In this document: piece by piece, positions 1 through 64,000 of the stretch | How positions within the stretch are numbered: position 1 is the first letter of the stretch | Layout: every line of letters starts with the position of its first letter | Source of the DNA: Clostridia bacterium | GTDB taxonomy: Bacteria > Bacillota > Clostridia > Oscillospirales > CAG-272 | Assembly: GCA_017410065.1 (NCBI GenBank) | Contig: JAFQRL010000005.1 | Location: forward strand, 23,536-87,535 | DNA length: 64,000 bases | Direction of reading: 5' to 3' | Notes under the pieces: generated by a model | The model's database searches: none | What the model was told of the DNA's origin: nothing | The model's input: the letters and a program-made list of their open reading frames with translations, nothing else | Program-made: the position numbers and the translations under genes

Positions 1-1
1 T

Positions 2-112
2 ATCGAGCACGGCGCGTATATCGCAATGAAGCTTAAGGAAATAGAGAAAAGCGATGCCGAGATAAAGGCGGCGGCTGAAAGGTCCTCTGCCGAGAGCGGC
101 GACGAGAGCTGA
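2..112 (+). CDS. 3' end of an unidentified CDS truncated by the window start
   Basis: Open frame from position 2 (IEHGAYIAMKLKEIEKSDAEIKAAAERSSAESGDES) ends in TGA at 110-112, immediately before the rimI ATG. Confidence 0.45.
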   Translation: MEHGAYIAMKLKEIEKSDAEIKAAAERSSAESGDES

Positions 113-113
113 T

Positions 114-548
114 ATGGAGATCAGGCGCGCTAATCCTAACGATATTCTCGGCATTGAGAAGATAGAGGAGCTATCCTTCGGCGACCCTTGGGACAGAAAG
201 ACTATCTCGGGCTACGTCTGCTCCGAGGACGGAATGTGCTTCGTTGCCACAGACGGCGGCGAGGTGATAGCATACGTCATCGGCAGAATTATCGCACCCG
301 AGGGCGAGATATACAGGATCGCCACTCACCCCGACCGCCGAGGCAGAGGCGTTGGCTTCAGGCTTATTTCCTACTCCCTCAAAACCGAGCGCGGCAGAGG
401 ACTTGAAACCACCTTCCTTGAGGTGAGATCGAGAAACCTCCCCGCCATCTCCCTCTATAAAGCTTACGGCTTTGAGGTGGTTGGCAGAAGGTCAGGCTAC
501 TATAAGGACCCCGCCGACGACGCCATCGTTATGATGCTGGGTAAATAA
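114..548 (+). CDS. rimI: Ribosomal protein S18-alanine N-acetyltransferase (GNAT)
   Basis: GNAT motifs RIATHPDRRGRGVG, FLEVRSRNLPAISLYKAYGF and C-terminal RRSGYYKDPADDAIVM; lies next to tsaD. Confidence 0.9.
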   Translation: MEIRRANPNDILGIEKIEELSFGDPWDRKTISGYVCSEDGMCFVATDGGEVIAYVIGRIIAPEGEIYRIATHPDRRGRGVGFRLISYSLKTERGRGLETTFLEVRSRNLPAISLYKAYGFEVVGRRSGYYKDPADDAIVMMLGK

Positions 549-627
549 TTCGGATATCAAAGCTATCAATTAATTCACAAATAAAAGCTATCGACTAATT
601 CACATATCAAAAAGCATTGGAGAAAAA

Positions 628-1710
628 ATGAACGTACTCGCCTTTGAAAGCTCCTGCGACGAAACGAGCGCGGCGGTCGTCTCTTGCGACGCCGAAGGTA
701 AATTCACCGTAAGATCCAATATAATAGCATCCCAGATCGAGACCCACCGTCTCTATGGCGGTGTCGTTCCCGAGATAGCAAGCCGAGCACACGCAGAGGT
801 GATATCCTCTATCACTTACGAGGCTTTGGAGGCGGCAGGTGTCTCAATTTCGGATATTGACCTGGTTGCCGTCACCTCAAACCCGGGGCTTATCGGCGCA
901 CTGCTTGTCGGCGTTAATTTCGCAAAAGGACTTGCCGTGGCAAACGGTATTCCTCTTGTCGCGGTGGATCATATCAAGGGGCACACCGCCGCCGCTCTCC
1001 TTCTGGACGAGCCCCCGAAGCCACCCTATCTCGCCCTCACCGTGTCGGGCGGTCACACGGCTATATATCACGTCACCGACTACACCGACTTCACCCTCAT
1101 AGGCACAACGCGAGACGATGCCATCGGCGAAGCCTTCGACAAGATCGGCAGACTTATCGGCATCCCCTACCCCGCAGGTCGCGGCTTTGATCAGCTCTCC
1201 CGAGAGGGCTTCATCCTCGCCACGGGCGACGAGCAGGACTTCTATAAAAAATACAAAAGCTGTGCCGCATATAAGGATAAGGAGATGACTCTCCCCTCCC
1301 CCGCACTCTCCGACGGCTCCCTTGATTTTTCCTTCTCGGGACTTAAGACCGCGGGAGTTAATCTTCTTCACAAATACGAGCAGCACGGAAGGGCTGTCCC
1401 CCGCGAGCTTTTCGCCGCAAGATACACCTTTGAGGCGGTTGAGGCGGTGGCAAAAAAGATAAGTCTCGCGCTAGAGAGATACCAAGGCTGCGACCTCGTT
1501 TTAGCGGGCGGTGTTGCGGCAAACTCCCACCTTCGCGCAAGGCTCTCCGAGGTGTGCAGGTCGGCAGGGGTGTCTCTGTTTATGCCTCCCGTGGAGCTCT
1601 GCGGCGACAACGCGGCAATGATCGCCGCGGCGGGCTATTATGAATTTATCAAGGGAAATCTCTCGGATTCCTCCCTCAACGCAAGCGCACTTGATTCTAT
1701 CACGAGATAA
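628..1710 (+). CDS. tsaD: tRNA N6-threonylcarbamoyltransferase TsaD
   Basis: ESSCDET, YGGVVPEIASRAH, SGGHT, DDAIGEAFDK, FSFSGLKTA, GGVAAN and DNAAMIA motifs. Confidence 0.97.
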   Translation: MNVLAFESSCDETSAAVVSCDAEGKFTVRSNIIASQIETHRLYGGVVPEIASRAHAEVISSITYEALEAAGVSISDIDLVAVTSNPGLIGALLVGVNFAKGLAVANGIPLVAVDHIKGHTAAALLLDEPPKPPYLALTVSGGHTAIYHVTDYTDFTLIGTTRDDAIGEAFDKIGRLIGIPYPAGRGFDQLSREGFILATGDEQDFYKKYKSCAAYKDKEMTLPSPALSDGSLDFSFSGLKTAGVNLLHKYEQHGRAVPRELFAARYTFEAVEAVAKKISLALERYQGCDLVLAGGVAANSHLRARLSEVCRSAGVSLFMPPVELCGDNAAMIAAAGYYEFIKGNLSDSSLNASALDSITR

Positions 1711-1741
1711 ATTATTCTGAAAACAACCGAAAGGATAAAAA

Positions 1742-2458
1742 ATGGAAAGCATTGATAAGGTACACGGCACCTTTGAGCGCCGCGTTATGGAAACAAAGGA
1801 TACCGACGTTCCCACCGCCGTTATAAAAAGACTTCCCCGATACCACAGATACCTCGGCGATCTTCTTGAAGCAGGCAGACTTCGTATATCCTCCTCCGAG
1901 CTTTCAAAAATTATGAACGTCACAGCCTCCCAGATCCGTCAGGACCTTAACTGCTTCGGAGGCTTCGGTCAGCAGGGCTACGGCTACAATATAAAATATC
2001 TTTTCTCAAAGATCAGCGAGCTTCTCGGAGTTGCCGAGGGATACGACTGCGTTATCGTGGGAGCGGGCAACCTCGGACGAGCCCTCGCCTCCACACGTAT
2101 GTTCGGCAGGCGCGGCATAAACCGCATAGCCCTCTTTGACGTCAACCCCGAGATCGTTGGCACCGAGATATACGGCATACCCGTTTACCATATAGACGAG
2201 CTCTACGACTTCTGCAAGCACAAGCGGGTCAACATCGGCGTTCTCACCGTTCCCAAGTCCGCCGCATACGACGTGGCGCGTACTCTCGCCGCCGCAGGCG
2301 TTAAGGGTATATGGAATTTCGCGAATATGGAATTGAAGCTCGACGACGACTCCGTTATAGTTGAAAACATCCATCTTGGAGATTCTCTTATGACTCTCTG
2401 CTATAAGGTCAAGGTGAAAAACGACCAGATAAAAAAGAGCGCAGAGGGCGAAGAATAA
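1742..2458 (+). CDS. rex: Redox-sensing transcriptional repressor Rex
   Basis: RLPRYHRYL, SQIRQDLNCFGGFGQQGYGY, GAGNLG and GIWNFA motifs; an alternative start exists at 1787. Confidence 0.96.
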   Translation: MESIDKVHGTFERRVMETKDTDVPTAVIKRLPRYHRYLGDLLEAGRLRISSSELSKIMNVTASQIRQDLNCFGGFGQQGYGYNIKYLFSKISELLGVAEGYDCVIVGAGNLGRALASTRMFGRRGINRIALFDVNPEIVGTEIYGIPVYHIDELYDFCKHKRVNIGVLTVPKSAAYDVARTLAAAGVKGIWNFANMELKLDDDSVIVENIHLGDSLMTLCYKVKVKNDQIKKSAEGEE

Positions 2459-2584
2459 GAAAAAGACCCCACCCTGTGTCTCATTTTTAAGGTTTTCTTA
2501 AAAAAATCAAAGAGTCCCGAACCAAAAAATTGAAGCGGTGCAAAATCTTTTCACCGCAAAAATCCTTCACACACGGAGTATTAA

Positions 2585-3547
2585 ATGAAAAGCTTTTACA
2601 TAAAGGCGCATCCCACCGCCGCAAGCCTCTCCGAGAGCTTCAGGGAAGCAACCGCAGAGGAGCTTCGAGTGCTGGTTTGTATGATCGCTCTGGACGGAAA
2701 ATGCGTCACCGCCGAGGAAATTTCAAAAAGAGCGGGCACCTCGCTCAACCGAGCTCGGGCGTCCATCACCCTTTGGGAGTCGGAGGGCGCAATAAGCATC
2801 TCCACAGAGGAGAGCAATATTATAGATGAATTTGATCCCGACACCGAAACTGTCGAAGCAAAAAAGACCGCCGAGACCATCAGGCAAGAGGGGCTTCGTG
2901 AGCTCCACGAGGAGATAGCCTCCATCATCGGCAAGCCCGCCCTTGATAGGGAGGAGATCGCACGCATCACCGCCCTCTATTCGGAGCTTGCTCTCTCGGA
3001 GGAATATATCATCACCCTCGCTCACCATATAAAGGCTCGCCACGAGGCGGCGGGTAAGGAAACGAGGCTTCGCGTTGGAAATATCGTCACCCGAGCAAGG
3101 GCTCTCGTTGAAAAGGGCGTGGACTCCCTTGAGCTTCTTGAGCACTATATCGAAACGGTTGAAAACGACACGAAGGACGAGCACATAATCCGCCGTGTCC
3201 TCGGCATCTGGAACAGACGCATCTCAAAATCCGAGAAGGATTATTTCCGCAAGTGGACCGACGAATTCTGCTTCGGCGAGGAGATAATCTCCGAGGCATA
3301 CGACATCGCCGCCCTTAAGGCAAACGCATCCTTAAGCTATATGAATAAGGTGCTTGCATCCTGGCACGAGGCGGGCTGCAAAACCGTTGAGGAATGTAAA
3401 AATTACGACACCTCCCGCCTCCAAGCGAAAAAATCTCGCGGCGGCAACCAAAAATCCAAGACCGAGCCCCAAACCCCGAAATACGGAAACTTCGACCCCA
3501 CGGCGGCACTTGAAGCAGCCATCAAGCGTTCCTTTGATAAAAAATAA
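2585..3547 (+). CDS. DnaD/DnaB-domain replication protein
   Basis: N-terminal wHTH-like region, C-terminal SLSYMNKVLASWHEAGCKT (DnaD YIxxILxxW motif); sits directly upstream of a DnaC-like ATPase. Confidence 0.85.
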   Translation: MKSFYIKAHPTAASLSESFREATAEELRVLVCMIALDGKCVTAEEISKRAGTSLNRARASITLWESEGAISISTEESNIIDEFDPDTETVEAKKTAETIRQEGLRELHEEIASIIGKPALDREEIARITALYSELALSEEYIITLAHHIKARHEAAGKETRLRVGNIVTRARALVEKGVDSLELLEHYIETVENDTKDEHIIRRVLGIWNRRISKSEKDYFRKWTDEFCFGEEIISEAYDIAALKANASLSYMNKVLASWHEAGCKTVEECKNYDTSRLQAKKSRGGNQKSKTEPQTPKYGNFDPTAALEAAIKRSFDKK

Positions 3548-3564
3548 AGAAACAGGAGAAGGAT

Positions 3565-4515
3565 ATGTATAGCTACGAAAATTACCATAAGGTAAAGGAA
3601 GAAATAGAAGCTCGCAGAAAGAAGGCTATTGCCGATGCGGATGCAAGAGACGAAAAGCTCCGCTCTATCTCCGAGGAAATAAGAGAGATCGACGGCGAGC
3701 TCTCCAAAACAGGACTTATTATCTTCAAGGCGGCTTGCACAGGTCAGGATATTGCACCCATCAAGGAGCGTAATAAATTGCTTCGCGCAAAGCGAGCGGA
3801 GGTCCTTCGCAGTCTCGGCTACCCCGAGGACTATTCCGACGTTAAGTACCACTGCCCTATATGCTCGGACAGCGGATATATAAACGGCGCGAAAATGTGC
3901 TCCTGCTTCCACGAGGCTCTCGTTAAGGCGACCATCGCATCCTCGGGCATCGGAGATCTTATCGAGGAGCAGTCCTTCGATAACTTCGAGCTGGATAGAT
4001 ACAAAAAGGATCCCGCAGTATACGAGCAAATGTCGGGCGTGCTTGCCAAGGCAAAGGAATATGCAAGCTCCTTCAGAACCAACAAAACCAACATTCTTAT
4101 GATCGGCACCACGGGCACAGGTAAGACCCACCTCTCCACCGCGATCGCAAGAGAGGTGATCAAGCAGGGCTACGACGTTATCTACGACAGCATCCACAAC
4201 ATCATCTCCGACTTTGAGGAGGATAAATTCAAGAGCGGCTACGGCCCATACGAGCCGAAAACAGAAAAATATCTTGAATGTGATCTGCTTATCATCGACG
4301 ATCTCGGCACCGAATTTTCAAATCAGTTCACCGTCTCCTGCATATATAATCTTATCAACACAAGAATGAACCACGGCAAGGCAACCATCATTTCCACAAA
4401 CCTTGATGCCGAGGAGCTTTCAAGAAAATATGAGGGCAGGATCTATTCGCGCCTTGTTGGCAGATCGATCATTCTTCCCTTCGCGGGCAGAGACCAACGC
4501 CTCGGCGGCTTTTAA
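3565..4515 (+). CDS. DnaC/DnaI-like helicase loader ATPase
   Basis: Zn motif CPICSDSG...CSC, Walker A GTTGTGKT, LLIIDDLG, IISTNL, RIYSRL. Confidence 0.9.
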   Translation: MYSYENYHKVKEEIEARRKKAIADADARDEKLRSISEEIREIDGELSKTGLIIFKAACTGQDIAPIKERNKLLRAKRAEVLRSLGYPEDYSDVKYHCPICSDSGYINGAKMCSCFHEALVKATIASSGIGDLIEEQSFDNFELDRYKKDPAVYEQMSGVLAKAKEYASSFRTNKTNILMIGTTGTGKTHLSTAIAREVIKQGYDVIYDSIHNIISDFEEDKFKSGYGPYEPKTEKYLECDLLIIDDLGTEFSNQFTVSCIYNLINTRMNHGKATIISTNLDAEELSRKYEGRIYSRLVGRSIILPFAGRDQRLGGF

Positions 4516-4741
4516 AAAGAGCGAGTGTGGTGACCCAAGGTAGGAAACCGTCCCGCAAAAGCTGTCGCTTCAGATAATTAACCGAGCTCTCCCTCCCGAA
4601 ATAATTTTTCCGCAAAAGAGGGCTCCCATTTATAAAAAGATAGCTCCCATTTATAAACCGAAAATCATAAAAAAACAGAGCAAGAACACAAAGGAATTTG
4701 GATCTTCCCCGAAGCATCTCGCCTCGGCAGATCTTCTCTTC

Positions 4742-4840
4742 CCTTATTCTTGCTCTGCTTTTTATTTGGTTTTTCCTTATTCCTGCTCTGATTTTTATTT
4801 GGGTATTACCTTATTCCCGCTCTGATTTTTATTCGGTTTT
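4742..4840. repeat. Three tandem ~33-bp imperfect repeats
   Basis: CCTTATTCYYGCTCTGMTTTTTATTYGG starts at 4742, 4775 and 4809. Confidence 0.8.
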
Positions 4841-4928
4841 TGGGGAACACAAACCCGCAAGGCGCAATAAATTGTTCCCTAATTATCTGAAAAATCGGGA
4901 CACAGGGTGCCACTTAATGCAAAAAAAC

Positions 4929-5279
4929 TTAAATTGCCTTGCCTGTTACCACCACGTCGACCCCTGTGCCGAGCACGTCGGAGATGACTGCGTCGCCGAT
5001 AGAAAGACCGTCGGGTGCAACCACCGAATTTATCTCGTCCATACAAGCAAACACCAGTTCCTTCGGGATAGCCGCAGAGGTCTTAACAGGCTGAAGTCTG
5101 CCCGACTCGGTGCGCACGGTGCTCGTCACCGATCTTTTCGGATGGGTACATTCATCCTCTGCATAGGTCTTGCCTCTCGGGCAAGCATTACCATCCACCG
5201 AGATAAGCTTTCCATCATCGAGGTAAAGCGTCATATCACAGCCTCTCGGGCAAATAATACAAGTCAGCTTTCTTTCCAT
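4929..5279 (-). CDS. DUF1667-type small Cys-rich (Fe-S/Zn) protein of the G3P oxidoreductase cluster
   Basis: CIICPRGC, GNACPRG and SVTSTV motifs; third gene of the operon; ATG at 5279 follows a GGAGG. Confidence 0.85.
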   Translation of the reverse strand: MERKLTCIICPRGCDMTLYLDDGKLISVDGNACPRGKTYAEDECTHPKRSVTSTVRTESGRLQPVKTSAAIPKELVFACMDEINSVVAPDGLSIGDAVISDVLGTGVDVVVTGKAI

Positions 5280-5281
5280 CC

Positions 5282-6547
5282 TCACACCTCCTCAAGAGAG
5301 AGTCTGATCTCTCCGACCTTTGCCTCGGCAATATCCTTTGCGGATAGCTTCACGGTCTCCATCTCACCAGGCGCAAGCTTCAGCTTTCTTTTGGAAAGGA
5401 TAACTCTATCGCCAAGCCTTGCAACGATCTTCTTATCGCGGAATACGTCGCTCACTCTGAAATAAACAGTTGTATCCTCCGCTTTATGCAGTATGTGGGG
5501 TACCGTGTAGCGAATTTTGCCATCTGTGACTATCTTAACCTTGATCAAATCACCTTTTGCGACGCCTCCCTGGAGGGCATATTCCGCCGCCGCTCGACCC
5601 GCGATCACCGCCTCCTCGGAAACGTAGTCCACAAGGTCGTGAACGTGAAGCACGTTGCCGCAAGCAAATATTCCCTCCTCCGAGGTCTGCCTGTCGCCGT
5701 CGACTATCGCACCGCCCGTCACCCTGTCCATATCGATACCGCAGGAGACGGTAAGCTCGTTTTCGGGAATAAGTCCGCAGGAAAGAAGCAGGGTGTCGCA
5801 CTTGATATATTCCTCGCTCCCCGCAATAGGTCTGCGATTTTCATCCACCGCCGACACCGTCACCCCCTCAAGCCTTTCCTTGCCGTGGATCGCCGTGACA
5901 GTGTGAGAAAGCTTCAAGGGAATATTATAATCATTAAGGCATTGCTCAATATTTCTTGCAAGACCGCCCGAATAAGGCATCAGCTCGCACACCGCGTGGA
6001 CCTTCGCACCCTCAAGGGTCATTCGCCTTGCCATAATAAGCCCGATGTCGCCCGAGCCGAGAATTACCACCTCGCGACCCGGCATATATCCCTTCATATT
6101 AACGAACTTCTGCGCAAGACCGGCGGTATATATTCCCGCAGGACGAGTGCCCGAAATTCCAAGCGCACCCTTGGGTCTCTCGCGGCAGCCCATCGCAAGC
6201 ACGATAGCATCAGCCTTCACGGTGAAGATGCCGCGCTCGGAGCTCATCGCAGTTACGGTCTTGTCCTTATGCAGCTCTATAACCATAGTGTTCAGCATAA
6301 AGTCGATCCCCATCTCACGCACTCTCGCCTCATACCTTGCGGCGTATTCGGGGCCCGTGAGCTCCTCGCCAAAGGTATGAAGACCAAATCCGCCGTGAAT
6401 ACATTGGCGAAGAATACCGCCGAGCGAATCGTCTCTCTCCAGAATAAGAATATCGGATACTCCTGCCTCACGCGCCGCAATTGCCGCCGCCATTCCCGCA
6501 GGTCCGCCGCCGATTATGGCAACGCTTGTTTTAATTACATTCTCCAT
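5282..6547 (-). CDS. NAD(P)/FAD-dependent (pyridine nucleotide-disulfide) oxidoreductase
   Basis: GGGPAG, GGILRQCIHGGFG, AMGCRER, GSGDIG and GNVLHVHDLVD motifs. Confidence 0.9.
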   Translation of the reverse strand: MENVIKTSVAIIGGGPAGMAAAIAAREAGVSDILILERDDSLGGILRQCIHGGFGLHTFGEELTGPEYAARYEARVREMGIDFMLNTMVIELHKDKTVTAMSSERGIFTVKADAIVLAMGCRERPKGALGISGTRPAGIYTAGLAQKFVNMKGYMPGREVVILGSGDIGLIMARRMTLEGAKVHAVCELMPYSGGLARNIEQCLNDYNIPLKLSHTVTAIHGKERLEGVTVSAVDENRRPIAGSEEYIKCDTLLLSCGLIPENELTVSCGIDMDRVTGGAIVDGDRQTSEEGIFACGNVLHVHDLVDYVSEEAVIAGRAAAEYALQGGVAKGDLIKVKIVTDGKIRYTVPHILHKAEDTTVYFRVSDVFRDKKIVARLGDRVILSKRKLKLAPGEMETVKLSAKDIAEAKVGEIRLSLEEV

Positions 6548-8058
6548 TACGCATTGCCTCCATCTGCATTTTTAACGGTTTTCGCCTTATTATGCAAACT
6601 ATTATTTGCATTTTCGTTATTTTTCCAAAGCTTTTCCTTTGTCCTTGAAATATTGAGGAAGGATTTTCCGCCGCTCTTTGTTACGTCAAGATAATCAATT
6701 CCTCTCTCACGGGAGAGTATCTCCACGATATAAGGCGTGCAGAAGCCGCCCTGGCATCTGCCCATAGTTGCTCTCGTTCTGCGCTTTATTCCGTCGACGG
6801 TCACAGGGCGAGGCTCGGTCCTTATAGCCTCAATTATCTCCCCCTCTGTCACAAGCTCGCAACGGCAGATGACCCTTGCATATTCGGGGTGCTCCTTGAT
6901 TATTTCGTTCTTTTCTTCCTGTGTGAGTTCCTTGAAATAATGCATCGGGCGACGTGTGGGAACGAAGTCCTCTCTTTCCTTAAGCGGTGCTCCAACCCCC
7001 GAAAGAAGCTCGCAAACGTACTCCGCAATAGCAGGCGACGCCGAAAGCCCCGGGCTCTCAATTCCCGCCGCGTTCACAAATCCGTCCTCGGTTACGTTTA
7101 TGATAAAATCGCCTGTTGAGCCGCCCGCGCGAAGACCTGTGAAATTAGTGATGGTCTTGCCGAAATTGATACCCTTCACCTGCTCGGATGCAAGGGCGCG
7201 CACCCTTGCCTGACCCGCCGCCGTTGTGCTTAAGTCGGTCTTGTCGTCAATATCCTCCGCCGTGGGTCCTATAAGAAGGTTGCCGTCCACCGTTGGCGTA
7301 ACGAGCACGCCCTTGCCCATTTTTGAGGGGCAACGGAAGATGGTCGAGCCAACGTGGTCGCCGCACTCCTTGTCAAGCAAAATATATTCTCCGCGACGTG
7401 CTCTCACGGTGAAGCCATCGTCGCCCGCAAGCCTTGCGACCTCATCCGAATAAAGCCCTGCGCAGTTCACAACGTACCTTGCCGAAACCGACTTATCGGC
7501 GGCTCCTATAATAAATCCGCCATTAGCTCTTTCAATTTTATCCACCTTGAATTCAAGGCGAAGCTCCGCGCCGTTATCGATCGCGTTACCCACCGCCGCC
7601 ATACAAAGCTCGTATGGGCAAACGATAGCACCCGTGGGTGCGTGAAGCGCACAGCTCACGCCGTCGCCAAGGTTCTTTTCAATTTTGCGAGCCTCCTCGC
7701 CCGAAAGAAGCTTGAGCCCACGAACGCCGTTGCTCTCGCCCCTTTTGAGAAGTGCCGCAAGCGTTTCGCGATCCTCCTCGCTAAAGCCGACCACCATCGA
7801 GCCGCAACGCTTATACTTAACGCCAAGCTCCGCGCAAACAGACTCCATCATCTCCGAGCCGCGAACGTTGAGCTTTGCCTTAAGCGAGCCCTCCTTTGCA
7901 TCGTATCCCGCGTGCACTATTGCGGAATTTGCGCGAGTGGCGCCGAGGGCAACGTCACTCTCCTTTTCAAGAATAACCACCCTCATTCCGTTTTTCACGA
8001 GAGCGCGCGCCACAAGTCCGCCAACAACTCCCGCACCGATAACAGCAACGTCAAACAT
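6547..8058 (-). CDS. FAD-dependent oxidoreductase with C-terminal BFD-like [2Fe-2S] domain (glycerol-3-phosphate dehydrogenase/LhgO-like)
   Basis: GAGVVG, NSAIVHAG, GIESPGLSASPA, ICRCE...GRCQGGFC; start placed at MFDVAVIG, which follows a GGAGA RBS. Confidence 0.88.
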   Translation of the reverse strand: MFDVAVIGAGVVGGLVARALVKNGMRVVILEKESDVALGATRANSAIVHAGYDAKEGSLKAKLNVRGSEMMESVCAELGVKYKRCGSMVVGFSEEDRETLAALLKRGESNGVRGLKLLSGEEARKIEKNLGDGVSCALHAPTGAIVCPYELCMAAVGNAIDNGAELRLEFKVDKIERANGGFIIGAADKSVSARYVVNCAGLYSDEVARLAGDDGFTVRARRGEYILLDKECGDHVGSTIFRCPSKMGKGVLVTPTVDGNLLIGPTAEDIDDKTDLSTTAAGQARVRALASEQVKGINFGKTITNFTGLRAGGSTGDFIINVTEDGFVNAAGIESPGLSASPAIAEYVCELLSGVGAPLKEREDFVPTRRPMHYFKELTQEEKNEIIKEHPEYARVICRCELVTEGEIIEAIRTEPRPVTVDGIKRRTRATMGRCQGGFCTPYIVEILSRERGIDYLDVTKSGGKSFLNISRTKEKLWKNNENANNSLHNKAKTVKNADGGNA

Positions 8059-8217
8059 CAATAATTCTCCAATCAAAGCGTCATCTTTTTCCTGTTTATT
8101 ATATATCAGATCATATTATAATTCAAGCACTTTAAAAAAGTTTGATAAAAATTAATCAAATTATTCCTGTTTTCAAAATAAAAAATCAAAAAATCGATAT
8201 AATAGTAAGAACCTCAC

Positions 8218-8246
8218 TTGACTAACCGTCCTCGCGGTGTTAAAAT
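8218..8246 (+). promoter_or_regulatory. SigmaA-type promoter of the M16 peptidase gene
   Basis: TTGACT-17 bp-TAAAAT. Confidence 0.6.
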
Positions 8247-8290
8247 AATATTATATTATTTTCAAAGCACCCCAATCGAAAGGATAAAAA

Positions 8291-11170
8291 ATGAAGATCA
8301 ACGACACCCTCTACGGCTTCAAGGTCAAAAATATAGAAAACGCCGAGGATGCCCACGGCACGCTCTACACAATGGAGCACGAAAAGACAGGCGCGCCTCT
8401 CACCTTCCTTCAGCGCGACGATAGCAATATGACCTTCTCCATTGCCTTCCGCACTCCCCCGAAGGACGACACGGGCGTCTTCCATATCATCGAGCACTCG
8501 GTGCTCTGCGGCTCAAGAAAATATCCTGTGAAGGACCCCTTCGTTGAGCTGCTTAAGGGCTCGCTCAACACCTTCCTCAACGCCCTGACCTACGAGGACA
8601 GAACGGTTTATCCCGTCTCCTCCCGTTGCGAAAAGGACTTCCTTAATCTGACGGATATATATCTTGACGCGGTGTTTCACCCCCGTATGCTCTCGGATGA
8701 GCGTATCTTCCTTCAGGAGGGCTGGCACTACGAATACGATGAAAATAAAGACACTCTCTCCTATAACGGCGTGGTCTATAACGAAATGCGCGGAGCCTAT
8801 TCCTCTCCCGAGGAGATAGCGAGCAACGCCCTCCGCTCCGCCCTTTTCCCCACGACCGTTTACCGTCACGACTCCGGCGGCGACCCCGACGCCATCCCCA
8901 CCCTCACCTACGGCGAGCTCCTACGCGCTCACAGCACTTATTATCACCCATCCAACTCAATGATATTCCTTGACGGCTCGGTGGACCTTGATAAGCTGCT
9001 GCCCCTTATCGCCTCCTATCTTGACGAATACGACCGCCTTGATATAAGCGTTATCTACCCCGAGGAGCCTGCCACAGACGGCGGCTGCACCGAGGTCGAA
9101 TTCGAGCCGGGCAGCGACCCCCTCGCAAGAGTGCTGTTCGGCTACGTTTATTCCTCTCCCGAAAACAAGGCAACCGACTATGCCCTCGCCATTCTTGATA
9201 ACACCATAGCCTCCACCAACGACACCGCCCTTAAGCGCGCAATGCTTGACAGCGGACTTTGCGAGGATATGTCAACCTACGTCTACCGCTCGCGCCAGAC
9301 CCAATACACCGTCGAGCTTATCGGCGTTAAGGAGGAGGATATCCCCAAGGTCGCCGAAGCGCTTGAGGGTGCCATAAGAGATATCGCAAAGGCGGGTATA
9401 GACAAAGAAAGGCTCGCCGCCACCCTGAATAACGACGAGCTCCGAATGAAGGAAGGCGACGACGGCTCCTATCCGAGAGGCGTCTCAAACGCACTTGTCG
9501 CTTATTCCTTCCAGAACTACGGCTTCCCTGTCTCCAAGGCGCTCAGCTATTCGGACGATATCGAATTTGCAAGAGCCTCCCTTGATAGCGATTTTTACGA
9601 GCAGCTCCTCCTTTCGGCAACCGTGGATAACCCCCACAGAGCCTGCGTCGTTATGCGCCCGAAGGAGGGCCTTGGAGAAAAGCAGGCAGAAGCTCTCCGA
9701 GAGAGGCTCTCAAATATAAAAAGCTCCCTTTCGGCAGAGGAGCTTGAAAAAATAAAGGCGTGCGCTCTGTCTCTTAAGGAATTTCAGGACACCCCCGACA
9801 CCCCCGAGGCAATAGCCACCCTTCCGCGCCTCGCGCTTTCGGATATCGAGCCCCGCCCCTCAAAGGTAAAAACTCAAAAGGAGGTGGCAGAGGGTGCGAC
9901 CGTTCTTTGCCACGGCATCGAGACTCGCGGCATAACCTATCTCACCCTTGCCTTTGAGGCAAACGACCTGACAGACAGCGAGCTTCAGAAGCTCTCCTTC
10001 GCCGCAAGCCTCTTTAAAAACCTGAATACCGCCGAGCACTCGGTCTCCTCGCTCCAAAGCGAAATAAAATCCAAGCTCGGCTACCTCAACTTCTCGCTCA
10101 CGCAATTCCCCTTCTGCGACGGCTCGGGCAGAGCGAGAGTCACCCTCTCCGTTACGGCTAACGCCCTTGAAAGATGTGCCCACGAAATAGTGAAGCTTGC
10201 AAGAGAGGTGCTCCTCACCACCGATTTCAGCGACACCGCCCAGATCGAAAGACGGCTTATTCAGCGCCGCTCGGTAATGGACGAGGCTCTCACCTCCGAT
10301 TCCTTAAGCTTTGCCCTCGCAAGAGTCAATTCCTCCCTCTCCGAGTCGGGCAGAATATCCGAGCTCACAAGCGGCTACACCGCCTATAAATGGATAAACG
10401 AAATAACGAAAAACGCAAAGGAGACGGCGAAGGCTCTCTCCGAGGAGCTGCCCGAGCTTATCTCGCGCATCGCGGTTAAGGAAAGGCTCACCGTGAGCCT
10501 CGCCTCGGAAAAGGACGAGGCCCTCATATCTGCTATCCTCTCCGCATTTCCCTCGGGCAAGCCCTCTCCCGAGCCAAAGAGCTTCTCGGGCGAGCCTCTG
10601 CGCCACGGTATACCCATCCCCGCAAAGGTCTCCTATGCAGTCACGGGTGCTATCTCCGAGGAGTGCTGTAAGAATAACGGCGCAATGCGCGTTGCTCGCT
10701 CCATCCTCAACTACGAATACCTTTGGGGAGAGGTGAGAGTCAAGGGCGGCGCATACGGCACGGGCTTTATCACCAGAAAAACAGGCGAGATGATGTTCTA
10801 TTCCTACCGCGACCCCTCTCCCGAAGCCGCCCTGTCGGTCTATGAAAGAGCCCCCGCCTTTCTCCGCGAGCTTGCAAGGGATAACTGCGACCTCACCAAA
10901 TTCATCATCGGCGCATACGGCGACTACGATATCCTCTCCACCCCGAGGACAGAGGCTTCCCAAGCCCTCTACGATTATATGACAGGCTGGTCCGCCGAAA
11001 AGGAGCTTGCCTTAAAGGAGGGTATCCTCTCGGCAAACGGCGAGAGCCTCCGTCTCGCCGCGGATATTATCGAGGGTGCGTTTGTCCGCTCCTCCACCTG
11101 CGTTATCGGCGATAGAGCCGCCGTCGGTCGAGTAGCTCCGCCCCTCACCGAGCTTAAAACCAAATTTTAA
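8291..11170 (+). CDS. M16C (presequence-protease/insulinase family) metallopeptidase
   Basis: Inverted zincin motif HIIEHSVLCGS, FLNALTYEDRTVYP, GVVYNEMRGAYS, VRVKGGAYG, YSYRDP. Confidence 0.93.
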   Translation: MKINDTLYGFKVKNIENAEDAHGTLYTMEHEKTGAPLTFLQRDDSNMTFSIAFRTPPKDDTGVFHIIEHSVLCGSRKYPVKDPFVELLKGSLNTFLNALTYEDRTVYPVSSRCEKDFLNLTDIYLDAVFHPRMLSDERIFLQEGWHYEYDENKDTLSYNGVVYNEMRGAYSSPEEIASNALRSALFPTTVYRHDSGGDPDAIPTLTYGELLRAHSTYYHPSNSMIFLDGSVDLDKLLPLIASYLDEYDRLDISVIYPEEPATDGGCTEVEFEPGSDPLARVLFGYVYSSPENKATDYALAILDNTIASTNDTALKRAMLDSGLCEDMSTYVYRSRQTQYTVELIGVKEEDIPKVAEALEGAIRDIAKAGIDKERLAATLNNDELRMKEGDDGSYPRGVSNALVAYSFQNYGFPVSKALSYSDDIEFARASLDSDFYEQLLLSATVDNPHRACVVMRPKEGLGEKQAEALRERLSNIKSSLSAEELEKIKACALSLKEFQDTPDTPEAIATLPRLALSDIEPRPSKVKTQKEVAEGATVLCHGIETRGITYLTLAFEANDLTDSELQKLSFAASLFKNLNTAEHSVSSLQSEIKSKLGYLNFSLTQFPFCDGSGRARVTLSVTANALERCAHEIVKLAREVLLTTDFSDTAQIERRLIQRRSVMDEALTSDSLSFALARVNSSLSESGRISELTSGYTAYKWINEITKNAKETAKALSEELPELISRIAVKERLTVSLASEKDEALISAILSAFPSGKPSPEPKSFSGEPLRHGIPIPAKVSYAVTGAISEECCKNNGAMRVARSILNYEYLWGEVRVKGGAYGTGFITRKTGEMMFYSYRDPSPEAALSVYERAPAFLRELARDNCDLTKFIIGAYGDYDILSTPRTEASQALYDYMTGWSAEKELALKEGILSANGESLRLAADIIEGAFVRSSTCVIGDRAAVGRVAPPLTELKTKF

Positions 11171-11186
11171 AAATAAAAAATAGCTA

Positions 11187-11215
11187 TTGACTTTTGGTTT
11201 TTCTTATGCTAAAAT
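11187..11215 (+). promoter_or_regulatory. SigmaA-type promoter of guaB
   Basis: TTGACT-17 bp-TAAAAT with an extended -10 TG. Confidence 0.65.
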
Positions 11216-11259
11216 ATATGCTATATAATTTATAAAATAAAAAAAGAGAGGAAACAAAA

Positions 11260-12765
11260 ATGGCAACTTATTTCTCCGAGCCCTCCCATACCTTCAGCGA
11301 ATACCTTCTCATTCCCGGCTACACCGACGAAAGATGTATTCCCGCTAACGTATCGCTTCGCACCCCCCTTGTTAAGTACAGAAAGGGCAGCGAGGAATGT
11401 CCTATTATGATGAACATTCCTATGACGAGCGCGATAATGCAGTCGGTTTCAGACGATAAGATGGCCATAGCTCTCGCAAAGGAGGGCGGCATTTCCTTCA
11501 TATACGGCTCCCAGTCGGTTGAGGACCAGGCGGCAATGGTCGCAAGAGTTAAGAATTATAAGGCAGGCTTCGTTGTGAGCGATTCAAACCTCACCCCCGA
11601 CAGCACCCTTGCAGACGTTCTCGCCCTCGTTGAGGAGAACGGACACTCCACTATGGCTGTCACCTCCGACGGCACCGCTCACGGCAAGCTTCTCGGCATC
11701 GTCACAGGCAGAGACTACCGCGTGAGCCGTATGTCCACAGACGAGCTTGTTAAAACCTTTATGACTCCCATAGATAAGCTTATAACCGCACCCGAGGGCA
11801 CCACCCTTAAGGCGGCAAACGATATCATCTGGGATCATAAGCTCAATTCCCTCCCCATCGTTGATAAGGATGGCAACCTTAAGTATTTCGTATTCCGCAA
11901 GGACTACTCCCAGCACAAGGAAAATCCCCAGGAGCTTCTTGATAAAAACAAGAGCTATATCGTGGGCGCAGGCATCAACACCCGCGACTACGAGGAGAGA
12001 GTTCCCGCTCTCGTTGAGGCAGGAGCAGACGTCCTTTGCATAGACGCCTCCGAGGGCTACACGATTTGGCAGAAGCGCACCCTTGATTTCATCAGGGCAA
12101 GGTACGGCGATAGCGTTAAGGTCGGCGCGGGCAACGTCGTTGACAGAGACGGCTTTATGTTCCTTGCCGAGGCAGGCGCAGACTTCATCAAGATCGGTAT
12201 CGGCGGCGGCTCCATCTGCATCACCCGTGAGCAGAAGGGCATCGGTCGCGGTCAGGCAAGTGCGGTCATCGAGGTCGCCGCTGCGCGTGACGAATACTTC
12301 AAGAAAACAGGCGTGTATATTCCCATCTGCTCGGACGGCGGTATCGTCCACGATTATCATATGACTCTCGCTCTCGCAATGGGCGCAGACTTTATGATGC
12401 TCGGCAGATACTTCGCAAGATTCGACGAATCCCCCACACCCAAGATTATGGTTAACGGTCAGTACGTTAAGGAGTATTGGGGCGAGGGCTCCAACCGCGC
12501 GAGAAACTGGCAGAGATACGACCTCGGCGGCAAGGCAAAGCTCTCCTTCGAGGAAGGCGTTGATTCCTACGTAACCTACGCAGGCCCTCTTCACGATAAC
12601 GTTGAAAAGTCTCTCTACAAGGTAAAATCCACAATGTGTAACTGCGGCGCCATCACCATCGAGGAGCTCCAGGAAAAGGCAAAGATGACCCTCGTCTCCG
12701 CCACAAGCATCGTCGAAGGCGGCTACCACGACGTTATGCTCCGCTCCACCTCCTCCGTGAAGTAA
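11260..12765 (+). CDS. guaB: IMP dehydrogenase with CBS domains
   Basis: Catalytic [33 protein letters not shown] motifs and a CBS pair. Confidence 0.96.
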
Positions 12766-12847
12766 TTAAAAAACCCGCACAAAAAGCATTAAGGAAAAAT
12801 ATCTTATCCAAAATGCTTTAAAGAAAATAAATATCTCACCACCAAAA

Positions 12848-12898
12848 AGGGATGGCTACGGCGCACCTGCTTTATTGCAGGTCGCCGTAGCCATCCCT
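12848..12898. repeat. Long hairpin downstream of guaB
   Basis: AGGGATGGCTACGGCG pairs with CGCCGTAGCCATCCCT (16 bp) around an inner ACCTGC/GCAGGT stem; 40 bp of it is repeated at 13193-13232. Confidence 0.85.
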
Positions 12899-12925
12899 AC
12901 CGTAAAGCAGTTTTTCATCAATATC

Positions 12926-12954
12926 AAAAGGGACGAGAAAATCTCGTCCCTTTT
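12926..12954. terminator. Bidirectional intrinsic terminator candidate
   Basis: AAAAGGGACGAGA-AAA-TCTCGTCCCTTTT. Confidence 0.7.
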
Positions 12955-13019
12955 GCACACTACCTTGCTATGCAAGGTATAGTGTGTTATACTGTATTTT
13001 ACTTTCGGGCGGTAAAGAA

Positions 13020-13192
13020 GTGATGTTTTTGCTTACGCAAAAGTGATGTTACTCACTTCGCTCATAATGATGTTGCTCCCTGCGGTCGCAATGATGTGAT
13101 GTTTGCCCACTGTGCCGCAGGCACACATCATTGCCGTAGGCTACATCATTAGGCGAAGCCGACATCACTTGCCCGTAAGGGCAAACATCATT
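13020..13192. repeat. Linker-plus-mini-hairpin array, family B
   Basis: TGATGT at 13021, 13044, 13068, 13092, 13097; its reverse complement ACATCA at 13125, 13143, 13162, 13185; short hairpins lie between most linkers. Confidence 0.85.
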
Positions 13193-13288
13193 CGGCGCAC
13201 CTGCTTTATTGCAGGTCGCCGTAGCCATCCCTTTCACTTTTCATATACATCATAAAGCGCACGCCTCTATCTGTAAAAAACAGCAAAG

Positions 13289-13328
13289 CACGAAGAAAAC
13301 ACGAAGAAAACACGAAAGAAACACGAAA
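13289..13328 (+). repeat. Four CACGAA motifs at an exact 11-bp period
   Basis: CACGAA at 13289, 13300, 13311, 13322, just upstream of the -35 box. Confidence 0.85.
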
Positions 13329-13344
13329 TTTTCACTTAGTTCTA

Positions 13345-13373
13345 TTGATTTTTTTAAAGCCCTGTGGTATAAT
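13345..13373 (+). promoter_or_regulatory. SigmaA-type promoter of the XRE-AAA gene
   Basis: TTGATT-17 bp-TATAAT with an extended -10 TG; GAGGTG RBS follows. Confidence 0.65.
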
Positions 13374-13391
13374 AACATCGAGGTGATGATA

Positions 13392-15113
13392 ATGACACTA
13401 AAGGAATTAAGAATATCCAAGGGGCTAAGTCAAGTCGAATGTGCTGAATATCTTGGAATGTCTGTAAGAAATTATCAGAATTATGAGAGCGGCAAAAACA
13501 GCAGAGCCACCGCCAAATATAACGCGCTCTATAAAAAGCTTGAAGCATACGGCGACAACTCTTTCTCCGCCGCCACAGACCGTATCGAATACAAAACGAA
13601 TATTGTAATGGGTGATGGACTTCAGGATCTTATTTGCGGAGTTGCAAAATATCAAAAACGCGATTGCTTTGCCCTGTTACACAGATATGTTACAACTCCA
13701 ATCGATGGAAAAATCTGTACACTTTACGGTCTGCGCCGAACAGGCAAAACGACGCTCTTATTCCAAATGATCAACGAGCTCCCATTAAACAAGACGGCAT
13801 ATATTAAGATCAAAAACTCCGATAATATGTCTATGCTGACTAAAGATCTGGGTGTGTTATATGATAAAGGATGCAGATACGCGTTTATCGACGAGGTAAC
13901 ACTGATGGATGATTTTATCAACACCTCTGCACTCCTCTCGGATCTATTCGCAACTATGGGTATGAAAATCGTGGTATCAGGAACAGACTCTCTCGGTTTT
14001 GCGATGGCAAATCGCGACGAGCTCTTTGACAGAAACATTATGATACACACCTCCTTCATTTCCTTTAAGGAGTACGCGAGATTGCTCGGCATTGATTCGG
14101 TTGACAAATACATTGAGTACGGCGGTACTTTGAAGATGGAAAATATGGGCTTTGAAGATCCTGACTCCACCTTTGACGACGTGTCATTCCGTGATGATGA
14201 AAGTACGCGAAAATATATTGATTCGGCTATCAGCCGTAATATTCAGCATTCGCTGAAAAACGATAGCTTTGGTGAGTATTTTAACCAATTACGCGATCTC
14301 TACGAAAAAGGCGAGCTGACCAACGTGATCAACCGAATAGTGCAGAATATGAATCATCAGTTTCTCCTTAGGGTTGTTCGCGAGAATTTCAGGTCCTCCG
14401 ACTTCGGCTCTGCGCGAAATCTGCTCCTTCACGATCTACCCAACAAAAGAGCGCACGTTCTCTACGATGTAAACGAACAAGAGATCATTGAACGCTTAAA
14501 GGCTATTATTGATGTCAAGGAAAGAAATGAAACCGCGATAGAGGTCACGCAAGAGCATATTGATAAGATCAAAAAATACCTGTTTATGCTTGACCTTCTT
14601 GTTGATTGCACGGAGCGTTACGAAAACCGCGGTCAATCAAATTACACGCTGTTTTCACAATCGGGAATGCGCTATGCAATTGCCAAAGCACTTGTCTATT
14701 CTCTGAAGCAAGACGATTATTTTGCAACACGCCCCGAAAGCGATAAAGCATATATCATAAATAAAATACTCTATGATGTGAAGGGCAGAATGCTTGAGGA
14801 TATTGTCCTCCTTGAAACCAGCAAGGCTTGCCCACGAGATCACGAGGCCTTCAGATTCAAGTTTGAAGAAGGTGGCGAATACGATATGGTGGTGTATAAC
14901 AAGACAGATTGCAATTGCTGCGTTTACGAAATCAAGCATAGCGACAAGATCGTAGAACAGCAAACAAGATATCTGCGTGATGAAAGCAAAATCTCCATCG
15001 TTGCACATAGATTTGGAAATGTCGTAGGAAAATACGTGATCTATCGAGGCGCAACACAGGATGTCGGCGATATTCACTATGTCAATGTTGAGGAATATTT
15101 GAAAAGCTTGTAA
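13392..15113 (+). CDS. XRE-HTH + AAA ATPase + probable C-terminal PD-(D/E)XK (DUF4143-like) nuclease-fold protein
   Basis: MTLKELRISKGLSQVECAEYLG HTH; Walker A GLRRTGKT; Walker B FIDE; C-terminal EYDMVV...YEIKHS. Start moved to the RBS-supported ATG (13386 or 13392). Confidence 0.8.
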   Translation: MTLKELRISKGLSQVECAEYLGMSVRNYQNYESGKNSRATAKYNALYKKLEAYGDNSFSAATDRIEYKTNIVMGDGLQDLICGVAKYQKRDCFALLHRYVTTPIDGKICTLYGLRRTGKTTLLFQMINELPLNKTAYIKIKNSDNMSMLTKDLGVLYDKGCRYAFIDEVTLMDDFINTSALLSDLFATMGMKIVVSGTDSLGFAMANRDELFDRNIMIHTSFISFKEYARLLGIDSVDKYIEYGGTLKMENMGFEDPDSTFDDVSFRDDESTRKYIDSAISRNIQHSLKNDSFGEYFNQLRDLYEKGELTNVINRIVQNMNHQFLLRVVRENFRSSDFGSARNLLLHDLPNKRAHVLYDVNEQEIIERLKAIIDVKERNETAIEVTQEHIDKIKKYLFMLDLLVDCTERYENRGQSNYTLFSQSGMRYAIAKALVYSLKQDDYFATRPESDKAYIINKILYDVKGRMLEDIVLLETSKACPRDHEAFRFKFEEGGEYDMVVYNKTDCNCCVYEIKHSDKIVEQQTRYLRDESKISIVAHRFGNVVGKYVIYRGATQDVGDIHYVNVEEYLKSL

Positions 15114-15415
15114 TACTCCCGCCAAAACAATTCGCGAAATTTGCAAAACCTATTGTGAAAAACAATCGGGAGGTCATCAAATATGGATGAAAATATGAAA
15201 TTTTCGGATAGTTTATTTATAATGATTATAGAATATCGAAAAGGCAAAAAGCCTTTTCGCGGCTGATTTTTCAGCCGTTGCAAAAAGCAAATAACTGCTT
15301 TTTGCTTCTATATCATTGCAACAGAAATCGAAAAATTTCTTTTTGAAATTTGTTCGCAAATCTTTGATTTGCCGTCGAAATTCTAGAATTTCGACTTTCG
15401 ATTGTAGTTATAACG

Positions 15416-15453
15416 AAAAGAGACCAAGGCTCGCCGCCTTGGTCTCTTTTTTT
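15416..15453. terminator. Bidirectional intrinsic terminator
   Basis: AAAAGAGACCAAGGC...GCCTTGGTCTCTTTT between convergent genes. Confidence 0.8.
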
Positions 15454-15501
15454 GCGTGCTTTTGCGCGCTGTTTGCTAACTTAAGTTTATGTTAACGGTG
15501 A

Positions 15502-16020
15502 TTATTTGCCGTTAGAAGCTTCGATGGCAAGCTTTGTACCATACCAGATGGTCTTGCCCTTTCTTCCGAGTATGAATTCATCATCATAGGTAGCGAGAGC
15601 ATCCTCATACTCCTTAATATCATCCTCGTAATCTGCGATCTCGGAGGTGGAGAGCTCATCTCTGTACGTCTTGAGAAGGTGCTCTGTGAGCTCGATCTGA
15701 TATTCAAGGTTCTCCTTGCTCTGCTTCTTTATTATCTCCTGCTCCTCAAGCGCGATCTTCGCGGTCTTGGTATTGTCGAAAACAATTATATTGAGATACT
15801 GACCCTCGTCGGAATAAAGTCCGTCATAAGCGGTAAGCTTCTGCACAATGCCCTCGGAGAGGTAGTCTTTGTTTGTCTGAAGAATTACGGTGAAGCCTTT
15901 AGCTTCAAGATTGGACTTTGCGGTTGCAAGATCAAGCTCGGGTCTTGAGCAGGACGCGAGAGTGAAGACGCAGCCCACAAGCATTATAAAAACAAGAATG
16001 GACGATAGGATCTTTTTCAT
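15502..16020 (-). CDS. Uncharacterised lipoprotein, paralog 1
   Basis: Signal peptide with LASC lipobox; aligns by eye with the neighbouring ORF along its full length. Confidence 0.8.
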   Translation of the reverse strand: MKKILSSILVFIMLVGCVFTLASCSRPELDLATAKSNLEAKGFTVILQTNKDYLSEGIVQKLTAYDGLYSDEGQYLNIIVFDNTKTAKIALEEQEIIKKQSKENLEYQIELTEHLLKTYRDELSTSEIADYEDDIKEYEDALATYDDEFILGRKGKTIWYGTKLAIEASNGK

Positions 16021-16067
16021 CGTTTATTCTCCTTTACTTAAATTAAATTTTATTTTAGTGGGTGATA

Positions 16068-16583
16068 TCAGCCTTTGGAAGCCTCAACAGCTGCCTTTGT
16101 GCCATACCAAACGGTCTTGCCGCTTCTGCCAACGATGAAGTCTTCCTTCATAGCCTCAAGTGCTTCCTTGGCCTCCTCGATCTCCTCGTTGTAATCCTCT
16201 ATCTCGTCTGCGCTGAGCTCATCCTTATAGGTCTTTACCATATGCTCAGCCTTCTTGATCTCATATTTGATGTACTCGATCTGACGCTCCTTCGACATCT
16301 CCTGCTCCTTGATATAGAGCTTTGCTGTCTTGGTCTTATCGAATTTAGCGATAATGATCTCCTCGCCGTCGTCGTTTTCAGCCTCAAGAACCTCAACAAG
16401 TCCGAGATAGCCAAACGACTTAAGCTCTTCAGCCTTCGCGGAATACTCTACGTCGTAACCTGCCGCCTCAAGATTTGCTTTTGCCTTTTCGAAGTTAAGC
16501 TCAGGCTTTGCGCAGGACGTGAGAGTGAGAGCGCAGCCGATAAGCATAACGAGCACCAAAAGTGCGGATATGATTTTTTTCAT
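16068..16583 (-). CDS. Uncharacterised lipoprotein, paralog 2
   Basis: Signal peptide with LTSC lipobox; shares PELxxxxAKxNLEA and GRxGKTxWYGTKxAxEAS with paralog 1. Confidence 0.8.
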   Translation of the reverse strand: MKKIISALLVLVMLIGCALTLTSCAKPELNFEKAKANLEAAGYDVEYSAKAEELKSFGYLGLVEVLEAENDDGEEIIIAKFDKTKTAKLYIKEQEMSKERQIEYIKYEIKKAEHMVKTYKDELSADEIEDYNEEIEEAKEALEAMKEDFIVGRSGKTVWYGTKAAVEASKG

Positions 16584-16705
16584 TGATGATCTCCTTTAGT
16601 TTATTTTACTTACCGATCGGCACCCAGTGCCTTTCTTAAAGCTATTCTAATTATATAGCTTTAGTTCATATTTTGTCAATATATTTAAGCTATCTTTTTA
16701 ACAAT

Positions 16706-17194
16706 TTAAGAATTTTTAATTTTTCCAAGAGCCTCAATATATTCTGCCACCCTTGTTGGCAAAAGTGAGGAAAGAGCCTCTCTGTCCCCCGAAGCCATAG
16801 CCTCTCTCGCCGCCGTTGAGCTGATATTTTCAAAGCCCTCCGCGCACTTGATTAGCCTGGTTTTATATCCGCCGTGAGCCTCGTTCCATTCGGCTTGCTT
16901 CATCTCCCAGGGAAGGTCGGCATCGGTGCGATAGCCTTTCACGATAAGCTCAATACCCTTCTCCCTCATATAGTCCACCACAAGCCCCGAGGAAAAGTCC
17001 ACACTCACGCACCCCATCCCCTCCGTGGCAAGCCTCAACATATCAAGCTTCTCCTCGGGAGAAAAGGCGTATTCCTTCTCGGGATTTATAAAGGCAACGG
17101 CAAACACCTCGCCGTATTCTCTCGCCGCCCTCTTAATAATTTCTAGATGACCAAGGGTTATTGGGTCGTAGCTACCTGGCAAAATAACCTTCAT
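16706..17194 (-). CDS. coaD: Phosphopantetheine adenylyltransferase
   Basis: PGSYDPITLGHLEII, IVKGYR, ISSTAARE; lies downstream of rsmD. Confidence 0.93.
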   Translation of the reverse strand: MKVILPGSYDPITLGHLEIIKRAAREYGEVFAVAFINPEKEYAFSPEEKLDMLRLATEGMGCVSVDFSSGLVVDYMREKGIELIVKGYRTDADLPWEMKQAEWNEAHGGYKTRLIKCAEGFENISSTAAREAMASGDREALSSLLPTRVAEYIEALGKIKNS

Positions 17195-17772
17195 CTCTCC
17201 CCGTCCTCTCTGCCTCTGTAAAAGAGAATATTAACAGCCGTTTTCTTGCCGTAGCTTTGAGATTTTATCACCTCGTAGCCGCGAAGCCTATCGTCGCTTG
17301 CCTCGATCCTCTCCTCCCCCGATTCAAGCACCACGATAGCCCCTGGGATGATCACGCCGTATGCGGCAAGAGCATCCGCCATATCAACACAGCACTCCAG
17401 CGCATAAGGCGGATCTATGAAAACAAGATCGTACCTCTCTCTGCCCGAAGCCTTCCTCAAATAATTTTTCGCATCGCTCACAAGATAGTGGCACCTATCC
17501 GAAAGCTTTGTGCTTATAGCATTTTTCTTAACTATCTCCATAGCCTCGCGGGAGGAATCTATAAAGGTCGCCCTCACAGCCCCCCTGGAGAGTGCCTCAA
17601 GCCCCATCTGTCCCGAGCCCGCAAAAAGATCAAGCACCACCCTTCCCTCGCACTCAAACTGAATGGAGGAGAAGATCGCGCCCTTTATTCTCTCCGAGGT
17701 AGGGCGAGTTGCGTCGCCCTCAAGGGTCTCAAGCCTTCTGCCCTTGGCAGTGCCCGTAATTATTCGCATCAT
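17191..17772 (-). CDS. rsmD: 16S rRNA m2G966 methyltransferase RsmD
   Basis: MRIITGTAKGRRL, RPTSERIK, LDLFAGSGQMGLEALSRGA, VFIDPPY. Confidence 0.94.
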   Translation of the reverse strand: MMRIITGTAKGRRLETLEGDATRPTSERIKGAIFSSIQFECEGRVVLDLFAGSGQMGLEALSRGAVRATFIDSSREAMEIVKKNAISTKLSDRCHYLVSDAKNYLRKASGRERYDLVFIDPPYALECCVDMADALAAYGVIIPGAIVVLESGEERIEASDDRLRGYEVIKSQSYGKKTAVNILFYRGREDGER

Positions 17773-17823
17773 TATAATAATTCCTGCTTTCTGTTTTAGG
17801 TTTTTAGTGTCTATTAGACTTCT

Positions 17824-19650
17824 TTACTTTTTTCTTTTGCCAAAATAGGAGGCTATCCTCTCCGCGTCGGCTCTGCCGATGCCCTTCACCGAGCAAAGCT
17901 CCTCCACCGTCGCAGACTTTATTTTGCCAAGCGGCATTGCCGAAAGGAGAGCGCGCGCCTTTGCGGGACCTATGCCCTCAATTTTTTCAAGCACCGAATG
18001 TGTGAGAGTTTTTGTCTTCGCCTTTTGGGAGGACTTCACCGCAAATCTGTGGGCTTCCTCCTGCAAATTGTAAACAAAACCGTACACATCGAACTCTTTT
18101 GCAATAGATATCTCATATTCTCCGCTTGTGAGAGCTCGCGTTTTATGGAAGTCGTCCTTCACCATTCCAAACACAGGCACCTCAAGCCCAAGCTCGGAAA
18201 GCACCGACCTCGCCACACCCACGTGAGCATCACCGCCGTCCACAAGGATAAGGTCGGGTGCCTCGCCGAGAGATGGCGTGCCGTCACCGATATGAAGAAG
18301 ACGGCGGCGAAGCACCTCGCGCATAGAGCCGTAGTCGTCGGCACCTTCGGTGGTCTTAACGGAGAACAAGCGGTAGTCGCTCTTTTTAAGTCTTCCGCCC
18401 TGCCAAACCACCATTGAGCCAACTATATTTTCGTTTCCGATATTTGAAATATCGTATCCCTCTATCCTTGAGGGAAGCTCGTGAAGCCCGAGAAGCTCGG
18501 AAAGTCTTTTGATGTTTTTATCCTCTCTCTCTCCCTCAAGCCTGTGTTGCCTTGCAGACTCCCTCGCGTTTTCCATCGCCATATCGCAAAGTGCCCTGCC
18601 CTCGCCGCGCTCGGGTATCTTGACCGCCACCTTATAGCGAGTGCCAAGCGAAAGATATTCGGAGAGAAGCTCTCTGTCCTCCTCGCTGATGGGGAAATCA
18701 AGCATAATTTCCCTCGGCACGTTGCCCCATTCGTCGTAATGAGCCGCAATAAGCGAGGTCAGCTCCTCGTCGCTTGCCGCATCGGCGGCAGAAAGAATGA
18801 ATTCGTTTTTATTGATCAGCGCACCTCCGCGCACCGAAAGCATCGCAAGAGCAGAGGCGGTCTCCGAAATGTAAACGGCAAAAACGTCGCGGTTTACCTT
18901 GCCGTCCGCCACAACCTTCTGCTTTTCTGAAAGCTTATCAAGAGCCGCAATACTGTCTCTGTATGCCGCCGCCCTCTCAAATTCAAGAGCCTCGCTCGCC
19001 CTTTCCATCTCCTCGGTAAGATACGCCTTCGCCTCCCCCGAATTGCCTCCAAGCACACGCTCGGCACCGCGCACAAGCTCTCTGTATTCCGCGCCGTCTA
19101 TTCCGCCCGCACAGGGAGCAATGCATCTGCCCATATCCCTGTATATGCAAGGGCGATCCTTGCCGATGTCCTTCGGGAAGCTCCGCTTGCAGCTTGGCAG
19201 AGAGAATATCCTCATCACCGCCTCCAGAGCCGCGTGTGCCGCCCGAGTGCCGCTATACGGTCCGTAATACCTGCCCTTGTCGCTCCGCCTCTCGCGGGTA
19301 ACGAGCAGTCGCGGATATTCCTCCGCCGTCACCTTGATATAAGGATAGGACTTTGCATCCTTCAATTTGATGTTGTATTTCGGAGAATGTCTCTTGATAA
19401 GCACGTTTTCAAGAGCAAGTGCCTCAATCTCCGTTGAGCAAACTATATAATCAAAATCTCTCACAAGAGAGACCATTCTGCCCGTCTTGACCGAGTGATG
19501 GCTACCAACGAAATAGCTCGTCACGCGGTTTTTCAGCTTTTTCGATTTTCCAACGTAAATTATCTTCCCCTCGGCATCCTTCATAATGTAAACGCCGGGC
19601 TGCATCGGCAAGGAATTCGCCTTGTCCCTGAGCCGCTCTATCACCGTCAT
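17824..19650 (-). CDS. uvrC: Excinuclease ABC subunit C
   Basis: GIY-YIG region PGVYIM...IYVGKSK, PKYNIKLKDAKSYPY, RIEGYDISN, DEAHRFA-like QEEAHRFA, and C-terminal HhH. Confidence 0.97.
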   Translation of the reverse strand: MTVIERLRDKANSLPMQPGVYIMKDAEGKIIYVGKSKKLKNRVTSYFVGSHHSVKTGRMVSLVRDFDYIVCSTEIEALALENVLIKRHSPKYNIKLKDAKSYPYIKVTAEEYPRLLVTRERRSDKGRYYGPYSGTRAAHAALEAVMRIFSLPSCKRSFPKDIGKDRPCIYRDMGRCIAPCAGGIDGAEYRELVRGAERVLGGNSGEAKAYLTEEMERASEALEFERAAAYRDSIAALDKLSEKQKVVADGKVNRDVFAVYISETASALAMLSVRGGALINKNEFILSAADAASDEELTSLIAAHYDEWGNVPREIMLDFPISEEDRELLSEYLSLGTRYKVAVKIPERGEGRALCDMAMENARESARQHRLEGEREDKNIKRLSELLGLHELPSRIEGYDISNIGNENIVGSMVVWQGGRLKKSDYRLFSVKTTEGADDYGSMREVLRRRLLHIGDGTPSLGEAPDLILVDGGDAHVGVARSVLSELGLEVPVFGMVKDDFHKTRALTSGEYEISIAKEFDVYGFVYNLQEEAHRFAVKSSQKAKTKTLTHSVLEKIEGIGPAKARALLSAMPLGKIKSATVEELCSVKGIGRADAERIASYFGKRKK

Positions 19651-19692
19651 ACCTATCCCTCATCTCCTTTTGAATATTGCACCGCAATATTC

Positions 19693-19971
19693 AATCACGG
19701 CTCCGCCGTGTATATCATCAGCCCTTTGGGCTGTATATTTGCTATTCGTCGGTCGTACACGCCGAATAACGCAAGATACCGTTAAAAACGGTATGCATCA
19801 CGGCGAAAGCCTTGTATATCATCAGCTCTTTGAGCTGTATATTTGCTATTCGTCGGTCGTACACGCCGAATAACGCAAGATACCGTTAAAAACGGTATGC
19901 ATCACGGCATAGCCGTGTATATCATCAAGGCGAAAGCCTTGTATATCATCAGCCGCAGGCTGTATGGAATC
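19693..19971. repeat. Linker-plus-mini-hairpin array, family A, with two 68-bp modules
   Basis: TGTATATCATCA linkers and seven hairpins; identical 68-bp modules at 19732-19799 and 19836-19903. Confidence 0.9.
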
Positions 19972-20135
19972 CGTGCAATCCTCCGTCCTTTTCTGCTCGT
20001 GCCCGAAGGTGCTGTAACTCGGCAAATCTCCTCAATTTCCCGTAAGCATTGCCAACTTTCTCCTCAAAATATCCCTTTATCCTTTCATCAAAACTATGCA
20101 ATATATCACCTTTTGCCTCTTACTAGCCTAAAGTT

Positions 20136-22817
20136 CTATGCGTTTTGGTCGCTTATCATTTGTGCATCATCGCGAACATTCGCTTTCTTCAAAAAGGCCT
20201 CGTTCCAACGGCGAACAACTCTGTTGCAAACAACATATTGCAAAGACTTGATTATTCTTGATGGATAATACATCTGATGATTATTAAGCAAATCAATATC
20301 AATCAAGGGTTGCTCTACTTTTTTATGAGCCATCTTCGTTGTTGATCCGTTAGATTGTAGCGTTTGTAATTCACCCAAACCCAAACTGATATTATAAGCT
20401 TCTTCTAAATCAGGACGATGTTTTTGTAACAGTTTTCCAACTGTTTTGTATACAGATCTCACTCCCATATACGGAGAATAATAAGGTGTTGCTTCACCGT
20501 TGAACGGATTCAAATAGATGTGCGAATAAAAATCTATATCAACAATACATCCGTGAATGTTTCCCACACCACCAAACCGTTTCACTTCATTAGCAATATC
20601 CTGCAATGCTCTTTGATAAGGTTCCAAAAACCGCTCTATCGCAGCACAGTAGCTCGGCAAGTTTTCGTAATAATACTCAATGTCTTGGTTATCCGCAACT
20701 CGTGTATATCCGCCCTCCAATATGTAAAGCTTTTCTTTACTACTTGGTTTAAATAAAAACATATAATATCCGAATCGTTTCAGCATATAAATAGATCCCT
20801 TTTGGTTGCAACCATAAGATAATATCCCTTTTGCGATATTAAATTCGCGATATTCGTTCGAGGAAATTAAATGTATGCCGTCCAAAAGGCTATCAAACAT
20901 CTCATATGAGTTGTCGATTGTGAAAGATTTCAAATTTAATTTTCTTGCTTTATAACCAATCTGGTTGTCAGCTAAAACAACTGCACCATCATCGTCAGTA
21001 TAGGCTTTATTTATATGGTCGTGCCCGCACACATATATCCAATTTTTATTGAGTAATTGACTCGTCCAATCTTTCGGTTGCATATGAGTAAGCACTACAA
21101 GGTTTTTATCCGATGCAACGGATGAAATCTTTTTATATAATTTCTCGAACCTTTTCGATAGATCGCGCTCACTCTCTCTTCTTGTTACAGCATCTTTATA
21201 TAAGCCACAAGTAGAGTTATAGCGTGAGTTAAGACCTGCAAATCCCGTTCCTCCAAATACTGCCAGACTGGACATTTTGATAGCTTCCCTGAGAACTTCA
21301 TTTGATATATTCAATAAATCGTTTTCAGTTAGAACAACATTATACACATTTTTATAGTGCAAAAAAAGCGAATTGTTTAAAAGAAATATTTTGTTCCGTG
21401 CGGAATATCTGACTTGATCAACGTGCTGATATTTTGTTACTATTTCGTCGATTGCAAGAGTGTTTCCTTCTTCATCATAGCAGTCCCAAAGCTCGTGGTT
21501 TCCTAGAGTGTAAATGATTTTTCCTCTCCACTTATTTGACAAATTTGATATAAAAATGTCCACCAGCTTTTTTGAACAAGCTACATCTCCCGCGATCATA
21601 AGTGTTGCAGTATTATCAGGGCAACTTGTAATAATTTCTTGCACCTTTTGATTTATACATTCTTCGAGTTCATCATCGGAAAGTTTAACGTCAAACAATT
21701 CAAACTGATGTTCTAGATGAATATCGGATATGTAATAAATCAATCTATTCGTTTCATCACTGTTTGAAAAATCATATGCTACCACAGAATTCGTGTCTAA
21801 TGCATCATTTGAATTTTGCGCTTCGGGCAAAGCGCAGCGTTCACGGTTGATAAAATTGCCTCTTTGGACCTTGGTCTCCAAATGCTTTATAGCTTTTTCG
21901 GAAAGACTTTTGTAATGTGCCTCCCCAAAATCCGGTTTACTGTTGCGAACTATATTATCCCAACGAATAATTGTATTAGCAGGAATATGCAGCATTAGTT
22001 TATTCAAGAAATCGGTGTTTTCCCTAATGGCAACGGGTATCGAACAAAAATCTTTAAAAGAAAATTTATCCGCTATTTTTTCGATAAAACCCAAACACAT
22101 ATTGAGGTTTTTATATTTTGATGGAATATATTGAAATGCATTTATGTTTTCTTTAAAAATCTGATTGCATTTTTCTTTGTTCAAAAAAGACTTTGGAATC
22201 ATTTTTAATGCCTCAAGATAAACAGAAATTGCAATGTCAACCAAATCAGAATTGACAAATTCCTCTGGAACAAATTCAATTGCTCTACCATCCAAACTCA
22301 CAGCCTTTTTGCATAATTTTTCGTTAATAAATTCTTTTGTCACAAATTTTAGACAGCAGGGTGTGTAAGCAACAGCCTCTTCAATCAACTCTTTGGTTAT
22401 TAATCTGCGCGGAATATGATTAATCGGGTGCGAATAAACATCATTAAATTTCTGTCTAACCGCAACAAAAGCAAGTTCTTCATCGATTAGACTTTTGTCA
22501 ACATATTCAATTGCTTTACCATTTTTCAAAACGGCGGTAAAACATACTTTTTTTGTTTTAAGTTTTTCTGGGATAAAACGAAGATCTGAAGCACTTCTTG
22601 AAACGACTATGCAACACAACTCCTCGGTTAAAAACCGGGTAGAAATGTGTTTAAACTCTACGCTATTTTCTGTAATGTATCTATGAACGTCTTCTGCCGT
22701 CTGTTCCAACTTTGGAATTATTTTTTTATTCGGACGGCGTTTGTTAATATATTCTTCTTCAAATTTTGAAATATGCACCGAAAGAGTATTTATAACAATA
22801 GAATTTTCGTTTTTCAT
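20136..22817 (-). CDS. AT-rich 893-aa protein: N-terminal DUF4116-like repeats, calcineurin-like metallophosphoesterase, unknown C-terminal domain
   Basis: Repeats such as AVSLDGRAIEFVPEEF; motifs ISDIHLE, IAGDV, LGNHE, LTH, CGHDH. Confidence 0.8.
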   Translation of the reverse strand: MKNENSIVINTLSVHISKFEEEYINKRRPNKKIIPKLEQTAEDVHRYITENSVEFKHISTRFLTEELCCIVVSRSASDLRFIPEKLKTKKVCFTAVLKNGKAIEYVDKSLIDEELAFVAVRQKFNDVYSHPINHIPRRLITKELIEEAVAYTPCCLKFVTKEFINEKLCKKAVSLDGRAIEFVPEEFVNSDLVDIAISVYLEALKMIPKSFLNKEKCNQIFKENINAFQYIPSKYKNLNMCLGFIEKIADKFSFKDFCSIPVAIRENTDFLNKLMLHIPANTIIRWDNIVRNSKPDFGEAHYKSLSEKAIKHLETKVQRGNFINRERCALPEAQNSNDALDTNSVVAYDFSNSDETNRLIYYISDIHLEHQFELFDVKLSDDELEECINQKVQEIITSCPDNTATLMIAGDVACSKKLVDIFISNLSNKWRGKIIYTLGNHELWDCYDEEGNTLAIDEIVTKYQHVDQVRYSARNKIFLLNNSLFLHYKNVYNVVLTENDLLNISNEVLREAIKMSSLAVFGGTGFAGLNSRYNSTCGLYKDAVTRRESERDLSKRFEKLYKKISSVASDKNLVVLTHMQPKDWTSQLLNKNWIYVCGHDHINKAYTDDDGAVVLADNQIGYKARKLNLKSFTIDNSYEMFDSLLDGIHLISSNEYREFNIAKGILSYGCNQKGSIYMLKRFGYYMFLFKPSSKEKLYILEGGYTRVADNQDIEYYYENLPSYCAAIERFLEPYQRALQDIANEVKRFGGVGNIHGCIVDIDFYSHIYLNPFNGEATPYYSPYMGVRSVYKTVGKLLQKHRPDLEEAYNISLGLGELQTLQSNGSTTKMAHKKVEQPLIDIDLLNNHQMYYPSRIIKSLQYVVCNRVVRRWNEAFLKKANVRDDAQMISDQNA

Positions 22818-22961
22818 ATATGCTCCAAATTTTGAATTTTATTTGTACTCTATTGTCAAAAACAGCCAAAGTCCACATAAAAACAAAAGGCAACAGCCAC
22901 GAATCTGCTTTCGATTCCGGCTGCCGCCCTTGTTTCTCAAAACGGCTTATGCCGCCAAAGA

Positions 22962-23231
22962 TTAATTCTTCTCTCCGAATTCGCTTTCAACAAGCGTTGC
23001 AAGTCCTTCAATAGCCGCGGACTCATCCTGACCGTCTGCGATAAGGGTGATCTCGGTTCCCTTGGAGATACCAAGAGAAAGAACGCCAAGAAGGCTCTTC
23101 GCATTCACACGGCAGTCGTCCTTCTCAACCCATATAGAGCTCTTGAAGCAATTTGCCTTCTGAACGAAAAAGGTTGCGGGTCTCGCGTGAAGACCAACGC
23201 TATTTGAAATAGTTACGTTACGAGTAATCAT
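22962..23231 (-). CDS. ptsH: Phosphocarrier protein HPr
   Basis: GLHARPA (His15) and NAKSLLGVLSL (Ser46) motifs. Confidence 0.93.
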   Translation of the reverse strand: MITRNVTISNSVGLHARPATFFVQKANCFKSSIWVEKDDCRVNAKSLLGVLSLGISKGTEITLIADGQDESAAIEGLATLVESEFGEKN

Positions 23232-23403
23232 AATGCACTCTCCTCGTGTTCATTTAGAACTTTATCATATCAAGTATACCAAATTAAGCATTAAAAATCA
23301 ATAGTTTTTCGGAAAAACTCCGTTAAACTTTTTTAATTGAAATTGACTTTTTTTAGTAATTATGCATAAAAATCTACAAATTATTATGAATTATGCATAA
23401 AAT

Positions 23404-25239
23404 TCAGCGCAGATCTATGTCTATTGCGGAGAAATCCACGTCTCGGGTGTCCTCATAATAGAGGGTCCTGTCGTCAACCTCCTTTTTCGCTACCCTCAGC
23501 ATCGCGCTTCCGATACCGAACACGCAGAAGAAAAGATAGAAGGAGGTGCCCTGCGACCAAATATACTCGGTCGCACCAAAAGAGATAAGAGCAAAGGTCG
23601 CCGCCGCAGTGTACGGAGCAAGCGAGCCCATCTCGGTCTGCTTAAGATATATCCCGTAGCTCGCCCTGTGCCTTATGCGCACCATAAATATCAGGGCAAG
23701 AATAACCAAGGCAAAAACGCCTGCCTCAAGCCCAAGCTCGATAAAAATGTTTTGAGAATTTGTGTAGCCGAAGATGCCCTGCTTTGCCATCTCCTCCGCA
23801 AAGCTCTGCTCTCCCATACCTGCGCCAAACCAGATGTTTTCCTTAAAGGCAAGGATGGATGCGCTCCACACCTCGCGAAGCTCCGCCGTACCGTCAAAGC
23901 CGGGGATGTACCGAGCCACCGCCTCTGCCACGCCGTCGGGAATAAGCATTATTGAATATGGCACAAGAGCAAGAATAATTGCAACAGGTGCCGACGCCCA
24001 TCCAAGCCGCGTTGCAAAATACATAGCACCGCCCAGCACAAGCGCGAGAATAGCAAAGCTCTCTCCCGTGAGAAGGAGTGCCACCGTATTAAGCGCCGCA
24101 ACCGAGCCGTAAAGCACGGAGAGCGCGCCCGAGGTATGCTTTGCAAGTGCCACCGCAAAAACGATGGAAACGATAAGGAATATAGCGCATTCCGCCCGCG
24201 ACGCGAAGGTGGAGGAGAAATTCAGCTCTCCGCTAAAGGGACCCTCCGCCGCAATGGCGAAAATGAAGGTGTAAAGAGAATATGCCGATGCGGGAATAGA
24301 TGAAATAACCAGCGCGTTAAGCGAGCACTCCGCAAGGCGGCGGTTGGTTATAAGATTGCCCGAAAGGGTATAGCCAAGTGCCATCGCGATCATCACAAGC
24401 GAGCTCAAAAAGGACTCCGTTCCCTTCATAAATATGCCGCTCACAAGGAAGCTGACCGCAAGAAGCCCGATGAGCAGATCGTATTGCTCAAAGAAAATAA
24501 CTCTCTTGCCGCAAACCACCTTTCTGATAAAGGAGATCACCGTCAGCAAGGCAAGTGCCGAAAAAACCGCATCCGAATAAGGAATAAGCCTGATATAAGG
24601 AAGTGCCATCAGGGACAGCAGGAAGGTGCTTTCGGGGGATAGGAAGGCAAGAAATATAATGAGCAGAGCAACCACCGACACCCCGACTATCCAGGAGGGA
24701 ATGATAAATCCAAGCCCGCCGAGCACAGCTCCAACGATAAGCAGCACCGCAAAGGGTATGGGCTTCGTTTTCTCCGAGGAATGAGGCCTCTTTATGCAGA
24801 AGAACTCAAAGCAGATGAAATCCACCACCCTGTTGCCCTGAAGCACCGCCGCAAGCGGCTTATCCGAGAACAGAAACGGCAAAGCTATAAGCACAGCACT
24901 TATTCCAACGAACACCGAATATCCGCCGTTTTCAACGGGGATGGAGAAATAATCTATAAGAAAATAAGCAAGGAAGGTGATCGCGCCGTAAGCGAGGAGC
25001 CCCGCACCGTAGGCGTTTGAGGCGGTGAAGGAAAGCATATCTGTTATTCTGTTTCCAAAGCTAACAGATCTTTTCAGCACGGCTCCGCCGCTTCGCGTTA
25101 CAGACCCCGAATAGCTCCTTGAGAAAAATCTCTTGCCGCCCGAGGATTTTATTCCGTGCTTTTTATCGCTTTCGTATCCGTCAAGAAAATCAAAAAACGA
25201 TGATTTTGCCAAGTCGCACCACACCCCTTTCTTCTTCAA
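23404..25239 (-). CDS. O-antigen ligase-like polytopic membrane protein
   Basis: Many hydrophobic segments; REVWSASI...WFGAGMG and NIFIELGLEAGV resemble the Wzy_C region; start uncertain. Confidence 0.65.
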   Translation of the reverse strand: MKKKGVWCDLAKSSFFDFLDGYESDKKHGIKSSGGKRFFSRSYSGSVTRSGGAVLKRSVSFGNRITDMLSFTASNAYGAGLLAYGAITFLAYFLIDYFSIPVENGGYSVFVGISAVLIALPFLFSDKPLAAVLQGNRVVDFICFEFFCIKRPHSSEKTKPIPFAVLLIVGAVLGGLGFIIPSWIVGVSVVALLIIFLAFLSPESTFLLSLMALPYIRLIPYSDAVFSALALLTVISFIRKVVCGKRVIFFEQYDLLIGLLAVSFLVSGIFMKGTESFLSSLVMIAMALGYTLSGNLITNRRLAECSLNALVISSIPASAYSLYTFIFAIAAEGPFSGELNFSSTFASRAECAIFLIVSIVFAVALAKHTSGALSVLYGSVAALNTVALLLTGESFAILALVLGGAMYFATRLGWASAPVAIILALVPYSIMLIPDGVAEAVARYIPGFDGTAELREVWSASILAFKENIWFGAGMGEQSFAEEMAKQGIFGYTNSQNIFIELGLEAGVFALVILALIFMVRIRHRASYGIYLKQTEMGSLAPYTAAATFALISFGATEYIWSQGTSFYLFFCVFGIGSAMLRVAKKEVDDRTLYYEDTRDVDFSAIDIDLR

Positions 25240-25281
25240 AATTCAAATAAATATGTGTAAATGTAAATAATTGTTAGTATT

Positions 25282-26037
25282 TTATTGATTTTCAGCCGAT
25301 CTTTTGCGCCTTTTCTTTTCCTTCGGCTTCAAGGATTCTTCAATCTCGGGATGAGAGAGGAGCATATCTGGCCTGCGCTCCTTCGTTATGCGCACAGCCT
25401 CCTCCAGCCTCCATCGCTCGATTTTCTTATGGTCTCCCGAAAGAAGCACCTCGGGCACCTCTCTGCCCATAAACTCTCTCGGCTTTGTGTATTGAGGGTA
25501 TTCCAGAATGCCCGATGCGACCGACTCGCCCTCATAGCATTCGCTCGATGCAAGCACGCCCTCCTTAAGCCTTGCCACCGCGTCAATAACGATACAAGCG
25601 GGTATCTCTCCGCCTGTGACAACGTAATCTCCGATAGAGATCTCCTCGTCAACTATCTCGTCAAGCACCCTTTGATCAACTCCCTCGTAATGGCCGCAAA
25701 GGAAAATGAGATTATCATATTCCGCAAGCTCGCGCGCCACCTCGTGAGAGAAGATCCTTCCCTTGGGAGACATATAAATGACCCTTGTTCTCTCCCCCTC
25801 GGGAATAGACGAGATAACGCTCTTATAGCAATCGTAAATAGGCTGGCAGGTCATCACCATACCAACGCCGCCGCCATAGGGAGTATCGTCCGTTTTTCTG
25901 TGCTTGTCGGTGGAAAAATCTCTTATATTATGGCACTTAACGCTGATAATTCCCGCCGTCTGTGCTCTGCCGATTATGCTCTCCGAGAGCACGCCCTCGC
26001 AAAGCGCGGGAAAGAGTGTTAATATATCAAACCTCAT
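25282..26037 (-). CDS. trmD: tRNA (guanine-N1)-methyltransferase
   Basis: DDTPYGGGVGMV, LCGHYEGVDQR, SIGDYVVTGGEI, LEYPQYTKP, VPEVLLSGDH. Confidence 0.97.
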   Translation of the reverse strand: MRFDILTLFPALCEGVLSESIIGRAQTAGIISVKCHNIRDFSTDKHRKTDDTPYGGGVGMVMTCQPIYDCYKSVISSIPEGERTRVIYMSPKGRIFSHEVARELAEYDNLIFLCGHYEGVDQRVLDEIVDEEISIGDYVVTGGEIPACIVIDAVARLKEGVLASSECYEGESVASGILEYPQYTKPREFMGREVPEVLLSGDHKKIERWRLEEAVRITKERRPDMLLSHPEIEESLKPKEKKRRKRSAENQ

Positions 26038-26626
26038 CAGCCTCATCAAAGAAGCCCGAAATGGGAAGCACCCTCATTCCGTTCTCCTCGCTAATCTCCT
26101 TTATAAATTCGGGCACGTCGGGAAGCAGTACCTCGCCGCCCTTGTGCTTCACGGTGTATATTCTTCTGCCCGCAACGTCGGATACCTCGGATATCTCCCC
26201 GAGCCTCTCGCCGCTTTCCGCGTGATACACAGGCAGACCTATCATATCAGCTATGAGCATTGCCCCCTTTGCCACGGGAATATCCTCTCTGGCAAGATAG
26301 ATCGCTCTGCCGCGCAGAGCTATGGCATCCTCTCGGCTGTCTATTCCCTCAACCGTCATTATAACGAATTGACCCGAAACCGATGCTGAAAGCACCTTGT
26401 ATTCAACAAAGGTCTCAATAGGCGCACCGTTACGTGAGCCGCTCGGCGAAGCAATATCCCTCGCACCGATAGCCCCGCAGGGGCGAAGATAGCCGCGCTC
26501 GGCAAAATATATTCGCTTTTGCTTCGCAAGTACCGAAGGACTGTCGCAAAAATGCTCAACCTTCAGCGCACCGCGAACTCCGTGAGCCGTGCAGATCCTT
26601 CCTGCCTCAAGATATTCCGCCTTCAT
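26027..26626 (-). CDS. rimM: Ribosome maturation factor RimM with an apparent ~25-aa insertion
   Basis: HGVRGALKV, GIDSREDAIALRG, and PRC barrel DMIGLPVY...LLPDVPEFI; overlaps trmD; GGAGG precedes the ATG at 26626. Confidence 0.9.
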   Translation of the reverse strand: MKAEYLEAGRICTAHGVRGALKVEHFCDSPSVLAKQKRIYFAERGYLRPCGAIGARDIASPSGSRNGAPIETFVEYKVLSASVSGQFVIMTVEGIDSREDAIALRGRAIYLAREDIPVAKGAMLIADMIGLPVYHAESGERLGEISEVSDVAGRRIYTVKHKGGEVLLPDVPEFIKEISEENGMRVLPISGFFDEADEV

Positions 26627-26734
26627 ACGCCCTCCATATCCTCGCATAAAATTATCGTCTTAAAACCGTCTCTTTATATTCTACCACATATTTAAAATAA
26701 AATCAAGCCTTCTTTTTTGCGCGTCAGCGCGCGC

Positions 26735-26892
26735 GGTAGCGCAACTTTCGCTTCGCGAAAACTTCACTTGTGCAAAGCACAAACTTCACCTGCGCGTCAG
26801 CGCAACTTTTTGCTATTGCAAAAAACTTCACTGCAAAGCAACTTCACTTGTGCATAGCACAAACTTCACTTTCGCTTCGCGAAAACTTCACC
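26735..26892. repeat. Linker-plus-mini-hairpin array, family C
   Basis: ACTTCAC at 26761, 26783, 26825, 26841, 26863, 26885, separated by hairpins such as TTGTGC-AAA-GCACAA and TTTCGC-TTC-GCGAAA. Confidence 0.88.
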
Positions 26893-27045
26893 AAAAAAAG
26901 ACCCCGAAGCAAGAGAAAAAAACGCTTTTCCTTTTTCCTGCCTCAGGGTCTGTTTTCTATTCAGTTATAAATTTGGCTTTGCCAAGCGTTTAGATTTTGC
27001 TGTTCGCAAAAGCTATGAATTCGCAGAGCGAACGTTATGATATGA

Positions 27046-28059
27046 TTAATTCACGTCGCAGAGGCAGAGATCAGCGTCCTCGCCGTTGACGATAACGTGG
27101 CACTCAACAAGATCCACCGCGTCGCTGTCGGAGGAATCTGTGAGAAGCTCCATAAAGTTATCAACGGTGATAAGAGTGTCGCCGTAGTAGCAGTCGGTGA
27201 AGGAGATATTAAGGGGAGTGCCGTCCTCGAAGCCGTCCGCATTAACGCCGAGCTTGAAGCCCTCCTCAAACTTACAGCCAACGAAGGTGCTGTCGTCGTA
27301 CATTCTCAGGTAGGAGTAATCGGTCTCGCCCTGACCGAAGGTCACGTTCTCAAAGTATGCAAGCCCAAGACCCGAATAGCTGCTCCAGCCGTAAAGGGTC
27401 GAATCGTAAACGTAAAGGTTGTTGCCCTCGCCGCCGCCAATGTTGATAGCATAAGTGCCGCCGTCTACGCCGACATTCCTGAGAATAAGATTATCCTCAA
27501 GCTTATAGGTGCCTGAGCTGCCTGTGCCGATACCGCGAGGTCCGCCGTAAAGTCTCACGTTGGAGACCGTTCCGCCAAGGGTGGTGATCATACAGTTGTA
27601 ATAGCTGTTCTCAATTGCCGTGCCGTCTACCGTGAGCCCCGCGCCGTCAAAGATACCGCCGCGCATAAGCACGTTCTCGCTTACGTTGATATTAGCTCCG
27701 AGAAGAATACTCTCGCCTGCGCCAAGTGCCGCCGCAAGCTGCTCCTCGTTGATGACCGCCTCGGGTGCCGCAGTCCTCGTCACAGAGCTTGAGCCGTCGT
27801 TATAGCAAATGGTGAATACGGTGTATACCTTACCCGTCGCGTCAGCCTCATAGCCAACCTTAACGTCGGAAACGCTCTTTGCCTTAAGAGAATTGAGCCA
27901 TTCGCGCTCGGTTCCCTCAAAGCCGTTCGCAACGGCAACCTCGTATGCCGAATCTCCGTCCTCATAGCTATGTAAATTAACAGTACAGCTCGTGAGAGCT
28001 CCTATGGCAACCACCGAGGTTATTGCAAGTGCCAAAATTTTAGAAATCGCTTTTTTCAT
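27046..28059 (-). CDS. Secreted lipoprotein with a GDSAYEVAVANGFEGTEREWL motif and a probable beta-helix domain
   Basis: MKKAISK...ALTSC lipobox (start moved from 28179 to 28059); Gly/Asn-rich beta-strand pattern. Confidence 0.7.
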   Translation of the reverse strand: MKKAISKILALAITSVVAIGALTSCTVNLHSYEDGDSAYEVAVANGFEGTEREWLNSLKAKSVSDVKVGYEADATGKVYTVFTICYNDGSSSVTRTAAPEAVINEEQLAAALGAGESILLGANINVSENVLMRGGIFDGAGLTVDGTAIENSYYNCMITTLGGTVSNVRLYGGPRGIGTGSSGTYKLEDNLILRNVGVDGGTYAINIGGGEGNNLYVYDSTLYGWSSYSGLGLAYFENVTFGQGETDYSYLRMYDDSTFVGCKFEEGFKLGVNADGFEDGTPLNISFTDCYYGDTLITVDNFMELLTDSSDSDAVDLVECHVIVNGEDADLCLCDVN

Positions 28060-28322
28060 TGTGTTTTTCTCCTTTGTTTTCGATCTTTCACCACGTCTTT
28101 TTCGGGGTGCTTTCATATTACTAATCAAGGAAAAAACAGTTTTATCGCAGAAAAAACGAAAAAATTTGTAAAAATCCAAATTTTTATTTATCCAAGTTTT
28201 GCACCGCCCAATAATAAAAACCGAAGAAAAAGAAAACGCATTGTCAGGATCTTCATATGCCGTGTGGCACCATAGATCAAGCCATGCGTTTGCTTCATCA
28301 AATATATATATTACGATTAAAT

Positions 28323-29366
28323 TTATTTATCTATTTGATTATATCTTCCTACAACCAAATCAACAATAACCTGTGACTTAACCTTCATATTCAATTTTAT
28401 AATCACAGTTCTTACCATATCCTCAGTAACCACGGGAATATAAGACTTATACTCAGGATGCTCCTCAATAAGCTCATTGAACAACGAAATCAGCATATCC
28501 TTTGCACCGGGTTTTGAAGGATATCCACGCGAAATCAATGCCATGTTGTTATCATAGTTCGGCGCGAATCCAATGAGCTTTCCTGTTTTAACATCACGCA
28601 AAAGTCCAAAGTTATTTGTATGTCTATCAGGATTCGCACAAATAGTATCCATAAAAATCATTCGGATATAATCCGGAATAGCTTCTGGACAAATCTTTTC
28701 CAGTGTCTGAACTACATCAGAATAATCTTCGTTATCACCCATAAAAGTCGAAGCAGGCTCAAAATTTACACTTGCTCCATCGGTGAAATCGAGGGATTTA
28801 ATGCATCCTTCTCCACGCTCGTAAACAGCCATATTCATTCCAAGTGCGCGTCCAAGCTCATAGATAAACAGTTCCGAGAACATTTCATTGTGAGATGCCT
28901 TTTTTAACATCCACCACTTTCCATCACGAAGTTTCCAACACTTTTCAAAGCTTCCTACATTGGTAAGTTCAGGAGTCTTGGAACGCTTGCTGTTAGCGGC
29001 ACGATTAAAGCTATCGTAGTTTCCCTTTAAAGCAAGGTTGGAGAAGTAGTCGTCCGAGAATTTAACATCACTATAGGTTAAATTTGAGCCGATCTCGCGT
29101 ATCCAATAATTGTCCGTGATCGTCGCACCGTTGACATGAATAACAGTAGAGATATCGTCCTTCTCTACAAGACGAAGAGCCTTCTTCAAAAGACGCGAGT
29201 TAGCACGGTGACTGTCTATCGCACGGGTTTCAAGCCAAAGATCTGCATTCTGATTTTTCTTCAGATATAAAGGAAGCAAAGCTTCATTAAGAATATCCAA
29301 TTTGTTATCTTGCCATACGGCCACTACTGTATCACCGCTTAAGATTCCATAATTTCTATTAGTCAT
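28323..29366 (-). CDS. HipA-like kinase (putative toxin)
   Basis: GSFEKCWK, ELFIYELGRALG, ANPDRHTNNFG, FAPNYDNNMAL; ATG at 29366 overlaps the upstream HTH stop. Confidence 0.85.
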   Translation of the reverse strand: MTNRNYGILSGDTVVAVWQDNKLDILNEALLPLYLKKNQNADLWLETRAIDSHRANSRLLKKALRLVEKDDISTVIHVNGATITDNYWIREIGSNLTYSDVKFSDDYFSNLALKGNYDSFNRAANSKRSKTPELTNVGSFEKCWKLRDGKWWMLKKASHNEMFSELFIYELGRALGMNMAVYERGEGCIKSLDFTDGASVNFEPASTFMGDNEDYSDVVQTLEKICPEAIPDYIRMIFMDTICANPDRHTNNFGLLRDVKTGKLIGFAPNYDNNMALISRGYPSKPGAKDMLISLFNELIEEHPEYKSYIPVVTEDMVRTVIIKLNMKVKSQVIVDLVVGRYNQIDK

Positions 29367-29592
29367 TAGCCCCTCCCTCCTTTTCTTCATCTTCAGGAAT
29401 GAACTCCATAATATCATCAAGCGTGCAGTTCAACGCTTTGCATATCTTTCCAAGTACCTCAACGGTTACGTTATTTCCCGCACTCAACTTGCTTATCGTA
29501 AAACTACTGATTCCTGCAAGCTCAGCGAGTTCCTTCTTTTTCATATCTCTATCTATTAATAATTTCCAAAGTTTTTTATAGCTAACAGCCAT
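29359..29592 (-). CDS. Cro/C1-type (XRE) HTH protein, putative antitoxin or regulator
   Basis: MAVSYKKLWKLLIDRDMKKKEL...LGKICKALNCTLDDIME. Confidence 0.9.
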   Translation of the reverse strand: MAVSYKKLWKLLIDRDMKKKELAELAGISSFTISKLSAGNNVTVEVLGKICKALNCTLDDIMEFIPEDEEKEGGAND

Positions 29593-29751
29593 TTTGCACC
29601 TCAAAATATGTATTTCCGTTTTATGTATTCATTATACCACACAATTTCACTGCTGTCAATAAATTATTTTAGCGATGGCAATATTATTTGACTTTTTAAT
29701 GCTACAAAATTGAATTTTGAATTATCTATGTAAATTTCCCATGCATTTCAA

Positions 29752-29782
29752 AAGCCGCACCATTTCTGATGCGGCTTGAATT
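29752..29782. terminator. Intrinsic terminator candidate after the vWA gene
   Basis: AAGCCGCA-CCATTTCTGA-TGCGGCTT; followed by TTTGA on the minus strand. Confidence 0.55.
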
Positions 29783-29863
29783 ACTTTAAAACGAAAGAGG
29801 AAATTTCTCCTTCAATTCTTACTTCGGTTTTTGAATTTTAATTAACTTTTGCTCCTCGGAGCA

Positions 29864-31369
29864 TTAATTCACAACGTCCTCGTAGATGATCGGAACAAGT
29901 GCATCTTTAAGATTGGTTGCAAAGCTATCGTTGCTGATGTTGATCTGAACGCCGCCTGTGGAGGTGAAGCAGCTGTAATGGCTGTAATAGCCTGTGGGAC
30001 AAACAACACTTACGTTAACGCCGTTCGCCGCAAGTATGTCGGAGCACTCCTGCATACTGCCAACTCCGTAGTGGTTGTTTACCTTACTGTCTATATCGGT
30101 GAGAAGTATATAGAATACTCTCGCATCCTGACGGGTGGAAAGAGTGTTTGCAAGAAGAAGACCGTCAACGCCGCACTCGGGAGCATCTCCGCCGTATGCA
30201 AGCTGAATTTTTCCGATAGCGGATGCCGCCTCGGATGCGGTTACGTACCAATCGGACGCGCCGTTCTTAATAACCTGTGTCTCCTCCTTGGAATCGCCGG
30301 GAACGTCTACGTAGTCGCTATAAGTAATAATACCCCAACGAGCGGAAACGCCCTCGTTTTCGATAGCCTGTGCGAAGGAGGAAAGGTTGTTCTTAACGTT
30401 TGCGATATACTCTCCCATAGAGGCCGAAACGTCAAGCACGAAGACGATATCCGCCGTACCCTTCATATATTCAACTATCTCAATGCTTGCCTCGACCGCG
30501 GAGGAAACACCCTCGGCAAAGCGAAGCTTACCTGCCTGAACGTGACCCTTGATGGTGTACTGACCCGCAACCGCCTTGTTGTAGCCCGAAAGATCCCAGG
30601 AAATGGGAAGCTGATGCTTTGTGCCGTCTGCGGTGTAAACGTTGATCTCTGCGGGAAGACCGATAGCGGATTCAAGAGTACCGAGAGCAAACTTACCAAG
30701 GGCGGGAACCGCGTCAACGCTCACGATGTTAACGCTGTCAAGCACGGTGCCGCACTTGTCGCAATAGCCGTCAACAAAGTTATGCGATGCGGGGATCTGC
30801 ACGTCGTACATCTTGTTCTGACCGTTCTTATCGGTGTAATACTCATCGCAAGCCTCGCAATAGTAGTGAGCCTTGTTGCCTGCCTCCTCGCAGGTAGCTT
30901 CCTTTGCCGCAACGTAAATAAGATTATGATTTACGTTAATAACAACGTTGATACTGCCGCGGTATACGTCTGTTCCGACCTGAACCGCATCGGGCATAGT
31001 AACGCTTTCAAGCTGTACGCAGTCGGAGAAAGCCTTGTCTCCAACCTTAACGATGGTTGCGGGAAGCTTGATCGAAATAATATCCGGATTGCCCGCAAAT
31101 GCGCGCTCTGCAATCTCGGTTACAGGCTTGCCCTCGTGCTCCTCGGGAACGATTACCTTCTTATCTCTGCATTCGCCCATACCGCTAACGGCATACTCCT
31201 CGTCGGAATTGATAAGCGCATAATCGAGACCCTCGGAGGGCTTCTCCGCACCTTCACCCTCGGTGGAGGGCTTCTGCTCCTCGCCGCCTATGCCATCAAA
31301 GCAGGAAACAAGCGATCCCACGCAAAGCATAAGCGCAAGAATAAGTGAAATGATCCTTGAGATTTTCAT
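29864..31369 (-). CDS. Lipoprotein with BspA-type LRR, Cys/His repeat, Ig-like and C-terminal vWA domains
   Basis: LVSC lipobox; VTEIAERAFAG...VGDKAFSDCVQLESV LRR; TCEEAGNKAHYYCEAC; vWA DIVFVLDVSASMG (MIDAS), GGDAPE, LLTD. Confidence 0.85.
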   Translation of the reverse strand: MKISRIISLILALMLCVGSLVSCFDGIGGEEQKPSTEGEGAEKPSEGLDYALINSDEEYAVSGMGECRDKKVIVPEEHEGKPVTEIAERAFAGNPDIISIKLPATIVKVGDKAFSDCVQLESVTMPDAVQVGTDVYRGSINVVINVNHNLIYVAAKEATCEEAGNKAHYYCEACDEYYTDKNGQNKMYDVQIPASHNFVDGYCDKCGTVLDSVNIVSVDAVPALGKFALGTLESAIGLPAEINVYTADGTKHQLPISWDLSGYNKAVAGQYTIKGHVQAGKLRFAEGVSSAVEASIEIVEYMKGTADIVFVLDVSASMGEYIANVKNNLSSFAQAIENEGVSARWGIITYSDYVDVPGDSKEETQVIKNGASDWYVTASEAASAIGKIQLAYGGDAPECGVDGLLLANTLSTRQDARVFYILLTDIDSKVNNHYGVGSMQECSDILAANGVNVSVVCPTGYYSHYSCFTSTGGVQINISNDSFATNLKDALVPIIYEDVVN

Positions 31370-31592
31370 TTTGTTTTTTCTCCCTTTTATATTATATATT
31401 GAGAGTCAGATTCCTTTGCTGTCATTACTTTAACCAAATTATAGCACCGCACAGCGGCTCTGTCAACAGCCAAAATAAAATAATAAATTAAAGATAATTA
31501 AAATATTTAGACTGATTTTAAATTTGCTCCGAAAAATACTCATCGGGCGCCAAATACGGCGCCCGATATACAGTTCTCAAATTGATATTATT

Positions 31593-32267
31593 TTAGGGAA
31601 CGATAACACCCGTGGTGTCTGCATTGCCCTGAACCGCCTCGATTCTGACGGTGATCTGGCAGGTCTTGCCCTGGAAAGCATTGTCGTGCTCGGGCGTGCC
31701 GTTGGGGAAGAATACGTTCACGGTGAGAGGGCCGAAGCTGTCAAGCTCGTCGACGTCGATAGATCTCCAGTCCGAAGCGATAACGACCGCATCGGTGGCA
31801 GAGTTCGAATCAACGGGAATATTGATAGCGTTGGTGCTTGCCGCATCGGTAACGGTGGATGTAAGAGCAGGAGCAAGCTCGCCCTTAACGGTGAGAACAA
31901 CTCTGTACTGAATAGCAACGTTTGTCTCGGTGTTATCAATGTTGATCTTAAGCTCAAGACCGTCACCGGGAGTCATATTAGCTATATCCAGGTTGTGGCC
32001 GTCGTTAAGCTTCGCGTAGCCGCCGTTCTCAAAGAGAACGTTGCCGTTTGCATCTGCGGTGCTGTTCTCATAGGAAACAACGCCGCTCTCCAGCTCTGTG
32101 TATACCTTGAGGTCGTCTGCCGTAGCAACGAGCTTAACCGTTGCGGAGTTGGCAGCAATATTAAATTGATCGGAGCTTGTGAAGATCGCATAGGTAGATC
32201 CCGCAATAAGGCTCACGCAAAGCGCGATGGTGAGCACCGCGGAAACGATCAGGTTTCTTCTTTTCAT
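31593..32267 (-). CDS. TasA/camelysin-like protein with a SipW-type signal peptide
   Basis: GSTYAIFTSSD, NMTPGD, and C-terminal NAFQGKTCQITVRIEAVQ. Confidence 0.8.
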   Translation of the reverse strand: MKRRNLIVSAVLTIALCVSLIAGSTYAIFTSSDQFNIAANSATVKLVATADDLKVYTELESGVVSYENSTADANGNVLFENGGYAKLNDGHNLDIANMTPGDGLELKINIDNTETNVAIQYRVVLTVKGELAPALTSTVTDAASTNAINIPVDSNSATDAVVIASDWRSIDVDELDSFGPLTVNVFFPNGTPEHDNAFQGKTCQITVRIEAVQGNADTTGVIVP

Positions 32268-32348
32268 TTCTTTTCTCCAAGCTTTACAAGCTTTATATGT
32301 ATTTTTTTATTGCTTACTTTAAAAAATTCTTTTCGCTTTCAGCCGAAA

Positions 32349-33020
32349 TCACTTCGTTCTCTGAACCGCCTCGATAACGATATCGAAATAGAAGCTCTTG
32401 CCCTGTGCCTTGTTGTTTGTGGTGCCGAGCACCGTGTCTGCATCGGGGCCCTTATCGTAGTCCTTGAACTGAAGCTGAACGGTGAAGGTTTCAGCAGGAT
32501 CGCCAACGAGCATAGAGCCTGATGCAATAACGTAGTTATTCAAGCCGATCTCGCCAAAGGTCTTGGAGTAGGTGCCCTCCTCGGTAACAGCCGTGAAAAC
32601 AAGCTGTTCGCCAAGAGCATTCATAGCACCTGCCGCGTCCCCCTTAACAACAAGCTTTATGTTGTAGGTGAAGGCAATATTTCCGCCGTTCGTGAGCCTT
32701 AAGGTTGACTTGCAGTCAAGCCCGGGAACTATAAGCTCATCGGTGCCGAGACCGAGAACGTTGACCGTATTCTTGCCCGTGTACTCAATAACCGAATTAT
32801 CCACAGGATAGGTCTCAAGCAGACCGTCGCTGTTAAGACCTGTTTTTTCAAGCTTGGTCCTCTCAAGCTTAACGTTAAGAGTGCCTGCCTCAAGATGATT
32901 TTCAACAAGCATACTGCTCGTGAACACCGCAAGAGTGCTGGCAGTAACTATACCGACGCACACAACGATGGTGAGCACGGCGATGACAATTGACTTTAAA
33001 TAATCAGACTTTTTGACCAT
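32349..33020 (-). CDS. TasA/camelysin-like protein with a SipW-type signal peptide
   Basis: ASTLAVFTSS, LEAGTLNVKL, IVPG...LTNGGNIAFTY, NKAQGKSFYFDIVIEAVQ. Confidence 0.8.
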   Translation of the reverse strand: MVKKSDYLKSIVIAVLTIVVCVGIVTASTLAVFTSSMLVENHLEAGTLNVKLERTKLEKTGLNSDGLLETYPVDNSVIEYTGKNTVNVLGLGTDELIVPGLDCKSTLRLTNGGNIAFTYNIKLVVKGDAAGAMNALGEQLVFTAVTEEGTYSKTFGEIGLNNYVIASGSMLVGDPAETFTVQLQFKDYDKGPDADTVLGTTNNKAQGKSFYFDIVIEAVQRTK

Positions 33021-33102
33021 AACGAATCCTCTCTGTCAGTCTAAAATGGTTGCTTTTGATTTATGATAAAAATTATTATCCAATGAGAGAAGCCCTACGG
33101 GC

Positions 33103-33891
33103 TTATTTCTTATCCTCGGACGAATTCCCTTTCGATAGCTCCGCGATCTGCCTTTCAAGCTCGGCTATCCTATCGTCCTTTTCCTTGTGCACCTCGCCAA
33201 TCCTTCTGCGCTTTTCCTCGCCGACCACGCGCGCGATCTTCACCGCCTCAAGCGCAATAATAAGCAGACAGGGCAAAATGATGATCAGAGCCATTCCGAG
33301 AGGCTCCTTAACACAGGATATAAACCAGCCGAAAACAGGGCTCACGTGAACCACCTTGCCGATAACGTAGTTTGTGGCAACGGCTCTGTCCGTGGTGGTG
33401 TTTATCTTCTGCTGATCGCCGCCGTACTCCGCTGTGTTGTTGTCTCCCTCAAGGGTGATGATCCAGCCGCCCTCCACAGCCTCGCGATCCACGATGCGGT
33501 GGGTGATCACCTCGGAGGTGCTGTAAACGTATCTGAAGGTGAGAACGTCTCCCTCTCTCAACCCATCGTACCAGGCTTTAGCCTCGGCGGGGTCCTCGGG
33601 GACGGTCTCTATAAATACCATAGCCTTTCTCGGTATGGATTTTATCTCAAAGCCCGAAACGTCGGTCTGCTCGCTCTTTTCCATAGAGCCTGTGAGAACT
33701 GTGCGCATCTGGTGCCCGAAAACGGTTATCGCTCCGTCGTTTGCATCTTTTTTGCCAACGATAACGATTATCACCGCAAGAATACAAAGGGCAATAAAGA
33801 AATACTGCACAACCGTGAGGGCTATCCGCAATATCCGCTTTCCGAGCGGAGGCTTTGCCTCCGAACGAGATACCTCAATGCTATCAGACAT
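33103..33891 (-). CDS. SipW-like (ER/archaeal-type) signal peptidase I
   Basis: VLTGSME (catalytic Ser), ITHRIV (His), EGDNN, VIGKV; two membrane segments. Confidence 0.88.
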   Translation of the reverse strand: MSDSIEVSRSEAKPPLGKRILRIALTVVQYFFIALCILAVIIVIVGKKDANDGAITVFGHQMRTVLTGSMEKSEQTDVSGFEIKSIPRKAMVFIETVPEDPAEAKAWYDGLREGDVLTFRYVYSTSEVITHRIVDREAVEGGWIITLEGDNNTAEYGGDQQKINTTTDRAVATNYVIGKVVHVSPVFGWFISCVKEPLGMALIIILPCLLIIALEAVKIARVVGEEKRRRIGEVHKEKDDRIAELERQIAELSKGNSSEDKK

Positions 33892-34402
33892 TCAGCGGTG
33901 CTCCCTTCTCAGAGACCATAAGCGTCATATCAAAATCCGCGAAGGTACCCATCGCCTCGTTGCCGACCTCTATCGGCATAGCATAGGTGATAACAAGATC
34001 AACGCTCTCTCTTGAAAAGGATACGGGCTCGCCGTATATCACAGCCTCGCCAAGGAGCACCTCCTTGAGGCTTCCCTCGTAGAGCACCTTGTCGTCCAGC
34101 ACGATCTTAACGTTGATAAATTCCTTAAGTCCTCCGTCTCCCTCGGGCTTTTCAACCATCCTGAGACCGACCTGATATTCTCCCTTGTCTCTGCATTTAA
34201 GCTTGAAGCTGTAATCCCTTTCGTCACCGGGCACAAGTGCTAACCCCTCGATGAAGACCGTCTCGTGGAAGCCCTCGGCGTCGAAATCAACCTCTTTATC
34301 GTCGGAGAAATTATTGACGATCATCCAAACGACAAAGCCGAGAATGATAATGAGACAAATGAAAAAGACCTTGGCAGTTAAAGTGTCGTCGCGGCGCATC
34401 AA
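33884..34402 (-). CDS. Membrane-anchored protein heading the sipW operon (weakly TasA-like)
   Basis: N-terminal TM; LVPGD motif and C-terminal GNEAMGTFADFDMTL resemble the other two subunits. Confidence 0.6.
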   Translation of the reverse strand: MMRRDDTLTAKVFFICLIIILGFVVWMIVNNFSDDKEVDFDAEGFHETVFIEGLALVPGDERDYSFKLKCRDKGEYQVGLRMVEKPEGDGGLKEFINVKIVLDDKVLYEGSLKEVLLGEAVIYGEPVSFSRESVDLVITYAMPIEVGNEAMGTFADFDMTLMVSEKGAPLNV

Positions 34403-34558
34403 CCAAATCCTCCTATCAAAGAAATCTTAATTAACTCAAAAGATATAAATAAAATAAACACACCTAGTTAATTTATTTTATCATAGCTTTTATTATTTTT
34501 CAAGCAAAATTAGTTATATTTACAATTTGTTCACATTTGCGCGTAAGAAATTCCCGTA

Positions 34559-34685
34559 TAATCTGCGCATAGCGCAGTATGGAATCCGTGCTCTGCACGG
34601 TATGGCATCAGCCCCTTTTTGCGAGCGAGAAGCGAGCAAAATCAAGGCGCAAGCCTTGTATATCATCAGCCGCAGGCTGCATACT
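34559..34685. repeat. Family A array variant
   Basis: Linkers GTATGGAATC, GTATGGCATCA, TGTATATCATCA with hairpins TGCGC-ATA-GCGCA, CGTGC-TCT-GCACG, AGGC-GCAA-GCCT, GCC-GCA-GGC. Confidence 0.8.
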
Positions 34686-34897
34686 TGTCATCCTGAGCCT
34701 GTCGAAGTTTTGTGAGCGAGAAGCAAGCAAAACCGAGGAGCAAAGCGACGAAGGGATCTCGCCCGTCAACCCTCTCGGGATAAAGAAAACTAACGTCAAA
34801 TCAGCTTGCCGAGCTGCATCTATCCGTCCGAGATCCGACCGCGAGCGGTCGCCCTTCGGGTTTCGGCTTCGGGCTCCGCCCTCCGCTCAAGATGACA
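34686..34897. mobile_element. MITE-like palindromic element (family E), 212 bp
   Basis: Terminal inverted repeats TGTCATCCTGAG and CTCAAGATGACA; the right part recurs at 55596-55670. Confidence 0.65.
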
Positions 34898-35224
34898 GCG
34901 GACGGTGCGTACCTTGCAGGATAAACCAAACTAACTCCAAATATGATATTTTGACAATAATTATTTACATTTTCGCTCAAATTTCACATTTTTCACCTAC
35001 ATCCCCCCTTTTATCCATCTGCCGTTTTATTCTCTGATTTTTTCGTTTTTTCCATCTTTTTTCTCTTGTTTTTCCCTCGCGAATACCCGCAAAATTTGTA
35101 AAAAAATTTGGGCAAATTCATTCAGTTTTACAATTAGTATAAATTTGCGAATAAAAATGTTCACAAATGTGATTTATAATTATTTTAGGAAAGTTTTTAA
35201 ATCTATAAAAAAGAGAGAAAAAAG

Positions 35225-38095
35225 ATGCTCGAATTAAGAAAAATTTCAAAGGATTACGTGACATCTTCGGAAACAGTCAAAGCTCTCAAGGAGGTCGATC
35301 TCACCTTCCGCGATAAGGAGTTCGTTTCTATCCTCGGTCCCTCGGGCTGCGGCAAGACGACTATGCTCAATATCGTTGGCGGTCTCGACCATTATACCTC
35401 GGGCGATCTGATCATCAACGGCAGAAGCACCCGCTCCTATAAAGACAGAGATTGGGACGTTTACAGAAACCACAGGGTGGGCTTTATCTTCCAAAGCTAC
35501 AACCTTATCCCCCACCAGACCATACTCGGCAACGTTGAGCTTGCCCTCACCATCTCGGGCATAGGAAAATCCGAGAGAGTGGCACGCGCCAAGCGCGCCC
35601 TCGACCGTGTCGGTCTTTCGGGTCAATACAACAAAAAGCCAAATCAGCTCTCGGGCGGTCAGTGCCAGAGGGTGGCTATCGCTCGCGCCCTCGTCAACGA
35701 CCCCGAGATACTTCTTGCAGACGAGCCCACGGGAGCTCTCGACACAGTTACCTCGGTGCAGATAATGGACCTTATCCGCGAGATCGCCGACGAGCGACTT
35801 GTCATAATGGTAACTCACAACCCCGAGCTTGCCGAGCAGTATTCCACAAGGATCATCCGCCTGCTTGACGGCAGAGTTGTTGAGGATTCCAACCCTGTCT
35901 CAAAAGAGGAGCTCGACGAATACACCGCTCGCCTCGAGGCTGAAAAGAGCCGCACCGTAAGCATCCGTCCTTTAAGGACGGCGCGTGGCGAGGTCTCCAC
36001 GGTTGCCGACGCAAAGCAAAAAAAGAAAAAGGATAAAAAGGCACCGAAGGGCGCGCGCCGCGAAAAGGCAAAGATGTCCTTCTTCACCGCCTTCCGTCTC
36101 TCCGCAAAGAATCTTATTTCCAAAAAGGGCAGGACCTCGATGGTCGGCTTTGCGGGCTCTATCGGCATAATCGGCATAGCAATGGTGCTTGCCTTCTCCT
36201 CGGGTATCAAGGGCTACGTTAAGTCTATGCAGGACGATATGCTCTCGGGCAACCCCATTCAGATCACCGAGACCACCTACGACCTTGAAGCCCTCACGGG
36301 TATGATGTCCACAAGCGAAAAGGTGGAGATCATCAAGGAGCCCGGCAAGGTATACATCAATTCCCTCGTTGAGTACATCGCAATGATGAGCGACCGTATG
36401 AACTCCCTCATCATCAAAAACGACATTTCGGAAAACTATATAAAATACGTCACCGAAATGCCCGAGGAATACTATTCGGCAATGCTCCTCGATTACGGCA
36501 TAGATATGTCAAACAGCATCTACACCGAGTTTGAGGCAAAGGGAGAGAAAAAGCCCCTTTCCATAAGCGCCCTCACCAATATCTATACCTCCATTCTCCA
36601 AAGCACCGAATATTCGGCGTACGCCTCCTACATCACCCAGATAGTCCCCTCCTTCAAGCAGGCACCCAATAATAAGGACTATCTCGCGGCGCAGTACGAC
36701 GTTATCGGCGAGATAGCCGACGAATACGACGAGGTTATGCTCGTCCTCGATAGAAACGAGGAGATCTCCGACCTCCTTCTTGCTCGCCTCGGCTATTATT
36801 CCGAGGAGGAATTCTTCGCAATAATCGATAAGGCTGTTGCGGGAGAGGATGCAGAGGGCGGCGAGCACTACCGCAAGTATTTCACAAACGAGGAGCTGCT
36901 CGGCAAGACCTTCACCTGGTACCCCAACGACGAGATCTTCAAGAAAAACGAGATCTCCTTCGGCGGCACCACGATGATAAATCCTCAAAACCCCTTCTCC
37001 TATGCGTATAACGCAGAGGGCACAGACCCCGCAGAGGGCGTCAATCTCAAGGTCGTCGGTATTCTATACGCCAACGAGACCACCACCTACGGCTGCCTCA
37101 CCTCGGGCATCTACTACACCGAGGCTCTCACAGAGCACGTGCTCGAAAAAAATATGAGCTCGGATATCGTTGAGTACCTTCTTCTCGATACCACCGCAAA
37201 CAACCAGATCACCTCAATGAACGTGAGCGGTATGAATATCGGTATCTATTATAACTACGACTTCACCGCCTACGGCGGCGAGACCAAGACCGCAACCGCC
37301 TTCGTTGGCTCATCCCTCGGCATAGACGATATGCTCGGCAGTATGGGTAATATGGGCGGCGGTGGCTCCTCGGGCGGCGGCTCTGGCGGAGCAGGCGGCG
37401 GTATGGGCTCGGGCGGAAGCATCGACGTTTCCCTCATCGGCTCAATGAAGACCCTCAGCGCAAGAGACGTTGGCGGAGTTGACGTTGCAAACGCCGTCTC
37501 CATATACCCCATCAGCTTTGAATCCAAGGACCTCGTTACAAACTACCTCGATAAATGGAACGGCAAGGGCGACATCACCCTCGGTAAGGGCACCCCAAGC
37601 GAGCTTGTCATCACGGCAAGCGAGCGCAGCGACGTCACCTACACCGACGCCCTGGAGCTTGTTATCAACCTTATCAACGGAATGATAGACGTAGTCTCCG
37701 CGGCTCTCATCGCCTTCACCTCTATCTCTCTTGTGGTATCCACGGTTATGATAGGAATTATAACCTACGTTTCGGTTGTTGAGAGGATCAAGGAGATCGG
37801 CGTTATCCGCTCCCTTGGCGGAAGAAAGAAGGACGTCAGCCGTCTGTTCACCGCAGAGACCTTTATCATCGGTCTGCTTTCGGGACTTATCGGCATCGGA
37901 GTCACCTTCCTTCTCTCACTCCTTGCAAGCTTTATCATCAAGTCCCTCTTCGGCATACCCAATATCGCGACCCTTGAGCCGATGCACGCAATAATCCTCG
38001 TGCTCCTCAGCATAGTTCTCACCCTATTCTCGGGAGTTATGCCCGCAAGAAGTGCCGCGAAGAAGGACCCCGTGGTAGCTCTGCGAACCGAATAG
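35225..38095 (+). CDS. ABC transporter, fused ATP-binding and FtsX/MacB-type permease
   Basis: GPSGCGKT, LSGGQCQR, LADEPTGALD, ERIKEIGVIRSLG, DPVVALRTE. Confidence 0.93.
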   Translation: MLELRKISKDYVTSSETVKALKEVDLTFRDKEFVSILGPSGCGKTTMLNIVGGLDHYTSGDLIINGRSTRSYKDRDWDVYRNHRVGFIFQSYNLIPHQTILGNVELALTISGIGKSERVARAKRALDRVGLSGQYNKKPNQLSGGQCQRVAIARALVNDPEILLADEPTGALDTVTSVQIMDLIREIADERLVIMVTHNPELAEQYSTRIIRLLDGRVVEDSNPVSKEELDEYTARLEAEKSRTVSIRPLRTARGEVSTVADAKQKKKKDKKAPKGARREKAKMSFFTAFRLSAKNLISKKGRTSMVGFAGSIGIIGIAMVLAFSSGIKGYVKSMQDDMLSGNPIQITETTYDLEALTGMMSTSEKVEIIKEPGKVYINSLVEYIAMMSDRMNSLIIKNDISENYIKYVTEMPEEYYSAMLLDYGIDMSNSIYTEFEAKGEKKPLSISALTNIYTSILQSTEYSAYASYITQIVPSFKQAPNNKDYLAAQYDVIGEIADEYDEVMLVLDRNEEISDLLLARLGYYSEEEFFAIIDKAVAGEDAEGGEHYRKYFTNEELLGKTFTWYPNDEIFKKNEISFGGTTMINPQNPFSYAYNAEGTDPAEGVNLKVVGILYANETTTYGCLTSGIYYTEALTEHVLEKNMSSDIVEYLLLDTTANNQITSMNVSGMNIGIYYNYDFTAYGGETKTATAFVGSSLGIDDMLGSMGNMGGGGSSGGGSGGAGGGMGSGGSIDVSLIGSMKTLSARDVGGVDVANAVSIYPISFESKDLVTNYLDKWNGKGDITLGKGTPSELVITASERSDVTYTDALELVINLINGMIDVVSAALIAFTSISLVVSTVMIGIITYVSVVERIKEIGVIRSLGGRKKDVSRLFTAETFIIGLLSGLIGIGVTFLLSLLASFIIKSLFGIPNIATLEPMHAIILVLLSIVLTLFSGVMPARSAAKKDPVVALRTE

Positions 38096-38192
38096 TAGCA
38101 GGCAAAAGAAAACCCAAAGCATTAATAAAACTCTGCAAAACTCTGATTTTGTAAATTGTTATTTACATTTCTTGTCGTTTTGCAAACACATT

Positions 38193-38226
38193 GAGCGAGC
38201 CCTCGCAAGTCGGCTCGCTCTTTTTT
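38193..38226 (+). terminator. Intrinsic terminator
   Basis: GAGCGAGCC...GGCTCGCTC-TTTTTT. Confidence 0.8.
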
Positions 38227-38268
38227 ATAATCAAAACGAACTATATATAAAAATAAAACCGTCCTTTC

Positions 38269-38297
38269 TTGACAATCAAAATTCGTTATGCTATAAT
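38269..38297 (+). promoter_or_regulatory. SigmaA consensus promoter
   Basis: TTGACA-17 bp-TATAAT with an extended -10 TG. Confidence 0.8.
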
Positions 38298-38379
38298 TTA
38301 AAATGGTAAAATTTTATAGTATTTCGTAAGGCGAGCTTATCGCCCAAGGCTTTAATTGAAAGGGATTTGAAGAACTGCT

Positions 38380-41300
38380 ATGAAAAAAAGACTGTTGACA
38401 ATTTTATCACTCGCGCTTGCACTATGCGCTCTGCTTGCTATGCTTTCGGTTTTCGCATCGGCAAGCGGCACAGCCGAGGAGAGCGAGGGCGAGACGACCC
38501 CCGCCGCGCCCGAAATAGTGAGCAAGAACGTGAGCTACGCATCAAAGCTTCATCTTCTATACGCCATACCGAAGGAGCAGGTGCCCGAGGGCTCCTCGCT
38601 CTGCCTTAAGGTAAGCTCGGCAAACCCGACCACCGAGGCATACACCCTCACCGAGCCCACCCTTATGACCATAAGTGCCATCACGGGCGAGGCGAAGGAA
38701 TACTACGTTTTCTATTCCAAAGGAATAGCGGCGAAGGATCTCGCCACTCCCATATACGCAACCCCCGCGCTCATAGATAAGGGGGGAGTCGAGACCCTCG
38801 GCAAAACCGAGGAATACAGCGTTATAGAATATTGCTACGAGCGACTTATGCACGACGGCTTCATAAACGTGGAGGGCGAGGACACACAGGACCTCCGCCG
38901 CCGCAGGCTCTACGAGGCGCTTATCGAATATAATTCAAAGGCTTACGCCGTGTTTGGAGACGAAAACGCAACCGACCCCGATAGCCTTGCATACGCCTCG
39001 GTTAAGGGCTCTTATTCGGACTTCTTCTCCCCCGTCGATCCCACGGACACTATAACCGTCACCTACGATCCAAGCGCCATTCCGAAGGACTATCTTTTTG
39101 TGGGCTGGAGGATCATCGTCACAGGTGCGGACGGCAGTATCACCGAAACTCTCTCCGAGCTTTCCACCGTCACCGTCAGCCTCTCAAAGGGCGCGACCTC
39201 GCTTGCCGCCGTCTACGTTAAGGATCCCGACGTGCTCCTCGGGGAGCAGATCGCCGAGGCAGAGATAAGAGACGCGGCAAACAGGGCGGCAGAATGGGCA
39301 GCTCTTGAAGAAAGAATGATCTCAAAGCTTGGCTATTCCGAGGAAAACGCGAAAAAGATCACCGACGAAATGAAAAACCTCTACACCCTCTACGGTCCCG
39401 AGCTTGTGGACTGGGTGGCAAGCCTTTACGCAAAGGGCTTTATGGACCTTGAAAACGGCATCTGGGCGGGCGGCTTCTACGCAACCGTTGCGGGAAGGGA
39501 TGCCTACGGCTTCGGCCCCGACCTTCAGTGCACCGTTCAGCTCCTCAGATTCCTCCAGCAATCGGGCGTTATCTCCTCTATTTCCAAGGATATCCCCGAG
39601 TGGATGCAGATCGAAATGGTCTACTTTGCAAAATCCCTTCAGCACGAAAACGGCTACTTCTACCATCCCCAATGGGGCAAGGAATTCACAGACGAGCATA
39701 TATCCCGCCGCGGCAGAGACCTCGGTTGGGGAACGTCGCTTCTCTCGGATTTCGGCGCAAAGCCCCAATACGACACACCGAACGGCGTTAAGGGCGACGG
39801 CGTGAGCGCAGACGAATACCTTGCGTCTCTCGGTATAATAAAGCCCACCTTCGGCGTGACTCTCACCTCACATCTCGGCGAAAGCACCGAAAGCAGAGTT
39901 CGCCTCGCCACCCTCGTGGCAGCCGAGGAGGATGCAAGCACCGCATATCTCAAAACTCTCCCCGCATTTATAAATTATCTTCTCACCGTTATTGAGCCGG
40001 GAATGAAGACCAATCAGTACAGCACAGGTAATACCCTCAACGCCACCGACGGTCAGATCTCCTATTACAGCAATCTTAACGGCACCTACACCTACACCGA
40101 GGGCGACGAGGCTCTCACAGACGGCGCGACAGCCGAGGATTACAAGCAGTTTGAGGGCTTGACGATGATGGAAATGGTCATCAAGGTGCTCATCGACGTT
40201 ATAAATCCCAAAACGGGTCTCTACGGCGGCTACAACGAGGACGGCACCTGGAGCGACACCCTAAACTTCTCCCATTCCAACGGCTTCTTCAAGGTCATCT
40301 CCATTATCAACGGAGAGGGTGTTGCATATCCTTATGCGGCAGAGGCGGCGGTCAGCCTTATTGATAACCTGACAAATCCCGACCTCCCCTCCCGAGGCAA
40401 TGCCTGCGAGGTCTATAATGTTTGGAACGCTATTAATTCCCTTGATTCCAACCCCGCAAAAACCAATACCGTTTACGCCGTAGTCACCGAAGATGACGTG
40501 ACAGTTGCCAAGGAGGGCGACGAGGGCGCGGTGGAAATGACCGTATCGCAGTTTATAGCAAAGAGCCTTGAGGTCCGCGGAGCGGATGCCGTGCGCATCA
40601 CCTTCGATAAGATAAAGGGCTACCAAAAGGCAGACGGCTCCTTCTCCCACAGCTACACCTCGGGCGGCACGATGCATCAGGGCTGTCCCGTTGCTCCCGC
40701 AGGAAATATGGGCGGCGACGTTGACGCGACCTGTATCTCCTCAACGGGACTTGTGCGCAGTATGTTCAACGCCTTCGGGCTTGACAGCTACCGTCCCGCC
40801 TTCTTCGGCGAGGCAGATTATATCCGCTTCATTCACACCCTTGAAGTAATGGAGCCTGTTCGCAAGGTAGACGAGGATAAGCTTATAGAGGACTTTGAGG
40901 ACGGTCTCTATAAAAATAATATTGAGGGCGACTTCGCCGTTGAAAACGGTAAGCTTAATATCTCGGGCGAGGCAAGCATCTCCCTCTCCGAGCTTTCCAC
41001 CAAGGGCACAAGGCTTGCTGTAAGCGCAAGCATCACCCTCACAAGCTCTGTCCGCCTCAACGTCCTCTCGGGCAACGAAGTGATAGACACCCTCACCCTC
41101 TACGTCGATAACGGAGTCTGCGCTCTCGAAAGAGAGTCCACGGCAAGCACGGCTTATCCCGATATATCGGGAGGCGAGGTGAAGCTTCATCTCCTTTATT
41201 ATCTTGAGGACGGTGCTCTCGTGTCCGAGCTTCTCTCAAACGGAGCGCTCCTTATGAAGGAGAAGCAGAGCGCGGATATTTCCTCTCTTTCCGATATCAC

Positions 41301-43143
41301 CTCTCTCGCTATTGCCTCGGAGAGCACGACCCTTGATAATATGACCTTCGCCCTTATCACTCCCGAAAGCTCTATAATCAACGATAACGGCTTTATAGAT
41401 TTCAGCGGCTTTACGGTCGGCGAGCTTGACGTCGGTCTTGCTTCAAGCGGTATCAACTTCACCAACCAGACCGCAGACGGGCCGACCAAGTCCTATGCTC
41501 TCATAATCTCCGAGAACAGCAACAAGTATCTGCGCCTTGACGATAATTGCTCATCTCCCGATGGCACCCAGAATTACTTTGATTTCAAGAACGGAGATAA
41601 CAAAGCGGCAACCGTTGTTTTCGAAACGAGAATGAGGATAAACCGCGAGGCAGGCGGTGTTATTCCCATCACCGTTCGCAGTGCAAGCGGCGGCGCGTAC
41701 TACGGCGGACTCAATATTGTGAGCGGCTACCTGTACGCAGGCGTTGAAAACAAAAAATCAGGTCTTGCTTCAACTCTTATAGCAACCGACGTTAAGGAAA
41801 ACGAATGGTTCACCTTAAGAATGGAATATACGGCGGCGGCAACCTATTCGGAGGACAGCTTCCTTTGCTCTATTTACATCAACGGCAAGCTCATTGATTC
41901 GGACACAAGAAAGTGCGACGGACTTGTTTATGCTCCTGCGGCGTCCGTTCTCTCCTTCAGAATGGCGTGCGACACGAACTGGCTCGGCACTCTGGACTAC
42001 GACGATATCTATGTCGGCAGTCTTGAAGACTACGGCGGCAACAGCTCGCCTACCTCTCACACTCACCTCACCGATACCGAGATCACCGACGTTATAGACT
42101 CCACCTGCACGGAGGACGGAAGCTACGTTCTCAAAACCTTCTGCTCCGATTCAAGCTGCGGCAAGGTATTATCGAGAGTGGTCCTCCCGATCCCCGCAGG
42201 CCATAAGCCCGCTACCAAGGAAGAAAACCGCATAGAGCCCACCTGCACGGCAGAGGGCAGCTTTGAGCTTGTCGGATACTGCTCGGGCTGTGGCTTGGAG
42301 CTTTCAAGAGAGCTCTGCATTCTCCAAATGACGCCTCACAGCGTTGTTAACGACCGTTGCACCGAATGTGGCGTCGAGGGCTTCGTTGCGGAAGGTCTTA
42401 TTGACTTTGAGGATATGGAGGCACAGTCCTTCCTCACCCCCGATGGTACGGTAACAAATGCGAATCTTCCTGTCGCCCTAAACGGTAGCTATATCCATCT
42501 TTACGCCCCAAAGGCCCACGCAAATATGGCGGTAGTCACCGAGGACGGAGACAAGATCCTCTCCTGCGAGAAGGTCATCAACACCACGAACAGCAACACC
42601 TGGGTAGACTTTATAAGAGACACCTCTGTGTCTGCCGACACGATACACTTCGAGACCCGCTTCAAGTACGACAGCACGGCTCTCGGCGGCGGTATCTACG
42701 TCCGTCTCTACACAGGCAGGAACACCTCGGGCGGCGGCACGAGAGTAACCTATCACGTCCTCAAAACAAGCAGCGGTTATCTCACCTATCAAGGTGCCGA
42801 GACCCACGTGAAGTCGGGCGAATGGTGCACCTTGAGGATAACTCTTGAAAAGACCGACACAGGCTATCTCTATTCCTTCCTCGTTAAAAACGAGACGGGC
42901 AGCAGCATAACCTCAGGCGGCACAAGCTATGGAGTCGGCGAGTTTATTCCCTACTACGTCACCTCCGAGCTCCTCATCGAGCTTGAGGATATCAACGACG
43001 TAAACGCCATCACCTTTATGCACTCCACAGGCTGTCTCACCAACCTGAGCTTCAATAATTGCTACTTCGGCGGAACGCCGCGCTATGTGCTTAAGGGCGA
43101 GCAGCAAAATCTAAATGTTTGGCGAAGCCAAATTTATAACTGA
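38380..43143 (+). CDS. 1587-aa secreted multidomain protein of unknown function
   Basis: Signal peptide ending VFASA; central region with QxxxG(Y/S)F motifs; Cys/His-rich TCT...G repeats; beta-rich C-terminal modules. Confidence 0.85.
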   Translation: MKKRLLTILSLALALCALLAMLSVFASASGTAEESEGETTPAAPEIVSKNVSYASKLHLLYAIPKEQVPEGSSLCLKVSSANPTTEAYTLTEPTLMTISAITGEAKEYYVFYSKGIAAKDLATPIYATPALIDKGGVETLGKTEEYSVIEYCYERLMHDGFINVEGEDTQDLRRRRLYEALIEYNSKAYAVFGDENATDPDSLAYASVKGSYSDFFSPVDPTDTITVTYDPSAIPKDYLFVGWRIIVTGADGSITETLSELSTVTVSLSKGATSLAAVYVKDPDVLLGEQIAEAEIRDAANRAAEWAALEERMISKLGYSEENAKKITDEMKNLYTLYGPELVDWVASLYAKGFMDLENGIWAGGFYATVAGRDAYGFGPDLQCTVQLLRFLQQSGVISSISKDIPEWMQIEMVYFAKSLQHENGYFYHPQWGKEFTDEHISRRGRDLGWGTSLLSDFGAKPQYDTPNGVKGDGVSADEYLASLGIIKPTFGVTLTSHLGESTESRVRLATLVAAEEDASTAYLKTLPAFINYLLTVIEPGMKTNQYSTGNTLNATDGQISYYSNLNGTYTYTEGDEALTDGATAEDYKQFEGLTMMEMVIKVLIDVINPKTGLYGGYNEDGTWSDTLNFSHSNGFFKVISIINGEGVAYPYAAEAAVSLIDNLTNPDLPSRGNACEVYNVWNAINSLDSNPAKTNTVYAVVTEDDVTVAKEGDEGAVEMTVSQFIAKSLEVRGADAVRITFDKIKGYQKADGSFSHSYTSGGTMHQGCPVAPAGNMGGDVDATCISSTGLVRSMFNAFGLDSYRPAFFGEADYIRFIHTLEVMEPVRKVDEDKLIEDFEDGLYKNNIEGDFAVENGKLNISGEASISLSELSTKGTRLAVSASITLTSSVRLNVLSGNEVIDTLTLYVDNGVCALERESTASTAYPDISGGEVKLHLLYYLEDGALVSELLSNGALLMKEKQSADISSLSDITSLAIASESTTLDNMTFALITPESSIINDNGFIDFSGFTVGELDVGLASSGINFTNQTADGPTKSYALIISENSNKYLRLDDNCSSPDGTQNYFDFKNGDNKAATVVFETRMRINREAGGVIPITVRSASGGAYYGGLNIVSGYLYAGVENKKSGLASTLIATDVKENEWFTLRMEYTAAATYSEDSFLCSIYINGKLIDSDTRKCDGLVYAPAASVLSFRMACDTNWLGTLDYDDIYVGSLEDYGGNSSPTSHTHLTDTEITDVIDSTCTEDGSYVLKTFCSDSSCGKVLSRVVLPIPAGHKPATKEENRIEPTCTAEGSFELVGYCSGCGLELSRELCILQMTPHSVVNDRCTECGVEGFVAEGLIDFEDMEAQSFLTPDGTVTNANLPVALNGSYIHLYAPKAHANMAVVTEDGDKILSCEKVINTTNSNTWVDFIRDTSVSADTIHFETRFKYDSTALGGGIYVRLYTGRNTSGGGTRVTYHVLKTSSGYLTYQGAETHVKSGEWCTLRITLEKTDTGYLYSFLVKNETGSSITSGGTSYGVGEFIPYYVTSELLIELEDINDVNAITFMHSTGCLTNLSFNNCYFGGTPRYVLKGEQQNLNVWRSQIYN

Positions 43144-43212
43144 AAAAAAGACCCCGAGCGAGGATTTAAGAAGCCAGTTTTTCTTAAATTTCAGGCTCGG
43201 GGTTTATTTTTT
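43144..43212 (+). terminator. Long hairpin terminator
   Basis: CCCCGAGC...ATTTAAGAA/TTCTTAAAT...GCTCGGGG followed by a T tract; the last 19 bp are duplicated directly downstream. Confidence 0.7.
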
Positions 43213-43241
43213 TGCGTTGGGGTTTATTTTTTTGCGTCCTA

Positions 43242-43270
43242 TTGACAAATAAAATATTTTATGCTATAAT
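43242..43270 (+). promoter_or_regulatory. SigmaA consensus promoter of pyrC
   Basis: TTGACA (43242-43247)-17 bp-TATAAT (43265-43270) with TG. Confidence 0.85.
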
Positions 43271-43330
43271 ACTAAAGATAAAAAACAAGCGCGGCGCGTG
43301 CGCCCGCTTTAAAGTATTAGGAGGTTTGGT

Positions 43331-44572
43331 ATGAAGGCTATTCTTCGCGGTGCACAAATATATACTGACGGCACTATGAAAAAGTCCGATTTGCTTCTTG
43401 ACGGCACCTCCCTCTCCGTTTTTGAGGGTGACGTATCCGCCCCCTCCGCTATTCCCGTTTTTGATAATATAGCTGTTTTGCCCGGTTTTTGTGATGTTCA
43501 CGTACATCTCAGAGAGCCGGGTTTTTCTTATAAAGAGACCATCGGGACAGGCTCTCTTGCGGCGGCTCGCGGCGGCTACACCTGCGTGCTTTCTATGCCA
43601 AATCTTGCCCCGACTCCCGATACCGAGGAAAACCTGAAGGTCCAGCTTGATCTTATCGAAAGGGACGCGGTAATAAAGGTTATCCCCTACGGCACTATAA
43701 CCAAGGGTGAGGGCGGCTTGGAGCTTTCCGATATGGCGGCTATGAATGAGCAGGTTGCGGGCTATTCGGACGACGGCAGAGGTGTTCAGAGCGAGGAGAT
43801 GATGCTCCGCGCGATGGAGCTTGCGGCAAGCCTCGGCAAGCCCATAGTTGCTCATTGCGAGGATAATTCCCTGCTCCGCGGCGGCTATATTCACGATGGC
43901 GAATACGCAAGAGCTCACGGCCATAGAGGTATATGCTCCGAGAGCGAATGGGGTCCCATAAAAAGAGATATCGAGCTCGTGAAAAAGAGCGGCTGCTCCT
44001 ATCACGTCTGCCATATATCCACCAAGGAAAGCGTTGAGCTTATAAGGCGGGCAAAGGCGGAGGGCGTTGATATCACCTGTGAGACCGCCCCGCATTATAT
44101 TCTTCTTGACGATAGCTCAATGGAGGAGGATGCCCGCTTCAAAATGAATCCCCCCTTAAGAAGCGCGGAGGATAGACTCGCCATCCTTGAAGGAATTAAG
44201 GACGGCACGATAGACGCAATAGCCACAGACCACGCGCCCCACTCCGCCGAGGAAAAATCCCGCGGACTTGAAAAGAGCGCAATGGGCGTCGTCGGAATAG
44301 AAACGGCCTTCCCCCTTGTATACACCTATCTTGTAAAAACAGGCGTAATAACTATGGAGCGAGCAGTTGAGCTGCTGTCCATCTCCCCCCGCAGAAGATT
44401 CGGTATAACCTCGGACGTGGGCTTCTCAATCTGGAGGCTCGGCGAGAAAAAGCCCATCGACGCAAAGGACTTCCTCTCCAAGGGCAAAAGCACCCCCTTC
44501 CTCGGCACCCCCGTCGAGGCTGAATGTCTGCTCACCGTCTACGAAGGCAAAGCAGTATATTCTGCCCTCTAA
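43331..44572 (+). CDS. pyrC: Dihydroorotase
   Basis: DVHVHLREPG, MPNLAP, HVCHIST, KMNPPLR, ATDHAPH, NSPF-like STPFLG. Confidence 0.95.
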   Translation: MKAILRGAQIYTDGTMKKSDLLLDGTSLSVFEGDVSAPSAIPVFDNIAVLPGFCDVHVHLREPGFSYKETIGTGSLAAARGGYTCVLSMPNLAPTPDTEENLKVQLDLIERDAVIKVIPYGTITKGEGGLELSDMAAMNEQVAGYSDDGRGVQSEEMMLRAMELAASLGKPIVAHCEDNSLLRGGYIHDGEYARAHGHRGICSESEWGPIKRDIELVKKSGCSYHVCHISTKESVELIRRAKAEGVDITCETAPHYILLDDSSMEEDARFKMNPPLRSAEDRLAILEGIKDGTIDAIATDHAPHSAEEKSRGLEKSAMGVVGIETAFPLVYTYLVKTGVITMERAVELLSISPRRRFGITSDVGFSIWRLGEKKPIDAKDFLSKGKSTPFLGTPVEAECLLTVYEGKAVYSAL

Positions 44573-44888
44573 ATCGCGGCGCAGCCTTGCATATCACCAA
44601 CCTCGCAGAGGTTGTATATCATCAACACGCAAGTGTTGTATATCATCCGCCAACGGCGGTATATCATCAGCTCTCCGAGCTGTATATTTGCTATTCGTCG
44701 GTCGTACACGCCGAATAACGCAAGATACCGTTAAAAACGGTATGCATCAAGGCGAAAGCCTTGCATATCATCAACCTCAAAGAGGTTGTATATCACCAAC
44801 CTCGCAGAGGTTGCATATCATCAGCTCTCCGAGCTGCATATCATCACGGCACAGCCGTGTATATCACCAACCTCGCAGAGGTTGCATC
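44572..44888. repeat. Longest family A linker-plus-mini-hairpin array
   Basis: Eleven hairpins on TGYATATCAYCA linkers, plus one 68-bp module at 44681-44748. Confidence 0.92.
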
Positions 44889-44954
44889 CCCCTTCTGCGG
44901 CTTTTTTAAGAAAAGCAAAGAATTTTGAATTAATTAACACGGAGGAATATAAAA

Positions 44955-47900
44955 ATGGCAAAGAGAACAGACATCAAAAGAGTTATGATCATCGGCTCAG
45001 GTCCTATCGTTATAGGTCAGGCGGCTGAGTTCGACTATGCGGGCACGCAGGCTTGTCTTGCGCTTCGCGAGGAGGGCTACGAGGTCATACTCGTCAACTC
45101 AAACCCTGCCACCATTATGACAGACACCACCATAGCAGACAAGGTCTATATGGAGCCTCTCACCCTTGAATATATCGCAAAGATAATCAGGTATGAAAGA
45201 CCCGACGCAATAGTACCCGGCATCGGCGGTCAGACAGGACTTAATATGGCAATGCTTCTTGAAAAGAAGGGCATCCTTAAGGAGAGCGGCGTTGAGCTGC
45301 TTGGCACCTCCTCGGAGAGCATTGAGAGAGCCGAGGACAGAGAGCTCTTCAAGGAGCTTTGCGAATCCATCGGCGAGCCTGTTATCCCCTCGGATATAGC
45401 GAACACCGTGGAGGAGGCGGTTGAGGTTGCAGACCGCATCGGCTACCCCGTAGTCCTTCGCCCCGCATTCACCCTCGGCGGCACAGGCGGCGGCTTTGCC
45501 TACAATGAAAAGGAGCTGCGCGAGACAGCGCGTGGCGCGCTTGCCGAATCCCCGGTCAGCCAGGTCCTTGTGGAAAAGAGCGTTAAGGGCTATAAGGAGA
45601 TAGAGTTTGAGGTAATGCGCGACTCGGCAGACAACGCCATCACCATCTGCGGTATGGAGAATATCGACCCCGTCGGCGTTCACACAGGCGACAGTATGGT
45701 AGTTGCTCCCATCCTCACCCTCTCCGACCACGATAAAAAGATGCTCAACGATAGCGCGATCAAGCTTATCAAGGAGCTTAAGATAGAGGGCGGCTGCAAC
45801 GTTCAGTTTGCTCTTAACCCCAATTCCTCCGAATATTACCTCATAGAGGTAAACCCCAGAGTTTCAAGATCCTCCGCCCTCGCCTCCAAGGCTTCGGGCT
45901 ACCCCATCGCGAGAGTTACCGCAAAGATCGCTCTCGGTATGACCCTTGACGAGATCGAGGTCGCAGGCACCAAGGCTTCCTTTGAGCCCAGCCTTGATTA
46001 CATCGTTGCAAAGTTCCCCCGATTCCCCTTCGATAAGTTCACCTCGGTTCCCAATAAGCTCGGCACCCAGATGAAGGCAACAGGCGAATGTATGGGCATC
46101 GGCTCAAATCTTGAGGAATGTATTCTCAAATCGGTAAGATCTCTTGAGATCGGCGTTTGCCATCTCTATATGAGCAAGTTTGACACAAAGACCACAGAGG
46201 AGCTCCTCTCCTATCTCGGAGAATTCCACGACGACAACGCCTTCGTTATTGCAGAGCTTCTCCGCCGCGGCGAGACGGTTGAAAAGATCGCCTCCATCAC
46301 AGGCATCACCCCCTATTTCCTTGAGTCCTTCAAGAGGATCACCGATATGGAGGCGGCTCTTAAGGCGGCACCTCACGAAAAGGAAGTCCTCCGTGCGGCA
46401 AAGCTTATGGGCTTTGCGGATAAGTATATAGCAAAGCTTTGGGGCTGCACCGAGCTTGACGTCACTCGCGACAGAAAGACCCACGGCATTATCCCTGTGT
46501 TCCGTATGGTAGACACCGCCCACGTCGGCGCATATACCCCCTATTTCTATTCCTCCTATTCGGGAGAAAATCAGTCCAGACTCTCCTCGGGCAAAAAGAA
46601 GATAGTTGTGCTCGGCGCAGGTCCTATCCGTATCGGTCAGGGCGTTGAGTTCGACTACTCCACCGTTCACGCGGTAAACACCATCAGAAAATGCGGCTAC
46701 GAGGCGATCATCATAAACAACAACCCCGAAACCGTTTCCACAGACTACACCACCTCCGATAAGCTCTACTTCGAGCCCCTCACCGCAGAGGACGTTATGA
46801 GCGTTATCGACTACGAGCAGCCCGACGGCGTTATCGCCTCTCTCGGCGGTCAGACGGCTATCAACCTTGCCGAGCCTCTCGCGTCCCGCGGAGTTAAGAT
46901 CATCGGCACAGACTGCGAGGCTATCGACAGAGCCGAAAACCGCGACGCCTTTGAGAAGATCCTCTCATCCCTCGGTATTCCTCAACCCAAGGGACAGGCT
47001 GTCACAAAGATCGAGGACGGCGTCAGGGTCGCAGAGCAGGTTGGCTACCCCGTGCTCGTTCGCCCCAGCTTCGTGCTCGGAGGCAGAGCAATGCAGCTCG
47101 TCGGCAATGAAAAGCAGCTTCGCCACTATTTGAGAACGGCGGTTGAGATAGACGAGGACAAGCCCGTTCTCGTTGACCATTATATCCAGGGCAAGGAGGT
47201 AGAGGTCGACGCCATCTGCGACGGACACGACGTGTTCGTTGGCGGTATTATGGAGCTTGTTGAGCGCACAGGCGTTCACTCGGGCGACTCCATCTCCATC
47301 TATCCCTCCTTCTCCATCTCGGATAAGGTAAAGGGCAAGATCCTTCAGTATTCCAAGATGCTCGGTCTCGCCATCGGCATTGTTGGTCTGTTCAACATTC
47401 AGTTTATAGTTGATTCAAACGACGACGTTTATATCATCGAGGTAAACCCCCGCTCCTCAAGAACGGTTCCCTTCCTCTCCAAGTCCACAGGCTATTCGCT
47501 TGCGGATATCGCCACAGAGGTAATTCTCGGTAAGTCCTTAAAGGAGCTGGGCATCTTCTCCATCTATCCCGAGGAGAAAAAGAGATGGTATTGCAAGGTT
47601 CCCGTATTCTCCTTCAAGAAGATCAACGGAATCGATGCATATCTCTCCCCCGAAATGAAGTCCACAGGCGAGGCTATCGGCTACGACGACGACCTCTACC
47701 GCGCATTCTATAAGGCACTTCAGGCATCGGGAATGAACGTTCAGAACTACGGCACAGTCCTTGTCACCATCGCGGATAAGGATAAGGAGGAGGCACTTCC
47801 TCTTATTCGCCGCTTCTATAACCTCGGCTTCAACATTGAGGCGACCGAGGGCACCGCAAGATTCCTTAAGGAGCACGATATCAAGACCCGTGTTAAGAAA

Positions 47901-48131
47901 AAGATCTCCGAGGGAGCAAACGATATCCCCGAATCTATGAGACAGGGTCATATCGCCTACGTTATCAACACAAGCGACGTCGGCGCGGGCGAGCATCAGA
48001 TGGACGGATATGAGATCCGCCGCCTCGCAACCGAAACAGGCACCACCCTCTTCACCTCTCTCGACACCGTCAGAGTTCTCCTCGACGTCCTTGAGGATAT
48101 CACGATCACCATTTCCACAATAGACAGCTAA
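44955..48131 (+). CDS. carB: Carbamoyl-phosphate synthase large subunit
   Basis: GSGPIVIGQAAEFDYAG, NSNPATIMTD, EVNPRVSRSS, duplicated ATP-grasp domains and MGS domain. Confidence 0.98.
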   Translation: MAKRTDIKRVMIIGSGPIVIGQAAEFDYAGTQACLALREEGYEVILVNSNPATIMTDTTIADKVYMEPLTLEYIAKIIRYERPDAIVPGIGGQTGLNMAMLLEKKGILKESGVELLGTSSESIERAEDRELFKELCESIGEPVIPSDIANTVEEAVEVADRIGYPVVLRPAFTLGGTGGGFAYNEKELRETARGALAESPVSQVLVEKSVKGYKEIEFEVMRDSADNAITICGMENIDPVGVHTGDSMVVAPILTLSDHDKKMLNDSAIKLIKELKIEGGCNVQFALNPNSSEYYLIEVNPRVSRSSALASKASGYPIARVTAKIALGMTLDEIEVAGTKASFEPSLDYIVAKFPRFPFDKFTSVPNKLGTQMKATGECMGIGSNLEECILKSVRSLEIGVCHLYMSKFDTKTTEELLSYLGEFHDDNAFVIAELLRRGETVEKIASITGITPYFLESFKRITDMEAALKAAPHEKEVLRAAKLMGFADKYIAKLWGCTELDVTRDRKTHGIIPVFRMVDTAHVGAYTPYFYSSYSGENQSRLSSGKKKIVVLGAGPIRIGQGVEFDYSTVHAVNTIRKCGYEAIIINNNPETVSTDYTTSDKLYFEPLTAEDVMSVIDYEQPDGVIASLGGQTAINLAEPLASRGVKIIGTDCEAIDRAENRDAFEKILSSLGIPQPKGQAVTKIEDGVRVAEQVGYPVLVRPSFVLGGRAMQLVGNEKQLRHYLRTAVEIDEDKPVLVDHYIQGKEVEVDAICDGHDVFVGGIMELVERTGVHSGDSISIYPSFSISDKVKGKILQYSKMLGLAIGIVGLFNIQFIVDSNDDVYIIEVNPRSSRTVPFLSKSTGYSLADIATEVILGKSLKELGIFSIYPEEKKRWYCKVPVFSFKKINGIDAYLSPEMKSTGEAIGYDDDLYRAFYKALQASGMNVQNYGTVLVTIADKDKEEALPLIRRFYNLGFNIEATEGTARFLKEHDIKTRVKKKISEGANDIPESMRQGHIAYVINTSDVGAGEHQMDGYEIRRLATETGTTLFTSLDTVRVLLDVLEDITITISTIDS

Positions 48132-48138
48132 AAAGCAA

Positions 48139-48160
48139 AAGCCGCACCGCATTTGCGGCT
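48139..48160. terminator. Hairpin after carB
   Basis: AAGCCGCA...TGCGGCTT; the T tract is weak. Confidence 0.45.
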
Positions 48161-48219
48161 TGTGGAAAGGATGGGGGAAGATCACCCAAAATAAAAACTG
48201 TCGGAAAGGAAGACCCACA

Positions 48220-48951
48220 GTGAAGGACATTATATTTAAGGTCATATCAAACGAGCTGATAGCAAAAAACACCTACGAATGTAAGCTCTCGGGAGATATC
48301 TCGGATATCACAGCCTCGGGTCAATTCGTTAATATAAAGCTTGACGGCTTCTACCTTCGCAGACCCATCTCGGTGTGCGACGCGGAGGGCGGAGTGCTCA
48401 CCATCATCTATAAGGTGGTCGGCGAGGGCACGGAGGCTATGTCGAGGGCAGAGGCGGGCACAGAGTGGCTCACCCTCACAGGTCTCGGCAACGGCTACAA
48501 CACATCCCTCTCGGGAGATAAGCCTCTGCTTATCGGCGGCGGCGCGGGAGTACCCCCTATGTATATGCTTTGCAAAAAGCTTATCTCGGAGGGCAAGGCT
48601 CCCACAGTCATTCTCGGCTTCAACACCGAAAATGAAGTATTTTACAAGGAAAAGTTTGAAGAGCTCGGCGCAAAGGTCATAGTCGCCACCGCAGACGGCT
48701 CGGTGGGTGTGCGCGGCTTTGTCACCGATGCTATGGCAGGTCTTGACTACACCTACTTCTACACCTGCGGTCCCGAGCCAATGCTCAAGGCTGTGTATAA
48801 CGCAAGCGCGACCTCGGGTCAGTTCAGCTTTGAGGAGCGTATGGGCTGTGGCTTCGGCGCTTGTATGGGCTGCTCCTGCAAAACGAAATACGGCAATAAG
48901 CGCATCTGCCGCGACGGCCCTGTTCTTGTAAAGGAGGAAATTATCTGGTAG
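48220..48951 (+). CDS. pyrK: Dihydroorotate dehydrogenase electron transfer subunit
   Basis: LRRPISV, GGGAGVPP, TCGPEPM, CGFGACMGC...C; GTG start after AAAGGA. Confidence 0.92.
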   Translation: MKDIIFKVISNELIAKNTYECKLSGDISDITASGQFVNIKLDGFYLRRPISVCDAEGGVLTIIYKVVGEGTEAMSRAEAGTEWLTLTGLGNGYNTSLSGDKPLLIGGGAGVPPMYMLCKKLISEGKAPTVILGFNTENEVFYKEKFEELGAKVIVATADGSVGVRGFVTDAMAGLDYTYFYTCGPEPMLKAVYNASATSGQFSFEERMGCGFGACMGCSCKTKYGNKRICRDGPVLVKEEIIW

Positions 48952-48993
48952 CTTTAAGGAAGCCTCGGCTTCTTCTGCCGTGATAAAACAAGT

Positions 48994-49905
48994 ATGATAA
49001 ACACAAAAGTCAATTTATGCGGAGTGGAGCTGGATAACCCCATTATCCCCGCAAGCGGCACCTTCGGCTTCGGCTATGAATTTGCCGAGCTCTACGACAT
49101 CAATATGCTTGGCTCATTCTCCTTTAAGGGCACGACCCTTGAGCCTCGCTTCGGCAACCCCACCCCGAGAATTGCGGAGTGCTCGTCGGGTATGCTTAAC
49201 GCGGTCGGACTTCAAAACCCGGGCGTTGATAAGGTCATCTCCGAGGAGCTCCCCAAGCTTCGCCGCGTGTTCCATAAGCCCGTTATGGCAAACGTCTCAG
49301 GCTTCTCGGTCCACGAATACGTTGAGACCGTAAGACGGCTTGACGGAGAGGGAGATATCGGCTGGTTTGAGGTCAACATATCCTGCCCCAACGTACACGG
49401 CGGCGGTATGAGCTTCGGCACCTCCCCCGAGCTCGCCGAGCAGGTAACGAGAGCGGTGAGAGAGGTCACCAAAAAGCCTATCATCATAAAGCTCTCCCCC
49501 AACGTCACAGACATCGTCTCCATCGCAAAGGCATGCGAGGCAGGCGGAGCAGACGGCGTGAGCCTTATCAATACCCTTATGGGTATGAGAATAGACCTTA
49601 AGAAAAGACGCCCCATTATCGCAAATAAAACAGGCGGCTTCTCGGGCCCCGCTATCAAGCCCGTCGCCGTGAGAATGATATATCAGGTCTACGAGGCAGT
49701 TAAAATTCCTATCGTCGGTATGGGCGGCGTCGCCACCGCCGAGGACGTCATCGAGCTTATGCTCGCAGGTGCCACCGCAGTCGAGGTCGGCGCAGAAAAC
49801 CTCGTCAACCCCTACGCCTGCCGCGATATCATCGAAGCACTCCCAAAAGCAATGGAGAAATACGGAATAGAATCGATCGACAATATCATCGGCGCGGCGC
49901 ACTAG
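48994..49905 (+). CDS. pyrD: Dihydroorotate dehydrogenase 1B catalytic subunit
   Basis: ASGTFG, LNAVGLQNPG, NISCPN, KLSPNV, INT, GGFSGPAIKP. Confidence 0.95.
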   Translation: MINTKVNLCGVELDNPIIPASGTFGFGYEFAELYDINMLGSFSFKGTTLEPRFGNPTPRIAECSSGMLNAVGLQNPGVDKVISEELPKLRRVFHKPVMANVSGFSVHEYVETVRRLDGEGDIGWFEVNISCPNVHGGGMSFGTSPELAEQVTRAVREVTKKPIIIKLSPNVTDIVSIAKACEAGGADGVSLINTLMGMRIDLKKRRPIIANKTGGFSGPAIKPVAVRMIYQVYEAVKIPIVGMGGVATAEDVIELMLAGATAVEVGAENLVNPYACRDIIEALPKAMEKYGIESIDNIIGAAH

Positions 49906-49924
49906 CTTTTTCGTGATTTTAGGC

Positions 49925-50142
49925 GAGGACACTTCGGTCGAGAACGACCTCACTTTTCGCCGAATTTACCGTCTTGCCGTATTCATATACTCCTTGCGAG
50001 CATCGCCGATACTCGGCGGCACTACGTGCATCTTCGGTGAGACCGAAGTGCTCGCGGAGCAACCTGCGTCAGCCTTGCTTGCAAGCGAGCTTGCAGACAA
50101 GTCTTGACTTGGTTATATGGCGGCGCAGTAAATTACGACGAA
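49925..50142 (-). repeat. Family D element loaded with cargo 1 (left arm of the inverted repeat)
   Basis: Reverse complement reads TCGTCGTAATTT...TATA[124 bp]TATATGAATAC...AAATTCGGCGA. Confidence 0.85.
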
Positions 50143-50334
50143 CCTCATCCAAAAATCCCTGAAAAAGAGAATTTAAAACGAAATAATTTTTCCGCGAATA
50201 AAAGAAAAATTAGAAAAGGAAAGGATTTTCCAATTATTTTCAGATGCGATTTGTTGTAATTCGAGGTGCCGCTTGTATACAACAGCATAATTAAAAACAA
50301 TAATTAAAAAAATAAAAAGCAGTATTTTTTGATG

Positions 50335-50563
50335 GATTTGGAGCGAGAATCGTCGTAATTTTGTGAGCCGACGTATAACCAAGTCAAGACTTGTCTGCAA
50401 GCTCGCTTGCAAGCAAGGCTGACGCAGGTTGCTCCGCGAGCACTTCGGTCTCACCGAAGATGCACGTAGTGCCGCCGAGTATCGGCGATGCTCGCAAGGA
50501 GTATATGAATACAGCAAGACGGGAAATTCGGCGATAGACGAAGTCGGTCTCGCCCGAAGACGC
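50335..50563 (+). repeat. Family D element loaded with cargo 1 (right arm)
   Basis: 50374-50511 is the exact reverse complement of 49980-50117. Confidence 0.9.
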
Positions 50564-50585
50564 AAAAAAGACGGAGGTAATTAAG

Positions 50586-51281
50586 ATGGGTAAGGACGTC
50601 ATCATCGCCTGCGACTTCGCAAGCGCAGAGGAAACATTCGCTTTCCTCGATAAATTTGAGGGCAAGAAGCCCTTCGTTAAGATCGGAATGGAGCTCTACT
50701 ATGCAGAGGGCCCCGAAATCGTTCGTGAGATAAAGAAAAGAGGACACAAGATCTTCCTCGACCTTAAGCTTCACGATATCCCCAACACAGTAAAAAAGGG
50801 TATGGCAGTGCTCTCTCGCCTGGACGTTGATATGACAAACCTTCACGCCTCGGGCACCAAGGCAATGATGGAGGCAGCTCTTGAGGGTCTCACAAGACCC
50901 GACGGCACACGCCCCATACTCATCGCCGTCACACAGCTCACCTCCACGAGCCAGGAGAGAATGGAGTCAGACCTTCTTATCAAAGCACCCATAGACGAGG
51001 TAGTTATGCACTACGCTTCCTGCGCAAAGGAAGCAGGGCTCGACGGCGTTGTTTGCTCTCCCCTTGAGGCAGGTAAGGTCCACGACAGATGCGGCAAGAG
51101 CTTTATAACCGTTACCCCCGGTGTAAGATTTGCAGACGGCAATAAGGGCGACCAGGTCAGAGTTATGACCCCCGAGGAGGCAAAGAAGATCGGCTCCGAC
51201 TATATCGTTGTGGGCAGACCCATCACCGCCGCGGAGGATCCTGTTGCCGCATACAACCGCTGCTGCAAGGAATTTCTGTAA
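50586..51281 (+). CDS. pyrF: Orotidine-5'-phosphate decarboxylase
   Basis: [37 protein letters not shown]. Confidence 0.96.
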
Positions 51282-51315
51282 TTTTCGGGTAGATCGCGGC
51301 TGGCGCGCACGCCGC

Positions 51316-51381
51316 CGTCTATCGCCGAATTTTCCGTCTTGCTTTATTCATATAAAGCGGCGCAGAAAATTACGACGATTC
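51316..51381 (-). repeat. Family D element, empty
   Basis: Reverse complement reads AATCGTCGTAATTTTCTGCGCCGCTTTATATGAATAAAGCAAGACGGAAAATTCGGCGATAGAC. Confidence 0.85.
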
Positions 51382-51518
51382 TACCTCGAAAATTCCTAGA
51401 AATTCAGAGTTTTAAGAGCTTTAATAAATTTGAATTTCAGCAAATCCCATCTAAAATTTATTAAAAATCGGACGGAATATCTGTAATTTTATAATTAAAT
51501 CACGAAAAGGACAAAGCT

Positions 51519-52169
51519 ATGCAATCTTATAAAAGAGAATTCATTACATTCCTTGAGAACGCGGGCGTTCTCAAGTTTGGAGACTTCACCGCAAAAAGCG
51601 GCAGAAAGATTCCCTATTTCATCAACGCAGGCGAGATCAAAACAGGCGATCAGATAGCGAAGCTCGGCGAGTTCTACGCAAAGAGCTATCTTGACAAGGT
51701 CGGCAATAAGCGTGCCGTCCTCTACGGCCCCGCATACAAGGGCATTTCCATCGCCGTTGCCACCTCCATCGGTCTCTCCAAGAGCGGACTTGACGTTCCA
51801 TTCTTCTTCAACAGAAAGGAAGCAAAGGACCACGGCGAGGGCGGCATCTTCGTTGGCTGTAAGCCAACCGAAGGCGAGGAGATCGTTATCGTTGAGGACG
51901 TTATCACCGCAGGCACCGCCATCCGCGAAAGTATGGAGATCCTCTCCTCCCTGGACGGCGCAAAGGTCATCGCAACCTTCGTTATGGTAGACAGAAAGGA
52001 AAAGGGCAAGGGCACAAAGTCCGCAATGGCAGAGGTCGGCGAGGAGTTCGGCTTCCCCGTCTATTCCGTCGTTGACGTCTACGACATCATCGAGTACCTC
52101 GAAGAAAACCCCGCCCACGCCGATGACGTCGCCCGCATCAAAAACTACCTCACCGTCTGGGGCGCCTGA
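51519..52169 (+). CDS. pyrE: Orotate phosphoribosyltransferase
   Basis: FTAKSGRKIPYF, GPAYKGI, RKEAKDHGEGG, VEDVITAGTA. Confidence 0.96.
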   Translation: MQSYKREFITFLENAGVLKFGDFTAKSGRKIPYFINAGEIKTGDQIAKLGEFYAKSYLDKVGNKRAVLYGPAYKGISIAVATSIGLSKSGLDVPFFFNRKEAKDHGEGGIFVGCKPTEGEEIVIVEDVITAGTAIRESMEILSSLDGAKVIATFVMVDRKEKGKGTKSAMAEVGEEFGFPVYSVVDVYDIIEYLEENPAHADDVARIKNYLTVWGA

Positions 52170-52202
52170 TCCAATCTGAACCAAATCCCACACCTACACA
52201 AA

Positions 52203-52390
52203 ACACAAATAATCAGCATTTTTTCAGATAATTTTGAGTTGAGAAGCCTCGCTCACCCAGCATCAACAGCTTTATAAAGCAACACAAAAAACACAAATAA
52301 GCAGCATTTTTCAGATAATTTTGAGTTGAGAAGCTTCGCCCACCCAGCATCAACAGCTTCATAAAGCAACACCAAAAACACAAATAAGCA
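52203..52390. repeat. Tandem ~87-bp duplication
   Basis: ACACAAATAA starts at 52203, 52291 and 52378; two nearly identical units. Confidence 0.88.
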
Positions 52391-52403
52391 GGTTTTTTCG
52401 ATG

Positions 52404-52504
52404 GATTTGGAGCGAGAATCGTCGTAATTTTCTGCGCCGCCGTATATGAATACGGCAAGACGGAAAATTCGGCGATAGACGAAGTCGATCTCGCCCGAAG
52501 ACGC
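52404..52504 (+). repeat. Family D element, empty
   Basis: Same core as 50335-50563 without the 124-bp cargo. Confidence 0.88.
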
Positions 52505-52523
52505 GAAAAAACAGGAGAATTTT

Positions 52524-53588
52524 ATGAGAAATTTAGTCAACATCCTCGACCTTTCCGTCGAAGAAATCGACGACCTTATCAAGACCGCCTCGGACATAAT
52601 AGACAACCCCGAGCTATACGTGAACACCTGCCGCGGCAAAATTCTCGGCACGCTCTTTTTTGAGCCGTCAACCAGAACGCGACTGAGCTTCACCTCTGCA
52701 ATGATGAGCCTTGGCGGCAACGTGCTCGGCTTCTCCCAGGCGGCAAGCTCGTCTATCTCCAAGGGCGAAACGGTGGCAGACACCATTCGTATGGTCAGCG
52801 CATACTCGGATATCATCGTTATGCGCCACCCCAAGGAGGGCGCGCCTGTTGTGGCATCGGGTGTCTCAAACGTGCCCATAATCAACGCAGGCGACGGCGG
52901 TCACTTCCACCCCACCCAGACCCTCACCGACCTGCTCACCATCAAAAAGAAAAAGGGTCGCTTCAACGACCTGACTGTTGGTATCTGCGGCGACCTTAAG
53001 TATGGGCGCACCGTCCATTCGCTTATCTCCGCCCTCTGCCGCTACGACAACGTGCGCTTTGTGCTGATCTCCCCCGAGGAGTTGAGACTTCCCGACTACG
53101 TTAAGGACGAATACCTTTTCGGCGGCGGCTGTGAGTACGTTGAAACCGACAACCTTGAACGCGCGATTCCCTCCCTCGATATCCTCTATATGACGAGAAT
53201 TCAGGCAGAACGCTTTGAATCCCGCGAGGAATATGAACGCCTTAAGGACTCCTATATCCTGAACGCGGAAAAGCTGGAGTGCGCAAAGGAGGACCTCTCA
53301 ATTCTCCATCCCCTCCCCCGTGTAAACGAGATCGACGTGGACGTGGACGACGACCCGAGAGCAGATTATTTCGACCAGGCAATGTACGGCAGATATATCC
53401 GAATGGCACTCATTCTTATGCTTCTTAAAACCAAGGGCGTTGAGGATAGCCGCTACCACGGAATAGAAAACCCTCGCCTCGTTTGCAAAAACCCCCATTG
53501 CATCTCCTCCTCCGAGCGCGGTGTCAAGCTCCTCTTTGACGAGGAGAACCGTTGCATCTTCTGCGACCAAACCGCCGAGGAAAGATAA
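52524..53588 (+). CDS. pyrB: Aspartate carbamoyltransferase catalytic chain with a fused PyrI-like Zn domain
   Basis: [30 protein letters not shown]; C-terminal CKNPHC...CIFC. Confidence 0.95.
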
Positions 53589-53746
53589 TTAGCGATTACG
53601 TCGCCCCAAAATCTCCACCCTATAGTTATGTCGCTTTTCGGGAAAAGCTCCGCAAAAGCTTTAAAAATAATTATTGGTAAAAATACCGTATCGCAAGATA
53701 TCACTTTGAAAAAGGATGTTCTGTTAGTGTGACAACTACGCGAGAG

Positions 53747-53778
53747 GTATTCTGCGGTGTCACCTCGCAAGGGGTGAC
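53747..53778. terminator. Hairpin between convergent pyrB and trpB
   Basis: GGTGTCACC-TCGCAAGG-GGTGACACC followed by TTTT. Confidence 0.7.
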
Positions 53779-53882
53779 ACCTTTTGTTTTTAAAAAACAG
53801 CAGAACTCCAAGTTTAGCAGTGAAGCTAAAGCTGAAATTCCGCTGTTTTTTACATTATTTGCAAATAGTAATTTACATTTTA

Positions 53883-55112
53883 TTAGATTTTTTCGGGAAT
53901 AGGATAATTCTCTATAACGTAATCCATATCCTTATCGCCTCTGCCCGAAAGGCAGATAAGCACGGAGCCCTTGTCCATAGTTTTTGCAAGCTTCATACCG
54001 TAAGCTACCGCGTGGGAGCTTTCGATAGCGGGGATAATGCCTTCCAATCTTGCGAGGGTATAGAAGGCGTCGATGGTCTCCTCGTCGTTGATAACGTCAT
54101 ATTTAACTCTGCCGAGATCGCGAAGGAATGCGTGCTCGGGACCCGAGGAGGGATAGTCAAGACCGCTTGCAACCGAATAAACGGGAGCGGGCTCGCCGTT
54201 TTCGTCCTTAAGCATAATGCTGTTGAAGCCGTGCATTATGCCCTCCTCACCGTAGGTAAGGCTTGCGGCGTGGTCGCCAAGCTTTGCGCCTCTGCCGAGA
54301 GGCTCAACACCGTAAATATCAACGGGGTCATTAAGGAAGCCCGAGAACATACCCATCGCATTTGAGCCGCCGCCAACGCAAGCAACCACCGCGTCGGGAA
54401 GCTCGCCTGTCATAGAAACGAACTGCTCTCTTGCCTCAATACCGACAACGCTCTGGAAGTCTCTCACCATCATCGGGAAGGGGTGAGGGCCGAGAACCGA
54501 GCCGATGCAATAGATGGCATCCTTGTACTCTCTTGCATAAGCCGCAAACGCCGCGTCTACCGCCTCCTTAAGAGTAGCAAGACCGTGTGTCACCTCAACC
54601 ACGTTCGCGCCGAGGATCTTCATTCTCTCTACGTTGGGAGCCTGCTTTTTAATATCAACAGAGCCCATATAAATATCACATTCAAGACCGAAATAAGCCG
54701 CCGCAGTTGCAAGAGCAACACCGTGCTGACCCGCACCTGTTTCGGCAATGACCTTCTTCTTGCCCATATACTTCGCAAGAAGTGCCTCGCCCATACAGTG
54801 ATTAAGCTTGTGCGCGCCCGTGTGGTTCAGGTCCTCGCGCTTAACGTAAAGCTGAACGCCTGTGCCGATCTTATTGGAGAGCCTTTCAAGATGGGATATG
54901 GGAGTGGGTCTGCCCTGGAACTCCCTTCTGATCTTGCGAAGATCAGCAATAAATTTAGACGACTTGCAGATCGTCTGATAAGCGTCGGAGATCTCCTTCA
55001 TAGCCACCTGAAGCTCGGGAGAAATATATGCTCCGCCGTACTTGCCGAAGAAGCCCTCCTTTGAGGGATACTTCTTGAAATAAGTGTCAAAATTGATGCC
55101 GTTAAATTCCAT
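53883..55112 (-). CDS. trpB: Tryptophan synthase beta chain, stand-alone
   Basis: [55 protein letters not shown]. Confidence 0.93.
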
Positions 55113-55204
55113 TTTTCTTTCCTCTTTTCTTTTTTTCTTGCGTGTTATGCACGCGTCCTTTGCGTACTTCCCTGCGTTTTACGCATTTTTTCCGCCCGAG
55201 GAAT

Positions 55205-55465
55205 ATAAAAAGCCCCGAGCAATAATAGCTCGGGGCGAATAAATCCGCGGTGCCACCCGATTCGGGACAACGTCCCCTCATGTACTAAAGGGCAACGCCC
55301 CAACCATACATTGTGCAGATAACGGCTGCCTGCCGTCGAAGCCTACTCGCAAAGCTTTCGGTTCGCCCTCGAAAGTCCATTCACCAAAGCGCACTATACC
55401 GCAATCCCACCGCCTGCGGCTCTCTGTGTTAATAACACTATGGCTACTACTCTTTCTCATCGGTT
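55205..55465 (-). ncRNA. Trp-specific T-box riboswitch
   Basis: T-box GGGTGGCACCGCG (reverse complement of 55246-55258); terminator GCCCCGAGC...GCTCGGGGC-TTTTT; Stem I AGAGA and GGTGGGA elements; specifier GAA-TGG (TGG at 55377-55379). Confidence 0.92.
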
Positions 55466-55473
55466 ATGTGATG

Positions 55474-55502
55474 ATTTTACCACACCGCCGCGGCTTTGTC
55501 AA
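55474..55502 (-). promoter_or_regulatory. SigmaA promoter of the T-box/trpB leader
   Basis: Minus strand TTGACA-17 bp-TAAAAT with TG. Confidence 0.8.
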
Positions 55503-55595
55503 TACCTTTTTGAAAAATTTCCCGAAATCCCCCGAAAATTATTTTGGAAAATTCCCCGAATTTTCCTCTTGAAATATCCTCCAAAGCTTCGCTCT

Positions 55596-55670
55596 CCGTC
55601 CGAGATCCGACCGCCGGCGGTCGCCCTTCGGGTTTCGGCTTCGGGCTCCCGCCCTCCGCTCAAAATGACA
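55596..55670. repeat. Partial family E element (right end)
   Basis: Nearly identical to 34824-34897; ends GCTCAAAATGACA. Confidence 0.85.
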
Positions 55671-55697
55671 ACAGACGGAACGTGCCTCGTTTCTCAT

Positions 55698-55893
55698 AAT
55701 CAAGGCGCAAGCCTTGTATATCATCAGCTCTTTGAGCTGTATATCATCAAGGCGTAAGCCTTGTATATCATCAGCTCTTTGAGCTGTATATTTGCTATTC
55801 GTCGGTCGTACACGCCGAATAACGCAAGATACCGTTAAAAACGGTATGCATCGCGGCACAGCCGTGTATATCATCAGCCATTTGGGCTGCATC
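55698..55893. repeat. Family A array with one 68-bp module
   Basis: Six hairpins on TGTATATCATCA linkers; module at 55785-55852. Confidence 0.9.
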
Positions 55894-55902
55894 TCCCTCT
55901 TT

Positions 55903-56463
55903 CTACACAAAAACAGGCCGTATCTGCTCGCCCCTCATAGCCGATAAAAACGCTTCGGGTACTCTTTTCATATCGGCGACCAGCGAGTGCGGCTTGCCCG
56001 TCGGGTCGTCCTGCCGCATCGGCACGAAATAAACCGAACGCCTTGTGATCAGTCTGCCGATGTTGGAGAGATTTTGAGAAAGACCGTCGTTTGTGGCAAG
56101 GGCAATAAGGGTGAGTCTATCCTGCCGCAGGTGCGCCTTTGCCGCCATAGTCACCGCCGTGTCGGTGATACCCCCTGCAAGCTTTGCAAGAGTGTTGCCT
56201 GTGCAGGGTGCGATTATCAGCCCCTCAAGAGGTGCCTTCGGTCCAAGCGGCTCTGCCGCCTCTATGGTGTGTATCACCCTTCTTTTGCAGAGCTCCTCAA
56301 CCTCTCCGATAAAGTCCTCTGCCTTATGAAATCTTGTGTCCTTTGTGTAGGCATTCTCGCTCATTATGGGCTGTATCTCATACCCCATATCAATAAGTGT
56401 GCGAAGTGAAGAAAAAGATGCGCCCATCGTGCAAAACGAAGCGCAAAAAGCATATCCAAGCAT
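55903..56463 (-). CDS. spoVFB: Dipicolinate synthase subunit B
   Basis: GYAFCASFCT, EPLGPK, IAPCTGNTLAKLA, MAAKAHLR, ATNDGL, QDDPTGKPHSLVA. Confidence 0.93.
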   Translation of the reverse strand: MLGYAFCASFCTMGASFSSLRTLIDMGYEIQPIMSENAYTKDTRFHKAEDFIGEVEELCKRRVIHTIEAAEPLGPKAPLEGLIIAPCTGNTLAKLAGGITDTAVTMAAKAHLRQDRLTLIALATNDGLSQNLSNIGRLITRRSVYFVPMRQDDPTGKPHSLVADMKRVPEAFLSAMRGEQIRPVFV

Positions 56464-56475
56464 ATCCCTCTCCCC

Positions 56476-57246
56476 CTATCCGCGCCCTTTGTCGGAGGCT
56501 CTTGAAAGCTTATCCTTAAGGTGCTCGGCGATCCTTCTCGCATAAAGCCTCCCCGCGCTTTGGGGATAATATTTCTCGGGAATCGAGGGTAGCTTCACCA
56601 AGCCCGAAATCCCCTCAAGATATCTCCCCGAGGCAAGATCTATGACCCTCAAGCCACAGCACTCCCTAATCGCTTTCTTTGTAACTATCCTTGCAGGGGC
56701 TGTGTTTATAAGCACGTCAAGCCCCGAAAAATCAGACGAGCCGCGGTAGTCAACAGCCTCAATTCCAAGCTCCGAAAGCTCTCTTAAGGTGGCGGAATTT
56801 CCGCTATAAACCCTCACTCTCGCGCCGAGAAAAAGAAGCAGCCTCAAAAGCCTTGACCCTATCCGCCCATAGCCAACTATCCCGAAGGAAAGCTCCGAGG
56901 GAGAGGCGGGAAGCTCGGTGAGAATATACCCAAGCGCGCCAAGGGCTGTGAGTGTCGCATTTTCGGATATCAGCACCTCGTCAAGAGAGCCGTCGTATAT
57001 AGAGCCGCCAAGCTCCAAGATCTCTCTCGCCACACCCTCGGGTATCCCATACCCCGCAACAAGCGTACCCTCCCTCACCTCTCGGCAAACCTCGGAAAGC
57101 TCCACCTCCGTGCCCGAAACGTGAACGCCGTCTCGGCTGGTGGGAATTGGAAGTATGATAATTCGGCAGTCGCCAACGTAGTCCGCGGCAACCGCAGAGG
57201 AGCACACCCTGAGTCTCTCCCCCATACCGTAAGTTAAAATTTCCAT
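56476..57246 (-). CDS. spoVFA: Dipicolinate synthase subunit A-like protein
   Basis: IILPIP, ENATLTALGA, VGYGRIG, LINTAP, IDLAS; directly upstream of spoVFB. Confidence 0.8.
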   Translation of the reverse strand: MEILTYGMGERLRVCSSAVAADYVGDCRIIILPIPTSRDGVHVSGTEVELSEVCREVREGTLVAGYGIPEGVAREILELGGSIYDGSLDEVLISENATLTALGALGYILTELPASPSELSFGIVGYGRIGSRLLRLLLFLGARVRVYSGNSATLRELSELGIEAVDYRGSSDFSGLDVLINTAPARIVTKKAIRECCGLRVIDLASGRYLEGISGLVKLPSIPEKYYPQSAGRLYARRIAEHLKDKLSRASDKGRG

Positions 57247-57394
57247 ATATATACCTCGTGACGGAAAACCCCGTCAAAATCAGTATATGATATAAGATAA
57301 AAAAAGGAGGCTGTCTCGCATTTGAAACAACCCCGCTTTGTTTGATAGGGGATGGGCAGATCTTATCCTACCCAATATCACATCCCCAAAATTA

Positions 57395-57541
57395 TCATTT
57401 TTTCATCATACTCTTAACGTTCTCAAGCCCTGTTTTCACGAGCCCCTTGGTCTTGTTGTAAAGATTTATCATACTTGCGCCCGCAAGAGTGAAAAGTGCC
57501 AGGGTCGCATAAGGGTGCCGACGCTTCTTGCCGTCCTTCAT
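57395..57541 (-). CDS. Small 48-aa protein missed by the ORF track
   Basis: AAGGAG RBS 6 nt before ATG; MKDGKKRRHPYATLALFTLAGASMINLYNKTKGLVKTGLENVKSMMKK. Confidence 0.6.
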   Translation of the reverse strand: MKDGKKRRHPYATLALFTLAGASMINLYNKTKGLVKTGLENVKSMMKK

Positions 57542-57872
57542 ATATTTCTCCTTAAGAATGTTTTCGGGCGGATAACGCTCCGCGCATTTTTATTTCGTGC
57601 CCTATCCCGAAAAAGGGCTCCTCGCCCAAATGAGAGATAGCTTTGGCACTTAAGCGCGTGAGTTTGCGCCGCGCTTTGCTCTTATTTTGCCACGGCAAGA
57701 AGAAAAGTAAACCACCAAATCCCAAAAAATCAAGCACCATTTATTTCCATCGCCTATAAATTTTAGTTTGTTTCGGGAAGATTTTATATAAAAAGCAGGA
57801 CAATTTACTGTTGCATTTTTTTCTTATTTATTATATAATTATTAAGGCATTGGCAAAGAAACGGAGAAATAT

Positions 57873-58730
57873 ATGAGTAGCTTTGTAAAAATAGTTTTGC
57901 TTATCGGCATAATGGTCGGCACCTCGATCCAATCGGTTTTCAAAAAGGCGTATAACAAGCGCGGTTATAGCAGCGTTTTTATCTTCGGCTCGATCACCGT
58001 GGCTTCGGCGGCGCTTTTCTTCGTCGCATCGGCAAAGTACCCCTTAAGCTTCTCGGCAGACATTCTGCCATACGCCTTCGGCTTTGCGGCGGCTTATTGC
58101 TGCGCAACTATATTCGGTATGCTTGCCATCAACGAGGGCTCCCTTTCCCTCACGTCTCTTGCAACCTCCTATTCCCTGCTTATCCCAACCCTCTGGGGTC
58201 TGCTGTTTTATAACGACACGGCGACCCATTGGTTCTTTATAGGTCTCGCACTCCTTCTTATCAGCCTTGTGCTTATCAACGCAAAGGGCGGCGAAATAAA
58301 GATCACTCTTAAATGGGCGATCTTCGTGCTGCTTGCATTCCTCGGCAACGGTATCTGCTCCACGGTGCAAAGCGGCTACGCAAAAACTCACGCGCAGGGC
58401 ACCTCCGAATTTATGATAATCGCACTTTCGGCGGTCTTCCTTGTGCTGCTTTCCGCCGCCTTCCTCACCGAGCGCGGCTCCCTCGGCACCTCCCTTAAGA
58501 AAAATTGGTACCTGATGGTGCTTTGCGGCGCGGCAAACGGCGCGGTCAACCTTTTCGTCATCCTTCTCTCCCCCAATATGAACACCTCGCTGATGTTCCC
58601 TCTCATATCCGCAGGCGGCATCGTCCTCACCTCCCTCGTCTCCATCTTCATATATAAGGAAAAGCTCTCGCTTCTTCAATATATCGGTATGGTAATGGGT
58701 ATCGGAGCTATCGTATTTATGAATTTATAA
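57873..58730 (+). CDS. DMT/EamA-family transporter
   Basis: About ten hydrophobic helices in two repeated halves; EGSLSLT; IFIYKEKLS. Confidence 0.85.
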   Translation: MSSFVKIVLLIGIMVGTSIQSVFKKAYNKRGYSSVFIFGSITVASAALFFVASAKYPLSFSADILPYAFGFAAAYCCATIFGMLAINEGSLSLTSLATSYSLLIPTLWGLLFYNDTATHWFFIGLALLLISLVLINAKGGEIKITLKWAIFVLLAFLGNGICSTVQSGYAKTHAQGTSEFMIIALSAVFLVLLSAAFLTERGSLGTSLKKNWYLMVLCGAANGAVNLFVILLSPNMNTSLMFPLISAGGIVLTSLVSIFIYKEKLSLLQYIGMVMGIGAIVFMNL

Positions 58731-58792
58731 GGCTTTTTGTAAACAATTATTTTCAAAATTAATAAAAAATAAAACAAAACGGAGAAAAAGCT

Positions 58793-60466
58793 ATGTTGAA
58801 TTGTAAAATCATTTCAGGACTTGATAAGCCCCTTCTCGGCAGTAAAATTGAGGACTACAAGGAGCGCACCAATATATCCGTGCTTCGCGGCGAAAAGGCT
58901 ACCTTCCAGATGATATACACCCTGGATTTCAGGAAAGAGGGAAACTTCTCAAGAAACCTCACCGTAAATCCTTCGGGCGAGCTTGCTAAATATACCACTC
59001 TTAAAGACGTTCAATCGGTGCCTGCGGTGTTTAATTACCGCGGAGATGTTGACGATGATTTTATCACCACAGCACCCTCCCTTATTCCCGACGTTCTGGC
59101 GCCTCTTTCCTTTAACGGCAGACTTGTTGCTTGCTACGGCGCTCTCAAATCCCTTTGGATAGAGATCGAGATACCCGAAAATGCCGAGCTTTCGGGCAAG
59201 GCTGATCTCAAATTGGATCTTGAGATCGAAAAATGGACAGACGAGGTCGAAGGCTCATTCACAAGCTCTCTCGCTCTCTCCGTTGATATAATAGACGCCA
59301 CCCTTCCCGAGCAGGAGCTTATCTTCACTCAATGGTTCCACCACGACTGCCTTGCAAATTATTACAGGGTTAAAAAATGGTCGGACGAGCATTTTGAAAT
59401 AATTGAAAAATTCGCAAAATGCGCCAAAAAGAACGGTATAAATATGCTATTCACCCCAATAATCACGCCCCCTCTCGATAACGCGGCAGACACGCGCGAC
59501 CTCCAGCTCGCCGACGTCACCGTTACCGATAGCGGCTATGAATTCGGCTGGGATAAGCTTGACCGTTGGATCGACATCTGCGATAGAGTCGGAATTGAAA
59601 AATTTGAGATAGGCCACCTCTTTACCCAAGGAGGAGCGGCATACGCAACCAAGGTCTCGGGTGTCAAGAACGGAGTTTACCAAAGACTCTTTGCAAAGGA
59701 CGTTCCCTGCGACGACCCCGAATACGTCAGATTTTTAAGAGCGCTCCTCACCTCTCTCATCGCACATATGAGGGCGCGCGGCGACGATAAGAGAATGATG
59801 TTCCATATCTCGGACGAGCCAAGCGACACCCAGCTTGAAACCTATAATAAAGCAAAATCTGCCGTCGCGGATCTCCTTGAGGGCTATCACATCTTCGATG
59901 CCCTTTCACATTACGATTTCTACGAGCGCGGAGTTGTTAAAAAGCCTGTCGTTATTCTTCATCATCTTGAAGAATTTGCAGAAAAGGGCGTGCCAGGTCT
60001 TTGGACTTATAATTGCTGTGCGCCCGCAGGCGGCTATTCCAACCGCTTTTTGCCGATGACCCTCTCGCGCAACCGTTCTCTCGCCCTTGTTCTTTATAAG
60101 TACAATATTGAGGGCTTCCTTCATTGGGGCTTCAACTTCTATAACACAAGCGGCTCCTATAACGAAATTAACCCCTTCCACGACACAAACTCCGGCGGAC
60201 ACTTCCCCTCGGGCGACGCCTTCTCGGTTTACCCCGGCACAGGCGGCACCCCCCTCGAATCAATGCGCCTCTCCTGCTTTGCAGACGGTCTTTGCGACCT
60301 TCGCGCCTTCAAGCTCTGCGAGAGCCTCTACTCCCGCGACGAAGTCATCTCCGCCCTCGAAGCCTTCCTCGGCGCGCCCATAAAAGCTAATACCTATATC
60401 AATAGCTCCGAGAAAATGCACGCCCTTCGCGAGATGATCAATGAAATGATCAAAGCGAAAATCTAA
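58793..60466 (+). CDS. DUF4091/GH123-like glycoside hydrolase
   Basis: TQWFHHDCLANYY, HLFTQGG, FHISDEP (adjacent DE pair), GFLHWGFNFY, FPSGDAFSVYPG, SMRL...GLCD; no signal peptide. Confidence 0.8.
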   Translation: MLNCKIISGLDKPLLGSKIEDYKERTNISVLRGEKATFQMIYTLDFRKEGNFSRNLTVNPSGELAKYTTLKDVQSVPAVFNYRGDVDDDFITTAPSLIPDVLAPLSFNGRLVACYGALKSLWIEIEIPENAELSGKADLKLDLEIEKWTDEVEGSFTSSLALSVDIIDATLPEQELIFTQWFHHDCLANYYRVKKWSDEHFEIIEKFAKCAKKNGINMLFTPIITPPLDNAADTRDLQLADVTVTDSGYEFGWDKLDRWIDICDRVGIEKFEIGHLFTQGGAAYATKVSGVKNGVYQRLFAKDVPCDDPEYVRFLRALLTSLIAHMRARGDDKRMMFHISDEPSDTQLETYNKAKSAVADLLEGYHIFDALSHYDFYERGVVKKPVVILHHLEEFAEKGVPGLWTYNCCAPAGGYSNRFLPMTLSRNRSLALVLYKYNIEGFLHWGFNFYNTSGSYNEINPFHDTNSGGHFPSGDAFSVYPGTGGTPLESMRLSCFADGLCDLRAFKLCESLYSRDEVISALEAFLGAPIKANTYINSSEKMHALREMINEMIKAKI

Positions 60467-60499
60467 AATTTAAAGCATCTTCCTATAAGAAAAATCAAC

Positions 60500-60543
60500 A
60501 AAAAGCTTGCCCGAGCCACCATCGCCCGAGCAAGCTTTTTATT
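60500..60543. terminator. Bidirectional terminator candidate
   Basis: AAAAAGCTTGC...GCAAGCTTTTT. Confidence 0.65.
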
Positions 60544-60638
60544 TTTATCAATTTCCGAATTTCCAAAAAGATTTTGGATGAGATGCTTTGATTCAGCGCC
60601 TCCGATGAGAATAGATTTTCGAGGGATTTCCCCGATAG

Positions 60639-60799
60639 CATCGTCGTAATTTTCTGCGCCGCCTGTATAAAACAGCATAAATGCTGTGCGTATATTGCTC
60701 GGCGGCGTTAGGGCTTGCCGCCGTTTGCTCCGCAAACCGCAATAGTACGCAATACGTCAAGCCGGGAAATTCGGCGATAGGTGAGGTCGTACTCAACCG
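60639..60799 (+). repeat. Family D element loaded with cargo 2
   Basis: ATCGTCGTAATTTTCTGCGCCGCCTGTATA[~82 bp]ATACGTCAAGCCGGGAAATTCGGCGATAG. Confidence 0.85.
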
Positions 60800-60842
60800 A
60801 ACCGATATATCCAAAAATCACCGAAAAGCACGTTTTCCTTGC

Positions 60843-60944
60843 GAATTCGGAGCGAGAATCGTCGTAATTTACTGCGCTGCTGTATATACATACAGCAAGC
60901 CGGGAAATTCGGCGATAGACGAAGTCGGTCTCGCCCGAAGTCGT
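60843..60944 (+). repeat. Family D element, empty
   Basis: GGAGCGAGAATCGTCGTAATTT...GCTGTATATACATACAGC...GACGAAGTCGGTCTCGCCCGAAG. Confidence 0.88.
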
Positions 60945-60951
60945 AGGAAAA

Positions 60952-61806
60952 CTACACGCCCGAGTAGGCGGAGAATCCCCCATCTATCGCCAACACCACT
61001 CCCGTAATAAACCCTGCCGCCTTCTCATTAAGGAGGAAGAGAAGACCGCCCTCAAGCTCGGAAGCCTCGCCAAATCTGCCCATAGGAGTGGCGGCAAGGA
61101 TCTTGCCTGTGCGCGCGGTGGGAGTGCCGTCGGGGTTAAAGAGAAGCGCCGCATTCTGCGCGGTGGAGAAGAAGCCTGGAGCTATCGCATTCACCCTGAT
61201 ACCAACCTTGGAGAAATGAACGGCAAGCCACTTTGTGAAATTGGAGACCGCCGCCTTCGCGCCCGAATAAGCGGGTATCTTTGTGAGAGGCGTGAATGCA
61301 TTCATCGAGGAAATATTCAAAATACTGCACCCCTCCTTACCAACCATCTGGCGCGCAAACGCCTGTGTGGGAATAAGAGTGCCGAGGAAATTGAGGTTAA
61401 ACACGAAGCCAACGCCTGCGGCGTCAAGATCAAAGAAGCTCTTGGTGTCCGCATCAATGTCGCCCATCTCAAAATATTCCTTGTCGGTGGTCGCCTTAGG
61501 GTTGTTACCGCCCGCGCCGTTCACAAGTATATCGCAGCTGCCAAGCTCTGCGGCAACCGCATCAGCCACCGAGTAGCAAAGCTCCTTATCAAGCACGTTG
61601 CAGGCATACGCCTTGGCAACGCCGCCTTCGGCAACTATCTCGTCAGCATACTGTCTTGCCTTCTCCTCGTTAAGATCGAGCAGCGCAACCTTCGCGCCCG
61701 CCCTCGCAAGCACCTTCGCGAAATGCGAGCACAAAACTCCGCCCGCACCCGTCACCACAACCACCTTGCCCGAAAGATCGGTGTTGAGAACGTTATTGTT
61801 GATCAT
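60952..61806 (-). CDS. uxuB: SDR-family D-mannonate (fructuronate) oxidoreductase
   Basis: TGAGGVL, NGAGGNNP, SSMNAF, YSGAK, NAIAPGFF; lies downstream of uxuA. Confidence 0.88.
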   Translation of the reverse strand: MINNNVLNTDLSGKVVVVTGAGGVLCSHFAKVLARAGAKVALLDLNEEKARQYADEIVAEGGVAKAYACNVLDKELCYSVADAVAAELGSCDILVNGAGGNNPKATTDKEYFEMGDIDADTKSFFDLDAAGVGFVFNLNFLGTLIPTQAFARQMVGKEGCSILNISSMNAFTPLTKIPAYSGAKAAVSNFTKWLAVHFSKVGIRVNAIAPGFFSTAQNAALLFNPDGTPTARTGKILAATPMGRFGEASELEGGLLFLLNEKAAGFITGVVLAIDGGFSAYSGV

Positions 61807-61907
61807 CGATTATCTCCTTATTTTTTCTTTATAAAAACGCTGAAAATCGGCTTTTCGAGGGAGTTTTGGATGAGAAGCTTCGTTTAATGACCGACAGGCA
61901 GTATATA

Positions 61908-61994
61908 ACAGCATAAATGCTGTGCGTATATTGCTCGGCGGCGTTGGGTGTTGCCGCCGTTTGCTTTGCAAACCGCAATAGTACGCAATACGTC
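61908..61994. repeat. Cargo 2 copy without the full family D flanks
   Basis: Nearly identical to 60672-60758; differences fall in loops. Confidence 0.85.
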
Positions 61995-62107
61995 GAGATC
62001 GTTAAACGGAGGTAGGAATTACCGCTCTGAAAATTCACAGCCTACGAAAACTCATTTCGGGAAAACCATTCCTGTCCTCGCCGAAAATCACCGAAAATCG
62101 CCAAAAA

Positions 62108-63154
62108 TCACCGAAAAGCCTTCTCTGTAGCTTCGAAAAGGCCATTTATATACGCCGCCCCCAGCGCCCTATCATAAAGCCCATACCCGGGCTTGCCTGT
62201 CTCACCCCAGATCATTCTGCCGTGGTCGGGGCGAACGTAGCCGTCAAAGCCGTTCTCCACAAGAGCGCGGACCACCTCTGCCATATCCATCGAGCCGCAG
62301 CTTGAAAGATGACCCGACTCCTCAAAGCTTCCGTCGTCAAGCAAGCGCACGTTTCTGATGTGCATAAATGCGATCCTGTCCATCGCGCTGTACTTTCTCA
62401 CCATAGCCACAATATCATTGGTTGCGGCGCATCCGAGCGAGCCTGTGCAAAGGCAAAGACTGTTTGCAGGGCTATCAACTATCTTCAAAAATCTATCAAG
62501 ATTTTCCTCGTTTGTAATTATTCTCGGAAGTCCGAAAATGGGATATGGCGGATCGTCGGGATGTATCGCCATTCTCACGCCGCACTCCTCTGCAACGGGA
62601 ATAACCTTCTTGAGAAATTTCTCAAGATTTGCCCAAAGCCCCTCCTCGCCAAGCTTGCCGTATGCCGTGATAAGCTCGCGTACCTCGTCCTTCGAGTAGC
62701 TTGCATCCCAGCCGGGAAGGTTGATATCGTCAACAAGCGGATCAAGACCGCGCATCTGATCCCAATACATAACAAGGCTCGTGGAGCCGTCCTCTGCCTT
62801 TTTATCAAGTTGAGTTCTCGTCCAGTCGAAAACAGGCATAAAGTTATAAGTCACGCACTTGATGCCGTACTTTGCACAGCGACGCACGTTCTCGCAATAC
62901 ACCTCAATAAGCTCGTCCACGTTGTCTCTGCCGAGCTTAATATTTTCGTGAACGGGTATAGACTCAACGATATCGAAAAGCATACCGTTTGCCTCAACCT
63001 GCTCCTTCATTTTCCTTATAGACTCCTCGGGCCAGACCTCACCGGGCTTCACGTCGTAGACCGCGGAAACGATAGACCGCATATTGGGTATCTGGCGAAT
63101 GTATTCAAGCGGAATGGGATCTCCCTCTCCGTACCATCTGAATGAAAGCTTCAT
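62108..63154 (-). CDS. uxuA: Mannonate dehydratase
   Basis: FRWYG, ESIPVHENIK, YNFMPVFDWTRT, HPDDPP, CTGSLG, RPDHGR, PGYGLYDRALG. Confidence 0.96.
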   Translation of the reverse strand: MKLSFRWYGEGDPIPLEYIRQIPNMRSIVSAVYDVKPGEVWPEESIRKMKEQVEANGMLFDIVESIPVHENIKLGRDNVDELIEVYCENVRRCAKYGIKCVTYNFMPVFDWTRTQLDKKAEDGSTSLVMYWDQMRGLDPLVDDINLPGWDASYSKDEVRELITAYGKLGEEGLWANLEKFLKKVIPVAEECGVRMAIHPDDPPYPIFGLPRIITNEENLDRFLKIVDSPANSLCLCTGSLGCAATNDIVAMVRKYSAMDRIAFMHIRNVRLLDDGSFEESGHLSSCGSMDMAEVVRALVENGFDGYVRPDHGRMIWGETGKPGYGLYDRALGAAYINGLFEATEKAFR

Positions 63155-63369
63155 AAAATCACCTCACAGTTTTTTCTAATATTATTATAAATTATTTTGC
63201 CCAACCCGTCAATAAATAATCTTCATTTAAACTTGCTCTATATTCAGTTTTATTTGCGTTTTTTTACGATTTATCATTTTTCGGTTAATTTTCAGCAATT
63301 AAGGAATACTAATCATAGGCAAAGCAACACCCACGTGTGCTTGCCAAGTAAATCAAAAAGGCTGAATAA

Positions 63370-64000
63370 ATGGAAACAAAAACAAAACGCCCCTTTGGAA
63401 TAAAGGACAAAATAGGATATCTTTTCGGCGACTTCGGAAACGACTTCACCTTTATATTATCCTCTAGCTTTCTTTTAAAATTCTACACAGACGTAATGCA
63501 CGTTTCGGCAGGCATCGTCGGCATCGTTATGATGCTCGCAAGGTTCGTTGACGCCTTCACAGACGTAACGATGGGAAGAATATGCGACCGCCGCAAGCCC
63601 ACCCAAGGCGGCAAATTCAAGCCCTGGCTCCTTCGTATGTGCGGACCCGTCGCGCTCTCCTCCTTCCTTATTTATCAATCCGCCTTTGCCACCTCTCCAC
63701 TTTGGTTCAGAGTTGCCTGGCTCGCCGTCACCTATATCCTTTGGGGCTCGGTGTTCTATACCTCCATCAATATCCCCTACGGCTCAATGGCATCCTCCAT
63801 CTCCCCCGAGCCCGATCACCGTCAGTCCCTCTCCACCTTCCGCTCGATAGGTAGCGTGCTTGCGGGCGTGATAGTCGGCGCGGGAATACCCATCCTCGCA
63901 TACGACACAAGGCTCGTCGACGGCGTGGAAATAGCCGAGCTGAACGGCACAAAATTCACGGTTATCGCAGGCGTCTTCTCAATTCTCGCAATTTTAGCAT
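63370..64000 (+). CDS. GPH-family MFS sugar/glucuronide:cation symporter, truncated by the window end
   Basis: METKTKRPFGIKDKIGYLFGDFGNDF...ARFVDAFTDVTMGRICD...GKFKPW...NIPYGSM; frame stays open to the end of the window. Confidence 0.88.
   Translation, partial: METKTKRPFGIKDKIGYLFGDFGNDFTFILSSSFLLKFYTDVMHVSAGIVGIVMMLARFVDAFTDVTMGRICDRRKPTQGGKFKPWLLRMCGPVALSSFLIYQSAFATSPLWFRVAWLAVTYILWGSVFYTSINIPYGSMASSISPEPDHRQSLSTFRSIGSVLAGVIVGAGIPILAYDTRLVDGVEIAELNGTKFTVIAGVFSILAILA

Follow-up and report, generated by a model that had tools for sequence, protein, structure and literature searches.

Intergenic hairpin arrays of a gut Clostridia genome as probable gene-less relatives of Gut-1 with an IVP-linked home form

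The stretch of 64,000 nucleotides from a Clostridia bacterium analysed here (the window) carries short hairpins joined by constant words in several of its intergenic spacers, which raises the question of what these arrays are and how they came to stand there. An earlier note on this DNA had described six intergenic arrays, and both their coordinates and the ORF layout agree with our analysis: each consists of 5-7 bp hairpins and constant linkers of 7-8 nt, and each is flanked by long ORFs (Table 1). Inside the arrays, blocks are duplicated in tandem. A 152-aa ORF (34579-35037) overlaps the mixed A'/A array. The A' linkers (TATGGAAT/TATGGCAT) mixed into A arrays, the two-armed build of the B element and a D-type remnant had been missed before.

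Table 1. Hairpin arrays of the window and their parts (positions within the window)
Feature	Position	Strand	Description
B composite element	12963-13232	.	two-armed: GTGATGT first, then ACATCAY (13020-13192)
B head	12963-13019		promoter-like TTGC...TATACT
B first arm	13020-13096		4 GTGATGT/TGATGT linkers with hairpins
B centre	13097-13113		TGATGTTTGCCCAC
B second arm	13114-13192		4 ACATCAY linkers with hairpins
B tail hairpin	13193-13232		CGGCGCACCTGC..GCAGGTCGCCG; repeat of 12859-12898
A array	19694-19962	+	linker (T/C)ATATCAT on + strand; ~8 hairpin units; ~58-nt insert twice (about 19739-19796 and 19843-19900); tandem period 104 nt
C array	26719-26892	+	one-directional; ACTTCAC linker x6 on + strand
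D-type (GTTATGA) degenerate remnant	26960-27040	.	beside C array; linkers GTTATAA, GTTTAGA, GCTATGA with hairpins
Short mixed A'/A array	34563-34679	+	linkers TATGGAAT, TATGGCAT, TATATCAT
A array	44573-44903	+	11 units, between pyrC-like stop codon and carB; one ~58-nt insert at about 44688-44745
A array	55699-55889	+	5-6 units and one ~58-nt insert; tandem period 47 nt

Units of a linker and a perfect hairpin occur in the window 21 times for family A and five times for family C, compared with 0.67 and 0.5 in 30 dinucleotide-type shuffles. Counting genome-wide, as proposed in the earlier note, gave 97 arrays with at least three hairpins, while a shuffled genome contained 10. Hairpin-adjacent units exceeded the reversed-pattern control for A (83 vs 6), C (60 vs 2), D (22 vs 4) and B (12 vs 2). 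An unbiased scan likewise returned the linker heptamers as the top-enriched words beside hairpins. The 2.37 Mb genome holds approximately 200 units, which are more frequent outside long ORFs and are arranged as arrays and composites; A/A' units number about 110. The word shared by the three 7-8 nt linkers measures just 4-5 nt and is weak alone, so one might suspect chance or low-complexity likeness among unrelated local tandem repeats. Such a reading is refuted by the shuffle and reversed-pattern controls; it is further contradicted by head, centre and tail sequences common to several families, by the sub-threshold matches of B and C to the Gut-1 model (see below) and by dozens of other genomes carrying the same linkers with different stems, and we attach practically no probability to it.

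All families follow a common grammar, in which a terminal hairpin, an arm of linkers and hairpins, a centre repeating part of the terminal hairpin and a reverse-complement arm succeed one another; across orthologues, the array centre covaries with the first hairpin. Composites of B, C, D and Gut-1 type have their architecture as well as their head and tail sequences in common, and at least 16 copies with such a defined head and tail were found. The head of the window B element recurs in C- and Gut-1-type copies elsewhere in the genome, where the B composite itself has three further copies. The earlier remark on GNA/GNRA-type loops holds: GNA/GNNA loops dominate the linker strand over TNC/TNNC loops (A 25 vs 5, C 30 vs 1), and in gene-linked arrays the ratio is 32 to 7 on one strand and 3 to 33 on the other. 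The loop-closing pair is C-G in 196/233 cases (84%); hairpins of the d(GCGAAGC) type are known for their unusual stability. Stems start as CA...TG in A and as T...A in B and C. The idea that stem sequences are free to vary did not survive this analysis, given the C-G closure on GNA loops and a small stem vocabulary per genome.

Gut-1 (RF01706) was described as at least three small hairpins joined by the constant heptamer GUGAAAU, with no function, context or protein partner given (Weinberg et al. 2010, PMC2864571). A gathering-mode Rfam scan of the window, with the Gut-1 threshold at 50 bits, gave no Gut-1 match. Scores of the Gut-1 covariance model are nevertheless graded: the GTGAAAT variant elsewhere in the same genome reaches 65-69 bits and C composites 48-53 bits (one at 53, above threshold), followed below threshold by the window C array (30.0 bits, E 0.0085, on L135) and the window B array (29.1 bits, E 0.014, on L133), while window A shows no detectable match (22.3 bits, E 0.78). 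The arrays resemble Gut-1 in the size and loop types of their hairpins and in a host range of gut Clostridia. Their linkers (GTGATGT/ACATCAY, ACTTCAC and TATATCAT) differ from GUGAAAU, with those of B and C being its one-base neighbours, and the Rfam model of 77 nt covers just one arm of the two-armed element. Judged from these sequence relations, the arrays appear to be part of the superfamily behind Gut-1, which itself would be one linker variant.

A candidate protein partner emerged from the IVP family (PF05635/TIGR02436 four-helix bundle). Among 61 IVP genes collected by protein search alone, 36 have a two-armed inverted heptamer array at most 340 nt upstream, compared to 14/1757 control genes (0.8%). 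The linked gene encodes a four-helix bundle of 115 aa in which no catalytic motif is known, and a co-oriented tRNA lies ~280-350 nt upstream in 27/60 IVP genes. This IVP-linked hairpin-array module is an unpublished family. The adjacency and co-inheritance of array and gene could reflect plain linkage. In relatives, the linkers A, A', B, C, D and F each have a cognate IVP gene; in this genome such genes were found for C and F (C24, C28), with none assembled for A, A', B and D and no clade I IVP gene assembled at all. The window contains no IVP gene, and its six arrays are thus gene-less copies; the pyrC-carB array terminates in CATCCCCCTTCTGCGGCTT (44885-44903), similar to the centre of gene-linked A arrays. 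Home-type A arrays on contigs C47 and C15 and a ATTATTCAT-type (E3) array on C11 also stand without a gene, whereas contig C46 ends within a home-type A array following a tRNA, and the assembly gap there may hold an IVP gene. An 871-nt contig of a source-like run has ~82% identity to a clade I IVP gene region, but may not be the host's. Across 41 genomes, C arrays occur in 14 and an IVP gene with C linkers in just three.

Linker labels require 26 changes on the IVP tree compared with 53.5 when shuffled, and none of 200 shuffles came out that low. A-type linkers (TATNNNAT) pair with one deep IVP clade, formed by A, A' and A'' (support 100/100), while B, C, D and Gut-1 pair with the other, and the orientation of the array relative to the IVP gene is mirrored between the two. 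Each IVP lineage has its own linker word, which makes the linker a putative hallmark of the family and the part most likely to contact the protein. The shared core proposed earlier, WTCAY, holds in part: A(C/T)(A/T)TCA(C/T) is literally present in the window, but WTCAY occurs in the consensus linker of only 21/44 gene-linked arrays (TCAY in 25/44) and is absent from the A sister types (TATGNNAT) and from ATATCGC. As A sits in a deep IVP clade apart from B and C, and its array is mirrored, its close match to B and C may be a convergence. The accompanying proposal of one superfamily recognised by related proteins fits in outline, given the common grammar, the Gut-1 grading and the IVP lineage per linker, but not with regard to its HUH-nuclease partner.

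The strand-bias check suggested in the earlier note revealed a marked bias relative to replication and none relative to the direction of flanking genes. In a sample of 10 contigs of one draft genome, with replication direction inferred from GC skew only (skew vs gene strand: r = 0.50), the strand carrying linkers and GNA loops is the C-rich lagging strand of negative GC skew in 20/20 one-directional A/A' arrays and 3/3 C arrays, hence in 23/23 overall. Relative to flanking genes, three arrays are sense and four antisense. In other genomes, where numbers are small, at a skew magnitude above 0.04 the bias is followed by 2/2 arrays of at least two units in G003 C93, where two single units have the same orientation, by 1/1 in G020 C15 and by 0/1 in G014 C16. 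Kang et al. reportedly found in 1995 that, in E. coli, CTG repeats grow longer if the strand prone to fold into hairpins is the one being synthesised as the lagging strand. The 23/23 bias points to orientation-dependent replication slippage. With respect to spread, the array in the pyrC-carB spacer is present in this genome only and absent from more than 20 congeners; this sequence comparison marks it as a recent, species-specific insertion. Neither a target-site duplication nor a rule for empty-site junctions could be found. A terminator-like hairpin, repeated over 40 nt, flanks the window B copy; no consistent duplication was seen among copies, and the search for an empty site of B yielded none that could be used.

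A rival reading is that of REP/BIME-like elements moved by an HUH Y1 transposase (RAYT or IS200/IS605-type), which would act on single-stranded DNA, recognising the hairpin and cutting in the linker. It is in keeping with short palindromes between genes that have a conserved word at their side, with their patchy distribution between species and with a replication-strand bias; moreover, TCAY-like words resemble the cleavage sites of IS608. However, a search limited to the Y1 transposase (PF01797, Y1_Tnp) found no match in the 96%-complete genome (G000), and the predicted co-occurrence of arrays with HUH nucleases was not seen for Y1_Tnp among 41 relatives, where it is present in 7/14 genomes with A arrays and 9/27 without, and absent from the three array-richest genomes (G000, G003, G020). 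There is no GTAG/CGTC tag, and the strand with the stable hairpin is the nascent-lagging, C-rich one, opposite to the preference of IS608 for the lagging-strand template. We therefore regard mobilisation by such an enzyme as very unlikely.

Rfam files Gut-1 as an sRNA (PMC2864571), and the arrays could accordingly be genes for structured, multi-hairpin non-coding RNAs, functional also in the window. The single-stranded linkers of such an RNA would be processing sites, or would capture or titrate a protein, perhaps IVP. Stems persist despite wholesale sequence change, composite copies carry a promoter-like head, and predicted folds join both arms as a branched rod. Stem pairs are 98.2% Watson-Crick, which is unusually perfect for an RNA family; among the exceptions, G-T pairs favour the IVP sense strand by 11 to 2, which would fit an RNA role of the gene-linked copies. 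The arms are true reverse complements, so that the two halves of a single transcript would differ, one with GNA and the other with UNC loops. A Gut-1-type array is present in metatranscriptome contigs, but depth profiles at the Gut-1-type locus are alike in RNA and DNA runs, and this presence is therefore no proof of transcription. Orphan arrays that stand either way relative to neighbouring genes, yet one way relative to replication, and the species-specific pyrC-carB insertion likewise argue against RNA genes, which we consider unlikely, though still worth some weight.

Several gene-linked arrays abut a good promoter, ending at its -35 box or overlapping it, and their two-fold symmetric layout with a constant word repeated six to ten times, together with a linker type that tracks the protein lineage, is reminiscent of a double-stranded DNA operator. 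IVP or another factor would in that case control the gene via iteron-like sites upstream of the IVP promoter, and orphans would be decoys or regulators of neighbours. Against this, the unit period of 22-25 bp corresponds to non-integer helical turns, hairpins and the one-strand c-GNA-g bias have no obvious role in duplex DNA, and many arrays have no gene start nearby. To our knowledge, Avd-like four-helix bundles are RNA/RT partners and not sequence-specific duplex binders. An operator is, in our estimation, quite improbable.

Our preferred explanation, which we hold to be narrowly probable, is that the window arrays are orphan copies of a non-coding DNA repeat superfamily of gut Oscillospirales with an IVP-linked home form and growth by slippage. 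The unit would be a short hairpin, its tip usually c-GNA-g, plus a linker of 7-8 nt, and the home form a two-armed array (units, centre, reverse-complement units) directly upstream of a small IVP gene, often just past a tRNA gene and its terminator. Gene-less copies would disperse to intergenic spacers, as seen for the pyrC-carB spacer, and one arm would then lengthen via replication slippage between repeated linkers. The strand bias and the known behaviour of hairpin repeats suggest that growth is favoured when the c-GNA-g hairpin strand is the nascent lagging strand; this would explain why that strand is always the C-rich one in long one-directional arrays. The window copies most likely have no dedicated function, although they do put stable hairpins into neighbouring transcripts. 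More tentatively, and with less than even confidence, IVP proteins may be sequence-specific readers of the 7-8 nt word between hairpins in single-stranded nucleic acid, with more than 15 co-diversified specificities. Gene and two-armed array would then form a so far unrecognised module, selfish or regulatory, that belongs to operons of stable RNAs (tRNA, rRNA) and seeds gene-less arrays around the chromosome, which grow or shrink by replication direction. If true, a function would be found both for the orphan Gut-1 motif and for a very widespread protein family, which includes the 23S rRNA intervening-sequence proteins and is related to the DGR Avd.

Among known systems, CRISPR arrays were rejected on repeat layout, as the constant part here is 8 nt rather than 24-48 nt and, in place of unique, non-palindromic spacers, there are palindromes that recur from a small set. 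MITEs are defined by terminal inverted repeats plus a duplicated target site; the elements here have a defined head and tail, and no consistent duplication was seen among them. As in CTG/CAG instability in E. coli, it matters how the strand with the more stable hairpin is placed relative to the replication fork; that mechanism concerns simple triplet repeats on plasmids, and here it is suggested by the 23/23 bias of natural arrays. Type III toxin-antitoxin systems (ToxIN) similarly consist of short, protein-specific repeats, then a terminator/promoter, then a small protein gene, but ToxI repeats are identical direct repeats of 34-36 nt and ToxN is an endoribonuclease of another fold. We know of no toxicity or cleavage for IVP, and a PADLOC search gave no match.

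High copy number, extragenic placement and a composite arrangement are shared with the REP/BIME (REPIN)-RAYT systems of Enterobacteria and Pseudomonas, as are palindromes with a conserved flanking word in composite mosaics, non-autonomous copies far exceeding the single associated gene and a patchy species distribution. Unlike these, the arrays have no Y1 HUH gene and no GTAG/CGTC tetranucleotide, their flanking words being TATATCAT, ACTTCAC and ACATCAY, and the linker is constant and the stems variable, the reverse of REP. The 23S rRNA intervening sequences with an IVP/S23p ORF (Leptospira; Coxiella, PMC4990558) encode a protein of the same family, PF05635, and likewise combine a stable-RNA operon with an ORF in or beside complementary arms; two IVP genes of this genome (C33, C37) lie between complementary heptamer arms without hairpins. 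The modules described here differ in that they follow tRNA genes and do not interrupt 23S rRNA, both arms are usually upstream of the ORF and interleaved with hairpins, and gene-less copies are scattered genome-wide.

The six hairpin-linker arrays described in the earlier note were confirmed by unit inspection, shuffled sequences and reversed-pattern controls. At each site, the tandem units combine a perfect hairpin of 5-7 bp, closed by a loop of 3-4 nt, with a constant linker of 7-8 nt, and Tandem Repeats Finder reported periods of 22-25 nt plus block duplications of 47 and 104 nt. Linker-plus-hairpin units of family A (ATATCAT-type linker) occurred 21 times in the window compared to 0.67 in shuffles, those of family C (ACTTCAC) five times compared to 0.5. 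As stated before, the arrays lie between long ORFs, and the proposed GNA/GNRA-type loops were borne out on the linker strand, where GNA/GNNA loops exceeded TNC-type ones (A 25 vs 5; C 30 vs 1). Counting across the whole genome (2.37 Mb, 47 contigs, 48% G+C, 96% complete), in which the window is C1:23536-87535, as suggested in that note, revealed 97 arrays of at least three closely spaced hairpins, compared to 10 in a shuffled genome. The words most enriched beside hairpins were the linkers themselves (ACTTCAC, ATATCAT, ATTCCAT, GTTATGA, ATTTCAC), and units adjoining a perfect hairpin outnumbered reversed-pattern controls for A (83 vs 6), A' (52 vs 22), C (60 vs 2), D (GTTATGA/TCATAAC; 22 vs 4) and B (ACATCAY/GTGATGT; 12 vs 2). 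The earlier description lacked the A' linkers (TATGGAAT and similar), which are intermixed within A arrays, and missed both that the B array is two-armed and that a limited set of stems is used over and over (cagctc, caaggc, cacggc, caacctc, caacac, cagcc and ccgcc in A; ttgccc, ttgtgc, ttttgc and tttcgc in B, C and D). Strain variation was sought in Logan contigs, which break within the arrays and yield no more than hints that units were gained or lost.

Most A arrays of this genome also contain a conserved insert of ~58 nt (TTGCTATTCGTCGGTCGTACACGCCGAATAACGCAAGATACCGTTAAAAACGGTATGC), often at their end, which is no part of the relatives' gene-linked A arrays. Two A arrays are accompanied by a GC-rich stretch of ~90 nt (..CCGTCCGAGATCCGACCGC.AGCGGTCGCCCTTCGGGTTTCGGCTTCGGGCTCC..CGCTCAAGATGACAGCGGACGG); at window positions 34680-35230, Rfam gave nothing at E up to 1, and long inverted repeats were absent. 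A three-hairpin repeat of ~75 nt (agaaatCGAAAAatttct .. atttgTTCGcaaat .. gtcgaaattCTAGaatttcgac), present twice in the window and in at least 10 copies on contigs C7, C18, C20, C22, C28 and C42, lacks a short linker of constant sequence and seems to represent a repeat family of its own. A tandem repeat of 87 nt, whose 2.3 copies are 92% alike, bears no relation to the hairpin arrays, and 3.9 copies of AAAACACGAAG stand immediately upstream of the promoter/start of an XRE-type HTH gene (start at 13394). The only Rfam match in the window at gathering score was a T-box leader.

Using a search pattern of two A linkers 13-16 nt apart, we detected family A in 14 of 41 related genomes, while the reversed control gave zero matches. 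The pattern also occurs in many animal-gut MAGs (Acutalibacteraceae, Oscillospiraceae, Clostridia), where 132/188 matches enclosed a perfect stem of at least 5 bp; among those without a hairpin, a single conserved Collinsella sequence and dispersed chance matches predominated. C arrays were present in 14/41 genomes, with 70 matches in the genome under study, and B arrays in at least eight genomes. Across species, linkers are constant and stems differ.

When 15 array loci were scanned permissively against Rfam, Gut-1 (RF01706), consisting of three hairpins joined by GUGAAAU, was the single meaningful family, and Rfam scans gave nothing else credible for the arrays (Table). Copies of the B, C, D and Gut-1 type are composites of 200-360 nt built on one common plan. 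A head (ACCTTGC..GCAAGGT, then GTGTGTTATAC..CGGGYGGTAA) is followed by about four units of reverse linker and hairpin, a centre (..TTTGCCCAC) and about four units of hairpin and linker; the end comprises TTGCCC-loop-GGGCAA, a linker variant with a GTT end and a terminator-like tail hairpin. Between families, the 8-10 linkers of a composite change as one (GTGAAAT, GTGAAGT, GTGATGT, GTTATGA), but its head, centre and tail remain recognisably alike, so B, C, D and Gut-1 are homologous elements. The window arrays belong, as new linker variants, to the Gut-1 kind, which is known yet unexplained, and the comparison shows the Gut-1 motif to be one arm of one linker variant in a much larger repeat superfamily. 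Weinberg et al. 2010 (PMC2864571) stated of Gut-1 solely that it was found in human-gut metagenomes; our literature search found no later study of Gut-1 and no paper that connects such arrays with Gut-1 or IVP proteins.

Coordinates and Gut-1 scores of array-related and neighbouring features (C + number, contigs of the genome under study; L + number, loci)
Feature	Location	Strand	Remark
GTGAAAT/ATTTCAC family	elsewhere in genome		Gut-1 score 65-69 bits
C-type composites			Gut-1 score 48-53 bits
C array	window		Gut-1 score 30 bits, E 0.0085
B element	window		Gut-1 score 29 bits, E 0.014
A array			Gut-1 score 22 bits, E 0.78
~58-nt insert	window 19739-19796, 19843-19900, about 44688-44745, about 55794-55851
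~90-nt GC-rich stretch	window 34700-34900, 55560-55680
40-nt direct repeat	window 12859-12898, 13193-13232		flanks B element
~75-nt three-hairpin repeat	window 15189-15395		two copies
87-nt tandem repeat	window 52196-52399
Repeat upstream of XRE-type HTH gene	window 13285-13327
T-box leader RF00230	window 55228-55469	-	105 bits; upstream of gene 53883-55112
Two-armed A array, home type	C46:69560-69775		after tRNA and terminator; cut by contig end
Paired C arrays	C24:34144-34351, 35222-35412
IVP genes between hairpin-less arms	C33:931-1239 and C37:5559-5846		heptamer rows mutually complementary
IVP genes with downstream small ORF	L181 and C15:29157 region

As a protein partner, an HUH nuclease co-occurring with each linker type had been proposed. 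We searched the genome and 40 relatives for PF01797 (Y1_Tnp) and obtained no match in the genome itself, while control genomes did match. Carriers accounted for 7/14 genomes with A arrays versus 9/27 without, and the three array-richest of the 41 genomes were without Y1_Tnp. The arrays also bear no GTAG/CGTC tag. On this Y1_Tnp search, the HUH/RAYT partner was rejected as unsupported.

The superfamily with related proteins held in outline, with a different partner, namely the four-helix-bundle protein of PF05635 (23S_rRNA_IVP; NCBIfam TIGR02436, 'four helix bundle protein'; hereafter IVP), whose sole PDB relative, 2RLD, is uncharacterised. Immediately upstream of four of the six PF05635 genes in the genome lies a two-armed hairpin array, whose linker differs from gene to gene (ATTTCAC, ACTTCAC, ATTTCAT, GATTTCAT). 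IVP matched 76 times in 27/41 genomes. Protein search alone yielded 61 IVP genes with enough upstream sequence; in 36 of these, an inverted heptamer array lies no more than 340 nt upstream, compared to 14/1757 control genes, and several more have arrays that fail this rigid criterion. The linkers next to IVP genes cover every family of the window and genome (TATATCAT, TATGGAAT, TATGTAAT, ACATCAT, ACTTCAC, TCATAAC, ATTTCAC) and about twelve further types, e.g. ATATCGC, ATATCAC, CAATTCAT, GCTTCAT and ATTATTCAT. In the reverse direction, 9 of 125 loci, almost all of them retrieved with the A DNA pattern as sole criterion, carried an IVP gene ~60-130 nt from the array (six from the related-genome search, the rest from the wider MAG search). 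A co-oriented tRNA gene lies ~280-350 nt upstream of 27/60 IVP genes, which gives a home form that runs from tRNA and terminator through the two-armed array and, often, a promoter to IVP. Defence-system libraries gave no match for IVP. The same conserved small ORF was seen downstream of IVP genes of differing linker type (B in the relative G021, F in the genome under study), and a conserved motif (..CATTTTACAGCTGTTTAGTATAACATATCGAAAGGAG) follows several others (C24, L185, L206, L220). On contig C24, two near-identical C arrays of the gene-linked type stand 1.08 kb apart, with an IVP gene seen after the second only.

Mapping linker types onto a maximum-likelihood tree of the 76 IVP proteins required 26 changes compared to 53.5 for shuffled labels (0/200 shuffles as low), and A, ATATCGC, F (ATTTCAC), CAATTCAT, ATTATTCAT, TATGTAAT and D each formed a single group. 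The deepest split (support 100/100) gives two deep branches: clade I, comprising A, A', A'' plus one lineage whose linkers are mixed TATGNNAT, and clade II with F, C, B, D and the remaining types. This split agrees with the two stem vocabularies and with a mirrored layout: the WTCAY-type word and GNA loops occupy the gene's sense strand in the gene-proximal arm in clade II and in the far arm in clade I. The WTCAY core noted in the three families is a genuine trend, chiefly within clade II, and no invariant: on the GNA-loop strand, the consensus linker contains TCAY in 25/44 and WTCAY in 21/44 gene-linked arrays, whereas A's sister types (TATGNNAT) and another clade (ATATCGC) have no such core. 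The A linker is nearly identical to those of B and C (ATATCAT vs ACATCAT) yet belongs to the other deep clade, and this likeness may be convergent. Each IVP might specifically recognise its own linker, but plain linkage also predicts co-inheritance of gene and array.

Orthologous modules (IVP 83-94% identical) have constant linkers and wholly different hairpins at matching positions. The centre is always an inverted repeat of the first hairpin's loop and right arm, and both change together (ccaagccGCAggcttgg with ..TGCGGCTTG..; ccattgcGAAAgcaatgg with ..TTTCGCAATG..; ttgccc/gggcaa with GGGCAAATTTC compared to tcgcc/ggcga with GGCGAATTT). Watson-Crick pairs make up 98.2% (891/907) of stem pairs; the rare exceptions are G-T, 11 on the IVP sense strand and 2 on the other. 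C-G closes 196/233 GNA/GNNA loops, giving the c-GNA-g motif, and c-GNA-g DNA mini-hairpins are exceptionally stable. By eye, deviant linkers showed no compensation at mirrored positions of the two arms; thus, covariation does not support arm-arm pairing, although predicted folds use it. At a Gut-1-type locus, depth profiles were alike in public RNA and DNA runs.

No clade I IVP gene is assembled in the genome despite ~110 A/A' units. Home-type A arrays stand without an IVP gene on C47 (after tRNAs) and C15, as does a ATTATTCAT-type array on C11, and the clade I gene expected beyond the end of C46 would lie in the assembly gap. An 871-nt contig of a source-like run, not assignable to the organism under study, matched a clade I IVP gene region at ~82%. 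The C-linker IVP gene was found in just 3/14 genomes with C arrays; hence, either arrays persist without the gene, or MAGs often lose this gene, which is short and has repeats and a tRNA at its flanks.

The window arrays are gene-less. More than 20 congeneric species have a spacer of 20-50 nt between the pyrC-like gene and carB; in this genome alone, it holds a 330-nt A array. Its end, CATCCCCCTTCTGCGGCTT, is similar to the centre of gene-linked A arrays, so that it looks like one arm plus centre, grown. From this insertion, we infer that the window arrays were inserted recently and expanded. Growth would proceed by slippage or unequal exchange between linkers, which the internal block duplications fit. 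Inserted copies revealed no target duplication rule, and in an empty-site comparison the gene downstream of the B element differed in all relatives. On both sides of this element stands a terminator-like hairpin (CGGCGCACCTGCTTTATTGCAGGTCGCCGTAGCCATCCC), repeated directly over 40 nt; it may represent either a long duplication of the target or the tail belonging to a second element that is truncated.

In the strand-bias test that the note had suggested, no bias appeared relative to transcription (3 orphan arrays sense and 4 antisense to flanking genes, the rest between divergent or convergent genes), but one did relative to replication, whose direction was deduced from the GC skew of the 20 kb to either side of an array. 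In this draft genome, TATATCAT lay on the C-rich strand in 20/20 one-directional A/A' arrays on 10 contigs (skew magnitude 0.04-0.11 at 19/20), and ACTTCAC did so in 3/3 one-directional C arrays, the window's included; taking contigs as independent units, the two-sided p is about 0.002. GC skew correlated with gene-strand bias (r = 0.50), as expected if the leading strand is G-rich. Two-armed composites showed no bias (C tail motif 6 vs 10), as expected of near-symmetric elements. In other genomes, A arrays are mostly two-armed; the few one-directional ones in clear-skew regions agreed in G003 (C93, 2/2 with at least two units, plus two single units of the same orientation) and G020 (C15, 1/1) and disagreed in G014 (C16, 0/1). 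We infer that the stable-hairpin strand of one-directional arrays is the nascent lagging strand. In E. coli, hairpin-forming repeats on that strand reportedly expand rather than delete (Kang et al. 1995); an arm of an inserted element would accordingly grow when its stable hairpins face that way.

Gut-1, described in one line in Rfam since 2010, and PF05635/TIGR02436, of no known function despite a solved structure, are two orphans that become a testable pair, as every variant accompanies its own IVP lineage. One-directional gene-less arrays represent a natural system for hairpin-driven repeat instability in bacterial chromosomes. Moreover, the arrays disrupt short-read assemblies of gut Clostridia and can pass for CRISPR arrays or structured-RNA predictions.

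The remaining two of the six IVP genes lie between complementary heptamer arms without hairpins (TTGAAAR.../...YTTTCAA; CACTYTT.../...AGTGAAW), which recall rRNA intervening sequences and resemble the stem of the 23S rRNA intervening sequence; repeated tRNA-like fragments also flank both genes. Whereas IS608-type HUH elements prefer the lagging-strand template, the stable-hairpin strand of the arrays would be the opposite one, the nascent lagging strand.

Follow-up and report, generated by a model that had tools for sequence, protein, structure and literature searches.

A 57-nt double-hairpin repeat, probably a miniature insertion element, in the hairpin arrays of a ruminant-gut Clostridia genome

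The repeat unit and its host arrays

The window, the whole 64,000-nucleotide stretch analysed here, belongs to a 2.37-Mb Clostridia genome available as a 47-contig bin and carries arrays of repeat family A in the neighborhood of uvrC, pyrC, carB and a T-box leader (Table 1). The first array is composed of short variable hairpins and 10-nt linkers of the sequence GTATATCATC, with a final linker GTATGGAATC. The initial annotation had described a 68-bp module within these arrays, and exact matching places four identical copies in the window, at 19732, 19836, 44681 and 55785, all on the + strand; with up to 3 mismatches allowed, no fifth match is found in the window (chance expectation 0).

Table 1. 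Copies of the element, its hairpins and the family A arrays in the window
Feature	Position	Strand	Basis or setting
Element copy 1 (57 nt)	19739..19795	+	Exact match and fold
Copy 1, hairpin 1	19739-19774		
Copy 1, hairpin 2	19776-19794		
Element copy 2	19843..19899	+	Exact match; same array, 104 nt downstream of copy 1
Element copy 3	44688..44744	+	Exact match; array in the pyrC-carB spacer
Element copy 4	55792..55848	+	Exact match; array upstream of a T-box leader
Host family A array 1	19697..19971	+	Between uvrC and a strain-specific 893-aa gene
Host family A array 2	44575..44888	+	Between pyrC and carB
Host family A array 3	55702..55888	+	Copy of repeat family C immediately before (55592-55701)
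Family A array without element	34577..34667	+	Followed by family B (34686-34802) and family C (34820-34914)

A genome-wide search recovers 14 copies, 11 matching at 68/68 positions and three at 67/68, the sole difference in these three being the first flanking base. A covariance-model scan of the whole genome returns the same 14 copies at 77.5 bits each, together with distant long-form relatives on contigs C18 (two, 35.5 bits) and C39 (one, 21.7 bits), and nothing further at E<=1. The repeated entity is 57 nt long, TTGC...GGTATG, which corrects the 68-bp extent given initially. The 11 bases of the 68-mer that lie outside this unit (7+4) are the halves of the 10-nt linker GTATAT^CATC, and deletion of the 57-nt unit in silico restores GTATATCATC exactly. 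The element has unique ends, T^[TTGC...GGTATG]^C, and lacks both a target-site duplication and terminal inverted repeats (TTGC at one end, TATG at the other). Copies show mixed orientations, lying in sense or antisense to the neighboring genes or between convergent or divergent genes. The zero divergence noted in the window extends to the entire genome, where 14 of 14 copies are identical over the element (91/91 pairs) and copies of intermediate divergence are absent.

The two hairpins proposed in the initial annotation correspond to the predicted minimum-energy fold of the module, with energies of -12.7 kcal/mol as DNA (z -3.1) and -18.8 kcal/mol as RNA (z -2.5). Hairpin 1 spans element positions 1-36 and hairpin 2 positions 38-56; the hairpins begin and end at the element termini, so that the flanking T and C would come to lie side by side once the strand folds. 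Judged by sequence comparison, both predicted hairpins are backed by compensatory changes. The outer pair of hairpin 1 is T-A in 31 sequences and C-G in 7, inner pair 4 is C-G in 34 and T-A in 4, all of T-A, G-C, C-G and A-T occur at inner pair 6, and a CAGC/GCTG variant of the outer stem is also present. Hairpin 2 reads ATACCG/CGGTAT or ATGCCG/CGGCAT, and its distal stem is variable but paired. In this genome, hairpin 1 contains a T.C mismatch. Conservation across species extends to the hairpin-1 loop (GTCGGACA-like) and to the junction bases, a pattern that could reflect a function beyond mobility. Hairpin 1 also bears a likeness to a 13-8-13 recombinase-type site.

As the initial annotation had observed, all four window copies split a GTATATCATC linker and come after a GCYC-TYY-GRGC hairpin. 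This linker and hairpin are found at 11 of the 14 copies genome-wide, while CGCTCAACGAGCG precedes the other three. Among the occupied linkers that were scored, 13/13 are of the GTATATCATC type, which makes up 69/138 of all linkers, and GAGCT, GGGCT or GAGCG stands before 13/13 occupied linkers versus 27/138 linkers overall. An empty paralogue, agctctttgagct GTATATCATC acggcacagccgt, with its linker uninterrupted, lies at C7:44848-44973. The neighboring hairpins, described initially as variable, are drawn from a small set of units used over and over, and they change by gain, loss and replacement of units rather than by point mutation. Repeat families B and C share composite arrays with the element, and their copies are 92.5-99% (B) and 91-99% (C) identical.

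Conspecific strains and relatives within the genus

In a conspecific strain whose flanking DNA is about 96-99% identical, one copy is present versus four in the window. Copies 1 and 2 are absent from the orthologous array, and copy 4 is absent from its orthologous array on conspecific contig L137. Copy 3, at pyrC-carB, is found in every conspecific assembly examined; it is identical in L085, L087 and L088, and the L089 copy has one SNP in a loop. The arrays themselves differ between strains by whole units and blocks, with A1 blocks replaced by A2 blocks and L087 equal to L089 less exactly two in-phase units. In none of the strain pairs compared is the element the sole difference: array units around it also differ wherever it is missing, and block replacement is therefore as compatible with these sites as direct insertion.

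Related copies, 78-96% identical, are confined to the genus, which comprises ruminant-gut Clostridia. Of its genomes 28/61 have the 3' motif, versus 2/398 other genomes sampled from the order, and mean pairwise identity of the copies in other genomes of the genus is 0.75-0.94. A long form of 92-96 nt is commoner than the 57-nt form. No match to the module was found in phage records, plasmid records or IMG/VR viral contigs, nor was the exact variant of the window genome found in JGI metagenomes.

Whether the module occurs outside family A arrays had been raised at the outset, and in relatives it does so with identical, exact boundaries. Hosts there include tRNA T-loops (in antisense), anticodon arms, a variable loop, Gut-1-like arrays and other hairpin loops, and most copies sit in decaying tRNA fragments. 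Removal of the element restores the T-arm CTGGATTCGAACCAG in L054, where an adjoining intact tRNA reads CTGGACTCGAACCAG. In L028, removal restores the anticodon arms of tRNA-Asn and tRNA-Lys, and the interrupted arms adjoin intact genes with 38-45 nt of identical flank. On C18 of the window genome, a long-form copy occupies the T-loop CGGAGAAT^CGAACTCCG within truncated copies of tRNA-Lys(TTT). Among 65 distinct flank pairs, T stands at position -1 in 62 and A at -2 in 44, a purine is found at +2 in all 65, and positions -3 to -5 are degenerate. The common target is roughly R-W-A-T^C-R, with insertion at T^C. If the insertion-element reading is right, annotators should take tRNA-like fragments with large ‘loops’ in these genomes for products of insertion rather than novel RNAs.

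Candidate enzymes and competing explanations

Several enzyme families were considered as mobilizers. The Y1 transposase domain (PF01797, Y1_Tnp) has no match in this genome and is present in 19/61 genomes of the genus; genomes with both Y1 and the element number 6 versus 8.7 expected, and thus no positive association is seen across the 61 genomes. The IS110 DEDD transposase domain (PF01548) reaches 24.8 bits in this genome, below the cut-off and inside a 1462-aa ORF, and exceeds the cut-off in 4/61 genomes. Reverse transcriptase (PF00078) yields no candidate in this genome and matches in 10/61. Y1/IS200, IS110 and reverse transcriptase were set aside, their genes being absent here or without association with the element. 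The IS91/ISCR Y2 transposase domain (PF04986) matched in 0/61 genomes, with control genomes likewise silent. No mobilizing enzyme was thus found among these families, and the amplification mechanism seems to match no known transposase. The genus contains many Avd-like PF05635 genes (‘23S rRNA intervening-sequence protein’), each with its own hairpin array in front; in these multi-copy cassettes the arrays stand behind tRNA genes.

The initial annotation had suggested a comparison with Rfam; searches of the window and 19 loci at gathering and E-value thresholds return no family for the module. A 27-bit match to ar9 is a chance fit of two hairpins, and YrlA matches of 28-40 bits lie on the 3' half of a tRNA and the 5' half of the next and are not meaningful. 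Covariation of an apparent closing helix (CTGG/CCAG, CTAGG/CCTAG, GTGG/CCAC) was dismissed as a third RNA stem, the pairs being T-stems of different tRNA fragments. A DDE-type MITE (IS630/Tc1, IS5 and similar) was rejected because terminal inverted repeats are lacking and excision leaves no duplicated base. Integron attC sites have R''/R' boxes (RYYYAAC...GTTRRRY), recombine at G^TT and accompany gene cassettes; by inspection, the joined ends here would read G|TTGCTA rather than GTTRRRY, the target is T^C and no cassette genes flank the element. Size, core motifs or the antisense orientation in tRNA fragments are also unsuitable, by inspection, for a hammerhead-type three-way junction, an archaeal BHB intron or a group I/II intron.

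On balance, the repeat is probably a 57-nt miniature non-autonomous insertion element that was recently amplified in one preferred linker context, to which exchange of array blocks may have contributed. The recent spread that the initial annotation had offered as one explanation is upheld by the identity of all copy pairs against diverged B and C families and relatives, and by the lack of three of the four window copies in a conspecific strain. Gene conversion or block exchange between arrays, offered as another, probably contributes, given a mosaic pattern in which subsets of copies have 30-49 nt of flank in common. Selection on a functional sub-element of the array, the third, was not borne out for an insertion that is separable, strain-polymorphic, mixed in orientation and found outside family A in relatives. 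An enzyme acting in trans would move the element, or recognize it, in the form of folded single-stranded DNA, and one T.C-mismatch variant would have been amplified very recently in the lineage of this strain. Its preferred entry context would be a GTATATCATC linker preceded by a GAGCT/GGGCT/GAGCG hairpin foot and followed by an RMGGC hairpin, and multi-unit block exchange together with recombination between identical copies would probably have helped its spread and shuffled its flanks. The element behaves as selfish DNA, and we infer no cellular function.

Alternatively, the module could be one long unit type of family A that lacks independent mobility and is spread and kept identical only by ectopic recombination, gene conversion and linker-mediated slippage between arrays. 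Such concerted evolution agrees with the whole-unit and block differences between conspecific arrays (L087 versus L089; A1 to A2), with a four-unit block that recurs at different array loci, with common flanks of 30-46 nt on the 5' side (6 or 7 copies) and 31-34 nt on the 3' side (pairs), and with the one constant flank context of the module. We nevertheless consider it rather unlikely, since the element has identical termini in tRNA loops, Gut-1-like arrays and hairpins of relatives that are non-homologous to family A, since 5' and 3' flank sharing fall on different copy pairs, and since divergence amounts to ~12% of positions in the neighboring hairpins and to 0% in the module. Were array-block conversion the only process, the case would be one of ordinary, though unusually clean, concerted evolution.

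A functional nucleic acid under purifying selection, whether a small RNA, a cis-regulatory RNA or a protein-binding DNA or ssDNA site, would account for the compensatory changes in both hairpins and for the conserved hairpin-1 loop and junction. A protein-binding site could serve, for example, a recombinase or Avd-like PF05635 proteins. The 13-8-13 likeness and the many PF05635 genes preceded by hairpin arrays also speak for this explanation. This explanation is improbable in view of the missing Rfam family, the mixed orientation, the dispensability of 3/4 window copies in a conspecific strain, the restriction of the family to just 28/61 genomes of the genus and the location of relatives mostly in decaying tRNA fragments; moreover, selection alone leaves unexplained the identity at loop positions that are free to vary between species. 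Finally, the identity could be an assembly artefact, with divergent repeats collapsed or merged into one consensus in a metagenome bin built from short reads. Contig breaks coincide with arrays and many copies are found 0.5-5 kb away from a contig end, which makes the assembly fragile at these repeats. That such an artefact explains the identity is nonetheless hardly credible, as 57 nt is normally shorter than a read or assembly k-mer (k141 in the contig names), the flanks are distinct for each copy, a single contig includes two copies 104 nt apart and the pyrC-carB element is reproduced in three other metagenome assemblies, one with a single real SNP.

Beyond the insertion element itself, it is conceivable, if doubtful, that the 57-nt module and its 92-96-nt relatives form an undescribed class of mobile element that homes to T^C with machinery other than Y1/HUH, IS110 or reverse transcriptase. 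Such a class may consist of duplication-free, repeat-free mini-insertions into single-stranded loops or linkers of hairpin-rich DNA. Its targets may be, above all, the tRNA T-loop (GGATT^CGAACC, antisense strand) and, secondarily, hairpin-array linkers. The tRNA T-loop is universally conserved. The machinery of such a class may be linked to the multi-copy PF05635 cassettes. If the insertion-element reading is right, the element would be among the smallest in bacteria for which exact insertion can be demonstrated in several unrelated targets, and no enzyme family known for duplication-free insertion would be available to move it here. It would also offer a route to a new DNA-handling activity with a 57-nt, two-hairpin substrate, base-exact termini and a defined target, RWAT^CR in a loop or linker, and its patchy distribution in the genus suits phyletic profiling for a partner gene. 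The ‘Gut-1-type’ arrays of uncultured gut Clostridia would then be landing pads for nested mini-elements, partly explaining their heterogeneity.

Comparison with known systems

The Gut-1 RNA motif (RF01706; Weinberg et al. 2010, PMC2864571) is an orphan motif without known function. Gut-1-type arrays, built of the linker GATGAAATC and mini-hairpins, carry the same element in relatives, and family A and Gut-1 arrays follow the same linker-plus-hairpin grammar. The likeness ends there for the window, where both the module and the family A array score nothing against RF01706 (19640-20000, even at E<=10); in relatives, sub-threshold scores reach 29 and 40 bits at best, against a gathering threshold of 50 bits.

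Short, structured, non-coding repeats that multiply within one lineage are also known as Rickettsia palindromic elements, pneumococcal BOX and RUP and Neisseria Correia elements. BOX shares a modular build with the composite A/B/C arrays described here, while Correia and RUP carry terminal inverted repeats, with TA duplications produced by DDE transposases. To our knowledge, none of these has been reported to insert into tRNA-type loops. Paquin, Laforest and Lang reportedly described double-hairpin elements in Allomyces mitochondrial DNA in 2000, and the term is in current use. These elements and mitochondrial GC clusters resemble the element in being tens of nucleotides long with two adjacent hairpins, in occupying intergenic DNA and structural RNA genes and in showing evidence of mobility without a known enzyme. 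They are organellar and unrelated in sequence, and the analogy is one of form only.

REP and BIME sequences of Enterobacteria and Pseudomonas, with their RAYT transposase, resemble the host family A arrays rather than the module: both form intergenic arrays of short hairpins, are homogeneous within a genome and host other insertion elements. A REP is an imperfect palindrome of about 35 nt with a conserved 5' GTAG, accompanied by a RAYT gene. Unlike REPs, family A combines a constant linker with hairpins of variable sequence, which is the reverse arrangement, the module has two different hairpins instead of a single palindrome, and no RAYT/Y1 gene is present in this genome.

Palindrome-associated transposable elements (PATEs) are miniature derivatives of IS200/IS605 that are mobilized by a Y1 HUH transposase, in contrast to the element, for which this genome encodes none. 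PATE hairpins are subterminal, whereas those of the element abut its termini, and PATEs target a fixed tetra- or pentanucleotide solely to their left, whereas the element target seems to be the loose RWAT^CR. Despite these differences, PATEs share with the element a very short length, the lack of target duplication and terminal inverted repeats, a hairpin at each end, orientation-specific insertion beside a short motif and, probably, handling as folded single-stranded DNA.

Copies, boundaries and linker context of the element

The double-hairpin module first described as four identical 68-mers is present in the window as exact matches at 19732, 19836, 44681 and 55785, all on the + strand, with no fifth copy at ≤3 mismatches and none expected by chance. 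Genome-wide (2.37 Mb, 47 contigs) there are 14 copies, 11 matching 68/68 and three 67/68, the latter differing in the first flanking base only. The zero divergence noted in the initial annotation is confirmed at this scale, all 91 copy pairs being identical (n=14). A covariance model trained on 31 diverged relatives recovers the same 14 copies at 77.5 bits each and, at E≤1, adds only two distant copies on contig C18 (35.5 bits) and one on C39 (21.7 bits); divergence among copies is therefore bimodal, the moderately diverged class being empty.

The repeated unit is not 68 nt: the 68-mer is one T, GTATAT, a 57-nt element (TTGC...GGTATG, hairpin 1 then hairpin 2) and CATC. All 14 copies are hosted by family A arrays, in which 10-nt linkers (A1, GTATATCATC; A2, GTATGGAATC/GTATGGCATC) alternate with 9-15-nt hairpins from a small vocabulary, and each is oriented as its array. 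The element does interrupt a family A linker, as had been proposed, since in-silico removal of TTGC...GGTATG gives back an exact 10-nt linker. Its boundaries are exact and unshiftable, its terminal bases being different from the T and C on either side, and no duplicated base or inverted terminal repeat is found at its ends. An empty paralogue exists for the most frequent occupied site (Table). Mirrored (forward then inverted) arrays with the family A linker G[TC]ATATCATC also occur, starting after the T-run 'tttttatcc'; they resemble the tRNA-linked cassette form and may be a source of the dispersed one-directional family A arrays.

Genome-wide, in-silico excision leaves 138 array linkers. The 13 occupied linkers that were scored all belong to the GTATATCATC type (69/138 overall), follow a hairpin ending in GAGCT, GGGCT or GAGCG (27/138) and precede ACGGC, AAGGC or GCGGC (32/138); among linkers after GAGCT, 8/13 are occupied. 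Subsets of copies have exact flanks in common over 30-49 nt on the 5' side or 31-34 nt on the 3' side, and the pairs with a common 5' flank differ from those with a common 3' flank.

Table. Features of the window, its genome (C contigs) and relatives, with target sites (^, insertion point)
Feature	Location	Strand	Remarks
Empty paralogue	C7:44848-44973		agctctttgagct GTATATCATC acggcacagccgt
Mirrored family A-linker arrays	C15:27962-28088, C47:50422-50603, C21:7094-7130, C46:69738-69770		
Families B/C copies	window 34686-34914, 55592-55701; C4, C7, C13, C22, C24, C43, C44		
Segment absent in conspecific strain	window 19972-22885		~2.9 kb
893-aa gene	window 20136-22817	minus	DUF4116 repeats; calcineurin-like metallophosphoesterase domain
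T-box leader RF00230	window 55228-55469	minus	105 bits; upstream of PALP-family gene
PF05635 genes	C15:6865, C28:5984, C5:146920, C24:35458, C33:931, C37:5559, C15:29157		
1462-aa ORF	C41:29351-29596		weak sub-threshold match to IS110 DEDD (RuvC-like) domain
Tandem tRNA-Lys(TTT) copies	C18:15535-15829		contig end
tRNA-Asn/tRNA-Lys cluster	L028:1-800		JAFTKM010000018.1, roe-deer caecum MAG
Site (a)	tRNA T-loop	antisense	GGATT^CGAACC
Site (b)	anticodon arm 3' side, tRNA-Lys and tRNA-Asn copies		AAT^CAG
Site (c)	variable loop, L067		GATGT^CAC
Site (d)	Gut-1-like arrays		GATGAAAT^CGCACGCGATGAAATCC
Site (e)	other hairpins' loops		CAGAGT^CGGAGTCTG and GGGTAT^CGCATACCC

Fold, distribution and targets in relatives

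The fold originally drawn is the minimum-energy structure on both strands; for the + strand, folding energies are -12.7 kcal/mol (DNA, z -3.1) and -18.8 kcal/mol (RNA, z -2.5). Of 38 unique hairpin 1 sequences, 31 have T-A and 7 have C-G as the outer pair, and 34 have C-G and 4 have T-A as inner pair 4. At inner pair 6, 27 sequences have T-A, 4 G-C and 2 C-G, and 5 are mismatched: the window genome's variant is one of four with T.C, and the fifth has C.A. Among metagenome copies, A-T is also seen at inner pair 6, as is an outer stem of CAGC/GCTG. The base of hairpin 2 is ATACCG/CGGTAT or ATGCCG/CGGCAT; its distal part, stem and loop alike, shows free variation with pairing kept. This covariation indicates structural constraint on both hairpins; no G.T intermediates are seen, in a sample too small to tell DNA from RNA.

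Relatives were sought with BLAST, by scanning one genome per species for an exact pattern, and in metagenomes. Copies 78-96% identical are confined to MAGs of Clostridia from ruminant and other guts (labelled Eubacteriales, Acutalibacteraceae or 'uncultured Ruminococcus'); viral contigs, phage records and plasmid records gave no match. The element is restricted to the genus: its conserved 3' motif, GCAAKATRCCG-N3-9-CGGYATGC, is present in 28/61 genus genomes and in 2/398 other genomes sampled from the order (reversed-pattern controls, 0 and 1 hits, respectively). A long form of 92-96 nt, commoner in the genus than the short form, shares the element's termini, has a larger hairpin 1 interior and carries the conserved motif GTTCCGC; three such copies are in the window's genome, two of them at the end of C18.

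Whether the module occurs outside family A arrays, a point raised by the initial annotation, is answered by these relatives, in which it lies mostly elsewhere with unchanged termini: in tRNA copies, Gut-1-like arrays and loops of other hairpins, multiple unrelated targets (Table). In 65 distinct flank pairs, T stands at -1 in 62 and A at -2 in 44, and every pair has a purine at +2; C at +1 was fixed by the search pattern, and an unconstrained listing has C there in nearly all copies. At locus L054 the element sits in the T-loop of three tandem partial tRNA copies, whose excised sequence is CTGGATTCGAACCAG and whose adjoining intact tRNA reads CTGGACTCGAACCAG. L028 has intact tRNA-Asn and tRNA-Lys genes and, after them, a second, partial tRNA-Asn and a full-length tRNA-Lys copy whose anticodon arm contains the element; 200-300 nt separate the interrupted copies from the intact genes, and 38-45 nt of flank are identical between them. 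The same tRNA-Lys copy carries a separate ~115-nt T-loop insert, TTCGAA[CGTCCGAG...GCTAAC]CGGTTC, of a family seen again in L071 and L005. Within the window's own genome, both tandem tRNA-Lys(TTT) copies on C18 have the T-loop (TTCG^ATT) split by a 95-nt long form in antisense, and of their 3' acceptor strand only the first 3 nt remain. No intact tRNA-Lys or tRNA-Asn is detected by ARAGORN among the bin's tRNA genes, which number only 29.

Strain polymorphism and array turnover

A conspecific strain, whose flanking DNA is 96-99% identical, was compared over 46 kb, and the element is polymorphic between the two. It is present at pyrC-carB in that strain and absent from both the uvrC-upstream array (two copies in the window) and the T-box-upstream array (one copy in the window; the array lies ~230 nt upstream of the leader); L089, another conspecific contig, has one SNP in the element, in the hairpin 2 loop. 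At each locus the strains also differ in the adjoining hairpin units, through in-phase unit deletions (L087 versus L089) and through A2 blocks taking the place of A1 blocks, so that array turnover far outpaces point substitution. The ~2.9-kb segment with the 893-aa gene borders the uvrC-upstream array in the window; the conspecific strain lacks it, its array passing directly into the HPr-side flank. PADLOC gives no hit on the 893-aa gene.

Other repeats are less uniform. Family B (~120 nt, CCCTGTCATCCTGAGC...CTAACGTCAAATC; 10 copies, 92.5-99% identical) and family C (~90-110 nt, CTCTCCGTCCGAGATCCGACCGC...TTTCTCATAATC; ~8 copies, 91-99% identical) join up with family A arrays to form composite elements, and the invariant 57-nt element lies in the same composite arrays. 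Other genus genomes carry 3-7 short-form copies each (mean pairwise identity 0.75-0.94), and in most of them the only identical copies are those in common context.

Origin and mobilisation

We consider the 57-nt sequence to be, on balance, a miniature, non-autonomous, duplication-free insertion element, recently amplified in one preferred linker context. Its movement would involve a single-stranded intermediate and an enzyme acting in trans, and the identical copies would reflect a recent burst. The pattern of common flanks fits a target preference reaching into both neighbouring hairpins, and also fits spread and reshuffling through exchange among arrays and among the identical copies. Pure conversion of array blocks, favoured by the A1-to-A2 replacements between strains, is unlikely as the whole account, the tRNA and Gut-1-like sites of the relatives speaking against it. 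A functional RNA or protein-binding site, a reading to which the constrained hairpins are pertinent, is less probable again; a role as a cis-acting mRNA motif is disfavoured by the element's mixed orientation with respect to the genes around it. An assembly artefact, under which the identity of the copies would be spurious, is very improbable, and the pyrC-carB copy of a second strain speaks against it.

The enzymes known to insert DNA without duplication do not match the element. Y1_Tnp is absent from the window's genome and present in 19/61 genus genomes, overlapping element-positive genomes in 6 (8.7 expected); IS110 transposase is above cut-off in 4/61 and below it in the window's genome, and reverse transcriptase is absent from the latter. 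A search for the IS91 transposase (PF04986) was silent in all 61 genus genomes and in the control genomes alike. A 1462-aa ORF on C41 may be a large RuvC-containing nuclease. PF05635 (23S_rRNA_IVP, an Avd-like four-helix bundle) occurs in 54/61 genus genomes, with seven genes in the window's genome. Ahead of each of four of the seven stands a mirrored mini-hairpin array whose linker is peculiar to that array (GATGAAATC, GTGAAAT, TGAAAT or GTGAAGTT types), an arrangement that links array families to a protein family; two of these four loci directly follow tRNA-Leu(GAG) or tRNA-Ser(GCT) and its terminator. No link was found between PF05635 proteins and movement of the 57-nt element, whose significance would be greater if its mobilising activity turns out to be new.

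Since the hairpins start and finish at the element's termini, the folded strand juxtaposes the flanking T and C, the same geometry as in elements handled as single-stranded DNA. Mitochondrial double-hairpin elements are alike in form. Closest in behaviour are the IS200/IS605-derived PATEs, but these are defined by a Y1 transposase, a trait by which the 57-nt element stands apart from them.

Follow-up and report, generated by a model that had tools for sequence, protein, structure and literature searches.

The hairpin array between pyrC and carB

In the 64,000-nt stretch of DNA analysed here (the window), the spacer between pyrC and carB carries a non-coding array of 11 mini-hairpins on a constant 12-nt linker, TGYATATCAYCA, at positions 44573-44888 (Table 1). 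The pyrC stop codon (TAA, 44570-44572) directly adjoins the array, no convincing terminator lies between the array and carB, and the last ~25 nt of the spacer, TTAATTAACACGGAGGAATATAAAA, constitute the carB ribosome-binding region. The promoter upstream of pyrC is probably the one from which pyrC, the array and carB are transcribed together; judged from this layout, their co-transcription is plausible.

Table 1. Coordinates of the pyrC-carB locus, the segments of its array and the two sister arrays in the window
Feature	Position	Strand	Remarks
pyrC promoter	43242..43270	+	Consensus sigma-70, TTGACA-17-TATAAT with TG; upstream of pyrC
pyrC (dihydroorotase, 413 aa)	43331..44572	+	PF01979, PF12890; Amidohydro_1/DHOase
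Array left end: ATCG and imperfect hairpin H0, CGGC-GCA-GCCT	44573..44587	+	Left ends in the family are (A)ATCA
Four linker-plus-hairpin units: ACCTC(GCA), ACAC(GCAA), CGCC(AAC), GCTC(TCC)	44588..44680	+	
Long unit, 69 bp	44681..44749	+	Linker halves TGTATAT and CATCA flank a 56-bp insert with two hairpins
AGGC(GAAA) hairpin, then five linker-plus-hairpin units: ACCTC(AAA), ACCTC(GCA), GCTC(TCC), CGGC(ACA), ACCTC(GCA)	44750..44882	+	
Terminal half-linker TGCATC	44883..44888	+	Usual right end in the family is TGYATC
Remaining spacer	44889..44954	+	Only the last ~25 nt alignable to relatives
carB (carbamoyl-phosphate synthase large subunit, 1058 aa)	44955..48131	+	CPSase_L
Sister array, same family, two long units	19694..19965	+	Antisense to flanking genes
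Sister array, same family, one long unit	55699..55890	+	Antisense to flanking genes

Written as stem-loop-stem, the hairpins are CGGC-GCA-GCCT (imperfect), ACCTC-GCA-GAGGT (three times), ACAC-GCAA-GTGT, CGCC-AAC-GGCG, GCTC-TCC-GAGC (twice), AGGC-GAAA-GCCT, ACCTC-AAA-GAGGT and CGGC-ACA-GCCG; nine full linkers occur among them, and the array closes on a half-linker. Linker matches number 23 in the window as a whole, against 2.5 expected, a count that no shuffled sequence reached. A preliminary description of this DNA had claimed variable mini-hairpins on a constant linker, with stems extended by the linker's ends, and is borne out on both points, since the linker's CA and TG lengthen the stem to 6-7 bp in every unit. 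Its anatomy was otherwise incomplete: it missed the long unit, in which the linker is split by an insert whose two hairpins are larger than the mini-hairpins of the array.

In 19 of 20 same-genus relatives, the pyrC-carB spacer is only 1-45 nt long and holds nothing beyond the ribosome-binding site. An empty site was recovered from the metagenome contig of one relative, which runs from the equivalent of position 44562 straight into 44941, and the only unit missing from a 96%-identical strain is the 24-bp one at 44611-44634. Logan contigs of near-identical strains break inside the arrays, and hence this one unit deletion and this one empty site are all that were recovered. By these alignments, entry of the array into the operon junction is shown to be recent and limited to this species lineage, and units of its family are likewise shown to be gained and lost, as the preliminary description had expected. 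No target-site duplication is visible at TAA/ATCG ... TGCATC/CCCC, where the empty site derives from relatives at no more than 77% protein identity and a short duplication is possible. Terminal inverted repeats of the MITE kind are likewise absent, the ends (A)ATCA... and ...TGYATC not being inverted copies of each other.

Family A and its relation to Gut-1

The array belongs with a set of dispersed repeats sharing the same linker, which we call family A. This genome, a 47-contig metagenome-assembled genome that is 96% complete, contains about 20 intergenic arrays of the family with about 90 units and about 8 stem types, supporting the REP/BIME-like, modular and non-coding character first proposed for the repeat. 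Units are direct (in the same orientation) throughout the pyrC-carB array and 14 other arrays, and arrays of the family are found in similar proportions in sense orientation, in antisense orientation and between convergent genes. Of the earlier idea that hairpins are drawn from a small reusable set and reshuffled, the small set stands and the free reshuffling does not: AGGC is followed by GCTC nine times and GCTC by a long unit eight times, and the successions ACAC to ACCTC and long unit to CGGC also recur. Descent from an ancestor of several units, with gains and losses of units, appears to describe the hairpin order better. The 14 long units in the genome are 100% identical, compared with 81-90% identity in other species of the genus, which suggests concerted evolution or recent spread. 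A reading of ACCTC-GCA-GAGGT as a PyrR-binding hairpin was dropped because the same hairpin occurs at unrelated loci. Literature searches with the linker strings returned unrelated primers only.

Family A is a sub-threshold near relative of the Gut-1 RNA motif (Rfam RF01706; Weinberg et al. 2010, PMC2864571), and to that extent the repeat is not the undescribed element it was at first taken for. The pyrC-carB array scores 22.3 and 16.4 bits against the Gut-1 covariance model, both on the minus strand and both below the gathering threshold of 50, while 13 true Gut-1 copies elsewhere in this genome score 51-78 bits; an Rfam scan of the window at the gathering threshold returned a T-box only. Gut-1 and family A share runs of short GC-rich hairpins with a constant linker and a source in uncultured gut Clostridia. 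Gut-1 is defined by three or more hairpins with GUGAAAU or GUGAUAU between them; family A is built alike, and its linker core, AUGAUAU on the opposite strand, differs at 1-2 of 7 positions. The published seed alignment (RF01706) includes tRNA-adjacent GUGAUAU/AUAUCAC versions in two-fold arrangement, which the family-A home copies described below resemble in lying beside a tRNA terminator and in being two-fold. By contrast, the pyrC-carB array has a 12-nt linker, runs in one direction with up to 11 hairpins and contains a 69-bp long unit, and family-A arrays are dispersed in operon junctions. The original report (PMC2864571) records Gut-1 as found in human gut sequence and nothing further, describing no function, partner gene or mobility. 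We consider the pyrC-carB array to be probably an orphan, one-directional member of family A within a Gut-1 superfamily of gut Clostridia.

Strand asymmetry and the tRNA-linked home copies

Selection on the hairpins of the family acts on a single strand, that of the linker, where loops have the form cGNAg and cGNNAg. This strand has 69 GNA loops against 5 TNC loops, GNRA loops number 29 against 1 for the complement, and internal mismatches are G.T in 17 cases versus A.C in 5; hairpins read off the listings have a C-G closing pair. The tetraloops comprise 29 GNRA and 24 GNYA, so that the rule is GNNA rather than GNRA. Selection at the single-strand level, suspected in the preliminary description, is thereby supported. 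These loops and their closing pair match exactly the extraordinarily stable DNA mini-hairpins, d(GCGAAGC), cGNAg and cGNNAg, reportedly characterized by Hirao, Yoshizawa and Nakano, which differ in being physico-chemical motifs of phage origins and promoters and not a repeat family. Folding both strands with DNA parameters gave equal energies and no asymmetry, the model being blind to it because it has no GNA bonus.

In this genome the linker strand of all 14 one-directional arrays, which lie on 9 contigs, is the C-rich (lagging) strand, replication direction having been inferred from local skew because the assembly is in 47 contigs; at dnaA the skew changes sign in the conventional direction. 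Corresponding ratios in other genomes are 78/110 and 22/8. Array orientation relative to flanking genes is mixed, and the orientation bias is thus independent of transcription and follows replication. In other genomes no size difference was seen between arrays of opposite orientation. Single Gut-1 hits in this genome have no skew bias (11 to 11), a comparison confounded by half-detected two-fold elements.

Across Oscillospirales, home copies take the form of a two-fold symmetric element between a tRNA or tmRNA terminator and a gene for an Avd-like four-helix-bundle protein of PF05635, a family that includes Avd, the accessory factor of diversity-generating retroelements (DGR); where family-A home copies were inspected, the array is bounded by the terminator on one side and the next promoter on the other. 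Among the 56 PF05635 genes of 41 relatives, 38 carry at least five copies of a 7-mer (both strands) within 420 nt upstream, compared with 55 of all 1798 genes in this genome (odds ratio 67). Linker version follows the PF05635 protein tree with 20 label changes versus 43.6 in shuffles (none of 200 as low), and the proteins associated with family A form one supported clade of 10. By genome, arrays and PF05635 genes occur together in 24, arrays only in 3, the gene only in 3 and neither in 11, and PF05635 paralogues inside this one genome keep different linkers. Elsewhere in the phylum, outside this order, the upstream pairing is essentially absent, and we found no description of a tRNA-linked hairpin-array/PF05635 cassette in the literature. 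Apart from spurious repeat read-through ORFs, the protein families enriched near 118 arrays are only a helix-turn-helix protein (9 loci) and PF05635. ATTATA boxes upstream of home copies were considered as a promoter for an array 'sRNA' and rejected because they are, read on the opposite strand, TATAAT boxes of the divergently oriented PF05635 gene. Family loci on viral contigs number only 9, and there is therefore no sign of a phage vehicle.

The home copies recall the 23S rRNA intervening sequences with their PF05635 ('S23p') ORF, and DGR Avd, in that they are long two-fold hairpins beside a stable-RNA gene and paired with PF05635. They differ in that the array is external to the RNA gene, downstream of its terminator, and no reverse transcriptase was found in the genome; the orphan pyrC-carB array, moreover, has no PF05635 gene nearby. 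This copy also lacks the position behind a tRNA terminator and the inverted partner half that home copies of the family possess, and the genome, although the richest in family-A arrays, contains no cognate clade-A PF05635 gene. For these reasons the pyrC-carB array is a derivative of the cassette and not the cassette itself.

Mobility, transcription and the growth of orphan arrays

The alternation of constant and variable parts with a period of 23-25 bp invites comparison with a degenerate or miniature CRISPR-like array, a reading to which we give virtually no credence: it is refuted by the anatomy, in which the constant part is only 12 nt (CRISPR repeats are 23-50 nt, their spacers unique and non-palindromic) and the 'spacers' are palindromes of 9-13 nt recurring within and between arrays, and the immediate neighbours are biosynthetic genes with nothing cas-sized beside the array. 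Family A has more in common with the REP/BIME elements of Enterobacteria and Pseudomonas, with which it shares extragenic clusters of palindromic units at many intergenic sites, often after stop codons or inside operons, as well as strain variation and single-strand hairpin selection. Yet in family A it is the linker between hairpins that is constant and the hairpins that vary, units are direct and not alternating (only the tRNA-linked home copies are two-fold), and units number about 90 and not hundreds. Mobilization as a classical REP/BIME by a RAYT (an HUH Y1 transposase), or by an IS200/IS605-type TnpA acting on single-stranded hairpins, would be in keeping with the clustered palindromes, single-strand selection and replication-strand bias, but is very improbable and close to refuted. 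The 96%-complete genome yielded no Y1_Tnp (PF01797) match where control genomes were detected, GTAG-type heads are absent, no transposase family is enriched beside arrays at 118 loci, and the folding strand is the leading-strand template, opposite to the expectation for IS608-type elements. The earlier statement that no partner enzyme lies in the window is supported, and RAYTs are lacking from the genome as a whole. The preliminary description had named a match to a known REP/BIME family with a RAYT, or arrays fixed among relatives, as grounds for abandoning it, and we encountered neither.

A role for the array as a cis element in pyrC-carB mRNA, stabilising, processing or insulating the transcript like REPs in some E. 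coli operons or titrating an RNA-binding factor, is in our estimation quite unlikely. The array is sense to the operon, a promoter precedes pyrC and carB has no convincing terminator in front of it. The predicted RNA structure is highly stable (-131 kcal/mol, z = -7.5), and Rfam files Gut-1 as a small RNA. GNRA and UUCG-type loops and G.U pairs on the linker strand, together with a metatranscriptome contig, are compatible with an RNA role as well. However, family orientation tracks replication instead of transcription, and the balance of GNRA to GNYA loops is closer to the DNA motifs than to the rules for RNA tetraloops. In 19 of 20 relatives the operon functions with no array, and the array of the family-A home copies inspected has a terminator on one side and the next promoter on the other. 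The RNA data comprise one run without the organism and another that yielded one contig of a sister array, at low depth, which could be DNA carry-over. Unlikely, too, is that an Avd-like PF05635 protein reads the constant linker as an address, orphan arrays being extra sites, decoys or non-autonomous derivatives maintained or moved in trans by the protein or by machinery that it recruits. The upstream enrichment, the agreement of linker with protein tree, the co-occurrence by genome and the different linkers of paralogues would all favour such docking, but the tree signal can be explained by co-inheritance of neighbouring DNA without binding, the genome with the most family-A arrays has no clade-A gene and the pairing is absent outside the order. 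To our knowledge no enzymatic activity has been assigned to PF05635, and binding is putative. For the maintenance in trans proposed in the preliminary description, the PF05635 protein linked to the home copies is the sole candidate partner.

The explanation we lean towards is that the array is an orphan, REP-like repeat of structured DNA whose number of units rises and falls through slippage of replication at the linkers. The ancestral home of the family would be the two-fold head of the cassette between a tRNA or tmRNA terminator and the PF05635 gene. Units would be added or removed by slipped-strand mispairing between identical 12-nt linkers; in the orientation observed, it is the nascent lagging strand that would fold into extra-stable mini-hairpins, favouring persistence and expansion, whereas in the opposite orientation the lagging-strand template would do so, favouring deletion. 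We infer this combination of slippage and strand survival, and likewise that the array has no dedicated role in pyrimidine synthesis and is selfish or nearly neutral DNA, passively co-transcribed.

Slippage accounts for unit changes and not for the arrival of arrays at new loci, and it leaves the constancy of the linker across families of an order unexplained. That constancy argues for a sequence-specific reader. A wider proposal, which we offer tentatively as a possibility, is that the arrays and PF05635 proteins form an unrecognised protein-nucleic-acid system of gut Clostridia, with clade-specific reading of a 7-12-nt linker between stable single-strand hairpins, cassettes that travel behind tRNA and tmRNA genes, and orphan arrays as non-autonomous offshoots whose seeding and expansion take place at the replication fork, on single-stranded DNA. 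If true, this would account for both the uniform strand bias and the identical long units.

Where such arrays lie in operons, annotation should treat them as recent passengers and not as conserved regulators, and hairpin-and-linker arrays also break short-read assemblies. Gut-1, in Rfam since 2010 with neither function nor context, now appears as one face of a large hairpin-and-linker superfamily that prefers a home beside stable-RNA genes and the orphan protein family PF05635. At least one of its families seems to break loose and spread in a REP-like manner, with no transposase known for it and strictly biased towards one replication strand. The superfamily may thus give handles on two orphans, Gut-1 and the stand-alone PF05635 proteins, and on the growth of structured repeats that have no enzyme of their own.

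Structure of the array and its sister copies

The spacer between pyrC and carB, both identified from their Pfam families, holds a non-coding repeat of 11 short hairpins and nine copies of the linker TGYATATCAYCA, ending in a half-linker TGCATC, with a period of 24-25 bp (Tandem Repeats Finder). Because the linker's last CA pairs with its first TG, stems reach 6-7 bp around loops of 3-4 nt. The preliminary description listed these hairpins correctly; absent from it is a 69-bp long unit which has one linker half at each end and is therefore a linker interrupted by a 56-bp insert, in which two larger hairpins lie. Across the window there are 23 linker matches where 2.5 would be expected, and shuffled sequences all fell short of 23.

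About 20 arrays of this hairpin-and-linker family (family A), all intergenic, occur in the genome, a 2.37-Mb MAG of 47 contigs, 48% GC and an estimated 96% completeness. Their ~85 units are built from only ~8 stem types (GCTC, AGGC, CGGC, ACCTC, GCC, GCCC, ACAC, CGCC), a small set as proposed earlier; the reshuffling between arrays proposed with it is not free, since stem order is non-random: AGGC precedes GCTC in 9 cases and GCTC precedes the long unit in 8, CGGC usually comes after the long unit, and ACCTC after ACAC. The order suggests that the arrays derive from a single multi-unit ancestor and have since gained and lost units. All 14 long units in the genome are 100% identical, against 81-90% identity for versions in six other species of the genus, a pattern pointing to recent spread inside each genome, or to homogenisation there.

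Features of the window, by position
Position	Feature	Details
13020-13200	Two-fold array, another linker family	GTGATGTT x4, then ACATCAT x4, GC-rich hairpins between; no PF05635 gene on its contig
19694-19965	Family-A array
26735-26900	One-directional array, third linker family	Linker AACTTCAC; hairpins such as TTGTGC-AAA-GCACAA
34559-34680	Short array	Variant junctions GTATGGAATC and GTATGGCATCA beside one standard linker
34680-34712	Short repeat	CCCTCCCTGTCATCCTGAGCCTGTCGAAG
34806-34912	~100-nt repeat	..CCGTCCGAGATCCGACCGC..GGTCGCCCTTCGGGTTTCGGCTTCGGGC..CCGCTCAAGATGACAGCGGACGG..
43242-43270	Consensus promoter	Before pyrC
44570-44572	pyrC stop codon	TAA; array directly after
44573-44888	Family-A array	Under study; ends 66 nt upstream of carB
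44681-44749	Long unit	69 bp; opens with TGTATAT (first half of linker), closes with CATCA (second half)
44955	carB start
52196-52399	Tandem repeat	87 bp, 2.3 copies, 92% identity
55228-55469	T-box leader	Minus strand; RF00230, 105 bits; sole Rfam family above threshold in the window
55580-55680	~100-nt repeat	As at 34806-34912
55699-55890	Family-A array

The variant junctions of the short array show that a unit starts with (A/C)ATCA and ends in TGYAT, the joint between units being 2 nt of variable sequence. At the first family-A array, the left flank is covered at 99-100% identity in 3 of the four gut metagenomes in which the right flank (19980-20300) has zero depth, and a strain-variable region may have its boundary at this array. 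The ~100-nt repeat, which has no Rfam match, recurs on contigs C13 and C22 and in several places lies immediately beside a family-A array. Several arrays (also on C7, C24 and C44) have CCCTCCCTGTCATCCTGAGCCTGTCGAAG after their right end, and different repeat families seem to accumulate at common intergenic sites. The AACTTCAC linker family also precedes a PF05635 gene (an Avd-like four-helix-bundle protein family) at C24:35190-35420.

Recent insertion and the folding strand

Comparison of pyrC-carB junctions in 20 same-genus genomes (PyrC 63-77% identical) found a spacer of 1-45 nt containing only a ribosome-binding site in 19; here it is 382 nt, of which only the last ~25 nt can be matched to these relatives. 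The remaining relative (G069, locus L149) carries an unrelated 444-nt repeat with a period of about 113 nt; insertions are apparently tolerated at this junction, or drawn to it. Among contigs of public metagenomes, one from a strain with 96% identity includes the start of the array and is short of precisely one 24-bp unit (44611-44634), the kind of gain or loss that orthologous comparison had been suggested to reveal. In another, from a more distant relative, 44562 and 44941 are separated by 17 letters of different sequence. The array is a recent insertion, a passenger rather than a pyr regulator, and its units turn over. Given the promoter before pyrC and no convincing terminator before carB, it is probably carried inside the operon mRNA.

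With respect to neighbouring genes the arrays show no preferred orientation: sense and antisense copies occur, as do copies between convergent genes. The linker strand is nevertheless the C-rich strand in all 14 one-directional arrays (all units direct), on 9 contigs; the absolute skew of the flanks ranges from 0.007 to 0.114. At dnaA, the plus strand of that gene's contig changes from negative to positive skew, so that the leading strand is G-rich, as usual; the strand that folds is accordingly the lagging strand (the leading-strand template) in all 14. The same bias appears more weakly in other genomes, at 78 of 110 loci (p = 1.4e-5) and 47 of 61 with strong skew, figures to which tRNA-linked copies contribute much and which could in part reflect orientation following the neighbouring tRNA gene; one-directional arrays with three or more linkers there run 22 vs 8 in the same direction. 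tRNA genes of this genome have no such bias (11 vs 14), nor was one seen among its single hits to Gut-1, a related Rfam motif, in a confounded test (11 to 11).

Strand asymmetry extends to the hairpins. In a pool of 305 distinct hairpins, drawn from this genome and from 127 loci in others, the linker strand has 69 GNA triloops vs 5 TNC, 29 GNRA loops vs 1 for the complement, and 17 stem-internal G.T vs 5 A.C, an asymmetry showing that one particular strand is under selection to fold. The closing pair in common hairpins, read off the listings, is C-G, and cGNAg and cGNNAg are well known as DNA mini-hairpin motifs of exceptional stability. The tetraloops fit GNNA and not the narrower GNRA (29 GNRA, 24 GNYA), and RNA thermodynamics favours GNRA over GNYA. 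The loop types lean toward single-stranded DNA, and are also compatible with RNA. The earlier REP-like, single-strand reading is partly supported. This MAG, an estimated 96% complete, contains no RAYT/HUH transposase and no reverse transcriptase.

Copies beside tRNA genes and the PF05635 proteins

A linker scan of one genome per species, defining a locus as three linkers in a row, returned more than 118 loci, nearly all, by record title, from Acutalibacteraceae, Oscillospiraceae, Ruminococcus and unclassified Clostridia MAGs, with many of the genomes from ruminant guts. At least 64 of these arrays take the form of a conserved two-fold element (home copy). Its first part, between two and four units in forward orientation, leads into a half-hairpin; three units in reverse orientation follow, and after them a closing hairpin that covaries, in its 3' half, with the half-hairpin. 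Next come GGATAAAAAA and then a bidirectional terminator, which directly adjoins a tRNA or tmRNA gene at that gene's 3' end. As a single strand the element is predicted to fold into a rod with forward linkers paired to reverse (-86.6 kcal/mol, z = -7.2). On its far side, 9 of 34 loci carry a 114-119 aa PF05635 gene (E = 1.7e-18; '23S rRNA intervening sequence protein', a four-helix bundle in the family of the DGR factor Avd), with its own TATAAT box and, as likely -35 box, the array's terminal TGATT.

At locus L139 (1882-3081; C47:50381-51580 of this genome), tRNA-Thr and tRNA-Tyr are followed by a family-A two-fold array, a 107-aa ORF (2305-2628) without a Pfam match and a Gut-1 two-fold pair, two array families thus bracketing one small gene. 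Loci L030 and L061 have family-A two-fold elements behind tmRNA genes, and a T-arm-like hairpin in the far flank, perhaps copied from part of the tmRNA 3' end.

In an unbiased set of 56 PF05635 genes from 41 relatives, counting 7-mers on both strands over 420 nt upstream, 38 had five or more copies of some 7-mer, against 55 of all 1798 genes of this genome (odds ratio 67, p = 1e-39). The 7-mer varies by gene (ATATCAY, ATTTCAY, ACTTCAY, ACATCAY, ATTACA, AATTCA, ATATCG and others), and the linker version tracks the protein tree, with 20 label changes (minimum 14; shuffles 43.6, 0 of 200 as low) and the family-A proteins in one supported clade (clade A). Across genomes, 24 have both arrays (of either family) and PF05635 genes, 3 arrays only, 3 the gene only and 11 neither; across 16 distinct families of the order these numbers become 5, 2, 1 and 8. 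The association is confined to this order, and a phylum-wide sample contained almost no PF05635 gene with such an array. The seven PF05635 genes of this genome belong to other clades, and several of them lie immediately behind Gut-1 or family-C arrays.

Maintenance of the arrays and relation to Gut-1

Identical 12-nt linkers around a stable hairpin would be an ideal substrate for slipped-strand mispairing. In E. coli, hairpin-forming repeats undergo deletion when the hairpin is on the lagging-strand template and duplication when it is on the nascent lagging strand; by analogy, arrays would grow and persist only in the observed orientation, and unit gain or loss would not require an enzyme. Slippage leaves unexplained how whole arrays, with identical long units, reach new sites, and why the linker is constant across an order. 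That constancy is the main argument for a sequence-specific reader of the linker, for which PF05635 is the only candidate, although the tree signal could arise, with no binding needed, from joint descent of adjacent DNA, and this genome has no clade-A gene. A role in RNA, as transcript stabiliser or sponge, is possible for the sense-oriented pyrC-carB copy, and one low-depth metatranscriptome contig of a sister array is the sole instance of RNA evidence; for the family such a role is disfavoured by the mixed orientation relative to genes and by home copies lying between a terminator and the next promoter.

This genome has 13 Gut-1 copies above threshold, with linker GUGAAAU. Against the Gut-1 model (cut-off 50) the array scores 22.3 and 16.4 bits; both hits are on its opposite strand, which has AUGAUAU as the linker. 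It differs in score and linker but shares the hairpin-linker kind, and the Gut-1 seed alignment already includes GUGAUAU/AUAUCAC members adjoining a tRNA and terminator. By these resemblances the array is a sub-threshold sister of Gut-1, a catalogued but uncharacterised motif whose paper says only that it occurs in human gut sequence (PMC2864571), and to call the system undescribed was an overstatement, even with the array itself below the cut-off. The most fitting description of the locus is a new and dispersed form of a known kind of element that has no assigned function, of interest for its strict replication-strand bias, for the absence of any known mobilising enzyme, and for the family's link to an orphan protein family, PF05635.
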